IMG/VR virus record: IMGVR_UViG_3300045988_094266
Reading direction: 5' to 3' (one strand)
Origin: a virus
DNA: 23,961 bases
In this document: one piece after another, positions 1-23,961 of the stretch
How positions within the stretch are numbered: the stretch's first letter is position 1
How the letters are laid out: each line of letters opens with the position of its first letter
Translations under genes and position numbers: made by a program
The notes under the pieces: generated by a model
Databases searched by the model: none
The model's input: the letters and a program-made list of their open reading frames with translations, nothing else
What the model was told of the DNA's origin: nothing

Positions 1-52
1 TACATTCCATAGATATTTTCTCCTTTCATCTAAAACCTTTAAAAAAGTACAC

Positions 53-81
53 TTTACTGAACTTGGTCAACTATATATAAT
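53..81 (+). promoter_or_regulatory. sigma-70-like promoter (-35 TTTACT 53-58, 17-bp spacer, -10 TATAAT 76-81) inside the IR core, pointing at gene 248
   Basis: Consensus -10 hexamer with 17-bp spacing. The -35 straddles the IR arm boundary. No equivalent promoter was found on the opposite strand of the core. Confidence 0.4.
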
Positions 82-133
82 TTATCTACTCTTTCTTTCA
101 TATATATTTGAAAAGAGTAAGATACTCACTTTT

Positions 134-168
134 GGGAAAAGGGTTTCTTACCCTTTTCCCAATTTTTT
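134..168 (+). terminator. rho-independent terminator-like hairpin (GGGAAAAGGG-tttctta-CCCTTTTCCC) plus T-run, between promoter and gene 248
   Basis: Perfect 10-bp GC-rich stem with a 7-nt loop, followed by AATTTTTTGTT. It lies in the leader between the putative promoter and the first + gene. Confidence 0.6.
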
Positions 169-247
169 GTTATCTAGACAGAAGAAGTATTTTTCCTGTT
201 AAAAAGTGTACTTTTTTAAAGGTTTTAGATGAAAGGAGAAAATATCT

Positions 248-886
248 ATGGAATGTATTTTAACTGGATAGGTTAAAAACCAAAATGCTATTACCGTACC
301 AGGAGGCGGTAGCGCAGAAATGGGAGAAACATTAGGGTTAGGACCTTATACTATTGAATTTGATGAAGAAGATAATGAAAATCTTACTGCATCATCAATA
401 GAATATAATAATGAAACTTCAAGTATGAAAGCCACTAATGTTCAATCAGCTATTGATGAGCTTTTTACCGATGTCAGTGAGGGCAAAACCCTAATAGCGA
501 CCGCAGTCACTGACAAAGGAGTAGAAACTGCGGCGACCGATAGTTTTTCAACTATGGCAGATAAGATAGGATAGATTACAACAGAAACCCCTATAGAAAC
601 GGTGGATATTATATTTGAATCATTGAGTGGTATAAGTGGATGTACTGTAATAATAGAATATGAAAATGCGCCAATGTCAGTATGGGTAGTGTAGAAAAAT
701 AATTATAAAGTGATAAAAAATAGTATTATAACTATAAATGCCGGTTCTTCTTCAGGACTTAAAATTACTCCTCAGTCTGCATATGAAAGTTTGGGAGCTA
801 TATTAATAAATAATAATTATCAAGTTATAGCATATAAAATTATTGGTCCCGCTACAATTACTTCTACTGGAGGTAATATTAATTAA
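248..886 (+). CDS. tail-fibre / receptor-binding-like protein (about 212 aa; alternative start ATG 320); 3 in-frame TAG codons (269, 572, 692)
   Basis: The ORF is continuous to TAA 884-886 when TAG is read as a sense codon. It has a TNVQSAIDELF...GKTLIATAVTDKG motif reminiscent of Firmicutes phage fibre proteins. RBS GAAAGGAG precedes 248 and AGGAGG precedes 320. Confidence 0.55.
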
Positions 887-908
887 ATTTAGGAGGTAGT
901 ATTATACT

Positions 909-1307
909 ATGATAAAAGTAAATGGGAAAAAGGTTGCTGGAATAGGGTAGCCTGGATTAAACGGTAAATCTGCTTATGAAACAGCTAAAGAAGGAGGGTT
1001 TACTGGAACTGAAAAGGAGTTCAATACTATATTAGCAAATTCTGCACTTAAACCTATTATTAAATTGATAACTCTATATTCATCAGCTTGGTCTAATAAT
1101 ACTCAAACAGTAAATATAATTGGAGTATTGAGCGATGAGGGCAAATAGATAATTTGTCCAACTCCAACAATAAAAGATATAGATATATATAATAATTCAG
1201 GCATTTAGTGTATAAATCAACAAGAAAATAGTTTAACTTTTAAAGCCCAAAAAATTCCAGAAAATGATATATAGATATATATAATTTTGTAGGAGGTGCG
1301 AACATGA
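909..1307 (+). CDS. tail-fibre-like protein with collagen-like/fibre motif GQPGLNGKSAYETAKEGGFTGTEKEF (132 aa, 5 TAG codons)
   Basis: RBS AGGAGG lies 9 nt upstream of ATG 909. The G-x-x / KSAYE-A---GF-GTE-E motif is typical of phage fibre and host-specificity proteins. The gene ends at TGA 1305-1307, overlapping the next ATG (ATGA). Confidence 0.5.
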
Positions 1308-1552
1308 TTATTAACCAAACTTTTCAGACGGAAAAGTATTCAATAATAGATAAAACAAGCCTTCAATATGGCTATCCAGTAAGAGCAACCCCTGGAGAAA
1401 TTGTTTACAGCAGTCCTATGAGTGCAGGAATATCAGATAATGTATATTTAATAAAAGATGGAAGCTCTATTGATGATGTTTATTCAGATGGTAGATATAA
1501 ATTTATAATGCCAGAAGGCGATGTTTTGATTGCTAGAGATTATCCTTGGTAA
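1304..1552 (+). CDS. hypothetical small protein (82 aa), possible fibre C-terminal or assembly module
   Basis: Intact ORF with RBS AGGAGG. Its start is translationally coupled to the previous gene. It ends at TAA. Confidence 0.5.
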   Translation: MIINQTFQTEKYSIIDKTSLQYGYPVRATPGEIVYSSPMSAGISDNVYLIKDGSSIDDVYSDGRYKFIMPEGDVLIARDYPW

Positions 1553-1586
1553 TCTTATATATATTATATAATAAAATTTTATATAA

Positions 1587-2294
<708 letters not shown>

Positions 2295-2345
2295 AGTTAA
2301 ATTATCTTCCTATTGTTTTATATATAATATAAAGGAGGAATTAAT

Positions 2346-2735
2346 ATGCCTGAAATTGTTATTCAAATATTCTAGCTTTGTATTCTTCCTCTGCTTGGTA
2401 TTTTAACAAAATATCTCATAGATTTCCTCTCTGCTAAACGAGATGAGTTAAATTCTAAGACAGAGAATGAAACAGCTTAGAAATACACCACTATGATATT
2501 TGATACTATTACTAAATGTGTAATAGCTACAAATCAGACTTATGTTAATAGCTTAAAAGAACAAGGTGCTTTTGATGCTGAGGCTCAAAAAATTGCATTT
2601 GATAAGACTATGGAATCTGTATTAGAGATCTTATCATCTGATGCAAAACAATATATTATTGAGACAACTGGCGACTTAAATACTTACCTAACTAATCTCA
2701 TTGAAGCCGCGGTTAATGAAAATAGAGCATCATGA
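2346..2735 (+). CDS. small membrane protein, N-terminal TM helix then soluble domain (130 aa, 2 TAG); possible holin-like
   Basis: RBS AAAGGAGG precedes ATG 2346. There is a hydrophobic N-terminus (IVIQIFQLCILPLLGILTKYLIDFL). The gene ends at TGA 2733-2735. Confidence 0.45.
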
Positions 2736-2738
2736 TAT

Positions 2739-2770
2739 AATGGGGTTACTATGCCCCATTATATTTTTAT
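2739..2770 (+). terminator. rho-independent terminator (AATGGGG-loop-CCCCATT plus ATATTTTTAT)
   Basis: 7-bp GC stem immediately after the stop of gene 2346-2735, followed by a T-rich tract. Confidence 0.5.
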
Positions 2771-2777
2771 ACTAAAA

Positions 2778-2825
2778 TTGGCAAAAATTTTGGCAAAATA
2801 GTAAAATTATCTTTGCCAAAATTTT
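2778..2825. promoter_or_regulatory. site cluster B: 19-bp near-palindrome TTGGCAAAAATTTTGGCAA (2778-2796) plus TTGCCAAAATTTT (2813-2825)
   Basis: Same 9-bp half-site consensus, and the same full-site-plus-half-site layout in the same orientation as cluster A. It lies upstream of gene 2872. Confidence 0.5.
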
Positions 2826-2871
2826 ATATAATAATGAAAGGCCAAGGGAATATTTTAAAGGAGGTAAAACT

Positions 2872-3297
2872 ATGGCAGTTAATTATCCATACTATATACC
2901 ACAACAATAGCAACCTTAGTATGCGGCAATCCCTTATGCTCCGCAACAAAGAATGCCCTATGTGGAATAGCCCTAGATTGGAATTAAAGGTCGCCCAGTT
3001 TCTTCAATAGAAGAAGTAAAGGCAACTAGCATTGACTTTGATGGTTCTGTATTTTTCTTTCCTGATTTAGCTAATAAAAAAATATATACAAAATAGATAA
3101 ATTTAGATGGAACTTCAACACTTAATGTTTATGAATTAAAAAATATTCCGATTGAAACAGTTGTCAATCCTTCTTAGTTTGTTACTAGAGAAGAATTTGA
3201 AACCGTACTTGCTCAATTAAAAGAAAAAATTGCGCCATAGGCAAATAAATAGCCTACAGCGCAATAGCAGGAATCAAAGCCAAAATTAGATTTTTAA
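2872..3297 (+). CDS. Gln/Pro-rich hypothetical protein (141 aa) with 9 TAG codons, several inside poly-Q runs (CAA CAA TAG CAA)
   Basis: Strong RBS AAAGGAGG. The protein reads MAVNYPYYIPQQQQPQYAAIPYAPQQ...APQANKQPTAQQQESKPKLDF. TAG is embedded in CAA/CAG runs. The gene ends at TAA 3295-3297. Confidence 0.6.
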
Positions 3298-3309
3298 GGA
3301 GCCGATAAA

Positions 3310-3543
3310 ATGAATCCAATGTAGTTAATTCAAATGATTAGGAATGGATAGAATCCTCAATAGCTAACTCTAAATATATTAGAAAGTTAGATGGGGAATA
3401 ATCCGTTTGGAGCTAATTTGTTAGATCTTGCCAAATAGAATAAAACCGAAGAGATTGAACAAATAGCTAGAAATCTTTTATCCCAAAGAGGATTAAATTA
3501 TGACAAGGAGTTTGCTGACTTTAAGAAAATGCTCGGCCTTTAA
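3310..3543 (+). CDS. hypothetical small protein (77 aa, 5 TAG codons)
   Basis: RBS AAGGAG precedes ATG 3310. The reading frame is continuous to TAA 3541-3543 only under TAG = sense. Confidence 0.45.
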
Positions 3544-3568
3544 TAATTTTCTTAAAGGAGGAACTTAA

Positions 3569-4474
3569 ATGTTCAATTCTAACAATGGATACTCTTTAGC
3601 TGATATTGCTGCTGCTACAGGTGGCAATGATCGTAACAATGGCGGAATTTGGAACGACGGAGGAGCTTGGTGGATTATAATTCTATTCTTATTCTGCTTC
3701 TCTGGATGGGGAAATGGATTTGGCGGTTTTGGTGGATATGGAGCCAACAGTAATGGTCTGGGTTCTCCTTCTGGTCAAGGTTGGGCAACTCGCGCAGACA
3801 TTAATGAAGGTTTTGCTTTCCAAAATCTACAGTCTGGAATTAATTCTATCCAGTAGGGAATCTGTGATAGCACATATGCTTTAAATAATGCTTTAACAAA
3901 TGGTTTCCATGGAGTAGACAACGCAGTATGCAATCTTGGATATCAGACACAGCAAGGTTTCAATAGCACTAATGTAGCTTTAATGCAGGGTCAAAATGCT
4001 TTAGCTACACAGCTTTCTAACTGTTGTTGTGATACAAAATCTGCAATTCAGCAAGCAAGTTTTGATAATCTCACAAATCAAAATGCTATTTCTCGTCAAA
4101 TTGCAGATTGTTGCTGCGAGACTGGTCGTCAGATTGAGAGAGGTTTTGCCGACGTCAACTACAATCTAGCGACTAATACTAATGCACTACAGACTTCTAT
4201 GGCCAATAATACTCGTGATATTATTGACAGTCAAAATGCTGGAACTCGTGCAATTCTTGATTATCTCTGCCAGGAGAAAATCTCTGATTTGCAAAACGAG
4301 AATCAAGCTCTTCGTCTCGCTGCTTCTCAACAGGCTCAAAATAACTTTATTACAGCTAACCAAGAAGCTCAAACTGCGGAGCTTATCCGTAGATTAGGAC
4401 GTGATAATCCAATTCCCGCTTACGTAGTACCAAACCCCAACTGTTGCTATAGCATGAATAGTTGCGGATGCTGA
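3569..4474 (+). CDS. Cys-cluster, Asn/Gln-rich membrane-anchored protein (302 aa, 1 TAG at 3854); unknown family
   Basis: RBS AAAGGAGG. It has an N-terminal TM helix plus a Gly-rich tract (GGAWWIIILFLFCFSGWGNGFGGFGGYG). A roughly 33-aa periodic region carries CCC motifs (NCCCDTK..., DCCCETG...), a coiled-coil-like N/Q repeat and a C-terminal CCYSMNSCGC. It ends at TGA 4472-4474. Confidence 0.6.
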
Positions 4475-4502
4475 TTTAAATTAAAAGGAGAGATTTGGTT
4501 CA

Positions 4503-4925
4503 ATGGAAATTATTGCGAATGCCGTACAAACAGTACAAGCTAATCAAAATGTCCTTTTTACCGATGCGGTAGTAGGCTGTTCCAACAGCCTACTACATCG
4601 CGTTGGAAGTGGACTAGTAACACTAAAAGGTAATACATCTACTCAATGCAGAGCTAGATATAAAGCTCATTTTAGCGGTAATATTGCAATCGCCGCAGGT
4701 GGAACAGCAGGCCCAATTTCTTTAGCTATTGCTATCAATGGAGAAGGTGTAGCTTCTACTACTATGATTTCTACTCCAGCGGCGGTAGGAGATTATAATA
4801 ATGTAGCAAGTTCTATATTTATTGATGTGCCAAGAGGATGTTGCTTTGAAATTGCAGTAAAAAATGTTTCTACTCAGACTATTGACGTCCAAAATGCAAA
4901 TTTAATTATTGAAAGGGTGGCTTAA
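4503..4925 (+). CDS. BclA C-terminal-like (C1q/TNF-type jelly-roll) domain protein, 140 aa
   Basis: RBS AAAAGGAG. The pattern VLFTDAVVG...IAIAAGGTAGPISLAIAINGEGVASTTM...IFIDVPRGCCFEIAV...ANLIIERV resembles BclA-C/exosporium or phage fibre tip domains. There are no TAG codons. Confidence 0.5.
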   Translation: MEIIANAVQTVQANQNVLFTDAVVGCSNSLLHRVGSGLVTLKGNTSTQCRARYKAHFSGNIAIAAGGTAGPISLAIAINGEGVASTTMISTPAAVGDYNNVASSIFIDVPRGCCFEIAVKNVSTQTIDVQNANLIIERVA

Positions 4926-4927
4926 TT

Positions 4928-5542
4928 ATGGAAAGACTTAAACATATGAAAGAAACTCTTATTGGGTGTGTTCAATCATAGCTAAGTGATATTCATAATG
5001 TAGACACTCATGAATTAGGCGAGGCTATTGATATGATAAAAGATTTAGAGCAGGCAATGTACTACTGTTCTATTGTAAAAGCAATGGAAGAGAAAGATGA
5101 AGAACATAGAAAGTATTACATTCCAATCACTCCTCCATATTATTTACCCGATAGAGATATGGACAGAAATGAATGGGGTAGAATGTACTATCCTCGTTCA
5201 AGAGATTCTCAAGGGAGATATACTGAATCAGATAGAGGAGATATGCAGGATAGCCGCAGAAACTATGGAGATAGACCAATATATTATAACGAGAAAGAAT
5301 TTCCAATGGATTTAAGAGATTCTCGCGAAGGTCGTAGTCCTATGATGCGTCGGATGTATATGGAATCAAAAGAGCTTCATAAAGATAAAGAAATAAAGAT
5401 GAAAGAATTAGATAAATACATGAAAGAATTAAGCGAAGATTTAGTTGAAATGATTGATGACGCAAGCCCAGAAGAAAGACAGTTATTAGAAAAGAAAATT
5501 TCTGCTCTTGCTACAAAAATATCTTCTTTAAACCATGTTTAA
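4928..5542 (+). CDS. hypothetical protein with disordered Arg/Asp/Tyr-rich centre (204 aa, 1 TAG at 4979)
   Basis: ATG 4928 is in frame with ORF 5033-5542 through TAG. The protein is low-complexity (YYPRSRDSQGRYTESDRGD...) with a C-terminal coiled coil. Confidence 0.45.
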
Positions 5543-5861
5543 TATTAATGGAGAAGGATGGAAATTATTTTTAACTTCTCCAATTCATCCTATGTTAATT
5601 AGAAGCGATGGACAGTTAACGATAGGAGCTTGTGATAATGAAACTAAAGGTATTTATATTAATGGAGAATTATCTCCATTAATGATGAAAAAAGTTTTAT
5701 GTCATGAGTTAACGCACGCTGCAATGTTTAGTTATGGAATAGAATTGTCTATCGAACAAGAAGAATTACTAGCTGATTTAATTGCTACATATGGCTAGGA
5801 AATAATAAATATGACTAATTCTATTTTTAATCGCTTAAAGAAGGATGGGGAACTCAAGTGA
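5535..5861 (+). CDS. HExxH zinc-metallopeptidase-like small protein (ImmA/IrrE- or SprT-like), 108 aa if TAG 5796 is read through
   Basis: The motif is VLCHELTHAAM. ATG 5535 overlaps the stop of the previous gene. The ORF runs through TAG 5796-5798 to TGA 5859-5861, which lies inside the terminator stem. The C-terminal extension is uncertain. Confidence 0.45.
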
Positions 5862-5877
5862 GTTCCCCATTTTTTTA
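5845..5877. terminator. bidirectional rho-independent terminator between the convergent + and - blocks
   Basis: Perfect 12-bp inverted repeat ATGGGGAACTCA / TGAGTTCCCCAT, flanked by an A-run upstream and a T-run downstream. It sits between the convergent gene ends at 5861 and 5875. Confidence 0.7.
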
Positions 5878-6306
5878 TTCTGATCTAATTTCTAACTCCA
5901 TGGTTTTCTCATAATATTCTTTAGCTTGTCCATTACCACCTAAAGAATGATATAGTTTGTAAAATTCTGTTAGTTGATCATACTAATCTTGAGTCATATA
6001 TCCTTGCTTTATATATATTTTACATAGCTAAACAAGTCTGAATCTATATGAAGCTATAATTAATGTTAAATCTTGTCTTTCTTTATCTTCTATTTTCCGT
6101 ATATATGTTCTTAATTCTTCAATATCTTCTACTATTGGTTTTAATTTTTCGTCAATAAGTTCTACTATATCATTATTTTCTTTTTCCTATAACATTTTTT
6201 TATATGCCATTAACTATTTATATAAGTATCTACAAAAAGCCAACGCTCCGGCGGAAATTAGACCAAAAAGAATTTCTACTATATGTTCTGTAATAAAAGC
6301 AAACAT
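5875..6306 (-). CDS. membrane protein with N-terminal TM and coiled-coil cytoplasmic domain (143 aa, 4 TAG); holin-like?
   Basis: RBS AAGGAGG sits 5 nt before ATG 6306. The N-terminus is MFAFITEHIVEILFGLISAGALAFC. It ends at TAA 5875-5877. It is absent from the ORF track because it is fragmented by TAG. Confidence 0.55.
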
Positions 6307-6369
6307 AAAATCCTCCTTTCTTAACTTCTCAAATTATTTTAAAGTTAAGAAAGGAGGATTTTTTTATTT
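6307..6369. promoter_or_regulatory. 20-bp perfect hairpin (6307-6326 / 6343-6362) whose 3' arm contains the SD of gene 5875-6306; terminator/attenuator-like
   Basis: AAAATCCTCCTTTCTTAACT and its exact reverse complement are separated by a 16-nt loop, with T-rich tracts on both strands. The - strand AAGGAGG RBS lies inside the stem. Confidence 0.6.
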
Positions 6370-6378
6370 AGACCAATA

Positions 6379-6858
6379 TTACCAAGCACATTGATGCTAT
6401 TTAATATGCGCAAGGCCGATACAAACAGCGTCACTTTCATCCTGTGTGGGTTTTTTCCCATAATTATAAAAAACATAATTCTGAGCATTTTTTTTCTACT
6501 CTGGTCGAGTTTTTCCTTTTATACCCAATAAAGATTTCCATGTTACTGCTAAAATAGAAGAATGGGGAATTTTTTCTTGTTCTAGTAATTCAGAAACTAC
6601 CCCATATACTTCTGCTAAAATCTTAAAAGTCTAAACATTATTAGAAATATTATTCTACTACTATATATCTTCAAAAACTACTTCATCTATATGATACTAT
6701 TCAATAAGATCTTTAATCTTCTATCTTATTTTTACTAATCTAGTATCTATATTATTATCTTCAACAGCAAATTTACCAAAAGTTTTTAACTTATTATCTT
6801 CAAAGACCGCATACCCGGTAATCTTCGAACTCTAATCGAGTGATAATAGATTACTCAT
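6379..6858 (-). CDS. ruvC: RuvC-like Holliday-junction resolvase (159 aa) with 9 TAG codons incl. TAG-TAG-TAG
   Basis: ATG 6858 overlaps the dUTPase TGA (ATGA). Read with TAG = Q, the frame gives MSNLLSLDQSSKITGYAVFEDNKLKTFGKFAV...IDEVVFEDIQQQNN...TWKSLLGIKGKTRPEQKK...QDESDAVCIGLAHIKQHQCAW. This matches the RuvC pattern (G-D-G, ITG-AV, E, K-K-K, DESDAxxIAL-H). It ends at TAA 6379-6381. Confidence 0.75.
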
Positions 6859-7421
6859 TTAGATGTGCTTCCGAATCCACCAAGTCTTTCTCCAGTTGCA
6901 TTATCGTCATCAGTAATTTGATAACTCTTAATAATTCCTTGTCCAATTTTATCTCCACGCTTTAACTGAATAGCAAAAGGAGATAAATTAACAAGCTGGA
7001 AAAAGATCTCTCCTTCATTATCTGGATTATCACAATAATCGGCATCAATAATACCAACGCTATTTCCGCAAATAATCCAATGTTTAAGAGGAGTGGAACT
7101 ACGAACACTTAATTCAAGATATTGACCAGGATTTAAATGACATTTCATTCCTGTTGATACAAGAGTAATCTTAGACTTTAATTCTTTAGTAAGATTAGCC
7201 ATATCATCAAGAGTAAAAGGGCTCACAAATCCATAAAAATCCTTGTCACTATCTTTTTCAAAAATATGGTCTTGAATTTTAGAAGTTAAAAAATTCATTG
7301 GAGGTAGAACTGTATCCTCTGCGACTACGAAATCATAACCTGCGGAATTGGCGGTCGCGCGGGTTGGAATAGGTAGATCAATGTCACTAAAGCGACTTAC
7401 TTTCTCAAAATATACACTCAT
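6855..7421 (-). CDS. dut: dUTPase (188 aa), no TAG codons
   Basis: The motifs are ATANSAGYDF, GIIDADY and RLGGFGSTSK. RBS GGAGG precedes ATG 7421. It ends at TGA 6855-6857. Confidence 0.85.
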   Translation of the reverse strand: MSVYFEKVSRFSDIDLPIPTRATANSAGYDFVVAEDTVLPPMNFLTSKIQDHIFEKDSDKDFYGFVSPFTLDDMANLTKELKSKITLVSTGMKCHLNPGQYLELSVRSSTPLKHWIICGNSVGIIDADYCDNPDNEGEIFFQLVNLSPFAIQLKRGDKIGQGIIKSYQITDDDNATGERLGGFGSTSK

Positions 7422-7422
7422 A

Positions 7423-7665
7423 TTATTCCTCCGTAATGGTAATTGGCATAATGCCTTCTGGTTCTTTCTCGTTGTCAATAGTAATAGTAGCGGTGACGAG
7501 TTGATACTCTTCAACTATTTCACCTTTTTGCTTAATATATTTAGTAGTGTATTTAAATGAAGTTAATTCTCCTACCGAGGTTTTTTCTAACCATTTGCGC
7601 AATCTAAGAGCATCTTCTACAGTAGGCACCCTATAAGTATTTGTAGACTTTAAATTATAAAACAT
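7423..7665 (-). CDS. hypothetical protein (80 aa)
   Basis: ATG 7665 follows RBS GAGGG. It starts right after the TAA of the upstream gene and ends at TAA 7423-7425. Confidence 0.45.
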   Translation of the reverse strand: MFYNLKSTNTYRVPTVEDALRLRKWLEKTSVGELTSFKYTTKYIKQKGEIVEEYQLVTATITIDNEKEPEGIMPITITEE

Positions 7666-7666
7666 A

Positions 7667-7933
7667 TTAAATTCCCTCAACTGTAATTTTACTATTTGAA
7701 TACATATTTTTTTCCAAATCATTTACAAGTTTATTGATTTCTCCTGTTATTGCAAAAGGAGCATGAACTTGTATACTATATATTCCGTTTCCATAAGCAA
7801 TTCCTACAAGGGCTTCAGCTAATCCATTAATATCAGAGCATACTTTCATTTGTTTTTGTAGTCCATCATCAACAACATATACAGCAGATTCCATAGCAAA
7901 TGGATCATAATTTACAATAATAGCATTTGTCAT
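7667..7933 (-). CDS. hypothetical protein (88 aa)
   Basis: Intact ORF. Its ATG overlaps the stop of the upstream gene (ATGA). Confidence 0.45.
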   Translation of the reverse strand: MTNAIIVNYDPFAMESAVYVVDDGLQKQMKVCSDINGLAEALVGIAYGNGIYSIQVHAPFAITGEINKLVNDLEKNMYSNSKITVEGI

Positions 7934-8274
7934 ACCTATATCACCCCTTTTGTATAATCAAAGAACGCATACATATCACATTTCTCTCCATGTAAAATCC
8001 AAATTTCTACAATATTTCCATTTATCTCTATTGCCTTGATTTCTCCAAGTGTCTTAGAAACAGAAATAATCTCGCTTGCCATTTTATTTTTATTTACATC
8101 GTTTTCATAGGTAAATAAAGTAAAATATTTATTATCGTGATTAAGCATCATATAATATCTAGAATTATTGGAATCTAAGAATGTGATAATATTTCTTTTA
8201 GCTTTCTCTAATTCAGCCTTTGTCATTTTTGGAAGGGAGGCATATCCCGCTTGATTTAGCTCGTATAAAGTCAT
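7930..8274 (-). CDS. hypothetical protein (114 aa, 1 TAG at 7936-7938, ends TGA 7930-7932)
   Basis: ORF 7936-8274 continues through TAG for two codons to a TGA that overlaps the next ATG. Confidence 0.45.
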
Positions 8275-8310
8275 ATCTAGTCCTCCATTTCTTTTAATAT
8301 AATATCATAA

Positions 8311-8853
8311 TTATTTTATTCTGTCAACAATAATTGCACCAATAGCATTGCCTATTGTAACTACTATTAAAAATAATATTACATCAATAGAAAGCACACC
8401 TGCGGCCAAAGTGTAACAAAGATCTGCAATACAGTGTTCTCCGCCGAATAATATAAAACCTGTTACGCAGACTGGCACCATATAATCTTTATTTCTTTTA
8501 AACGAGGATACTGCCGAATATATAAATATACCACAAACCATCCCCTTTAAGAAAACTAAATATAGTGGGATTGCGATCTTAGCAGAGACTAGAGATAGAG
8601 CGGCTGCGTGCGGAAAGGCTAAGATCCCGCACGCTCCAATAATATTTCCTATTAAAATAATAAGATTATCTTTTATATCATTTTTGCTCTTGATATAACC
8701 AACTGAACCTGTAAATAATTTAAACTACATATTTAATATAGTCAGTAGGCCAATGGAAAACATAATAGCTCCAACTATACCTCCAACAGATAAGTAGATA
8801 TAGCTAGCTATTGCTATCATTAATCCTCCTAAAATACTCTTTACAAAGTTCAT
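8311..8853 (-). CDS. FNT-family (formate/nitrite transporter-like) polytopic membrane protein, short form (180 aa, 1 TAG), translationally coupled to nrdG
   Basis: ATG 8853 overlaps the NrdG TGA (ATGA). There are multiple TM segments. The motifs LNMQFKLFTGSVGY (like GAELFTGN), FGGEHCIADLCY (like SGFEHSIANMF) and VVTIGNAIGAIIV (like VTIGNIIGG) recall the signature regions of FocA-type channels. It ends at TAA 8311. Confidence 0.5.
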
Positions 8854-9323
8854 TTTAGATAAATTATTTTTTGATTGCGGCTTCCTCTAAGAGGTTCCGT
8901 AATATCTCTTTCATGTTCAATATATGGCCCATCAATTAGCACATCAACTAATTGGAATATATTCTAAATAACTGTATCTGTTGAATTTTTTAAATCTTCA
9001 TACAAGTATCCAGTCCATAAATAAACCTTTAAATCAGGAATTGTTTCTTTTGCGGTTTGTATTACCAAATGAGTTAGAAATGTATTTTCTGGACATAGTG
9101 GCTCGCCGCCCATAATACATAGAGTTCTTTTAACTCCATTTGCAGTAAGCCCTTCTAAGATTGAATTAAGGGTTTCATGGGTAAATTCTTTTCCTCCATT
9201 AAAATCCCAAGTCTCTTGATTGTGGCAACCTTGACATCTATGAGGACATCCCTATGTAAAAAAACTCAAAGACACTCCAGGTGCGGCAGAAAAGTCATTT
9301 TTTATAATACCTGCATACTTCAT
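8850..9323 (-). CDS. nrdG: anaerobic ribonucleotide reductase activating protein NrdG (radical SAM, 157 aa, 2 TAG)
   Basis: ATG 9323 overlaps the NrdD TGA. The motif is GCPHRCQGCHNQETWDF, with a CxxxCxxC 4Fe-4S cluster. It ends at TGA 8850-8852. It is missed by the ORF track because of TAG. Confidence 0.8.
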
Positions 9324-11533
9324 TCCATATACCCCACGTGTTTAATTCTCGCTTGTGTTTCGGCCACTTTTCCTTTATTAAAGGCTGTTTTATAATTTCC
9401 AGTAAGATATCCTGTTACGCGTCTTAACTGTTGAATATCTTCACTACCACACATTGGACACTTATCATTAAATTCACCAGTATAACCACATTTTAAGCAA
9501 GTATCATTAGGGACATTAATTGCAAAATATGGAATATCATGATTCATAGCATAATTAACTAAAGTCTCTAATGCATCAATATTATTCTCCATACCACTAT
9601 CAAGTTCAACATAAGTGATACAACCGGCAGAAGAGTAGCCAGTTAATTGGGATTCAATATCAATCTTATCAAAAGGGGACATTTGTTTCCATACAGGAAC
9701 ATGAATAGAGTTAGTAAAGTATTCTTTATCACTTACATTTGGAATAATTCCGTATTTATTTTTAAATTTAGTCATAGCTGTATAACATAAATTCTCGGCT
9801 GGAGTAAAATATACTCCGAAATTTAGTTGATATTTTTCTTTATACTCAGCACATCTATCTTTGAATAATTGCTCAATACGCTTAGCTAACTTCATTCCCT
9901 CTTCTGTGGTATGGTCTTTACCAATAAGAATTTGTAGAGTTTCAGCTAATCCAAGTTGCCCCATAGCTAAAGTTCCATGTTTTAAAGCGCTTCGAGTAGA
10001 AATTCCATCATATCCAGCCATTAAGCCGTTTTCATACATGAATTTCGCGGATTCCGCGGGTTGAGAACAAATATACTCAAATCTCTCAAGAAGCATATCT
10101 TTAGCATCATTTATAGCTTGATCTAAGAAATCAATAAAAGTTTCAACACAAGAGTCGTCTCCGCTTGGCATGGTTTCCCAATACTTTTTAGCCTCCATAG
10201 CCAATGTTGGCATAATAATTGTTACTGGACAAATATTTCCACGACCATCTTTTTGTTGGCCTAATCCATTAATGTCGAACCCATTCGCAGTTCTACAACC
10301 CATAGTAGAGAAGTATGTCTTAGGATCATTTTTATCATATCCTGCATTTCCGCTCCAATCAACATTGGCATAATTGGGATATAATCTTAAAGCAGTAGAT
10401 TTTAAAGCGATTCTGAATAAATCATAATTGGGATCACCAGGAGCTCGATTAATTCCTTTTGCACATTGAAAGATGCCACAAGGGAAAATAGAAGTTTTGT
10501 GAAGTCTACCAAGTCCCTCAATAGAAACTTCAAGTAAAGCCTTAATTACCATTCTCCCTTCTGGAAGAGTACAAGTACCATAGTTAATAGAAGTAAAAGG
10601 TAATTGATTTCCAGATCGAGACTACAAAGTATTTAAATTATGATACATACCTTCAACTGCTTGATGAGTCTCTCTTTCTGTCATATCTATAGCATATTGA
10701 TACGCATTTGGGTATTCTTTATATATTTCACTATCAATAGGAAGAGTAGAATTTAATCTATCATCCATAGATAAAGTATGTTCAACATAAACAAGTCCAT
10801 CATTAAAATGTTTATAAAAACTCTTTCGTACATATGGAACCATAGTCCAATCCAAGTGAGTAGCAGATACTCCACCAAATTGTTGTAAACTCTGTAGTTG
10901 GAAAATAACTGCAACAAGCTGGAAAGCGGTATTTACAGAACCCGCGGGGCGCACATCAGTTTGTCTAGTATTAAATCCCTTTTCAAGTAAATCATCGAAA
11001 GGAATAGAAAGACAGTTGTGCATACCTACAGCATAAGCATTTAAATCATGAATATAAATTCTATTATTTTCATGATTTACTCGTGATTTATTAGAAACTA
11101 AATAATCAAGAGCATACCTTTTCATTTGTAAATCTGACGCTGCTCCAACTCGTCCGCCAAATGACATTTCATCTACATTGGCATTTTGGTTTTCAATATC
11201 AGAACCTTGAATCTTTGCAGAAAAGGCTTTAATAAAATCATCTTGGCCTTTTCTTGCAATCTCTCTTTTATATCTATATCTAATATATTCTTTGGCTACG
11301 TCTCTACGTTCAGATTTCATAAGATAATCTTCAACCATATCTTGAATTTTTTCAACGGAAACTACATCATCAGATGTTTTTACAGCATACTTAATTTCAT
11401 CTGCAATATCATTTGCTGTATCATCTTCATATAATGCCCCATCAACTTCGATGAAAGCTTTATTTATAGCGTTAATAATACGCTCTTTATCAAATGGTAC
11501 TAGGATACCATTTCTCTTTCTTACTTGAAGCAT
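9320..11533 (-). CDS. nrdD: anaerobic ribonucleoside-triphosphate reductase NrdD (class III, 737 aa; ORFs 10622-11533 and 9320-10552 joined through TAG 10622-10624)
   Basis: N-terminal ATP cone (MLQVRKRNGILVPFDKERIINAINKA). The join reads ...HNLNTL-Q-SRSGNQLPFTSINYGTCTLPEGR. The C-terminus has a Zn ribbon CLKCGY...CPMCG and a glycine-radical RVTGYL motif. It ends at TGA. Confidence 0.9.
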
Positions 11534-11548
11534 ATATAAAACAACTCC

Positions 11549-11980
11549 TTATCTCGTTTTTTGTATATATCTCTACTTTTCCCTTTGTAAAGATTCTAAA
11601 GTCTTTTTGCTTTTTAATATTCCATTACTATCATTATAGTATAAAGAAATGAATGAGTTCAATGCATCACTTGGACCTTGAATCTTTTCGCTTTTTCCTC
11701 CACCAGGCATTGTATTATATCCAACAGAGGGATTGGTAGAATTATAATATGATATATATTGCTTTTCTAACTTATTACTTTCATCTAGCGTAAGATTATT
11801 TTCTAAAATTATATGTTCAAAATTATTCCATCCATATTTCTATATATCATAATAAAAAGATATATTTTCCTTGTATCCATTACCATTTTGCCATCTCTTA
11901 TTTGGATTATCTCCAAATTTGGTTTGTCCAATATATACTTTATTATTTATTTTATTTCTATGCAAATATATACAATACAT
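11549..11980 (-). CDS. free-standing GIY-YIG endonuclease (homing-endonuclease-like, 143 aa, 2 TAG) between gmk and nrdD
   Basis: RBS GAGGTGG precedes ATG 11980. The protein reads MYCIYLHRNKINNKVYIGQTKFGDNPNKRWQNGNGY...ISFYYDIQKYGWNNFEHIILENNLT...YNSTNPSVGYN, matching the GIY-(10)-YIG, R, KYGW.NF and N signature. It ends at TAA 11549-11551, directly upstream of the nrdD RBS. Confidence 0.75.
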
Positions 11981-12035
11981 ATAAATCCACCTCTTTATGC
12001 GAGTATATTATATATAAGAGATAGGGATTATTAAT

Positions 12036-12608
12036 TTAATAAAATTGTCCAAATATAGTATCAACAGCAACATCAATATCTTCTAAGGTGTCGTTTTTAA
12101 GAGTTTTATATTTTATATCATCAAGGAAATGAAAGTCTTCCGTATCTGCCTTATATCTTCTAATAATTTCATTTACATCAGGATTTTCTTCTCTATTTAA
12201 CTATCTTAATAATCTCTATTTACCCGCGGCCCGCACATAAAATACATAAAGCTCAATATTGTCATCTTCTTGTAGACATCTTACTCCTTCAGGGTTAAAG
12301 ACCCCTATATTTATTTTGTCTATTGTTAGACTTTCTCTATCTGTACCATAATGCCAATCATTAAATTCTGTTGCTTCTAGCATATCTCCATTAAGAACTT
12401 TTTTTGTAAATTCATCAATAGATAGAAAATAATAATTAATTCCTTCTTTTTCCCCTTCTCGCGGAGGGCGTGTAGTACAACTGATAATTTCATTGAAATA
12501 AGAAGGATATTTCTCCATAATACTATGGAGAATAGTATCCTTCCCACTTCCTGCTTCACCCATTAACGCTACTATCTTCATCCTCTTCTTCTCCTTGTTT
12601 TCTTTCAC
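12036..12608 (-). CDS. gmk: guanylate kinase-like (d)NMP kinase (about 190 aa; alternative start 12581; 2 TAG codons extend ORF 12216-12608 to TAA 12036)
   Basis: P-loop GEAGSGKDT. The motifs SCTTRPPREGEKEGINYYFLS and EATEFNDWHYGT are present. The C-terminal extension through TAG is RLLRQLNREENPDVNEIIRRYKADTE...NDTLEDIDVAVDTI, which matches the Gmk C-terminal lid/LID-helix pattern. Confidence 0.75.
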
Positions 12609-15600
12609 TTCTTAAAATTAAGTCTGTACCATTGACAATTTCATCAATGTGATAAAGTTGATGACCTCCAGAACTTGCATATTTCTTTGTTACAAATTCA
12701 TCTCCGCGTCTAATTCCCTGCACAACAATCATATTACCTCTATTAAACCATGATTTTTCTATGACCTTTTTTGTGCCATCTTCGTTTCTCTGGAAAGTTT
12801 GCTTATCAAACAACGCGAAGTATTCTTGTCTAAACTTAACCGCTACAACTCCAGTAGTGGTAAGAAGATATACCGTACTTTTTACTTTATTTTTTGCAAT
12901 ACAAGTTCCACAAATCTTATATAGCTTATAGATAGGAATTAATGAAGCACCCTTTTTAAATACCTTATCTACTTGAGGTTCTTCTGGTAAACTAAAGAAG
13001 TCTACAAAACCATACTTACTATTGTTGATATTTGATAATTCATGGTCATGATAATAAAAGCACAAAGATTCCATTTCCCAAGAAGAAATATTACCAGAAG
13101 CATATTTCTTCCAATCTTCCATAAAGATTGTAGTATTTAAGTCATCTAAAATCTTTTCTTTGTTTTCTGCAATCCATGCTCTAAATACATCCATGTAACT
13201 TTGATAAACCTTATCCCAAGATTTTATATCAATATACCAAACTAAATTATCTGTTTCAAGCAGTTTTTCGCAATCAATTTCAACTAAGAAAGTTATTGCT
13301 CTTTCATCTAGCTTATACTTACCTGCATTATATGGGTCTTTACATTCTGCTTTTAAATATCTATTAAATTCGTAAACTCTTTTGGGCATTACAAATTTTT
13401 CATCATCAGGAATGAGATTATATCTCATTAACCCAGGTAGATTTTGTAAAGTAATTCTTTTCTTTTTATCACAGGTAATCCATATATATTGAATCATTGC
13501 TTCCATCCTAGGATGAAACTGATCAAACCCTCCGCCCTTAATTAAAGAAATCATTGCTTGTTTATTTGGATGTACTTTATTAAAGAAATCAATTAAAGAT
13601 ACATAGGGGCGATTATCAACAATGGTTTTAATTAAATCATTGTTTACATTAGATAACCCTTTTAAACCAAACAAGATTTGATTATGCTCAACATCTGGTT
13701 TAAAACCAAAATCAGAATGATTAATGTCAACCAAAGACACTTTTATACCAGCATTACGAATTTCTCCAATGGCTTTAGCAATCTTGGTATAATCTGATTG
13801 TTCTCCTTCTTCTTCATTAATGGCACCGCTATTGACAATAAGATATGCTGTATTCCAATATACTGGATTAAAATGGGTAGCAAGATAAAGAGTTTGCATA
13901 CCAATAAAGCTATAAGCAAGAGCATGGATAATAGAGAAACTATAGCCCATTTGTGGACCGATGCCATAATTCCATACATATTGCCCCAATGCTGGAGATT
14001 TCGCAGAATTTAAAACTTTTTCTCTCAACTCTGGAATTTTGTTCATTTGCTTCTTACCAACTATTTTTCTTGCAGTATTAGCTTCAGCTAACGTAAATCC
14101 GCAAATATTTGGGTCTTGAAGCATAGTCATCATTTGTTCTTGGCTGGGAGGCACACCATAAGAACGTAAGAAATGAGGTTCAAGAATTTTTTGTTCTTCT
14201 TTTGTTAAACCCTACTGATCCATTTCTTTATACCAAAGAGAAATATTATTTTTAAAACGAACATACTTCTCCATTGGAGTTTCTGCACCCTTTTCCGCAG
14301 TCATTAGTCTCATCAATCCATTAGCGTCCGCCATTTCGTGCGGATTTTGAGGCTTAATCTTTTTTGCTGCTTGAGCGCCAACACTAGAATCAAATTGGAA
14401 ACAGCCAAGAACATCTCCATTGGCAAGAGCATCCCACATTTTTTTATCGTCTTGCGGGAGGACAGATGGATGAAGGTATTTATTATAGACTTCACGCAAT
14501 GTTAAATCTTTTTCAATAGCGCCATCTTTTTGCAATAGCTCAATAGTTTGAATAATAATATCCTGTACTGCTGTAAGCAAGAAATCGTACTTGACAGATC
14601 CAGCGGCTTCTTGATCATGAAGATCCCATTGAGTAATTAATGCTCCTTTTGGAGTTCTCATTACCGCGGCTGTATCAAAAATATTTTGATCAAATAAGAT
14701 TACCCCAGAAGCGTGACTCGAACGTTTATTTACTAGTCCTTGAATTCTAGTAATAATATCTAGTAATCCAGGATACTGATTCACAGTATTCACAAAAACT
14801 GAAACAGATTTGCGACCTTTTTCTAGATTACCATTAACCACATCCTCAATGGGCCATAGAAAACCTCTTTCTTGTGGAATAAGAGAACTCATATATTGAG
14901 CCATATCTACATCAATTCCGTCAGGATAATCTTCTGAACGATAGCCTCGACAGGCTGTTAAAATCGCAGATTTAGTTCCTTCTGTGCCAAAAGTGCAAAC
15001 TTGTACTAAGCCAAGCTCTCCTCGTTCTTTTCTAATCTCCGCGAAAATCTTTTGAATCTTTGATGGTGCCAAATCTAGGTCAATATCACCAAGTTCAGTT
15101 CTTTCATCGTTAATATAGCGCCAGAAAGGAAGATCCCATTCAATCGGATCTAGTTGAGTGATTCCAAGAAGATAATGGTTCAAAGCAGCACAAGCTGATC
15201 CTCGCCCTGCACCTACGGTACTTCCGCAATTCCAGAACAAATCTACATAATGTTTTAGAGTATTTGGGTATGCAAACATACAAGTTCCTAGTTTTTCTCC
15301 AATCACTCTCTTTACTCTTGCTTCTTCTTCTAATCTTTCAAGATATCTAGGATCATTAAATAAATCTTTTTTCTGCAAAGCAATAATACATTCATTTACC
15401 CAATATCTTTCTTGAATATTATCGCTCCAAATCAAACTAGATAGAACAGGATATTTATCTTCCCACTGATATGGTACAAACCCTTTTTTATAATCTGTTA
15501 CTTCTACTTCTGGAATTGATTGATGACGTTCAAGAGAATAAAATTCAATTTTATCTTTCATTTCGTTTGAGCATTTAAAAATCCAATCAATTATGCCTTC

Positions 15601-16437
15601 GTCATAGCTCAATCTAAGAAGTTCTCTAGTTTCTTGTTCATCCATCAAATGAGTAAACTCATAGAAACTATCAACCTCTCGTTCTCCACCTTTAGAATTA
15701 AGATACGCTTTATGAACATATCTATCTTCTTTTGTTAAGTAATGCGCATCTGTTCCAATACACATATTTATATTAAAAGCCTCAGAGATACTTAACATTC
15801 TTTTATTTGCGATAATTTGATCTGGATAAGAAGCGGGAGCACATTCAATGTAAAAATCATCTTTACCAAATACATCAATGCAGAATGTCATAAAATCAAC
15901 AATTTGATTATGGTATCTCTGTGCGTTAATTTCATCTTTAATCTCTTCACAATTATGAAGATTTAAAATGGAACTACCAAGTTCTCCACCAATACAAGCA
16001 GTAGTCCCAATAATATGACCCTTAAATCTCTGCATTACATCTTTAAGCTCAGATTTAAGCAAAGGAACGCGTTCCATTCTACGGTCATAATATCCATTCA
16101 TCCAAGCAATAGAGGATAACTCCTTTAGTCCTCTATATCCTTCTTTATCTTTCGCGATTAGGATAAAGTGATAATACTTTTGTCCTAAATCTCTTGTATC
16201 AGTTAAATAAATCTCATTTCCTAATGCAATCGTAAAATCGGGATTTTGCTCCCTAATTTTCTTTGCATATTTATTTACTCTCATATGCGCCGAAAGGCTT
16301 TCGTGGTCTGTGATAGCAATTCCCGTCAATCCGACTTCAATAGCTTTATCAATCAGTGCCTCAGGTTTATTTATACAATCTAGCAAACGCAAGTTACTAA
16401 ACTCCGTATGCGCATGATTGTTAAAGTACATACCCAT
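12556..16437 (-). CDS. dnaE: DNA polymerase III alpha subunit, DnaE family (1293 aa; two ORFs joined through TAG 14212-14214)
   Basis: N-terminal PHP domain MYFNNHAHTEFSNLRLLDC...GLTGIAITDHESL. The joined gene is 3.9 kb in a single frame. RBS GAGAGG precedes ATG 16437. It ends at TGA 12556-12558. Confidence 0.85.
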
Positions 16438-16480
16438 AATTATACCTCTCTTATTTTCTTTATACTTACATTATAGCATA

Positions 16481-17662
16481 TTAATTCTTTAATATCAATG
16501 TAAGTTTTTCAATGGCCCTTGTAACTGTAGTATATATCCATCTAGCGTGTTCAATTTTATCAAATGGAAATGATTCTTCTAATACTAAAACCTTATCCCA
16601 TTGTGAACCTTGCGCTCTATGTCCAGTAATTGCATAACCAAAATTAAACTCAATAGGAAGATCTGGATTTTCTTTATTTCTCCTAATTAAATATTCTTGT
16701 TGAGGAGTAAAAAACTTTTCTCCAGTAGTTAAAGCGGTATAGTCAATACCAACTTCTCTATATGTATCATTTGTTGTTTCAATATCTGCAAATAAAACAG
16801 GAGCAGACACTAACTTTCCAGCGAGGATATAATCAATAGATTCCATTCTTTTAGTTTTAATATATCCAACAGAGCCATTTATGAGTGGATTTTCATGTTT
16901 TTCAGAGCAAGTATCCCAACAGTTCCTCAAACAAATAATCTTATCATCTATTTCTGGCTCAAATCCTCTACCTAAATCATCTCTAATATAAGAATTAATA
17001 TCATGCCTACTTTTATTGGTAGATACAAGAATCTAGTCTGCCCAAAAATACATTCCATCGCACAGATCATTTTTCTTAAAAACTTGAGCGTCATGACCGC
17101 TAAAAGGAGATAATCTCTTTCCTTCTCTAATATCCATGCTAAGGCAAATAATATCACTTTCTTTTGCTTGACGCATTACTTCATCAAGAAAAATATGCGG
17201 ATTATCCAAAATATGATTATCTTGTTTCTTATCTATTGGAGGAATCTGAAAAGGATCTCCGCAAGCTATTACATAGATATTATGACTTAAAAGCAAATCC
17301 CACATATCTTTAGGAAGCATACTTACTTCATCTACAACAATTACTCTATAAGGCTTTTCAAGAACAGTCCTTGGTTTATAGAAAAATTTACCATTTGGCA
17401 TTTGCTTACTGTAATATAACAATTTATGCGCGGTCATAGCATTATGGCAACCTTTTTCTCGCAATACCTCTGAGGCTTTTCCTGTAAAAGTAATATATGC
17501 AACTTCTTCTTCTGGATCTACCTCAAGAGCTGCTATAATAAAATTAATCAAGGTACTTTTTCCAGTACCTGCGTAACCCGCTATTACAGTATAGGGCTCG
17601 TTGTGATTATATCTATCTATTGCAATGCGCAATCCTTCCTCTTGTTTACGAGTTAATTCCAT
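16481..17662 (-). CDS. SF1B helicase, RecD/Dda-like (about 393 aa; ORFs joined through TAG 17033-17035; alternative start 17677)
   Basis: Walker A AGYAGTGKST. Motifs VIVVDEVSML and GDPFQIPP are present. The C-terminal half has GYAITGHRAQGSQWDKVLV (helicase motif V/VI). RBS GAGG precedes ATG 17662. It ends at TAA 16481. Confidence 0.75.
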
Positions 17663-17906
17663 TTTTCCAAACCTCATAACTAATATTTTCTTGAACTCTA
17701 TAACCCTTTTTCCTTAAATAATCAGCAAATTCATCAGAAGTCATCCAATTAAAAACATATCCTTCAAAAATAGGATGATCTTCTAAAAATGCACCATAAT
17801 CATCTTCTATTCTATCCATAATATCATGTATATCCATATAACCTATTATATACTTATCTATTTGAATAGAATCTAAAAATTTTATAGTTTGTTTTAATTC
17901 TTCCAT
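17646..17906 (-). CDS. hypothetical acidic protein (86 aa)
   Basis: Intact ORF, ending TAA, that overlaps the helicase start. Confidence 0.4.
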   Translation of the reverse strand: MEELKQTIKFLDSIQIDKYIIGYMDIHDIMDRIEDDYGAFLEDHPIFEGYVFNWMTSDEFADYLRKKGYRVQENISYEVWKNGINS

Positions 17907-17943
17907 ATTTTACCTCAAAAAATAGTAAAACCAATTTTAGTTT

Positions 17944-17990
17944 CTGCGGACGGTCGTCTAGGTTCCGGCCAGCCCGCAGATATTTTATTT
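17944..17990. terminator. isolated GC-rich hairpin CTGCGG...CCGCAG followed by TATTTTATTT (only GC island in this stretch)
   Basis: Imperfect stem of about 13 bp. The T-run follows on the + strand and an A-run precedes on the - strand. It lies between - strand genes 17990-18793 and 17646-17906. Confidence 0.45.
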
Positions 17991-18793
17991 TAACTTACAA
18001 AATAATTATATGCGATTATCGCATTATTTTGTCGTACTGTATAACTTCCAGAACCGCATCTTTCATAGCATTTCGCGAACGCTAAAGCAGCATCAGTTAT
18101 ACTTGTCATATTTAGAAAATCTTCGTAATCAAACCCTCTCTTATAGGCATGACCGAATGTATTAAACTCATATTCAATAGTATTTTCCAAATAATTGCAT
18201 TGCTCTTCTAATGAGGCTCCCCAAACCTCAGAATACGCCTTATTCCATTGACACATTCCATAATATGAAGAATTACCTAATTCATATTGAATGTTCAAGG
18301 TATTACCACCAACTTCAGTCATTATATTACCAAGTATTCCAGCACAAACTTGATTATTATAACCTAGGTTTTTGAAATAGCTCCATATATATGTTGCTAC
18401 CGGGTACTCTTTCTCCTTTTGATGCCAGTGTTCCATGAGGTTATCATATACGTTTTGATAGGATTGTCTTAATTCATTAGCTTTATCATATTCATTTACG
18501 GCTAACTCAATAACATCATGGTTTTCAGAATAACCTAATTGCCTAGCGGCATCAGCCATTTGATGTGCGGCATTCATGTTAGAAATTTGTTCCGCAATAA
18601 GCTCAATCAATGTATCTAAATCATTATAGGTATAACTTGTATTGCTGTTATACTGAACTGAATATGCTGATGCAACAGAAATAAATGGGCTGTTGCAACT
18701 ACACATTATAGATAATAAAATGATTAAACTTAGTATAATACTCATAAAACGTCTCATTGTGATTGTTTCCTCCTTTAGTAAGAGGTTGCGCAA
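17990..18793 (-). CDS. secreted lipoprotein with phage-tail-lysozyme-like peptidoglycan hydrolase domain (267 aa, no TAG)
   Basis: Signal peptide/lipobox MRRFMSIILSLIILLSIMCSC. The motifs QVCAGILGNIMTEVGG, YGMCQWNKAY and AFAKCYERCGSGSY...RQNNAIIAYNYF resemble the ICGMLGNM / GLVQWT / NYERAG signature of phage tail lysozyme family domains. It ends at TAA. Confidence 0.55.
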   Translation of the reverse strand: MRNLLLKEETITMRRFMSIILSLIILLSIMCSCNSPFISVASAYSVQYNSNTSYTYNDLDTLIELIAEQISNMNAAHQMADAARQLGYSENHDVIELAVNEYDKANELRQSYQNVYDNLMEHWHQKEKEYPVATYIWSYFKNLGYNNQVCAGILGNIMTEVGGNTLNIQYELGNSSYYGMCQWNKAYSEVWGASLEEQCNYLENTIEYEFNTFGHAYKRGFDYEDFLNMTSITDAALAFAKCYERCGSGSYTVRQNNAIIAYNYFVS

Positions 18794-18796
18794 TCA

Positions 18797-20548
18797 TTAA
18801 AAGTAATACTTCTATCTACTTATAATTTCATAATCTGTAATAATAATTTGTGGTGTCACACTACCGAAGTATCTATTTACTTCTGGTTTACCAATCAAAT
18901 TTATACTCACGCAACCTAATTCACTAGATAAATCTTCTAGCTCCTCTTCGCTTGATTTAAACTTGATGCAAGTAACTCCATTTGGTAATTGAATCTTCAA
19001 AGTAGGATTCTTGTCTCGTGACATAAGACTAATCATGTCATTTGTTACTGCAACATTTTCTACCGCAATTAGCGGTTCGTCGATATTCTATCCCCAAAGA
19101 TACTTAGAATTGCCTAGTTCTAATATATCTTTAGAATTAATATCTGACATAGAGTAAATAAAATCTACCTTATAGCTTGGCGAAAATTCTATATCTTTTA
19201 ATTGATTGTCTGACCATGTAATAAAATCTTCAAAATCTTTTTCATAAATGCCAAAGCCAAAAGCATTTGCGTGCCCCTCAGCTAAAAAGACTAAATTTGA
19301 ATCTCTTACAAATTGTCTAAAATCATTTAATTTAGACTTTTCGTATCCTCTAGCTGATCCTTCCCAAGCATCTTGTCCATTGTTTACAGTCTTTGATAGG
19401 AGAATAACGGGGCGCTTATACTTACTCATTAATTCATTAGCAATTAAACCAGTAATACCTCTATCAACCTACATATCTTCTAGTTTAATTACTAAAAGTT
19501 TATGCTATAATAGATTTTTTTCTTGAATAATATTCTCTATTTGTTCAACTTCGGCATCTCTAGTTCTAGTCTAACGATTCTTAACATTAGTGCAAACTCT
19601 TAATGCTTGCTCTAATCTAGTTTCCTCTTGCCCTTTACATCCTCGTTTAGTAGAAGGAATAAGATCATATGCTTTCCATTCAAGCATACTTTCAAATAAA
19701 ATCTACTTTTCATCTTGAGTACCCATACGAGTAATGGCATTAACAAGAGGAACAATATAAAACGCTACTCCAATAGGAGATAAATCTCCTCTGCCTAACT
19801 AATAAGCATTTTTATCAGCCATACCTTTAATAAAAGGATTGCGGAGACTTGACCTCTGTAGCCCCTATTGAATAAGATAATGAGTTTCAAAATCTCTAAT
19901 ATCCATCATATCTCCTATAAGACCGGTGGCTACAATATCAAGGTAATTGTCCGCATAGGCAGTTCCGCAAATACTATCCATATACTAACACAATTTATAA
20001 ACTACTCCTACACCAGATAACGATTTTGTTGGATAATCGCATAACTGATTATTAACAACACAGGCGTATTCAGATATTTTATCAGCTAAGTGATGGTCTA
20101 TAACTAATACATCAATTCCGCGATTAGCCAATTCTTCATGCTCTTGATAGTCGTTAGAGCTTGAATCCGGTGCAATAACAAGAGAAATATTATCGGGGAT
20201 TAATTCTGGTTTTATTCCATGAATTTTACCAGAATGGAAGTTATAAACAAACTTGTTAATTGCAGAGGGAAACTGCGCATGAAGATAATTTAGCAATAAT
20301 GCAGAAGAGGTGTAACCATCGCAGTCGCTATCTACCTAGACATAAATATAAGAGTCGTCTTTTAAAATGTGCTTAATAATTAGCTTAGCAGCGCTTTCAA
20401 TATTATTAAGAAGTAAGGGAGATAAATTATCTTTTTCTGATACTGTTAAATAATGCTATATATCACCATATTTAATACCTCTGTTAACTAATACCTACTT
20501 TAAAGCACTATAATCCTAATTTCTTGGGTTAATTAATGAATATTCCAA
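18797..20548 (-). CDS. RecJ-like DHH-family single-strand DNA exonuclease (583 aa) with 13 in-frame TAG codons; start codon uncertain (TTG 20548?)
   Basis: Four ORF-track fragments (20296, 19429, 19036 and the unlisted 20548-20297 stretch) share one frame when TAG is read as sense. The motifs are QVDSDCDGYTSSALLLNYL (DHH motif I), VLVIDHH, and a C-terminal OB-like domain. There is no in-frame ATG upstream of motif I. TTG follows AAGGAG and sits directly after the TAA of the upstream gene. It ends at TAA 18797-18799. Confidence 0.7.
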
Positions 20549-20551
20549 TCT

Positions 20552-20836
20552 TTAATCACTCTCCTTATTATGTGATAATCCAGTTCCTTTGCAAGCTCTA
20601 CATTTTATATAGTCATTAAGATCGTTTGGATCTGGCCTATCATCTTCCGCGCAAGATCTAGATCTTAAAACATGACCAGTTCCGTTACAGTACTCACATG
20701 CTTGATTAATTTCTCTAAGTTTCTCTAAACTGTCAAAATAGGGTTGTATTCTCTTATTATAATCATCTGCTAATTTTCCTATTTCTTTTTCTATTACTCT
20801 AATAGCAGGTACTAGATTTAAAATCTCTTTACTCAT
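20552..20836 (-). CDS. small protein with two DnaJ-type CxxCxGxG zinc-finger repeats (94 aa)
   Basis: CEYCNGTGHV and CRACKGTGLS motifs follow an N-terminal coiled coil. There are no TAG codons. It ends at TAA. Confidence 0.5.
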   Translation of the reverse strand: MSKEILNLVPAIRVIEKEIGKLADDYNKRIQPYFDSLEKLREINQACEYCNGTGHVLRSRSCAEDDRPDPNDLNDYIKCRACKGTGLSHNKESD

Positions 20837-21932
20837 AAGGAATTATCCTTTCATTTAGTAACTCTTCAAAAATCTGCGGTCCCTTGTCTATAGGACTTGC
20901 TTTATATGGCAAAATCATTCGTTTGTCAAAGATAGCAGATATGCGTACATTCTTACTATATTTGTTATATATATGAATTAACTTTGCTTTCAATCTCTTA
21001 AATTCATCATCGCTAATTTCGACAAATTGTCTATCAAAAGCAACTATGATTTCATTAACTCCTAAAGATTTAAGTAAATCTATATGATAACTAGATATAC
21101 TACTTCCACAACAAGCTACAGATATATCATTATCGTACCCATAGTAAGACTGATACATAAGACAACTCTTTTCAGATTCAAATATAATTGCAGCTTTTAC
21201 TTTTCTTATATTCTCTTTGCTATGGTTTAAATTATATAAATTCATACTTAAAGGATGATTATATAATTGTCTGTTCACCATAAGAGGTCTATATTTTCCA
21301 TATCTTTCTGCATCTTCAGAAGATAATGTTCTTCCCCTAATTCCTACTAATCTATTATTAATATCAAAGTGAGGAATTGTTATTTGTCCTCCTCCCGGAT
21401 AATACCCAATAAAATTTCTTTTACTAACCTCGGGTAAGATTCCTTCTGCTTCCCATCCAGCAATTCTAGGATAAGAAAATCGAGTAAGAATAATCGGATT
21501 ATATTCCTTCAAGCAAATAGGCTGTTTAGGTTTTGGTAACTGAATATTATGTCTTTTAAAGATATCCCAATCTTCTAATTCTTTTTCTTCATCTTCTAGT
21601 TCTATTCCATCAAAACCAAAATATCCAGCTATATAATCCATAGCATTATATAGTTCCCACTTTTTACCTTCTTGCTTTTTTTTAACCTTTATACATAAAT
21701 CAAATATATCAAAAGTAGGATCTATACATCCAGTATAACATCTAAAAAGTTTTGTATTTTCGTAATAATATAACTTTCTTGATCCCTCTCCTGGAAGATT
21801 ATGACATATAGTTTGGGAGATGAGCCCACCATCTACATATTCAGGCTCACCGCCCCATGCTTCAATTAAATCATAAATTTGTTCTAACTCTAATTTTCCT
21901 TTTAGTTCATCTTTATCATAATAGCGTGACAT
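20829..21932 (-). CDS. DNA primase (CHC2-type zinc finger + TOPRIM), 367 aa, no TAG codons
   Basis: Zinc-finger region CHNLPGEG...FRCYTGC. TOPRIM-like region AAIIFESEKSCLM...VACCGSSIS...VAFDRQ. It sits downstream of the dnaB-like gene. Confidence 0.7.
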   Translation of the reverse strand: MSRYYDKDELKGKLELEQIYDLIEAWGGEPEYVDGGLISQTICHNLPGEGSRKLYYYENTKLFRCYTGCIDPTFDIFDLCIKVKKKQEGKKWELYNAMDYIAGYFGFDGIELEDEEKELEDWDIFKRHNIQLPKPKQPICLKEYNPIILTRFSYPRIAGWEAEGILPEVSKRNFIGYYPGGGQITIPHFDINNRLVGIRGRTLSSEDAERYGKYRPLMVNRQLYNHPLSMNLYNLNHSKENIRKVKAAIIFESEKSCLMYQSYYGYDNDISVACCGSSISSYHIDLLKSLGVNEIIVAFDRQFVEISDDEFKRLKAKLIHIYNKYSKNVRISAIFDKRMILPYKASPIDKGPQIFEELLNERIIPYE

Positions 21933-21934
21933 AA

Positions 21935-22111
21935 TTAAGCATCATATACGGAAACATTTGTTACAGTTCCTTTAAGACCAAATTGCTCATTAATTACTTT
22001 TGCAACATAATCTTTAGGATTTTGTTTCTTCTCCGTCTCGCTTCTATCGGCAAGCATAGCATTAAACATTTTTTTACTCATACGATACTCTAAAGATTGA
22101 TTGTTTTTCAT
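21935..22111 (-). CDS. hypothetical small protein (58 aa)
   Basis: ATG 22111 follows RBS GGAGG. The gene lies between the dnaB stop and the primase start. Confidence 0.4.
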   Translation of the reverse strand: MKNNQSLEYRMSKKMFNAMLADRSETEKKQNPKDYVAKVINEQFGLKGTVTNVSVYDA

Positions 22112-22127
22112 ATTAATTCCTCCAAAA

Positions 22128-23666
22128 TTATTTTTCCCATGCCGCGGGACCTTCATCTACAATTACTCTAATATCTTCAATACTAATCATTTCATGTCTC
22201 CAATTAGTACAGAATTGTGGTAATATACGACAAGTACCTAAATTTGCTGAACACCATAGATAAACTCCTTTATATGATCCTCGTCTATTCTTATAAATAG
22301 ATAATTTTAAATTAGGACGAAGAAGATTTTTATTGCTATCAAGTATTGGATCAAGTTTTACCAAATCTTCATCTGTAACTCCAAGAAGAATCATGCCAAC
22401 ATCAATTCTATCTGCAATACTTTTAGCTCCACGCAACAAATTTTGGTCTGGTGTTTCACTATTCTAATAATCTGCATTTAATTGAGTTGCAGACATAATA
22501 AATATACCATATTTATTTGCTAAATCTTTTAATCTTGCGGAAAGCATGAATAAGATATTATCTTCTCTTAATTTAACTCCGCCAGATTTCTTACTAATTT
22601 CTTCAAGAATCTTGAGAGATGTTTGTAAATAATCGAATAAAACATACTTAACTTCATGTTCACGGATATTCTTTTTTATCTTATTTTCTACATCTTGCAA
22701 AGAAAAATCCGGCAATTCTTCAATCCAAATCGGACTTCTTTTAATAATTTCCGCGGCTTTGAGAACTCGATCCTTTTCTCCATCAAAATATTGGCCATTC
22801 AAGATATGTTCTTCATTTACATCAGAAAGAAATGCTAACATCATAGTTTGCACTTCTCCTTTATCTTGCTCTGTCGCGATAAACAAAGTTGGTTGAGAAG
22901 TTCCGTTTTTAATCCAGCCAAATTGATCATGATAGATCTCATTACACGCAAAATTACAAGCATCTGCAATCATTGATCTAGTTTTTCCAGTTCCTGTAGC
23001 AGCTGACCGCAAATAAAATTTTCGCAATCTTGCGCCTCTTGTTACTGTATTAATCAATGGGCCATATAAAGGAATACCAACTTCTGGATGTTGTTCTAAA
23101 TCACTGATTAAATCGTCGATTCCGTCTCCGGCTTGATACCCTAATCCTAAATCATCTTCAATATATTTACTCTTGATTTCATCTATTTTTACATCAATAG
23201 CATGAGCTATTTCAACTAAACTTGTATTATCTAACCAATCTTCTTGCATTTGTCTCTTTTTAGTATCAAGAATATTATTTGGATCGTAAAGACAGGTTAC
23301 ATCAAGGCCAAAATTATTATATGCCCTTAATAGAGTAAATTTTTTTAATCTATTATAGTAGTAATTAAAAGTATCCTATCGAGCGTTTTGTGATGCTTCA
23401 AGAAGATAATCTACACCTTTATTTTGTTTAAATATAGCATCAAATTTGGGTCTATTCGCTAAATAATCTATAATTGCATCAATATTGACTTGACTGCCTG
23501 TTAGATGAATATTATAGATACTCCCAAAGATAATTTTGTGAAAATCCTCTTGAAAATCATCTTCATGAATTATATATTTATCTGCATCATCGAGAATAGA
23601 GGCATTATTAAATACACACCCAATTATTTGAGTAATTGCTGCTGTATCTACATAGTTACTCTTCAT
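22128..23666 (-). CDS. dnaB: replicative DNA helicase, DnaB family (512 aa; three ORF fragments joined through TAG 23376-23378 and TAG 22464-22466)
   Basis: RBS AGGAGG sits 6 nt before ATG 23666. It has an N-terminal DnaB domain. Walker A is AATGTGKTRSM and Walker B is VLFDYLQTS. The C-terminus after the second TAG (LRGAKSIADRIDVGMIL) matches the DnaB LRESGSIEQDADvvMFL arginine-finger region. It ends at TAA 22128. Confidence 0.85.
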
Positions 23667-23961
23667 GTGTTTCCTCCTCATTTAAGAAAGTAAATAGCTT
23701 TCGTATATGTTTCATTGGTTGTCGCTGAGGAGGCTCTATATGAACTTCTCTTACAGGCAAAATAAATTCTTTTATATCTACCTGCTCATTTCTTTCTCTT
23801 GCTTCCCACAATGCTCTCCAATATAGATATGCTTCATCATAAACAAAAGGAACAATACCAATTCCACCATTGGCCTTTTCAATAGAATTTCCTTTTATCT
23901 CAAAAAAATATTTTAATGTTTTATATATTCCTGTATATGAATAATTTCTATCTTTTTTAAA
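23656..23961 (-). CDS. 3' part of an upstream replication-module gene (partial, continues beyond window); function unknown (helicase loader?)
   Basis: Open frame from the window edge to TAA 23656-23658, overlapping the dnaB start. The C-terminal sequence is ...GIGIVPFVYDEAYLYWRALWEAREKNEQVDIKEF... Confidence 0.35.
   Translation of the reverse strand, partial: FKKDRNYSYTGIYKTLKYFFEIKGNSIEKANGGIGIVPFVYDEAYLYWRALWEARERNEQVDIKEFILPVREVHIEPPQRQPMKHIRKLFTFLNEEETHEE

Follow-up and report, generated by a model that had tools for sequence, protein, structure and literature searches.

The 23,961-nt stretch of DNA analysed here in full (IMGVR_UViG_3300045988_094266, hereafter the window), 24 kb from an uncultivated phage of the human gut, is best explained as part of an SPbeta/EF1-like gut phage that decodes TAG as glutamine (genetic code 15) and ends its genes solely with TAA and TGA, a reading to which we assign a probability of about 0.93. 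A sequence-only reading had proposed this assignment, and three independent comparisons (codon turnover, rates of matching to Gln and conserved Gln positions) now make Gln the best-supported meaning of TAG, as judged from alignments. Recoding of this type is already well documented in code-15 gut phages, to which that reading had attributed it; the window is another case, of unexceptional density.

When stops were limited to TAA and TGA, gene calling gave 32 tightly packed genes that cover 95.6% of the window, each of which stays in one frame across its TAGs (Table 1). The in-frame TAGs number 72 and are spread over 21 of the 32 genes, in keeping with the earlier claim that TAG is pervasive and splits at least 20 genes. 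The per-gene counts given at that time for RecJ-like, RuvC, serine recombinase, NrdD, DnaE, DnaB, RecD-like, Gmk, GIY-YIG and NrdG genes were reproduced, as were the TAG within a poly-Q context in 2872-3297 and the three consecutive TAGs in RuvC. No internal TAA or TGA codon occurs in the 7,634 codons of the 32 genes, which end in TAA (23) or TGA (9) and never in TAG. TAG makes up 21% of the Gln-type codons in the window genes (0-100% per gene). Reading through it restores full-length conserved proteins, with Pfam domains spanning the TAGs end to end in NrdD, DnaE, DnaB, RecJ-like, RuvC, resolvase, Gmk, NrdG and GIY-YIG products (for example Resolvase 2-143 of 145, RuvC 2-148 of 148 and NRDD 2-562 of 562). 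Translation with table 11 fragments the frames, and termination at TAG would leave just 47% of the encoded residues translated. Start/stop overlaps (four ATGA and five others) and strong AAGGAGG-type SD sites ahead of most starts agree with the initial description. The independent assembly L001 retains 53 of 56 comparable TAGs, which are therefore not an assembly artefact. The description of TAG density as very high was not upheld: at 9.4 TAGs per 1000 codons, the window has 66% of its genes recoded, inside the 26-71% found in published code-15 gut phages (Borges et al., bioRxiv 10.1101/2021.08.26.457843; Peters et al. 2022, PMC9523058).

Table 1 Genes of the window, called with TAA and TGA as stops.
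Gene or product	Position	Strand	Remarks
Tail-fibre-like	248..886	+	3 TAGs; one is codon 8 of the conserved N-terminal motif MECILTG-TAG
Hypothetical late gene	909..1307	+	5 TAGs; TGA stop inside ATGA overlap
Small serine recombinase (Sin/resolvase/invertase type)	1671..2294	+	GTG start; 6 TAGs, 2 aligning to Sin Q, including the RRQAQGI motif
Hypothetical	2346..2735	+	2 TAGs
Q-rich hypothetical	2872..3297	+	9 TAGs among 17 Gln-type codons; CAA CAA TAG CAA CCT TAG near its start
Hypothetical	3310..3543	+	5 TAGs
Cys-rich hypothetical	3569..4474	+	1 TAG versus 25 CAA/CAG
Hypothetical	4928..5542	+	1 TAG
Hypothetical	5535..5861	+	1 TAG; weak Peptidase_M78 match in relatives
Hypothetical	5875..6306	-	4 TAGs, 4/4 being CAA/CAG-encoded Q in L002 and L003; possibly membrane-associated, as the N-terminal stretch is hydrophobic
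RuvC-like Holliday-junction resolvase	6379..6858	-	9 TAGs (69% of Gln-type codons); TAG TAG TAG at codons 66-68
dUTPase	6855..7421	-	TAG-free
Hypothetical	7930..8274	-	1 TAG
Formate/nitrite-transporter-like membrane protein	8311..8820	-	1 TAG; Q there in L005 and L006
NrdG activase	8850..9323	-	2 TAGs; codon 24 is canonical Q in 6/6 relatives compared
NrdD anaerobic ribonucleotide reductase	9320..11533	-	1 TAG, codon 304; canonical Q in all compared relatives and phAss-1
GIY-YIG endonuclease	11549..11980	-	2 TAGs
Guanylate kinase (Gmk)	12036..12581	-	2 TAGs
DnaE/YorL-type DNA polymerase, 1293 aa	12556..16437	-	1 TAG, codon 742; canonical Gln codon in 99%-identical L001
RecD/Dda-like SF1 helicase	16481..17662	-	1 TAG; Q there in L005-L007 and VRE9_3
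RecJ-like DHH exonuclease (YorK homologue)	18797..20548	-	TTG start; 13 TAGs
DnaB-type replicative helicase (YorI homologue)	22128..23666	-	2 TAGs
Other TAG-free genes (11 in all with dUTPase)	1304-1552, 4503-4925, 7423-7665, 7667-7933, 17646-17906, 17990-18757, 20552-20836, 20829-21932, 21935-22111, 23656-23961

In relatives 58-99% identical to the window, its TAGs are mostly either kept or replaced by CAA/CAG, and the TAGs of the relatives pair almost exclusively with CAA/CAG in the window. At the window TAG positions, L003 has 37 TAG, 19 CAA/CAG and 5 other codons, so that 19 of 24 changes lead to CAA/CAG, often requiring two base changes; non-Gln replacements include GAA only twice and AAG once, and never TAT/TAC or AAA. 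Against L001, three window TAGs are CAA/CAG there and five window CAA/CAG are TAG there. Substitutions outside TAG are mostly synonymous, as at window GAA codons, where L003 has GAA 282 times, GAG 57 times and others about 22 times (among those listed). Columns holding a window TAG match a canonical Gln codon nearly as often as those holding a window CAA/CAG, with rates of 57% versus 70% in L007, 41% versus 42% in L006, and, for the cultured standard-code phages, 27% versus 30% in Enterococcus phage VRE9_3 and 21% versus 25% in SPbeta.

Tabulation of the aligned residues gave Gln as the commonest partner of TAG columns at all distances compared. In the RecJ-like exonuclease, the TAG at Q326 aligns to Q in all 7 comparators without TAG at that column, and 7 of the 13 TAG columns are near-invariant Q across 120 homologues. 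The argument is not circular, since L007 encodes those 7 columns with CAA/CAG. In the Sin recombinase, Q occupies 2 of 5 aligned TAG positions, one of them in the conserved 'KRRQAQGI' motif, in line with the earlier placement of a recombinase TAG on a conserved Q.

The TAG load differs strongly among genes (chi-square 105.8, 31 d.f., p = 4e-10). The TAG share of Gln codons is 0-10% in the polymerase (DnaE, 2%), NrdD, DnaB and primase-like genes and 46-69% in the RecJ-like and RuvC genes (RuvC, 69%). The late-gene block carries 19.0 TAGs per 1000 codons versus 6.6 in the replication block (about threefold), and several large early enzymes of the lineage, namely topoisomerase subunits, NAMPT and an MVP-like protein, are TAG-free. 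Genes may thus differ in their dependence on a suppressor, along the lines of a timing model earlier proposed for recoded phages. Together with a suppressor tRNA gene located upstream in the same transcriptional direction, this pattern would fit a system in which TAG means Gln but is by design read incompletely or conditionally, with the TAG load of a gene setting its yield or timing as the suppressor tRNA builds up, so that the recoding is mainly regulatory rather than a neutral reassignment. We regard this as conceivable but doubtful. Genes rich and poor in TAG are intermixed within a single co-directional block, where the RecJ-like gene lies between the primase-like gene and DnaE, and a simple early/late gate fails to explain the pattern. 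Between genomes 97-99% identical, moreover, swaps between TAG and CAA/CAG are roughly as common as swaps between CAA and CAG (against L001, 8 differences of the first kind and 12 of the second), the appearance of TAGs in NrdD, NrdG and DnaE resembles neutral drift, and TAG has no special 3' context, the following base being no different from that 3' of CAA/CAG (p = 0.25).

The suppressor tRNA with a CUA anticodon that had been anticipated for the full genome was found in relatives of the same lineage, though not in the window. It is 75 nt long (7852-7926 in both L081 and L082) and is carried by the same-lineage contigs 093451 and 075249 and, by pattern match, 091188. It folds as an ordinary cloverleaf with anticodon loop CUCUAAA, is 85% identical to the phAss-1 suppressor tRNA Sup1, and ends in U72-G73-CCA, as do the adjoining tRNA-Gln genes; these weak features hint at a Gln identity. 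The gene belongs to a group of tRNA genes that lies upstream of the replication genes at a distance of about 45 kb, in the same orientation; on contig 093451 the tRNA-CUA gene occupies 50,314-50,388 (+), with DnaE at 95,310-99,203 on the same strand. The relatives that bear it are about 90% identical across the window region, and their PhoH-like and nicotinamidase proteins are 100% identical among themselves, the PhoH-like protein also to that of the closest relative of the window. No tRNA gene lies within the window or in about 40 kb of that closest relative (contig 068993), whose end precedes the tRNA cluster, and the suppressor is thus documented in relatives and not in the window's own strain. 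The release factor 2 and glutaminyl-tRNA synthetase (GlnRS) genes proposed alongside the tRNA did not materialise: no release-factor gene with a GGQ motif was found in six-frame translations of nine lineage loci, and reading through the gene lists of these loci, short of a dedicated search, brought up no GlnRS gene.

We propose that the tRNA is made early, would be charged with Gln by host enzymes and would outcompete host release factor 1 at UAG, allowing full translation of TAG-bearing genes. Translation across 13 TAGs in one gene demands suppression of very high efficiency. In the classical amber suppressor supE (glnV44) of E. coli, a CUA-anticodon tRNA competes with RF1 for UAG and inserts Gln there; because TAG here provides 21% of the Gln-type codons and never serves as terminator, suppression in the phage would have to approach completion instead of reaching a few tens of percent.

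Decoding of TAG as another amino acid, whether un-amidated Glu in a transamidation host, Tyr, Lys, or pyrrolysine through a host Pyl system, is improbable. In its favour, many Firmicutes lack GlnRS, which would complicate the loading of Gln onto a CUA tRNA; ARAGORN names any CUA tRNA 'Pyl'; and in distant relatives E, Y or K stands opposite a small number of TAG columns, among them that of DnaE, which is Y in SPbeta, VRE9_3, L005 and L006 and E in L002 and L003. However, Q far outnumbers any other partner at each distance, the non-Q partners belong to variable columns and are as frequent as they are opposite ordinary CAA/CAG codons, and TAG changes in close relatives go predominantly to CAA/CAG, as above. 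Pyrrolysine is further ruled against by the ordinary cloverleaf, which is not that of an atypical Pyl tRNA, and by TAG on conserved Gln columns; the gene lists read showed no pyl genes.

That the TAGs are real stops in genes broken by prophage decay, splitting or sequencing artefacts, as the fragmented table 11 frames and a window without suppressor tRNA might suggest, is barely credible and already contradicted by 72 TAGs against zero internal TAA/TGA in single-frame genes, their retention across independent assemblies from different samples, mostly synonymous substitutions elsewhere, a CUA tRNA encoded in the lineage, and the spread of that lineage, which must be widespread because 1,314 blocks of a public collection index one TAG-free window protein, often on 50-200 kb contigs.

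The Gln-recoded window is part of an approximately 145-149 kb phage from human gut metagenomes, with a GC content of 32.5%. The phage is related to Bacillus phage SPbeta and has an SPbeta/EF1-like gene order. The host is probably a member of the Clostridia; the sole hint comes from the binning of approximately 148-kb whole-phage contigs with Oscillospiraceae and Eubacterium MAGs. The YorF-G-H-I-J-K-L replication module and DnaE-type polymerase of large SPbeta/EF1-like siphophages are present, with Pfam YorF and YorH matches and the module gene order seen in relatives L007 and L008.

Code-15 gut phages include crAss-like, Lak, Garnet, Amethyst, Agate and other phages (Borges et al., bioRxiv 10.1101/2021.08.26.457843), and proteomics has proven Gln at TAG in recoded gut phages (Peters et al. 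2022, PMC9523058). Like these, the window lineage has in-frame TAGs in conserved genes, denser late genes, variably recoded replication genes, a comparable share of recoded genes and a phage-encoded tRNA-CUA, with no dedicated aminoacyl-tRNA synthetase noticed in the loci read. The RF2 gene missing from the nine loci scanned is not obligatory, RF2/GlnRS being present in only some code-15 phages. The window probably belongs to a lineage distinct from the named clades, with an SPbeta/EF1-like replication gene order.

A closer comparison is phAss-1, of the proposed Phassvirus, within a wider EF1-like gut phage group (Babkin et al. 2023, PMC10607447) and placed by NCBI under 'Caudoviricetes code 15 clade'. 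The window lineage shares with this group a human gut origin, a genome of about 130-150 kb, TAG as Gln, a DnaE-type polymerase, NrdD/NrdG and NAD-salvage genes, and it resembles in size and GC the TAG-recoded relatives of about 147 kb and 33% GC such as BK051641_ctUes22 (Babkin et al. 2023, PMC10607447). Membership of Phassvirus (at least about 80% nucleotide identity plus synteny) was rejected: there was no megablast match, DnaE is 37% identical and the tRNA array lies elsewhere. The GC content of phAss-1 is 44.5%, and two of its three tRNA-Sup genes adjoin NrdD, the third lying in an array beside the nicotinamidase gene, whereas the syntenic places in the window lineage are empty and its tRNA cluster is further upstream.

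The replication block of the window is syntenic with those of SPbeta (Spbetavirus) and VRE9_3/EF1, which share the order helicase (YorI/DnaB), YorJ-like, RecJ-like (YorK), Dda/RecD-like helicase, DnaE (YorL), Gmk, dUTPase and RuvC, followed, as in the window, by convergent late genes. The window DnaE shares 39-40% identity with that of these cultured phages. In-frame TAG is missing from the homologous genes of the cultured, standard-code SPbeta and Enterococcus phages (VRE9_3/EF1), which makes the recoding a derived trait of the gut lineages.

Translation of the window (23,961 bases, 32.5% GC) with stops set to TAA and TGA only yielded 32 genes, covering 95.6% of its length. Eleven genes on the + strand are followed by 21 on the - strand, making the two blocks convergent. 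Most genes have an AAGGAGG-type Shine-Dalgarno site ahead of the start, in line with the strong sites noted in the sequence-only reading, and start/stop overlaps occur between nine neighbouring genes, four of them as ATGA. In-frame TAG codons (n = 72) are spread over 21 of the 32 genes, with no internal TAA or TGA; the genes terminate in TAA (23) or TGA (9), never in TAG. With TAG taken as a stop, only 47% of residues would be made, over half of all those encoded lying 3' of a first TAG. Pfam domains run end to end across the TAGs (see the table). The earlier claims that TAG splits at least 20 genes, and that TAA and TGA still terminate genes, often in ATGA overlaps, were thus borne out, and the described runs CAA CAA TAG CAA (in gene 2872-3297) and TAG TAG TAG (in RuvC) are both present. 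Summing ORF lengths for different choices of stop codon was uninformative as a test of recoding, because removal of TAA opens even more spurious frames in 32% GC DNA; recoding was judged instead on domain coverage and comparative data.

Coordinates, Pfam domains and TAG content of features in the window and in related loci (L-numbers)
Feature	Locus	Coordinates	Description	TAG/Gln-type codons
Inverted repeat arms	window	1-55, 203-257	perfect, 55 nt	
Segment between arms	window	56-202	147 nt	
Promoter-like site	window	53-81		
Terminator-like hairpin	window	132-162		
Opposite-orientation match	window; L034	1-216; 8739-8954	reverse complement (compared region L034 8739-8997)	
Block of + strand genes	window	248-5861	11 genes	
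Block of - strand genes	window	5875-23961	21 genes	
Genes around the segment, including two tail-fibre-like ones	window; L034	248-1552; ~6865-8622	divergent	
TAG-free protein	window	1304-1552		
Serine recombinase (Sin/Hin-type)	window	1671-2294	Resolvase 2-143/145	6 TAGs
NrdG	window	8850-9323	Fer4_12	
NrdD	window	9320-11533	NRDD 2-562/562	1/30
DnaE	window	12556-16437	PHP, polymerase, finger, HHH domains	1/52
RecJ-like	window		DHH, DHHA1, RecJ_OB	13/28
RuvC	window		RuvC 2-148/148	9/13
DnaB	window		DnaB/DnaB_C	2/21
Primase-like	window			0/10
Q-rich late gene	window			9/17
Other Pfam domains	window		Guanylate_kin; GIY-YIG; AAA_30/UvrD_C_2	
GIY-YIG/CxxC-repeat endonuclease-like	window; L036; L039	11549-11980; 15555-16220; 1-870 and 8323-9087		
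Reverse transcriptase (beside tail-fibre-like gene)	L034-L037	4618-5849	just left of window	
CUA tRNA	L081 and L082	7852-7926	75 nt; normal cloverleaf fold, anticodon loop CUCUAAA	
CUA tRNA	L015	12536-12610		
CUA tRNA	contig 093451	50,314-50,388 (+)		
DnaE	contig 093451	95,310-99,203 (+)		
Auxiliary genes	L065; L039	1-9000; 900-8300	putative, from translations	

The residue specified by TAG was examined in codon-level alignments with relatives drawn from IMG/VR and other public assemblies. Against L003, window TAGs were aligned with TAG in 37 cases, CAA in 16, CAG in 3 and other codons in 5; the corresponding counts against L002 were 40, 12, 0 and 5 (both relatives share ~84-94% nucleotide identity with the window, varying by segment). 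In the reverse direction, TAGs of the relatives fell almost exclusively opposite window CAA or CAG. Comparison with L001, which like L004 is 97-99% identical, revealed eight TAG/CAA-CAG differences, running in both directions, and 12 CAA/CAG differences; among near-identical genomes, TAG and CAA/CAG replace one another roughly as easily as synonymous codons do. The single TAGs of NrdD (codon 304) and DnaE (codon 742), and codon 24 of NrdG, are canonical Gln codons in L001, showing that TAG gain is still ongoing in essential, otherwise TAG-poor genes. Reading of TAG as Tyr, Glu or Lys fits poorly: these residues occur opposite TAG at variable columns only, and against L003 a window TAG was never aligned with TAT/TAC or AAA, once with AAG and only twice with GAA.

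Match rates were then obtained by tblastn, using queries in which X replaced each TAG-encoded residue and subjects translated by the standard table, so that a subject Q could arise only from CAA or CAG. TAG columns matched Q at 12/21 positions in L007 (RecJ-like protein 68% identical), 11/31 in L005 and 13/32 in L006 (DnaE 58% identical in both), 6/22 in Enterococcus phage VRE9_3 and 3/14 in SPbeta, near the rates for the window's own CAA/CAG columns (108/155, 70/163, 67/159, 34/113 and 24/96, respectively). In the RecJ-like protein, Q is near-invariant at 7 of the 13 TAG columns across 120 homologues, against an overall Q frequency of 4.6%. Because many of these database entries are themselves code-15 translations, the L007 DNA was checked directly: all seven Q are encoded by CAA or CAG, and its own three TAGs lie elsewhere. 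Alignment of the window recombinase with Sin (2r0q, a solved structure) placed TAGs opposite Q, V, R, Q and E, the second Q being that of the KRRQAQGI motif, which confirmed the earlier assignment of a TAG to the conserved Q of this motif. The observation of TAG as Gln is confirmed, and its interpretation is supported by codon turnover, match rates, conserved RecJ-like columns and the Sin alignment.

TAG use is uneven across genes. It accounts for 21% of Gln-type codons overall, with heterogeneity among genes (chi-square 105.8, 31 d.f., p = 4e-10) and a share of 0-69% once genes with only a handful of Gln codons are set aside, high and low values being interleaved in one operon-like block. TAG frequency is 19.0 per 1000 codons in the late-gene block and 6.6 in the replication block. 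Recoding in this lineage extends to essential replication genes. By a crude code-15 gene call, 49 of the 87 ORFs in 64 kb of a relative are TAG-free, including those for topoisomerase subunits, NAMPT and an MVP-like protein. Since TAG-rich and TAG-poor genes are interleaved, a simple early/late gate is not a full fit.

Megablast of the whole window returned no DNA-level relative among GenBank phages, indicating that this collection contains no near relative of the lineage, cultured or deposited. Its DnaE shares 39-40% identity with YorL, the polymerase of Bacillus phage SPbeta, and with the corresponding enzymes of Enterococcus phages VRE9_1-4/EF1, and the window shares with these phages the gene order DnaB (YorI), YorJ-like, RecJ-like (YorK), Dda/RecD-like helicase, DnaE (YorL), Gmk, dUTPase and RuvC, followed by convergent late genes. 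The TAG-free window protein 1304-1552 recurs in 1,314 indexed blocks of the collection, human gut metagenomes among them, often on contigs of 50-200 kb. Bins of Oscillospiraceae and Eubacterium MAGs include whole-phage contigs of ~148 kb, which is only a slight clue to the host; the lineage probably infects Clostridia. One contig with this phage, L036 (ENA ERZ28521505 NODE_11), measures 290,702 bp, roughly double the normal 145-149 kb; it probably arose by concatenation of a circularly permuted genome during assembly and is less likely to be a chromosomal prophage. Table-11 pipelines would fragment this widespread gut phage, while table 15 restores the replication module in full, together with the last part of the late block.

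TAG recoding was previously described across many phage clades, with 26-71% of genes recoded, structural and lysis genes enriched, replication genes variably recoded, and just 40% of the TAG-recoded genomes showing a suppressor tRNA (Borges et al., bioRxiv 10.1101/2021.08.26.457843). Proteomic proof of TAG-to-Gln was obtained for crAss-like phages (Peters et al., PMC9523058). phAss-1, a 136 kb phage with three tRNA-Sup-CTA genes, belongs with Enterococcus phage EF1 to a wider monophyletic group, some members of which, of ~147 kb and 33% GC, are TAG-recoded (Babkin et al., PMC10607447); NCBI lists phAss-1 under 'Caudoviricetes code 15 clade'. The window lineage lies outside the phAss-1 genus Phassvirus, having no megablast match and a DnaE 37% identical to that of phAss-1, and fits within the EF1-containing group. 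The sequence-only reading was correct in equating this recoding with that of uncultivated gut phages, where TAG-to-Gln is already established, and nothing conceptually new is involved; the TAG density it had called very high is high and falls within the published range. An SPbeta/EF1-like lineage is added to the list of TAG-recoded phages.

No tRNA was detected by ARAGORN in the window or in the neighbouring and related loci scanned before L081, nor by an Rfam scan (gathering threshold) of 110 kb. A lineage devoid of a suppressor was considered and then dropped, once the fifth step of walking upstream through the lineage's IMG/VR contigs reached a tRNA cluster (Val, Gln-UUG, Gln-CUG, Leu, Met, Ser, an anticodon-CUA tRNA, Leu, Cys). 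The CUA suppressor tRNA anticipated earlier is therefore found in relatives, outside the window. Its 3' end (U72-G73-CCA) is the same as in the two neighbouring tRNA-Gln genes, and on contig 093451, of the same lineage, it lies ~45 kb upstream of DnaE in a long co-directional block. Members of this tRNA family occur in 16 IMG/VR contigs (L151-L166). In phAss-1, tRNA-Sup genes adjoin NrdD, and the nicotinamidase gene has a tRNA array upstream of it; neither of the corresponding sites holds a tRNA in the window lineage. The CUA tRNA is 85% identical to phAss-1 tRNA-Sup1 despite the 37% identity of the DnaE proteins, suggesting that this suppressor family is shared or has spread horizontally. The remaining tRNAs of the cluster match phAss-1 tRNAs at 77% identity or less, and a 91-nt suppressor variant with an enlarged variable region is present in both L083, a further locus, and phAss-1 (Sup2). 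A bolder proposal, which we consider unlikely, is that the suppressor is a mobile 'code-switch' element among deeply diverged gut phages, with per-gene TAG load acting as a translational throttle tuned gene by gene rather than a simple early/late switch.

In the decoding scheme we propose, host enzymes would charge the CUA tRNA, which would compete with RF1 at UAG. The base following TAG does not differ from that following CAA/CAG (p = 0.25). A release-factor gene had also been suggested as a target, and no GGQ motif was found in the nine lineage loci scanned. These results sharpen a question common to all such recoded phages, that of near-complete UAG suppression, here with 13 TAGs in one gene, a host presumably containing RF1 and a phage with no obvious release-factor gene.

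The left end of the window carries a perfect inverted repeat. Five other assemblies have a repeat of only 14 nt (AAAAAGTACACTTT / AAAGTGTACTTTTT), around a segment in the opposite orientation, ruling out the 55-nt repeat as a native inverton arm. The first 41 nt of the window mirror the right flank; either the assembly folded back on itself at this contig end to give a chimera, or a genuine DNA inversion left its trace here. The enclosed segment, which contains promoter-like and terminator-like elements, lies 1.4 kb from the small serine recombinase and between two divergent tail-fibre-like genes, both with the N-terminal motif xCIL(A/T)(E/G)-TAG. An invertase-driven switch between alternative receptor-binding proteins is one plausible reading. 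Just beyond this end in relatives, a reverse transcriptase (RVT_1, 405 aa) adjoins a Big_3/DUF6273 tail-fibre-like gene (~541-545 aa), a pair resembling a putative diversity-generating retroelement aimed at a receptor-binding protein; the L033 copy of the reverse transcriptase gene is apparently disrupted.

In the stretch from the tRNA cluster to the replication genes, translations alone identified putative vWA-like, major-vault-protein-like, nucleotidyltransferase, RNA-ligase-like, Thg1-like tRNA-His guanylyltransferase-like and polynucleotide-kinase-like proteins, and a full NAD-salvage set (nicotinamidase, PRPP synthetase, NAMPT, NadE). This repertoire suggests tRNA/RNA repair and NAD replenishment, and possibly serves counter-defence. 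GIY-YIG and CxxC-repeat endonuclease-like genes are TAG-rich and differ in presence and position among near-identical genomes, resembling mobile homing endonucleases that would themselves be recoded; L036 alone, for example, has a GIY-YIG gene between RuvC and dUTPase.

Follow-up and report, generated by a model that had tools for sequence, protein, structure and literature searches.

A candidate invertible promoter between two receptor-binding operons of a human-gut phage, read from a contig that ends in an assembly overlap

The window studied here, by which we mean the whole 23,961-nt stretch of viral DNA that was analysed (IMG/VR record IMGVR_UViG_3300045988_094266), opens with a short non-coding region holding a promoter-like and a terminator-like element, followed by fibre gene A with the rest of its cassette and by a gene for a small serine recombinase (Table 1). 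When TAG is read as sense, coverage by open reading frames of at least 100 aa rises from 16.0 to 25.8 kb, and the recombinase gene has six TAG codons, five of which fall opposite CAA or CAG in a diverged relative (L036). Taken together, the in-frame TAGs, the gain in coverage, and this alignment indicate that the phage reads TAG as glutamine, and gene coordinates are given on that basis; no suppressor tRNA was found in the window. Complete contigs of the phage measure about 98–148 kb, and the two proteins used for look-ups occur in 1314 and 1972 indexed blocks of a public collection, which marks the phage as very common among human-gut data. A Firmicute is the probable host: two contigs were binned into Clostridia MAGs, a weak hint that agrees with the strong Shine-Dalgarno sequences of the phage. 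A megablast search of window positions 1–6000 against annotated phage genomes returned no match.

Table 1. Features at the left end of the window, with genes translated reading TAG as Gln
Feature	Position	Strand	Details
Left "arm"	1–55	.	gene-A leader with RBS and the opening 10 coding bases, in reverse complement; same as the contig's terminal overlap at k=55
Predicted crossover site 1 (26 bp)	37–62	.	half-site CTTTAAAAAAGT, centre AC (49–50), half-site ACTTTACTGAAC
Putative invertible segment	51–207	.	between central dinucleotides; centre-to-centre 159 bp; 147-nt core = 56–202
Sigma-70-like promoter (consensus match)	53–81	+	TTTACT-17-TATAAT; 10/12 consensus match; hexamers invariant in 9 haplotypes
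First hairpin of short leader RNA (predicted)	87–119	+	from the fold of 86–175
Intrinsic-terminator-like hairpin and T run	132–170	+	13 pairs, 6 G-C; same direction as promoter
Predicted crossover site 2	196–221	.	CTGTTAAAAAGT, centre GT (208–209), ACTTTTTTAAAG
RBS and fibre gene A	RBS 231–238; gene 248–886	+	RBS GAAAGGAG; 212 aa; 3 in-frame TAG read as Gln
Rest of strain-variable A cassette	909–1552	+	ORF2 909–1307, collagen-like N-terminus; ORF3 1304–1552
Terminator-like hairpin closing A cassette	1615–1650	+	just upstream of invertase gene
Small serine recombinase (DNA invertase) gene	1671–2294	+	GTG start, 207 aa, GRPRK arm, 6 in-frame TAG

Gene A matches a PHROG tail fiber family (9.4e-11). 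Its N-terminal ~110 aa are conserved and its C-terminus is allelic—window positions 203–584 are 95% identical to the relative L001, with divergence after that point—and the C-terminal part of the gene is replaced wholesale from strain to strain together with ORF2 and ORF3, giving cassettes of 212+132+82 aa, 329+225 aa, or 198+60+134 aa. A coding inversion of the Mu type within 584–1556 was ruled out by the comparison with L001, in which the replacement is allelic and in the same orientation. The hairpin that closes the cassette is kept in a relative (L034) despite deletion of the cassette itself. A 13-nt repeat (390–402 and 1466–1478) reflects either a shared protein motif or chance.

The recombinase gene lies within the fibre cluster, ~1.3 kb from the non-coding region. 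Its product matches PF00239 (1.3e-30; 106.8 bits against a cutoff of 23.3) and the PHROG 125 family "DNA invertase" (6.4e-53), and the closest solved structures are Sin/Bin3 (2r0q, 1.6e-35), gamma-delta resolvase (1.9e-23), and Gin (1.9e-15). Alignment to full-length Sin spans residues 5–194, the Y-x-R-V-S-x-x-x-Q nucleophile motif is present from position 1677 onward, and the protein combines an N-terminal catalytic domain with the length (~180–210 aa) and the GRPR-type arm before the C-terminal domain that define small serine recombinases. Judged by its sequence, the protein is a bona fide member of that group. The C-terminus searched alone matched no Pfam HTH model, and annotated phage genomes contained no invertase more than 57% identical. 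Sin, the nearest solved homologue, belongs with the resolvases and not the invertases, and it employs HU-type accessory proteins.

The first-pass annotation of this DNA had placed a promoter and a terminator in the core of the non-coding region, and both are found there: a TTTACT-17-TATAAT element at 53–81 and, at 132–162, a 13-pair hairpin with a T run. The promoter is a consensus match only, and such matches are no commoner in the locus than in shuffled sequence; it is also the only promoter of its kind in the window and in 20 kb of the relative L021. Across nine haplotypes the spacer and the bases downstream of the promoter vary while both hexamers stay fixed, and the same holds for the terminator and for the predicted crossover sites, which are unvarying amid variable neighbouring bases. 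The stem of the terminator covaries in L034 and L036. RNA from positions 86–175 is predicted to fold as two hairpins (-32.1 kcal/mol, z = -7.2); an Rfam search with the core and with the whole intergenic region gave nothing near any gathering score, and no other copy of the core or the promoter was found elsewhere in the phage.

We gathered relatives from viral contigs, using a repeat-pair pattern and a hairpin pattern, and from one metagenome scan, one genome scan, and two exact-protein look-ups. A probe made from the core found the IMG/VR contigs L001 (29 kb) and L002 (98 kb), and window positions 1556–7274 are 99.3% identical to L002, so that the window and L002 represent the same phage. 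In both contigs, a gene on the minus strand follows the left arm, and over its first ~380 nt it shares 95% identity with gene A of the window. Gene A is nonetheless attached to opposite ends of the core: the core joins it by the terminator end in the window and by the promoter end in L001, L002, and L003. In total, we recovered 35 distinct contigs that span the locus, plus partial ones, and all have the same order—A on the minus strand, a 14-nt repeat, the 147-nt core with its promoter directed away from A, a second 14-nt repeat, and a different gene, B. The promoter is directed toward B in 35 of 35 distinct spanning contigs as well as in three diverged ones, and the flipped junction, with the promoter toward A, was seen only in this one contig end; no fully flipped contig was found in the viral, metagenome, and genome collections or by the two exact-protein look-ups. 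The hairpin search is unbiased as to contig size, and 13 of its 14 contigs run straight through the locus, showing that breaks there are uncommon.

Beyond the core in L001 and L002, only 14 nt of the right arm are present (AAAGTGTACTTTTT); the sequence runs on as CTCGGAAATTG..., across a conserved 115-nt leader and into gene B, which starts TTG CCT AAA TGT and encodes Big_3 and DUF6273 domains. Downstream of gene B, and outside the window, lie an Avd-like gene, then a template repeat and a gene for a reverse transcriptase (RVT_1, 1.3e-16); the template and variable repeats are identical at 87 of 103 positions and differ at template adenines. These are the components by which a diversity-generating retroelement (DGR) is recognized—a reverse transcriptase, an Avd-like gene, and a template/variable repeat pair with mismatches at template A—and gene B is its target. 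The candidate promoter segment has RBS-led genes on both sides. An N-terminal motif, C-I-L-x-x-Q, is common to the A alleles and gene B, which is consistent with alternative proteins that may dock at one site on the virion.

The two copies of the natural 14-nt repeat lie at 42–55 and 203–216 of the window, each within one of the predicted crossover sites. An inverted repeat of at least 14 nt appeared in none of 300 dinucleotide shuffles of the 455-nt intergenic region; the repeat is non-random. The sites take the forms AAAGT-AC-ACTTT and AAAGT-GT-ACTTT, dyad symmetric with an asymmetric 2-bp centre and in inverted order in all lineages, and AAAGT-AC-ACTTT is invariant among intact relatives of the main lineage. 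From position 217 on, the window carries the outer half belonging to gene A where the relatives carry that of gene B, and inversion in silico at the central dinucleotides reproduces the junction seen in the window. The core is 147 nt in every relative, and only two copies of the site, both flanking the core, occur in the window and in each 10–20 kb relative checked. We thus find the arrangement that characterizes an inversion system, namely two inverted, dyad-symmetric sites with an asymmetric 2-bp centre, 159 bp apart. The segment between them is non-coding, and A and B are complete genes whose RBS and start lie outside it. Because the -35 hexamer overlaps the inner half-site, the promoter would travel intact with the segment. 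The half-sites contain A tracts, as expected for serine-recombinase crossover sites.

The promoter with its short terminated leader, placed ahead of late structural genes, also recalls lambda PR'-tR', where Q acts; here, by contrast, no Q-like gene or qut site was identified and the module is flanked by recombination sites. The reading of a promoter and terminator that need antitermination is compatible with the anatomy and could be combined with inversion; no antiterminator family appeared among Pfam hits of the neighbouring genes, which are part of a ~148-kb genome. In its strict form—a static late promoter and terminator, or a small-RNA gene, that is never inverted, with the invertase in some other role such as multimer resolution or regulation—we regard this explanation as improbable. 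It would account for the constant orientation in public assemblies, for a strong terminator placed about 80 nt past the promoter, for a highly structured short RNA, and for a nearest solved homologue that is a resolvase. It leaves the flipped junction of the window unexplained, and it sits poorly with the inverted order of the sites, which would give inversion and not resolution, with the lack of any further site copy within up to 24 kb around the invertase gene, and with the failure of any Rfam family to match the RNA. The two ideas are not exclusive, and the antitermination part may hold alongside inversion.

The left end of the window requires separate treatment. Positions 1–55 and 203–257 form an exact inverted repeat, 100% complementary, that encloses 147 nt; the right arm contains GAAAGGAG at 231–238 and ATG GAA TGT at 248, and the left arm contains their reverse complements. 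The first-pass annotation had taken this as a 55-bp perfect inverted repeat that could act as a recombination substrate, supplying an identical RBS and ATG to a second, divergent gene. The arms are exact as described, but the natural inverted repeat is only 14 nt long (AAAAAGTACACTTT) in 35 of 35 related contigs that run through the locus, among them same-allele relatives with an exact match to window 203–700. In these 35 distinct contigs, the right-hand repeat ends after 14 nt and is followed by CTCGG..., the leader of another gene.

As an assembly test, we took L017, a contig that runs through the locus, inverted it in silico between the central dinucleotides, and compared the 56-mers of window positions 1–400 with both versions. 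Forty-one window 56-mers (starts 162–202) were absent from the natural, promoter-toward-B orientation and found only in the inverted one, another 41 (starts 1–41) were absent from the inverted orientation and found only in the promoter-toward-B one, and none was missing from the union of the two. Window 1–55 is, moreover, the last 55-mer common to both core orientations on the gene-A side. Since the arm coincides with this last shared 55-mer and the contig end can be built only from both orientations, the 55-nt arm is an assembly overlap of k-mer origin and no copy of a natural repeat. SPAdes uses k=55 as its default largest k. An exact 55-nt arm follows from a de Bruijn assembler run at k = 55 with both A-side junctions among the reads: the source sample of the window would have held both junctions, and the assembly path would exit gene A, traverse the core, meet the reverse complement of its own vertex, and halt, so that the contig ended in a 55-nt overlap that reads as a perfect inverted repeat. 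The left arm is thus the beginning of gene A itself, viewed across the other junction, with no second gene involved. The earlier suspicion that the contig breaks at a repeat was therefore correct, with window 1–55 being the k=55 overlap, whereas recombination between 55-bp arms falls away with the arms themselves.

The same comparison bears on a literal two-paralogue model, in which a true inverted repeat of at least 55 bp is followed, left of the window, by another fibre paralogue whose RBS and start are identical. The window by itself allows such a model, because nothing is visible left of base 1, yet it can hardly be right. The relatives supply the left flank, and no paralogue of A lies beyond the core there: the partner is the different fibre gene B, with its TTG CCT AAA TGT start and its own 115-nt leader. 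Five contigs that match window 203–700 exactly (L017, L021, L025, L042, and L045) all have gene B beyond the core, as do all other relatives, with a leader and start different from those of gene A, and the exact 55-nt arm at the contig end equals both the default largest k of SPAdes and the last shared k-mer. A second fibre paralogue to the left is all but ruled out on this evidence, as every same-strain contig has gene B in that place. A hairpin telomere or genome terminus was likewise rejected, the locus being internal in contigs of 98–148 kb.

We favour the view that the locus is a phage-encoded DNA-inversion switch and put the probability of programmed inversion at roughly 60%. The proposal of a phase-variable fibre switch thus survives in its central part, the core being a candidate invertible promoter cassette between two fibre or receptor-binding genes, but loses its 55-bp arms and its identical-start partner. 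Under the switch model, a 159-bp non-coding segment would carry an outward-reading promoter and, past a short and structured leader, an intrinsic terminator. Near-palindromic crossover sites (AAAGT-AC-ACTTT), inverted relative to each other, would mark the two ends of the segment, and a divergently transcribed receptor-binding operon would lie on either side. One operon would comprise gene B and its DGR (Avd, template repeat, reverse transcriptase), and the other the strain-variable cassette of A, ORF2, and ORF3. The invertase (1671–2294), acting on these sites, would cleave each at its central dinucleotide and invert the segment, and the single promoter, presumably active, would feed B in the default state seen in every complete assembly or, when flipped, the A cassette, with transcription of the latter ending at the hairpin from 1615. 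Gene A would then be silent while the promoter faces B. The position of the terminator inside the segment, downstream of the promoter, implies that either operon presumably needs read-through by a late antitermination function.

Inversion is the likely source of the junction in the window, one that a fold-back chimera would reproduce identically. Under a fold-back explanation there is no programmed inversion: all genomes in the sample have the usual orientation, and a template switch or snap-back at the 14-nt repeat, arising during multiple-displacement amplification, end repair, or replication in vivo, yielded an A-core-rcA molecule whose edge the assembler retained, while the two sites might be, for example, operators flanking the promoter. 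Multiple-displacement amplification typically yields inverted chimeras joined at short complementary stretches, the contig end does read as a fold-back of A arm, core, and rcA, and no flipped B-side junction was seen. The single orientation of the other 35 assemblies and the passage of 13 of 14 hairpin-search contigs straight through the locus point the same way. We nevertheless judge this explanation unlikely. It leaves unexplained the adjoining invertase gene and the asymmetric central dinucleotide maintained in inverted order in all lineages; and a rare chimeric edge would normally be pruned by coverage filters, which suggests that the alternative junction had substantial coverage.

The fold-back explanation also fails to account for what happens to the locus in diverged lineages. 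In L036, whose invertase is 75% identical, the layout is B', site, core with hairpin, site, A' (582 aa), a small ORF, and the invertase gene, and both inner half-sites have changed jointly (ACCTT / AAGGT) while the outer halves are still AAAGT; the repeat is thus preserved by compensatory changes. L034 and L035 have lost the A cassette, and with it one repeat has acquired a mismatch (AATGT), the promoter hexamers are degraded, and the catalytic motif of the invertase carries an Arg-to-Cys change; repeat, promoter, and invertase have thus decayed jointly upon loss of gene A. L049 has lost both the A cassette and the invertase, with breakpoints that fall 1–3 nt from the predicted crossover dinucleotide on the left and a few codons before the end of the invertase gene on the right. 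This paired change and these joint losses indicate that the repeats, the invertase, and gene A are functionally tied. Together with the in-silico test, the invertase, the inverted sites, and the alternative fibres, they favour the inversion switch.

Several observations stand against the switch. The contig continues into the gene-A arm and not into gene B, as a clean flipped genome would not; the promoter is a consensus match of a kind no commoner here than in shuffles; the terminator right behind it is hard to accommodate, no antiterminator having been identified; Sin, the nearest solved homologue, acts as a resolvase; and a single orientation occurs in 35 of 35 spanning contigs and three diverged ones. 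The dominance of one orientation is compatible with a slow or host-selected switch and equally with no switching. In Mu G(+) lysates, too, one orientation is dominant.

Comparison with known systems suggests that the switch would act like Hin, by flipping a promoter, and serve a purpose like that of Mu Gin or P1 Cin, the alternation of fibres. It would share with Salmonella Hin and its H segment a small serine invertase, two short sites of dyad symmetry whose half-sites carry A tracts and whose crossover centre spans 2 bp, and a promoter within the invertible segment whose flipping alters which gene is transcribed and not its coding sequence. The H segment, however, is about 1 kb, includes hin, and turns one operon on or off, whereas here a non-coding segment of 159 bp leaves the invertase gene outside and its promoter would toggle between two divergent operons; in a phage with a probable Firmicute host, Fis and its enhancer are not expected, and Sin/Bin3 match the recombinase more closely than Hin or Gin do. 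With Mu Gin/G, P1 Cin/C, e14 Pin, and p15B Min, the locus has in common a phage small serine invertase beside tail-fibre genes, a presumed switching of receptor-binding specificities, and one orientation that dominates per host background. Those systems invert coding segments of 2–4 kb and exchange alternative fibre C-termini, together with chaperones, while promoter and N-terminus stay constant. Here no coding sequence would be inverted, and A and B are each complete and have an RBS of their own, so the locus is not of the Mu G-segment kind.

The Mpi-controlled capsular polysaccharide promoters of Bacteroides fragilis and other gut invertons have segments of ~150–230 bp inverted by a serine recombinase. 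The likeness to these invertons lies in a short promoter segment, short inverted repeats, and a human-gut organism (see also PMC10403206). Mpi invertons are bacterial chromosomal ON/OFF switches of one downstream operon served by a distant master recombinase, whereas the segment here is in a phage genome, would work two ways, has a dedicated neighbouring invertase, and contains a terminator. In Clostridioides difficile, the cwpV and flagellar switches offer a Firmicute setting in which an invertible leader decides whether a terminator acts on the transcript. They differ in their tyrosine recombinase (RecV) and in a promoter outside the segment, where here promoter and terminator are both inside and point in the same direction.

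The textbook phage host-range inversions known to us (Mu, P1) all swap coding segments, and we know invertible promoters from bacteria and not as a phage's choice between complete receptor-binding operons. In the literature that we searched, we found no account of a promoter that inverts between the fibre genes of a phage. The phage fibre inversions listed in a systematic survey are of the gene-altering kind only (PMC9881135), and a method paper from 2026 gives a count of 16 putative viral invertons, which it leaves unspecified (PMC13501310). If confirmed, the switch would add to allelic cassettes and DGR hypermutation a third layer of receptor-binding variation within a single genome, and it would be a compact 159-bp serine-invertase switch from a Firmicute-type system. 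The candidate switch, which would combine fibre alternation with an invertible promoter, adjoins a DGR, and the phage is indexed in well over a thousand public assemblies.

We advance a fuller picture tentatively, as possible rather than probable: a prevalent, TAG-recoded human-gut phage of ~148 kb in which a two-way 159-bp promoter inverton would choose between a DGR-hypermutated receptor-binding protein and a strain-specific cassette fibre, with the TAG codons of the invertase timing the flip late in infection. The six TAG codons imply that the invertase would be made only once TAG is read as glutamine, and late timing, if true, would mean that the progeny and not the current cycle express the other fibre. 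The contig end that led to this locus carries a practical lesson as well—where a contig ends in a perfect inverted repeat exactly k bases long, the repeat should be read as a mark that structural heterogeneity or chimeric reads have left in the assembly graph, and such exact-k terminal repeats should not be taken for natural ones.

A complete diversity-generating retroelement was found beyond the switch—the 159-bp putative invertible segment carrying the promoter—in the related phage contigs L001 and L020-L029. Its parts are gene B (the divergent fibre gene, here the target), an Avd-like gene (164 aa), a template repeat, and a reverse transcriptase; its template repeat agrees with the variable repeat at 87 of 103 positions, mismatches fall at template adenines, and gene B itself combines Big_3 and DUF6273 with a C-terminus rich in N, Y, and S. 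The leader of gene B, 115 nt long, is nearly unchanged across lineages and contains a hairpin, GGAGCGAAGATCGCTTCC, and a long-range pairing (TCTATCTAG with CTAGATAGA) that ends directly at the RBS. Because of this near-invariance, the hairpin, and the reach of the pairing to the RBS, we suggest that the leader forms a regulatory RNA structure; it had no match in Rfam.

On the side of the fibre gene A, variability takes the form of wholesale replacement: among genomes elsewhere 99% identical, unrelated sequence substitutes for the hypervariable cassette, and gene sets of 212+132+82, 329+225, 198+60+134, and 76+200+225 aa occur across strains. Downstream of it lies a terminator-like hairpin (GGCAATTTT...AAAATTGCC) followed by a T run, which would shield the invertase from A-cassette transcription and is kept in contig L034 despite deletion of the A cassette (gene A, ORF2, and ORF3).

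Two deletion lineages were seen at this locus. The first, the natural variant L049 (CALWOP010000177.1, 149 kb), is without both the A cassette and the invertase: the deletion starts on the left only 1-3 nt away from the predicted crossover dinucleotide, its right breakpoint lies a few codons ahead of the invertase stop, and the promoter stays fixed, facing gene B. The second, the lineage of L034 and L035, keeps the invertase and has lost the A cassette; one of its repeats carries a mutation (AATGT), its promoter hexamers have degraded, and in the catalytic motif of the invertase YGYACVSS stands in place of YGYARVSS. The locus looks like an unused switch in decay. Separately, the SPAdes contig L013 (NODE_62, 5337 nt) begins inside the core of the switch, 16 nt ahead of the terminator hairpin; this start, which corresponds to about window position 118, does not coincide with any vertex that inversion predicts.

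Many genes of the window carry in-frame TAG codons, and ORF coverage grows from 16.0 to 25.8 kb once TAG is counted as a sense codon. CAA or CAG stands opposite five of the six invertase TAG codons in L036, a diverged relative with a 75% identical invertase, and by this alignment TAG encodes glutamine in the phage. The recoding extends beyond structural genes, as in the DHH/RecJ-like ORF. No suppressor tRNA was found within the window.

Coordinates of features at and around the switch
Feature	Sequence	Position	Strand	Remark
Diversity-generating retroelement	L001	7465-11548	minus	
Same element	L020-L029	about 4600-8490		
Gene-B leader region	L021	8491-8738	minus	between switch and gene B
Deletion variant	L049	about 2850-3030		
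Apparently decaying switch	L034	1800-2160		
Apparently decaying switch	L035	5710-6070		
Hypervariable cassette	window	584-1556		C-terminal half of gene A, ORF2, ORF3
Terminator-like hairpin	window	1615-1650		directly upstream of invertase start
In-frame TAG, gene A	window	269-271, 572-574, 692-694		
In-frame TAG, invertase	window	1812, 2034, 2064, 2070, 2097, 2253		
DHH/RecJ-like ORF	window	18797-20551		13 in-frame TAG
Holin gene	window	2346-2735		PHROG, 1e-32; immediately 3' of invertase
NrdD, NrdG, and adjoining formate/nitrite-transporter-family membrane protein	window	8311-11548		anaerobic nucleotide reduction
GIY-YIG homing-endonuclease-like gene	window	11549-12007	minus	
GIY-YIG homing-endonuclease-like gene	L023	15555-16220		
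GIY-YIG homing-endonuclease-like gene	L046	12921-13688		inside nrdD

Among the other neighbouring genes, the NrdD/NrdG module beside a formate/nitrite-transporter-family protein is unusual phage cargo. GIY-YIG homing-endonuclease-like genes vary in presence and absence among strains, and in the related contig L046 one of them breaks the anaerobic ribonucleotide reductase gene nrdD into two calls, an arrangement that may represent an intron or mobile insertion.

Follow-up and report, generated by a model that had tools for sequence, protein, structure and literature searches.

Strongly uneven use of a glutamine-decoded TAG codon among neighbouring genes of an SPbeta-like gut phage

Gene content of the locus

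The whole stretch of DNA analysed here (the window, 23,961 nt) contains 30 genes when TAA and TGA are taken as the sole stops. Convergent late or accessory genes on the plus strand and replication genes on the minus strand are separated by a GC-rich hairpin with an 11-bp stem (5845 to 5870); a promoter scan gave 104 hits versus 99.8 expected. On the plus strand, a tail-fibre-like protein of 212 amino acids (248 to 886; PHROG 26419, tail fibre) closes the late module, and 3 of its 7 glutamine-like codons (TAG, CAA, or CAG) are TAG. Further along lie a small serine recombinase of the resolvase/invertase type (1671 to 2294, 207 aa; Pfam Resolvase, E = 1e-30) with TAG at 6 of 15 such codons (TAG/CAA/CAG, 6/6/3), a holin (2346 to 2735, 129 aa; PHROG 13712, E = 1e-32), and gene 2872 (2872 to 3297, 141 aa), a glutamine-rich protein of unknown function with 9 of 17 (9/7/1).

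The minus-strand array ends with a gene for a 143-aa protein of unknown function (5875 to 6306; PHROG 4105/4257) with an N-terminal hydrophobic stretch recognized by eye; TAG makes up 4 of its 9 glutamine-like codons, and relatives of groups A and C have 3 to 4. Beside it is a RuvC-like Holliday-junction resolvase (6379 to 6858, 159 aa; Pfam RuvC, E = 2.8e-8), whose ATG overlaps the stop codon of the dUTPase gene (ATGA). Its in-frame count is 9/2/2, and orthologues carry 7 to 10 TAG in groups A, B, and C and 4 in the relatives L032 and L034. The dUTPase (6855 to 7421, 188 aa from its ATG; Pfam dUTPase, E = 3.5e-13), which adjoins and overlaps RuvC on its upstream side, has none (0/4/2), and its orthologues have 2 TAG in 4780 codons.

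The anaerobic ribonucleotide reductase NrdD (9320 to 11533, 737 aa), 41% identical to the annotated class III large subunit of phage Phass-1, has a count of 1/26/3. Its sole TAG (codon 304, 10622 to 10624) is private, since both group-A relatives and all B and C relatives have CAA or CAG there. A free-standing GIY-YIG endonuclease (11549 to 11980, 143 aa; Pfam GIY-YIG; TAG 2 of 8) is missing from a 97 to 99% identical contig when the latter is aligned to the window. The DnaE-type DNA polymerase III alpha (12556 to 16437, 1293 aa), found by tblastn to be 41% identical to SPbeta YorL and Phass-1, has a count of 1/41/10; its sole TAG (codon 742, 14212 to 14214) is CAG in 98 to 99% identical relatives, and group C DnaE has 0 TAG in 995 glutamine codons. 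The SF1 (UvrD/PIF1-like) helicase (16481 to 17677, 398 aa; Pfam AAA_30 and UvrD_C_2) also has a single TAG (1/9/1; codon 215, 17033 to 17035).

Upstream, a Phage_lysozyme2-domain protein (17990 to 18757; PF18013, E = 7e-18), with a signal-peptide or lipobox-like N-terminus by eye, has no TAG at 12 glutamine codons (0/11/1). As a candidate for the endolysin of the lineage it was rejected: this role is filled in the relatives by a protein with lysozyme2, Amidase_2, and SLH domains, encoded at a place that the window does not cover and rich in TAG (10 of 23). The RecJ-like DHH exonuclease (18797 to 20548, 583 aa; Pfam DHH, DHHA1, and RecJ_OB) follows the Zn-finger gene at a distance of 3 nt and has TAG at 13 of 28 glutamine-like codons (13/12/3), tightly flanked by the lysozyme2 gene and the TAG-free Zn-finger and primase genes. 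It carries 13 TAG in groups A and B, 3 to 4 in C, and 0 to 1 in D, and 7 of the 13 sites are CAA or CAG in group C. The small Zn-finger (CxxC) protein (20552 to 20836, 94 aa; 0/2/0) and the primase-like protein (20829 to 21932, 367 aa; 0 of 10, 0/6/4) follow, the latter with a weak match (26%) to a Phass-1 ORF, no match in Pfam, and 4 TAG in 8785 codons of its orthologues. The array also includes a DnaB-type replicative helicase (22128 to 23681, 517 aa; Pfam DnaB and DnaB_C) with TAG at 2 of 21.

Genetic code and two classes of genes

Standard-code ORF calling breaks DnaE into 12556 to 14154 and 14212 to 16437 and NrdD into 9320 to 10552 and 10622 to 11533, and these and other genes are recovered at full length once only TAA and TGA count as stops. 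The 30 genes end in TAA (21) or TGA (9), never in TAG, and Pfam confirmed RuvC, dUTPase, NrdG, GIY-YIG, the guanylate-kinase-like protein, SF1 helicase, Phage_lysozyme2, DHH/DHHA1/RecJ_OB, DnaB, and Resolvase. TAG is decoded as glutamine (genetic code 15), because mainly CAA and CAG stand at TAG positions in orthologues (315 Gln, with Glu as runner-up at 89). Searches of the window and of 49.5 kb of the closest contig revealed no suppressor tRNA. Relatives do encode a tRNA(CUA), which has G73 and a mismatch at 1:72 and lies on the DnaE strand, ca. 41 kb upstream of that gene; it closely resembles a Phass-1 suppressor, and its carriers include group B contigs with 13 TAG in RecJ and 7 in RuvC. 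We regard the window as part of an SPbeta-like siphophage of gut Firmicutes of ca. 100 to 150 kb, with a genome GC content of 32% and its own tRNA(CUA).

All the per-gene counts named in the original prediction, which held that TAG usage differs strongly between neighbouring genes, were reproduced exactly, including the excess of TAG over CAA and CAG combined in RuvC (9 versus 4). The unevenness exceeds chance among the window genes both per codon (chi2 = 162, df = 29, permutation p<1e-5) and per glutamine-like codon (chi2 = 81, permutation p = 2e-4), so that gene length is accounted for and TAG frequency per glutamine codon is not uniform. It holds within positions 6379 to 21932 (p = 4e-4) and recurs in a relative with 90% DnaE identity (75 genes in 58 kb; chi2 = 165, p = 5e-5).

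As a neutral benchmark, the TAG share was predicted from the TTR/CTR first-position pair of leucine together with the A/G ratio in lysine and glutamate codons, which gave 0.44 to 0.52, with TAG/(TAG+CAG) at ca. 0.8 to 0.9. TAG-rich genes have values of 0.49 and 0.82, so no selection for TAG is needed, and the genes that had been called saturated, although counted correctly, are at their neutral share. TAG-poor genes, with 0.07 and 0.29, are about seven-fold below neutral expectation, and most of the few TAGs they have are private or polymorphic. The same contrast was found in groups A, B, and C. The TAG-permissive class comprises the tail fibre, holin, endolysin, RuvC resolvase, RecJ, GIY-YIG nucleases, serine recombinase, and some genes of unknown function; the TAG-avoiding class comprises DnaE, NrdD, primase, gyrase, ligase, dUTPase, DnaB, and others. 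In relatives, TAG occupies 10/23 glutamine-like codons of the endolysin, 11/19 of a TM+GIY-YIG protein, 13/29 of RecJ, and 7/12 of RuvC, versus 0/14 in GyrB, 0/26 in GyrA, 0/4 in ligase, 0/10 in primase, 0/31 in NrdD, and 1/48 in DnaE. Across 24 sequences, DnaE has four TAG columns, each limited to one group and three of them polymorphic inside the 98 to 99% identical A group, whereas 9 of 15 RuvC TAG columns are common to at least two groups, a signature of purifying selection on TAG in the avoiding class. Membership is not fixed by function: RecJ is neutral in groups A and B and TAG-poor in C (3 to 4 of ca. 26).

Relation to known recoded phages

TAG avoidance in some genes and free use in others has already been described for recoded phages. 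In the code-15 gut phages of Borges et al. (bioRxiv 10.1101/2021.08.26.457843), early genes are standard, late and lysis genes recoded, and the replication machinery variable, and a homing endonuclease within an early gene is strongly recoded. The present lineage resembles them in its low GC, encoded suppressor tRNA, in-frame stops in a fraction of the genes, recoded structural and lysis genes, variable use in replication genes, a strongly recoded nuclease gene amid early ones, and relatives ranging from standard to heavily recoded. It differs in that recoded genes are not bound to blocks but stand singly among TAG-free genes in a gapless array, that RuvC, a family not singled out in that study, is the most consistently recoded gene of the region, and that TAG-rich genes sit at the neutral share with no bias toward TAG.

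Phass-1 of the proposed Phassvirus group (PMC10607447), a 136-kb gut siphophage in which 41 of 147 ORFs carry TAG read as glutamine, shares the DnaE-type polymerase, NrdD/NrdG, RecJ, and RuvC, the convergent structural and replication arrays, and tRNA-Sup-CTA genes, one of them nearly identical to the tRNA(CUA) of this lineage. Its DnaE, helicase, primase, and NrdD have no TAG, and its RecJ has 4. However, its DnaE is merely 38 to 41% identical, its GC content is 44.5% (versus 32% here), its 36 tRNAs include two suppressors that immediately precede NrdD, and its RuvC is without TAG.

Reports on dual coding in crAss-like phages and on the Mgcod annotation tool (PMC7886860; bioRxiv 10.1101/2022.06.29.495998) describe genomes divided into contiguous blocks. 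Here too one genome mixes standard-readable and stop-reassigned parts but, unlike in those blocks, both kinds of gene alternate on one strand at the scale of single genes, so that RuvC, RecJ, and the endolysin would be annotated wrongly under a block model.

What may keep the two classes apart

The suggestion that TAG-free genes were recently acquired from standard-code phages, or TAG-rich ones from a fully recoded phage, is contradicted by several lines of evidence, and we give it almost no credence. Some mosaicism exists, since NrdD is only 85% identical to the group-A relatives, to which most genes are 96 to 99% identical, and to the closest contig, where its neighbours reach 96 to 100%, and since in group B the SF1 helicase has 69% identity versus 88 to 97% for its neighbours; these divergent segments, however, are not the TAG-rich genes. 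Relative codon usage outside glutamine is nearly equal in both classes (r = 0.98), as is four-fold third-position composition, gene order is kept in 35 loci, the same orthologous sites alternate between TAG and CAA/CAG, and RecJ with its 13 TAG lies in one 94 to 99% identical A/B block with the TAG-free primase and lysozyme2. That TAG-rich genes are simply fast-evolving or decaying, gathering any mutation including TAG, is very unlikely as well. A published time series did find more mutations in recoded genes than in genes without in-frame TAG, and RuvC, the 143-aa protein, and RecJ are 62 to 71% identical to group C versus 79 to 84% for DnaE and DnaB. Over 18 window genes, though, divergence and TAG share are uncorrelated (Spearman rho = -0.05, p = 0.86), and TAG is scarce in such fast-evolving genes as the SF1 helicase (52% identity) and hyp88 (35%). 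RuvC and RecJ retain full-length Pfam domain matches, have no TAA or TGA within 159 and 583 codons at 32% GC, and conserve TAG sites between lineages.

It seems improbable that TAG is actively favoured in nuclease and lysis genes as a safety lock, by which low-level transcription in a lysogen, or expression brought on too soon by host defences, would yield only truncated, harmless peptides, although Borges et al. (bioRxiv 10.1101/2021.08.26.457843) propose the same for lysis genes and prophages. RuvC is slightly above neutral in every recoded group (0.58 to 0.69 versus 0.44 to 0.49) and has the most TAGs among the genes compared in the least recoded relatives (L032 and L034); 6 of the 13 RecJ TAG sites are non-glutamine codons in group C, several of them two to three nucleotide changes away; and an M78/ImmA-like peptidase, like the kinship with SPbeta, is a hint of a temperate lifestyle. 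Yet within a lineage the excess in RuvC falls short of significance (9/13 versus p = 0.5), lineages share ancestry, the pooled TAG-rich class is exactly neutral, and first TAGs do not lie obviously earlier than their spacing would give; neither an integrase nor an integrated copy was found, and two MAG contigs are whole-phage-sized (148 kb). A cost of suppression efficiency with no role for timing, in which the tRNA always competes with release factor 1 and each TAG cuts full-length yield, is a possibility to be taken seriously, if still an unlikely one. TAG would then be purged from long, glutamine-rich, or abundant proteins and tolerated in low-copy nucleases and recombinases. In line with this, depletion is strongest in the longest, most glutamine-rich genes (DnaE 1/52, NrdD 1/30), replication genes of groups A and B tolerate one or two TAGs as a graded cost predicts, the TAG-rich enzymes are catalytic proteins of which few copies are plausibly needed, and Phass-1 has late yet TAG-poor genes, namely a probable major capsid protein identified from position only (345 aa; 0 TAG, 15 CAG, 0 CAA), a 538-aa virion protein (0/14), and the portal (1/34). 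Against it, TAG is also absent from short genes that have no evident reason to be made in quantity (primase, dUTPase, the Zn-finger gene, and several small ORFs), virion tail proteins (13/24, 6/14, and 8/19) and the 3150-aa Phass-1 tape measure (110/249) are at the neutral share, and RecJ would be nearly unmakeable unless suppression is efficient.

The two classes most likely arise from a need for early translation combined with a TAG gate, an account we hold to be somewhat better than an even proposition; early and late are here assigned by gene function. In permissive genes, TAG would be a third, fully synonymous glutamine codon that drifts under AT-biased mutation until it makes up, at equilibrium, about half of these codons, and in avoiding genes purifying selection would purge new TAGs, most likely because their products have to be made at a time when TAG still acts as a stop in the cell, or is read poorly. 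Such a phase would fall early in infection and possibly also in prophage expression, and permissive products would be needed only after the suppressor tRNA has built up. The depletion of the TAG-poor class, the private or polymorphic nature of its TAGs, and the published model agree with the expression timing that had been suggested, but its strict form fails for this lineage because DnaE, NrdD, DnaB, and the SF1 helicase (one or two TAGs each) need suppression; together with NrdG and the guanylate-kinase-like gene, they carry one to three. Suppression must thus already be working when replication proteins are made, and the gate cannot be all-or-none.

Some observations run counter to a gate: the holin has TAG at just 2 of 7 codons, RuvC of Phass-1, a distant code-15 relative, has 0 of 8, and internal promoters may lie within upstream genes.

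TAG-dependent gating of functions such as recombination and lysis nonetheless fits the arrangement best, since TAG-rich genes sit between TAG-free neighbours without intergenic space. In T4 (PMC2988022), late genes on early or middle polycistronic transcripts are delayed by hairpins that sequester the ribosome-binding site, among them lysozyme e, GIY-YIG and other homing endonucleases, and gene 49 endonuclease VII (by its cited reference). The logic and nearly the same gene classes recur here, as a functional analogy and not as family membership, but the device would differ: start sites of RuvC, RecJ, and the 143-aa protein have no unusual predicted RNA structure (z-scores 0.0 to +1.3), so that the in-frame TAG is the only visible brake. 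Because permissive genes share operon-like arrays with avoiding ones, as in the RuvC/dUTPase overlap and the 3 nt between RecJ and the Zn-finger gene, in-frame TAGs may act gene by gene and independently of transcription as a translational gate for late-acting or hazardous enzymes.

Gene content of the window and distribution of TAG

When only TAA and TGA were allowed to terminate translation, the window (GC content of ~32%) resolved into 30 closely packed genes forming two convergent arrays. The plus-strand array (248-5861) comprises a tail-fibre-like gene, a small serine recombinase, a holin, gene 2872, and accessory genes. The minus-strand replication array (23681-5875) is transcribed starting from DnaB, the unnamed gene hyp73, primase, a Zn-finger gene, and RecJ, continues with lysozyme2 (a lipoprotein with a Phage_lysozyme2 domain), the unnamed hyp86, an SF1 helicase, DnaE, a guanylate-kinase-like gene, a GIY-YIG gene, NrdD, and NrdG, and ends with an FNT-like channel, three small genes, dUTPase, RuvC, and hyp143 (an unnamed 143-aa gene, 5875-6306). 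Gene names were mostly backed by Pfam and PHROGs; for DnaE the name comes from tblastn matches among phage DNA polymerase III alpha genes, for NrdD from 41% identity with the annotated enzyme of Phass-1 (a gut phage that reads TAG as Gln), and for primase from a weak Phass-1 match only. Standard-code ORF calling fragmented the long genes, splitting DnaE into 12556-14154 and 14212-16437 and NrdD into 9320-10552 and 10622-11533; DnaE, NrdD, RecJ, and RuvC are full length solely under TAG read-through. A GC-rich hairpin with an 11-bp stem (5845-5870), exactly between the convergent arrays, is the sole convincing terminator-like site in 19 kb. Apart from this hairpin, the promoter and terminator scan of the window gave results no better than shuffled sequence, and transcription units could not be defined from it.

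We collected 35 related loci in IMG/VR, from contigs of mostly 75 to 148 kb, and grouped them by DnaE identity to the window: A (98 to 99%, including the closest contig), B (90%), C (78%, 19 loci), and D (57%). DnaE itself shares 41% identity with both SPbeta YorL and its Phass-1 counterpart. Searched over its full length for near-identity, the window had no match among INPHARED phages, and Rfam gave no hit at gathering thresholds in 104 kb (the window and loci L102, L181, L098, and L103). A scan of genome contigs matched only whole-phage-sized MAG contigs (Oscillospiraceae, Eubacterium), in which no integration site was found, and which we take as a host hint only.

In-frame TAG occurs 67 times, in 20 of the 30 genes. 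Our per-gene recount agreed in every case with the counts of the original prediction, including RuvC, where TAG was said to outnumber CAA and CAG combined (9 versus 4). Its claim of uneven use also held with gene length considered: multinomial permutation over the 30 genes rejected uniformity both per codon (chi2 162, p<1e-5) and per Gln-like codon, i.e., TAG, CAA, and CAG (chi2 81, p=2e-4), and heterogeneity persisted within 6379-21932 alone (p=4e-4). The pattern is not explained by gene length. Only a subset of the genes bears TAG, spread more unevenly than by chance, in the window (p=2e-4) and among 75 genes of a relative (p=5e-5). Structural and lysis genes of the window use it (3 of 7 Gln-like codons in the tail-fibre-like gene, 2/7 in the holin). 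DnaE, NrdD, DnaB, and the SF1 helicase of the window have one or two TAGs each. Primase, GyrA/B, and ligase, as well as DnaE in groups C and D, are readable in the standard code.

This pattern is gene-specific, not block-wise. In the window, the ATG of RuvC (9 TAGs) overlaps the stop of dUTPase (none) as ATGA, and RecJ begins 3 nt past the Zn-finger gene and is separated from lysozyme2 by 3 to 39 nt, according to which lysozyme2 start is used. A merged map of one group B genome (60.5 kb) has 75 same-strand genes, with heterogeneous TAG use (p=5e-5). Its TAG-rich islands are the endolysin (lysozyme2, Amidase_2, and SLH domains; 10/23), a membrane-anchored GIY-YIG protein (11/19), RecJ (13/29), RuvC (7/12), and two genes without assigned function (6/12 and 6/17). 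Near-zero neighbours are GyrB, GyrA, ligase, the PhoH-like gene, primase, and NrdD (all 0), the RNA-repair genes (0 to 1), and DnaE (1/48).

Several other features of these arrays deserve mention. Perfect 55-nt inverted repeats (1-55 and 203-257) flank a 147-nt segment that has the opposite orientation in the 97 to 99% identical contig. Each repeat arm spans the RBS and first codons (M-E-C) of a tail-fibre-like gene, the small serine recombinase (1671-2294) is found at a distance of 1.4 kb, and almost nothing in that contig corresponds to 569-1558 of the window. The arrangement resembles an invertible switch of the Gin/Hin type, serving alternative tail fibres. Outside the window, locus L098 (IMGVR_UViG_3300045988_068993, 39815-43844) has a putative reverse transcriptase (a 405-aa ORF, by eye) behind a small basic protein and a tail-fibre-like gene of 598 aa, resembling a diversity-generating retroelement. 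On the late strand of the window, 3569-4925 holds two conserved genes, one encoding a Cys-rich protein of 301 aa with CCC motifs (PHROG 16490), the other a protein of 140 aa (PHROG 20016). They have GC contents of 0.41 and 0.39 versus ~0.32, are CAG-rich, and are almost TAG-free (1/26 and 0/6; 2 TAGs among 124 Gln codons in 25 orthologues), in contrast with the TAG-rich genes upstream in the same array; they may be expressed without suppressor, e.g., in a lysogen.

In the replication array, the GIY-YIG gene (11549-11980) is missing from the closest contig, and within the region considered (10190-12035) the adjacent 3' part of NrdD (10190-11550) has just 85% identity versus 97 to 99% in the flanking DNA, the pattern expected of a homing endonuclease insertion with a co-conversion tract. 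Directly 3' of NrdD-NrdG lies a formate/nitrite-transporter-like membrane protein (8311-8853; Pfam E=3e-15). Formate can serve class III ribonucleotide reductases as reductant, and a phage formate channel at this position is suggestive. Midway along the replication array is the Phage_lysozyme2-domain protein (17990-18793), whose N-terminus resembles a signal peptide or lipobox; its gene has no TAG, and it is separate from the endolysin of the lineage. Of that 468-aa endolysin, the closest contig keeps an ORF for only the C-terminal 140 aa (L102, 3400-4440, versus L103, 7662-9068); the gene is full in groups B and C.

Decoding of TAG and the suppressor tRNA

Orthologous codons indicate that TAG means Gln in the lineage of the window. 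At the positions of its TAGs, group C and D orthologues have CAA (169), CAG (146), or TAG (138), the next most common being Glu (89). The 30 genes terminate with TAA (21) or TGA (9), never TAG, and cases resembling a TAG stop numbered 0 of 83 in A and B orthologues and 1 of 374 in C orthologues. The peptide proteomics reported for crAss-like phages includes Gln at TAG (PMC9523058). The nucleotide 3' of TAG did not differ from that 3' of CAA/CAG (p=0.27), so a read-through context is not apparent.

With ARAGORN, no tRNA was detected in the window or in 49.5 kb of the closest contig, which together cover about half of the genome of the window phage. Walking upstream in relatives turned up a tRNA(CUA) in group B contigs, which bear the same TAG pattern, and at the related loci L189, L190, L191, and L253. 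In group B it lies on the same strand as DnaE, ~41 kb upstream, in a small tRNA cluster. Its discriminator base is G73, its 1:72 pair is mismatched, and its CCA end is encoded. One Phass-1 suppressor is closely similar to it. Two suppressors of that phage lie immediately upstream of NrdD. The cluster adjoins putative tRNA-repair/maturation ORFs (RNA ligase, Thg1-like, nucleotidyltransferase, and kinase/phosphatase, by eye). The ends of many independent contigs fall 4.6 to 7.9 kb upstream of GyrB, suggestive of a genome terminus or of a repeat that breaks assembly. Both of these observations come from loci L181 and L188 (contig _075249, ~18.8-34 kb), L102, L115-L117, L174, and L184.

Neutral expectation and spread of TAG across the clade

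As a neutral yardstick, we modelled TAG versus CAG on the synonymous Leu pair TTG versus CTG, and CAA versus CAG on how Lys and Glu codons divide between A and G endings. The ratios of the window itself predict a TAG share of Gln-like codons of 0.44 to 0.52 and a TAG/(TAG+CAG) of ~0.8 to 0.9. The eight TAG-rich genes had values of 0.49 and 0.82, and the other 22 genes 0.07 and 0.29. The TAG-rich genes, RecJ and RuvC among them, are therefore at the neutral share and not enriched for TAG, and the class under selection is the TAG-poor one. Genes described in the original prediction as saturated are indeed TAG-rich, but their level is merely neutral. The same split relative to neutrality was found in groups A, B, and C, with a RuvC share of 0.58 to 0.69 in each, and DnaE in group C had no TAG among 995 Gln codons. 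Tail proteins in the late module of the closest contig are likewise at the neutral share (13/24, 6/14, and 8/19).

TAG use increases from D to C to A and B. Group D has none or few, and RuvC, with 4 in L032 and L034, leads the genes compared in those relatives. In group C, RuvC has 8 to 10, hyp143 3 (6 in one locus), and RecJ 3 to 4, with essentially none in DnaE, DnaB, and helicase. In groups A and B, RecJ gains ten further TAGs and sporadic ones appear in replication genes; as RecJ shows, TAG class can switch within one gene. As judged from their distribution among relatives, the few TAGs of the avoiding genes are mostly recent. The four TAG columns of DnaE are all limited to one group, three of them polymorphic inside the 98 to 99% identical A group, and the TAGs of DnaE and NrdD in the window are CAG or CAA even in the closest relatives. 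In RuvC, 9 of 15 TAG columns are common to more than one group. This rise matches the published path in which recoding begins in late genes and then spreads (bioRxiv 10.1101/2021.08.26.457843), and agrees with the in situ accumulation of TAG observed in a published time series. Among the six replication-module homologues identified in Phass-1, TAG occurs in RecJ alone (4/22) and a TAG-rich RuvC was not found (0/8), counts that cover only homologue-anchored or PHROG-annotated genes, since a simple caller takes some wrong-strand ORFs at a GC content of 44.5%.

Proposed timing of translation and its alternatives

Mosaic acquisition from standard-code relatives, offered in the original prediction, is not supported as the cause of uneven TAG use. 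TAG-rich and TAG-poor genes are alike in relative codon usage outside Gln (r=0.98) and in four-fold third-position composition, gene order is kept across related loci, and TAG swaps with CAA/CAG at orthologous sites. RecJ with its 13 TAGs lies within a block 94 to 99% identical between A and B, along with the TAG-free primase and lysozyme2. Relaxed constraint is not supported either: the domain matches of RuvC and RecJ are full-length with no TAA or TGA inside. The idea that TAG-rich genes are merely fast-evolving was ruled out (TAG share versus protein divergence, rho=-0.05). Because TAG-rich genes overlap or abut TAG-free neighbours, differing promoters are improbable as the cause; internal promoters are possible, as the promoter scan was uninformative. 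The chief competing explanation is that suppression carries a graded efficiency cost, which would set TAG use. In its favour are the tolerance of TAGs by replication genes in groups A and B and the TAG-poor probable capsid and portal genes of Phass-1; it is weakened by small genes that are TAG-free and virion proteins that are TAG-rich.

The best-supported reading follows the published model in which early genes use the standard code and late genes are recoded: the avoiding genes would be translated before, or without, sufficient suppressor and so shun TAG, while genes required late need not shun it, and their TAGs would act as a translational gate. TAG-permissive genes inside the replication array include the endolysin, the Holliday-junction resolvase, and GIY-YIG nucleases. 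In T4, similar kinds of genes are held translationally silent on early polycistronic transcripts by RBS hairpins (PMC2988022), whereas here no such hairpin is predicted: 70-nt windows at gene starts had no fold beyond shuffles (z=0.71 for RuvC, 1.34 for RecJ, and 0.03 for hyp143). It is conceivable, if somewhat short of probable, that in this clade in-frame TAG serves as a gene-by-gene translational time lock on DNA- and wall-cutting enzymes (Holliday-junction resolvase, RecJ, GIY-YIG nucleases, and endolysin) in early/middle operons, in the role that RBS hairpins have in T4, with a locked set that varies between sister lineages, as in RecJ with 3 to 4 TAGs in one and 13 in another.

Function-linked uneven use of a reassigned stop has already been described, in crAss-like, Lak, and "gemstone" phage clades, and the related Firmicutes group of Phass-1 is also published (PMC10607447). 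The phenomenon is thus known, and the window represents a further lineage of unusually fine grain, adding a consistently TAG-rich RuvC, a lineage-specific TAG-rich RecJ, and TAG-rich genes at the neutral share. Uneven use of the reassigned stop is the main argument that recoded phages schedule expression by code change, and to this the window adds a Firmicutes, SPbeta-like lineage with the contrast at single-gene resolution within tight arrays. A block-based dual-code annotation would break the genes in question. The neutral yardstick, in which the Leu TTR/CTR ratio predicts TAG/CAG, separates TAG-tolerating genes from those selected against TAG, and the avoiding set provides a guess, from sequence only, at which products appear before suppression sets in. 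For testing translational gating directly, RuvC, RecJ, and the endolysin are well suited.

Follow-up and report, generated by a model that had tools for sequence, protein, structure and literature searches.

The window analysed here, a stretch of 23,961 nucleotides (IMG/VR virus record IMGVR_UViG_3300045988_094266), encodes a class III ribonucleotide reductase (RNR) together with a short channel protein of the formate/nitrite transporter (FNT) family, termed here mini-FNT. Genes of this family adjoin nrdD and/or nrdG in most phage loci examined. We favour, with moderate confidence, the view that the channel imports formate, the co-substrate of the phage NrdD. The features of the locus are collected in the table.

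Table. Features of the nrdD-nrdG-mini-FNT locus in the window
Feature	Position	Strand	Remarks
nrdD	9320-11533	-	737 aa; class III (anaerobic) ribonucleoside-triphosphate reductase, N-terminal ATP-cone
nrdG	8850-9323	-	157 aa; radical-SAM activase of NrdD
mini-FNT gene	8311-8853	-	180 codons; formate/nitrite-transporter-family channel protein
ATGA stop/start overlap, nrdD/nrdG	9320-9323	-	
ATGA stop/start overlap, nrdG/mini-FNT	8850-8853	-	
Alternative internal start of mini-FNT	8818-8830	-	AGGAGG 8825-8830, then Met12 ATG 8818-8820; 169 aa
Mini-FNT omega-loop motif K45-L46-F47-T48-G49	8707-8721	-	L46 = FocA L89, T48 = T91 (cytoplasmic slit)
Mini-FNT S-loop motif G137-G-E-H140-C-I-A143-D144	8422-8445	-	H140 = FocA H209, A143 = A212 (central constriction)
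Mini-FNT TM6 motif VTIGNAIG	8338-8361	-	N169 = FNT-invariant N262
NrdD finger loop STMGCRT	10289-10309	-	residues 409-415; thiyl-radical Cys, Met two residues before
NrdD glycyl-radical motif RRVTGYL	9404-9424	-	residues 704-710; Pfam Gly_radical, conserved in relatives
NrdG CxxxCxxC radical-SAM cluster motif CPHRCQGC	9225-9248	-	residues 26-33
nrdD TAG sense codon	10622-10624	-	codon 304
nrdG TAG sense codons	9252-9254 and 8964-8966	-	
mini-FNT TAG sense codon	8725-8727	-	codon 43

The three genes correspond to minus-strand open reading frames (ORFs) delimited in a first-pass annotation, and an ORF check confirmed both their coordinates and the ATGA at each junction. The nrdD stop codon TGA (9320-9322) overlaps the nrdG start codon ATG (9321-9323) in the sequence GGAATGAAG, and the nrdG stop codon TGA (8850-8852) overlaps the mini-FNT start codon ATG (8851-8853) in AAAATGAAC; the relatives L001-L010 have the same 1-4 nt overlap at the second junction. 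Taken alone, such overlaps are nothing unusual, being frequent in phage operons. We infer that nrdD, nrdG and the mini-FNT gene are translationally coupled. Promoter and terminator scans gave matches at chance level only. Because no minus-strand terminator was found between 13000 and 6252, the three genes are placed within a longer co-directional block, which is devoted to replication and nucleotide metabolism and is not a lysis module.

Under the standard bacterial code, an in-frame TAG interrupts all three genes, a feature absent from the first-pass annotation. Products of 737, 157 and 180 residues require TAG to be a sense codon, and its reading as glutamine is well supported by alignment: NrdD codon 304 corresponds to glutamine in 52 of 52 relatives, and NrdG codon 24 in 44 of 44 (at least 55% identity in both sets). 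In-frame TAGs occur in most long ORFs of the window. A tRNA search of the window found none, hence no suppressor tRNA. The start of mini-FNT also required a choice, as automatic gene callers pick Met12 as the start in its closest relatives. This shorter form was rejected as less likely. Residues 1-11 are conserved family-wide, with G10 in at least 90% of sequences, and they make up the N-terminal half of TM1 (pLDDT 98) when a full-length homologue is modelled. Given this conservation and predicted structural role, translation more probably starts at the ATG at 8853, which preserves the ATGA coupling.

The third protein had been described as a polytopic FNT member in a shortened, 180-residue form, and both profile searches and structure prediction agree with this description. 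Mini-FNT matches the FNT family profile (Pfam PF01226, Form_Nir_trans; TCDB 1.A.16) with 56.7 bits against a gathering cut-off of 34.6 (E 2.9e-15), over profile positions 22-232 of 240. The match is far above chance and is to this family, not to an unrelated transporter family. In the PDB, a profile of the mini-FNT family matched 13 solved FNT chains, of which FocA (3kly) was the best (E 7e-11), with HSC, LCIA and NirC scoring only slightly lower. AF2 monomer models were obtained for two homologues, one 99% identical to the window protein and lacking residues 1-11 (P0001), the other 74% identical and full length (P0007). Their pLDDT values are 94 and 97 and their pTM values 0.88 and 0.91, and the top 50 Foldseek matches in the PDB are all FNT channels, with TM-scores of 0.78-0.85 (HSC, FocA, NirC, PfFNT); the structure prediction that had been suggested as a check thus shows the FNT fold. 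The predicted fold is aquaporin-like, with the helices TM1, TM2a/TM2b, TM3, a short pre-TM4 helix, TM4, TM5a/TM5b and TM6, in which the omega loop breaks TM2 and the S loop breaks TM5. Only loops and termini are trimmed in this minimal form, and the six TMs and both half-helix loops are present in the models. By analogy with other FNTs, we assume that mini-FNT assembles as a pentamer.

The mini-FNT family comprises at least 526 cluster representatives (E <= 1e-30) from phages and bacteria, whose lengths are similar. No match to mini-FNT was found in PHROGs or PADLOC. It falls far below the cut-offs of the NCBIfam FocA and fnt models (15.1 bits versus a cut-off of 290 for the FocA equivalog TIGR04060), and no NirC-specific NCBIfam match is listed. 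The gene is under purifying selection, with dN/dS of 0.06-0.10 against four relatives; the value of 0.30 against the near-identical L005 comes from only 8 differences.

The motifs pointed out in the first-pass annotation, KLFTG (residues 45-49), GGEHCIAD (137-144) and VTIGNAIG (165-172), are present and coincide with known pore elements. Residues were mapped through a HMMER alignment to V. cholerae FocA, using roles from PMC5525234 and 3KCU numbering. The S-loop motif aligns with FEHCIAN of FocA and the TM6 motif with VTLGNIVGG of HSC and FocA; L46, T48 and G49 are invariant in alignment A1, and G168, N169 and G172 are likewise invariant. In FNTs, F75/F202/H209/A212 make up the central constriction and L79/L89/T91/V175 the cytoplasmic slit, while N121 and N262 are invariant (PMC5525234). 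The constriction equivalents in mini-FNT (F32/F133/H140/A143) are all invariant in a 32-sequence alignment, as are L36/L46/T48 of the slit and N70 and N169, the counterparts of N121 and N262; the remaining slit residue, I111, is hydrophobic and not invariant. Judged from these alignments, the pore residues of mini-FNT are intact. Two other positions depart from the majority of the family. N172 of the open-state slit occurs in 78% of FNTs and an acidic D/E88 in 81% (PMC5525234). In mini-FNT, the former is replaced by glycine (G108, invariant in alignment A1 and present in at least 90% of A3), and the acidic omega-loop residue by Lys45, which is typical among mini-FNTs. These are frequent, not FNT-defining, positions, and the two departures could alter selectivity or gating. 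The pore signature FFHA/LLT(V/I) is common to FocA, FdhC, NirC-beta/gamma and HSC (PMC5525234), and for this reason the sequence cannot name the substrate.

Mini-FNT resembles FocA (E. coli, Salmonella, V. cholerae; 3KCU, 3Q7K, 3KLY) in fold (TM 0.77-0.85), in the F/F/H/A constriction and L/L/T/hydrophobic slit and, as in the focA-pflB operon, in having as genetic partner a glycyl-radical enzyme with formate in its chemistry. It is shorter than FocA by about 100 residues, shares only about 20% identity with it, has the Gly and Lys substitutions at N172 and D/E88, lacks the N-terminal stretch (window residue 3 aligns with FocA residue 34), and has a partner enzyme that consumes formate instead of producing it. 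The N-terminal helix of FocA binds PflB and gates the channel (PMC5600444). The best Foldseek E-values were obtained with the hydrosulfide channel HSC (FNT3) of Clostridioides difficile (3TDO; E 5e-06, TM 0.78-0.83) and the nitrite channel NirC (4FC4; TM up to 0.84), whose pore signature is identical to that of mini-FNT. Both are larger (250-270 aa) with longer loops, and their substrates were assigned through the asrABC and nirBD operons; no such genes lie near the phage gene.

The first-pass annotation had suggested looking for FNT-like genes next to nrdDG in related phages, and the outcome was strongly positive: mini-FNT lies within 6 kb of nrdD and/or nrdG in 71 of 83 phage loci, or 19 of 24 when counted by FNT cluster (about 55% identity). 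Against a generous null of 15%, the binomial tail of this linkage is 4e-12. The order nrdD-nrdG-mini-FNT is found in 51 loci, nrdD-mini-FNT-nrdG in 12 and mini-FNT-nrdD-nrdG in 2; in one further locus, nrdG and nrdD are on the opposite strand. The linkage thus spans three gene orders; several genome backbones are involved, and the linked NrdDs, only 24-29% identical to one another, fall into three diverged lineages. Even within the DnaE-GK-...-dUTPase backbone, mini-FNT either follows nrdG, as in the window, or, in L168-170, lies between nrdD and nrdG, the gene ends overlapping, and many linked loci have no backbone genes in common with the window. In 5 of the 24 phage clusters, the mini-FNT gene is located away from nrdDG. 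Mini-FNT homologues were also examined at 76 bacterial MAG loci, 75 of which have enough flanking sequence to judge; none has nrdDG within 6 kb, and no neighbour is conserved across them. The unlinked phage clusters and these bacterial loci indicate that the family is not exclusively an RNR accessory. No pfl gene was found in any locus examined, and no nitrite- or sulfite-reductase genes were found near mini-FNT.

The linked reductases are of the type expected to use formate. The window NrdD scores 482.8 bits against Pfam NRDD, 77.2 against ATP-cone and 43.5 against Gly_radical; NrdG scores 137.5 bits against NCBIfam TIGR02491 (cut-off 126.1) and 125.2 bits against Pfam Fer4_12. The two proteins are clearly class III RNR components and resemble the formate-dependent enzymes known from T4, P. 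copri, E. coli and L. lactis, the NrdD having an ATP-cone in P. copri-like form, an MGCR finger loop, an RVTGY glycyl motif and a C-terminal Cys4. Phage-encoded class III RNR has long been known; what is added here, in comparison with T4-type phage RNR, is the coupled mini-FNT. The type of reductant was assigned by similarity to characterised enzymes and by the MGCR loop. The finger loop corresponds to TMGCRT in P. copri NrdD and to PMGCRS in T4 NrdD. Wherever the finger loop of an FNT-linked NrdD aligned intact, MGCR is retained, and this holds for all three lineages; two loci have MGKR and MRCR. T. maritima-type NrdD, which is reportedly inactive with formate and whose class is proposed to use thioredoxin, matches weakly or not at all. 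The best solved relative of the window NrdD is Prevotella copri NrdD (8p23, E 7e-122), which requires formate (PMC11226230), and for the two diverged FNT-linked lineages the nearest enzymes are 9d3x and T4 NrdD, the latter also formate-dependent (PMC4390871). All three FNT-linked lineages therefore resemble formate-dependent enzymes at the level of sequence.

We propose that mini-FNT would be made together with the probably formate-dependent NrdD and its activase NrdG and would insert into the host membrane, where it could let gut-lumen formate or formic acid into the infected cell. The stoichiometric reductant of NrdD, one formate being converted to CO2 per dNTP, would in this way be kept supplied during replication of the roughly 148 kb phage genome. 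With an assumed burst of 100 and an assumed cell volume of 1 fL, 100 genomes of 148 kb correspond to about 3e7 dNTPs, or about 50 mM formate equivalents. There is precedent for both the logic and the pairing: FNT substrates are conventionally assigned by operon context, and focA-pflB already joins an FNT to a glycyl-radical enzyme (PMC5600444). We infer formate as the substrate and import as the direction. Venting of formate, which had been suggested as an alternative, makes little sense because NrdD consumes formate. Against the import proposal, fermenting hosts often make their own formate, at low pH formic acid passes membranes without help, and FocA is bidirectional; the direction of flux cannot be inferred. 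An elaboration of the import model, which we regard as unlikely, is that mini-FNT docks the phage NrdD at the membrane, forming a channel-enzyme complex that would feed external formate into the RNR active site. By analogy this would be similar to FocA-PflB, using a different surface, as the N-terminal helix is missing. If so, infected gut anaerobes would act as sinks for formate, and the phage would rely for its replication on formate cross-fed by the community, not on host fermentation.

The same observations can be read in other ways. Mini-FNT could handle formate without primarily importing it, either equilibrating or exporting it to control cytoplasmic pH and formate level or retaining host formate by altering FocA traffic, with NrdD helped indirectly. 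The bidirectional FocA serves mainly in the efflux of fermentation formate (PMC5600444), and mini-FNT, without the stretch that contains the PflB-binding helix, would be an ungated pore. We give this reading little weight, as tight linkage of an exporter to the formate-consuming NrdD is hard to rationalise, the linked genes are nrdDG and not pfl genes, and an identity of about 20% to FocA makes co-assembly with the host channel unlikely. It is similarly doubtful that another small anion (nitrite, hydrosulfide, lactate or bicarbonate) is carried, for example that nitrite or HS- is expelled to protect the glycyl radical and the Fe-S activase from damage. FNT subfamilies cannot be told apart by their pore residues, HSC, LCIA and NirC score close to FocA in the profile search, relatives are annotated as NirC by IMG, and the residues at G108 and K45 are atypical. 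However, the loci examined contain no nitrite- or sulfite-reductase genes nearby, the only recurrent partner is an enzyme with formate as co-substrate, and every linked NrdD lineage resembles the formate-dependent enzymes.

It is quite unlikely, in our estimation, that the linkage is merely historical, a small membrane-protein gene having been captured once beside nrdDG to serve an unrelated role such as depolarisation, superinfection exclusion or lysis timing. Most linked loci do come from a single large and prevalent lineage whose backbone they share, and some phages carry the gene elsewhere. Against this reading stand the three gene orders, the unrelated backbones, the divergence of the NrdDs (24-29% identity), the invariant canonical pore residues under purifying selection, a position among replication and nucleotide-metabolism genes and not in a lysis module, and the lack of a PADLOC or PHROG match. 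The length of 180 aa, compared with 250-310 aa for characterised FNTs, and the in-frame TAG under code 11 might suggest a decaying, non-functional fragment, too short to form a channel. This pseudogene reading is effectively refuted and retains only a very slight probability: TAG is read as glutamine throughout the window, the models contain all six TMs and both half-helix loops (pLDDT 94-97) with just loops and termini trimmed, dN/dS is 0.06-0.10, and 526 cluster representatives have similar length (E <= 1e-30).

The first-pass annotation had also held that this linkage was undescribed. We found no paper on an FNT-RNR linkage in phages, and literature searches that combined these transporters with phages, AMGs or nrdDG returned nothing relevant; a 2017 survey of FNTs makes no mention of phages, RNR or short forms. 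The genes themselves are already in the databases under automatic labels, as 'nitrite transporter NirC' and 'FocA (FNT family)' in IMG and as 'Formate/nitrite transporter [Siphoviridae sp. ctTnV63]' in UniProt (A0A8S5NWF3; same mini-FNT family, 191 aa, 30% identity, TM 0.78). These entries are no more than database labels, and in the literature searched we found no study of their function or context. The 'FocB' of an Alteromonas phage is a fimbrial regulator and not a channel. A megablast search of the three-gene region against 50,697 GenBank phage records gave no match, and tblastn against the same collection of cultured phages (INPHARED) found no complete phage genome with a mini-FNT gene; the sole match was a 4.6 kb unverified, unannotated fragment from a human faecal sample, without nrdDG. 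T4, whose NrdD is formate-dependent, is among the cultured phages not known to carry the gene. Other virus-encoded channels and transport AMGs include Kcv and the aquaglyceroporin of chloroviruses and PstS of cyanophages, in each of which the virus supplies a membrane transport component for its own replication, with different folds or substrates. To our knowledge, none of these serves specifically to supply a viral RNR with its co-substrate.

If the import model is correct, this would be the first virus to encode a channel dedicated to supplying its own ribonucleotide reductase with co-substrate, and it would mean that the availability of formate as reductant, beyond the level of the enzyme, limits phage DNA synthesis in anoxic guts. 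One identical mini-FNT protein variant is present on 831 contigs, and the phage lineage is very common in the gut; an effect on formate cross-feeding in gut and rumen communities could therefore matter ecologically. At 170-190 aa, without the N-terminal gating segment and with minimal loops, mini-FNTs are among the smallest FNTs and would lend themselves to FNT biophysics as a minimal model. For this family, which numbers at least 526 cluster representatives (E <= 1e-30) and none of whose members has been studied, the recurrent linkage to nrdDG offers a functional assignment that can be tested.

The product of the third gene is a member of the formate/nitrite transporter (FNT) family, as the first-pass annotation had proposed. 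Its score on the Pfam family Form_Nir_trans (PF01226) is 56.7 bits, against a cut-off of 34.6, over profile positions 22-232 of 240, and every FNT motif quoted in that annotation is found in it. A profile built from 32 homologues matches 13 solved FNT chains, led by V. cholerae FocA (E 7e-11) and followed in order by C. difficile HSC, Chlamydomonas LCIA, and E. coli FocA and NirC. AlphaFold2 was run on two relatives, one 99% identical and without residues 1-11, the other 74% identical and full-length. Both models (pLDDT 94.0 and 97.0, pTM 0.88 and 0.91) have the FNT helix pattern, and the best 50 Foldseek matches in the PDB are FNT channels throughout (TM-score 0.78-0.85 relative to the query), in agreement with the proposed fold. 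On the NCBIfam 'fnt' and FocA models the protein reaches 23 and 15 bits, respectively, far under both cut-offs, and PHROGs and PADLOC searches gave no match. By the defining tests the protein falls within the FNT family and outside the FocA equivalog and NirC; it is best regarded as representing a separate subfamily, the mini-FNTs. An exhaustive profile search returned 526 cluster representatives at E <= 1e-30, nearly all of the best 150 being 170-220 aa long, indicating a sizeable, unstudied FNT subfamily. The gene evolves under purifying selection, with dN/dS of 0.06-0.10 against four relatives; the value of 0.30 against a near-identical fifth (locus L005) rests on only 8 nucleotide differences.

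Pore residues, as defined in a survey of 2206 FNT sequences (PMC5525234), were mapped through a HMMER alignment to FocA, and their conservation was read from an alignment of 32 mini-FNTs. Residue 3 aligns with FocA residue 34, so nothing in the mini-FNT corresponds to the N-terminal part of FocA, which includes the cytoplasmic helix responsible for PflB contact and channel gating (PMC5600444). The protein is short because loops and termini are trimmed, and no helix is lost. It departs from typical FNTs in two places: the N172 position is an invariant Gly (G108), and Lys45 stands where the residue before L89 is usually acidic.

Pore positions of the mini-FNT and their FocA counterparts
Element	Window	FocA	Conservation in family
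Central constriction	F32/F133/H140/A143	F75/F202/H209/A212 (E. coli, 3KCU)	invariant
Cytoplasmic slit	L36/L46/T48/I111	L79/L89/T91/V175 (E. coli, 3KCU)	L36, L46, T48 invariant; I111 hydrophobic
FNT-invariant Asn	N70, N169	N121, N262 (E. coli, 3KCU)	invariant
Vestibule Lys (role presumed)	K92	Lys of V. cholerae FocA 'QHKL'	at least 90%

The ATGA overlaps reported between nrdD and nrdG and between nrdG and the third gene are borne out by the junction sequences, GGAATGAAG and AAAATGAAC; at both, two bases are common to the upstream TGA stop and the downstream ATG. In some of the collected mini-FNT loci, insertions of ~630-650 bp lie between nrdG and the FNT gene (L004, L097, L102-L113) or between nrdD and nrdG (L090-L092, L120), and thus the tight coupling of the window is not universal. 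One insertion is called as a 211-aa ORF with no Pfam match. Automatic callers start the closest relatives at Met12, just 3' of a perfect AGGAGG, which lies inside the coding sequence at the Gly9-Gly10 codons and accounts for their truncated 169-aa product. Residues 1-11 are conserved family-wide, bacterial members included, and form the first half of the 21-residue TM1 in the full-length model (pLDDT 98). For these reasons the Met12 start is disfavoured, and the ATG at 8853, with the ATGA coupling that follows from it, is provisionally kept as the predicted start. Two start sites may be in use on this gene.

Under the standard bacterial code, in-frame TAG codons occur in all three genes and in most long ORFs of the window, up to nine per gene. 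NrdD codon 304 and NrdG codon 24, both TAG in the window, are Gln in 52/52 and 44/44 relatives of at least 55% identity, respectively. Because TAG-containing ORFs are this widespread and all these relatives have Gln at the two positions, TAG is clearly a sense codon (Gln) in these genes. No tRNA gene, suppressor tRNAs included, was found within the window. TAG is particularly frequent in structural-looking genes of the plus strand.

Coordinates of features in the window
Feature	Position	Strand	Size or detail
nrdD	9320-11533	-	737 codons
nrdG	8850-9323	-	157 codons
mini-FNT gene	8311-8853	-	180 codons
In-frame TAG, nrdD	10622-10624
In-frame TAG, nrdG	9252-9254, 8964-8966
In-frame TAG, mini-FNT	8725-8727
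AGGAGG and Met12	8818-8830	-	AGGAGG 4 nt 5' of Met12
DnaE-type polymerase	12556-16437	-
GIY-YIG homing-endonuclease-like ORF	11549-11980	-	143 aa; Pfam 33 bits
Promoter-like site	8299-8327	-	TTGACA, 17 nt, TG-TATTAT; 11/12
Gene 3' of promoter-like site	7930-8274
Three small ORFs	7423-8274	-	114, 88, ~80-99 aa
TAG-rich genes	248-3297	+	structural-looking

To score linkage, the window's NrdD, NrdG and FNT were compared by tblastn with 83 phage loci carrying a mini-FNT (IMG/VR, ENA, Logan) and 76 bacterial MAG loci, with a limit of 6 kb from the FNT gene. The association first read from the window alone recurs: nrdD and/or nrdG lies within this distance in 71 of the 83 phage loci and in 19 of 24 phage FNT clusters (clustered at ~55% identity). 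With chance linkage set generously at 15%, the binomial tail is 4e-12, for clusters that are not fully independent. The order is nrdD-nrdG-FNT in 51 linked loci, nrdD-FNT-nrdG in 12 and FNT-nrdD-nrdG in 2; one has nrdG and nrdD on the opposite strand, and five end at a contig edge with one partner only visible. The FNT gene lies 3' of nrdG on the DnaE-guanylate kinase-dUTPase backbone of the window; on the same backbone in L168-L170 it is placed between the two RNR genes and overlaps each of them. The nrdD of L171 is split, and its end overlaps the FNT gene. Many linked loci have no backbone gene in common with the window, and the FNT-linked NrdDs form three lineages, at 24-29% identity to the window's NrdD. 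The varied position, unrelated backbones and diverged lineages indicate that the linkage is more than inheritance of one block.

In L009, L010, L110, L120, L125, L140, L143 and L171 the nrdD homology extends over 3.1-3.7 kb (versus 2.2 kb) or falls in two ORFs separated by a small one. This pattern suggests that nrdD is interrupted there by introns, inteins or inserted endonucleases, a situation known from T4; the nrdD of the window is uninterrupted. In L171, a reverse transcriptase gene (RVT_1, 12356-13567 of that locus) adjoins a very large tail-fibre-like gene and may belong to a diversity-generating retroelement. No nrdDG was found within 6 kb of the mini-FNT in the 76 bacterial loci, of which L029 (2.2 kb) is too short to judge, and no neighbour gene is conserved among them. 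Bacterial mini-FNTs (L013-L088) are a large set of 190-210 aa proteins from gut and rumen MAGs, predominantly of ruminants, assigned to Lentisphaeria, Victivallaceae, Thermoguttaceae, Oscillospiraceae and other groups. Five phage clusters and the protein types P0137 and P0177 likewise lie away from nrdDG. In L164-L167 (P0137; NCBI label Bacteroides acidifaciens) the mini-FNT is 52% identical and called as 240 aa, the setting is phage-like but a different one (RnlB antitoxin, LemA, PspA, ABC permease BPD_transp_1, NMT1/OmpA protein), and no nrdDG lies within 8 kb.

Pfam matches (NRDD 482.8, ATP-cone 77.2, Gly_radical 43.5 bits) identify the window's NrdD as the ATP-cone-bearing catalytic subunit of a class III RNR; NrdG, at 137.5 bits on TIGR02491 (cut-off 126.1), is the radical-SAM activase of this enzyme. 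NrdD is closest to that of Prevotella copri (E 7e-122), whose formate requirement was shown experimentally (PMC11226230), and then to 9d3x and T4 NrdD. The NrdDs of T4, E. coli and L. lactis use formate (PMC4390871). The T. maritima enzyme, inactive with formate and of a class for which thioredoxin is proposed (PMC4493059, PMC4390871), matches at E 4e-10 only. The two diverged FNT-linked lineages, typified by L122 and L134, are likewise nearest to 9d3x and T4 NrdD (E 1e-123 to 4e-76), with weak or no match to the T. maritima type. All three lineages have a Met-Gly-Cys-Arg finger loop (STMGCRT, CMGCRSFLT, LMGCRASLSPW), the exceptions being single loci, L125 and L162, reading MGKR and MRCR; in formate-type NrdDs the Met partners the bottom-face Cys (PMC4390871). 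Since the closest characterised enzymes use formate and the loop is retained, formate use by the FNT-linked phage NrdDs is a well-supported prediction.

The window belongs to a phage genome. Its genes run in the order Pif1-like helicase, DnaE-type polymerase, guanylate kinase, GIY-YIG ORF, nrdD, nrdG, mini-FNT, three small ORFs, dUTPase and RuvC. The same order is found on relatives' contigs of ~145-149 kb, some binned into Eubacterium, Oscillospiraceae or Clostridium MAGs. One identical protein variant recurs on 831 contigs, indicating that the lineage is very common. No terminator-like site was found on the minus strand upstream of 6252 in the scanned stretch (to 13000); the three genes would thus lie, translationally coupled, at the core of a longer block of co-directional genes. 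The polymerase is nearest to those of SPbeta-like Enterococcus/Bacillus phages (130-142 kb) at 40% identity, which suggests that the lineage is distantly related to these phages, with TAG recoded and anaerobes as hosts. The GIY-YIG ORF is 99% identical in L009, missing in the closest relatives L005/L006, and just 33-59% identical in a handful of other loci. The promoter-like site, close to consensus, spans the FNT stop codon just 5' of the next gene; overall, such sites are as frequent as expected by chance in a region this AT-rich. The three small ORFs have no Pfam match, and the first (27-97% identity) lies directly downstream in every locus with the DnaE-guanylate kinase-dUTPase backbone.

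We suggest that, together with a formate-dependent RNR and the activase of that enzyme, the phage would make a minimal, ungated FNT pore, probably pentameric, admitting external formate or formic acid that would sustain dNTP synthesis. With burst and cell sizes assumed, 100 genomes of 148 kb take ~3e7 dNTPs, equivalent to ~50 mM formate for a cell of 1 fL; this demand greatly exceeds a plausible standing pool, all the more so if infection stops host fermentation. The evidence in hand is the fold, the pore residues, selection and the linkage to a predicted formate-type NrdD, and formate import for the phage NrdD is the reading we favour, with moderate confidence.

The nearest functional analogue is focA-pflB. 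Both systems pair an FNT with a glycyl-radical enzyme, but the enzyme of focA-pflB produces formate, whereas the phage NrdD is predicted to consume it; that the phage channel serves formate efflux or homeostasis is improbable. Carriage of another anion by a pore with these FNT residues is given the same low weight. For a gene that recurs beside three NrdD lineages in phages, a past as a hitch-hiker of unrelated function seems slightly less probable again, and a pseudogene is effectively excluded.

Phage class III RNRs have long been known, T4 being the classic case, and the window's NrdD and NrdG are of the same kind. No complete genome in the GenBank phage collection searched has a mini-FNT gene. 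A full-text literature search, with most subscription journals outside its coverage so that absence is not proof, and the main FNT survey make no mention of phage FNTs or FNT-RNR linkage. The earlier claim of an undescribed linkage holds to this extent, but the genes already carry automatic labels, in IMG ('nitrite transporter NirC' and 'FocA (FNT family)') and in UniProt, where A0A8S5NWF3, the sole significant match in a viral structure library, is a 'Formate/nitrite transporter'. The FNT-RNR pairing, apparently undescribed, would thus be a testable auxiliary function, built from known parts, of a very abundant group of gut phages.
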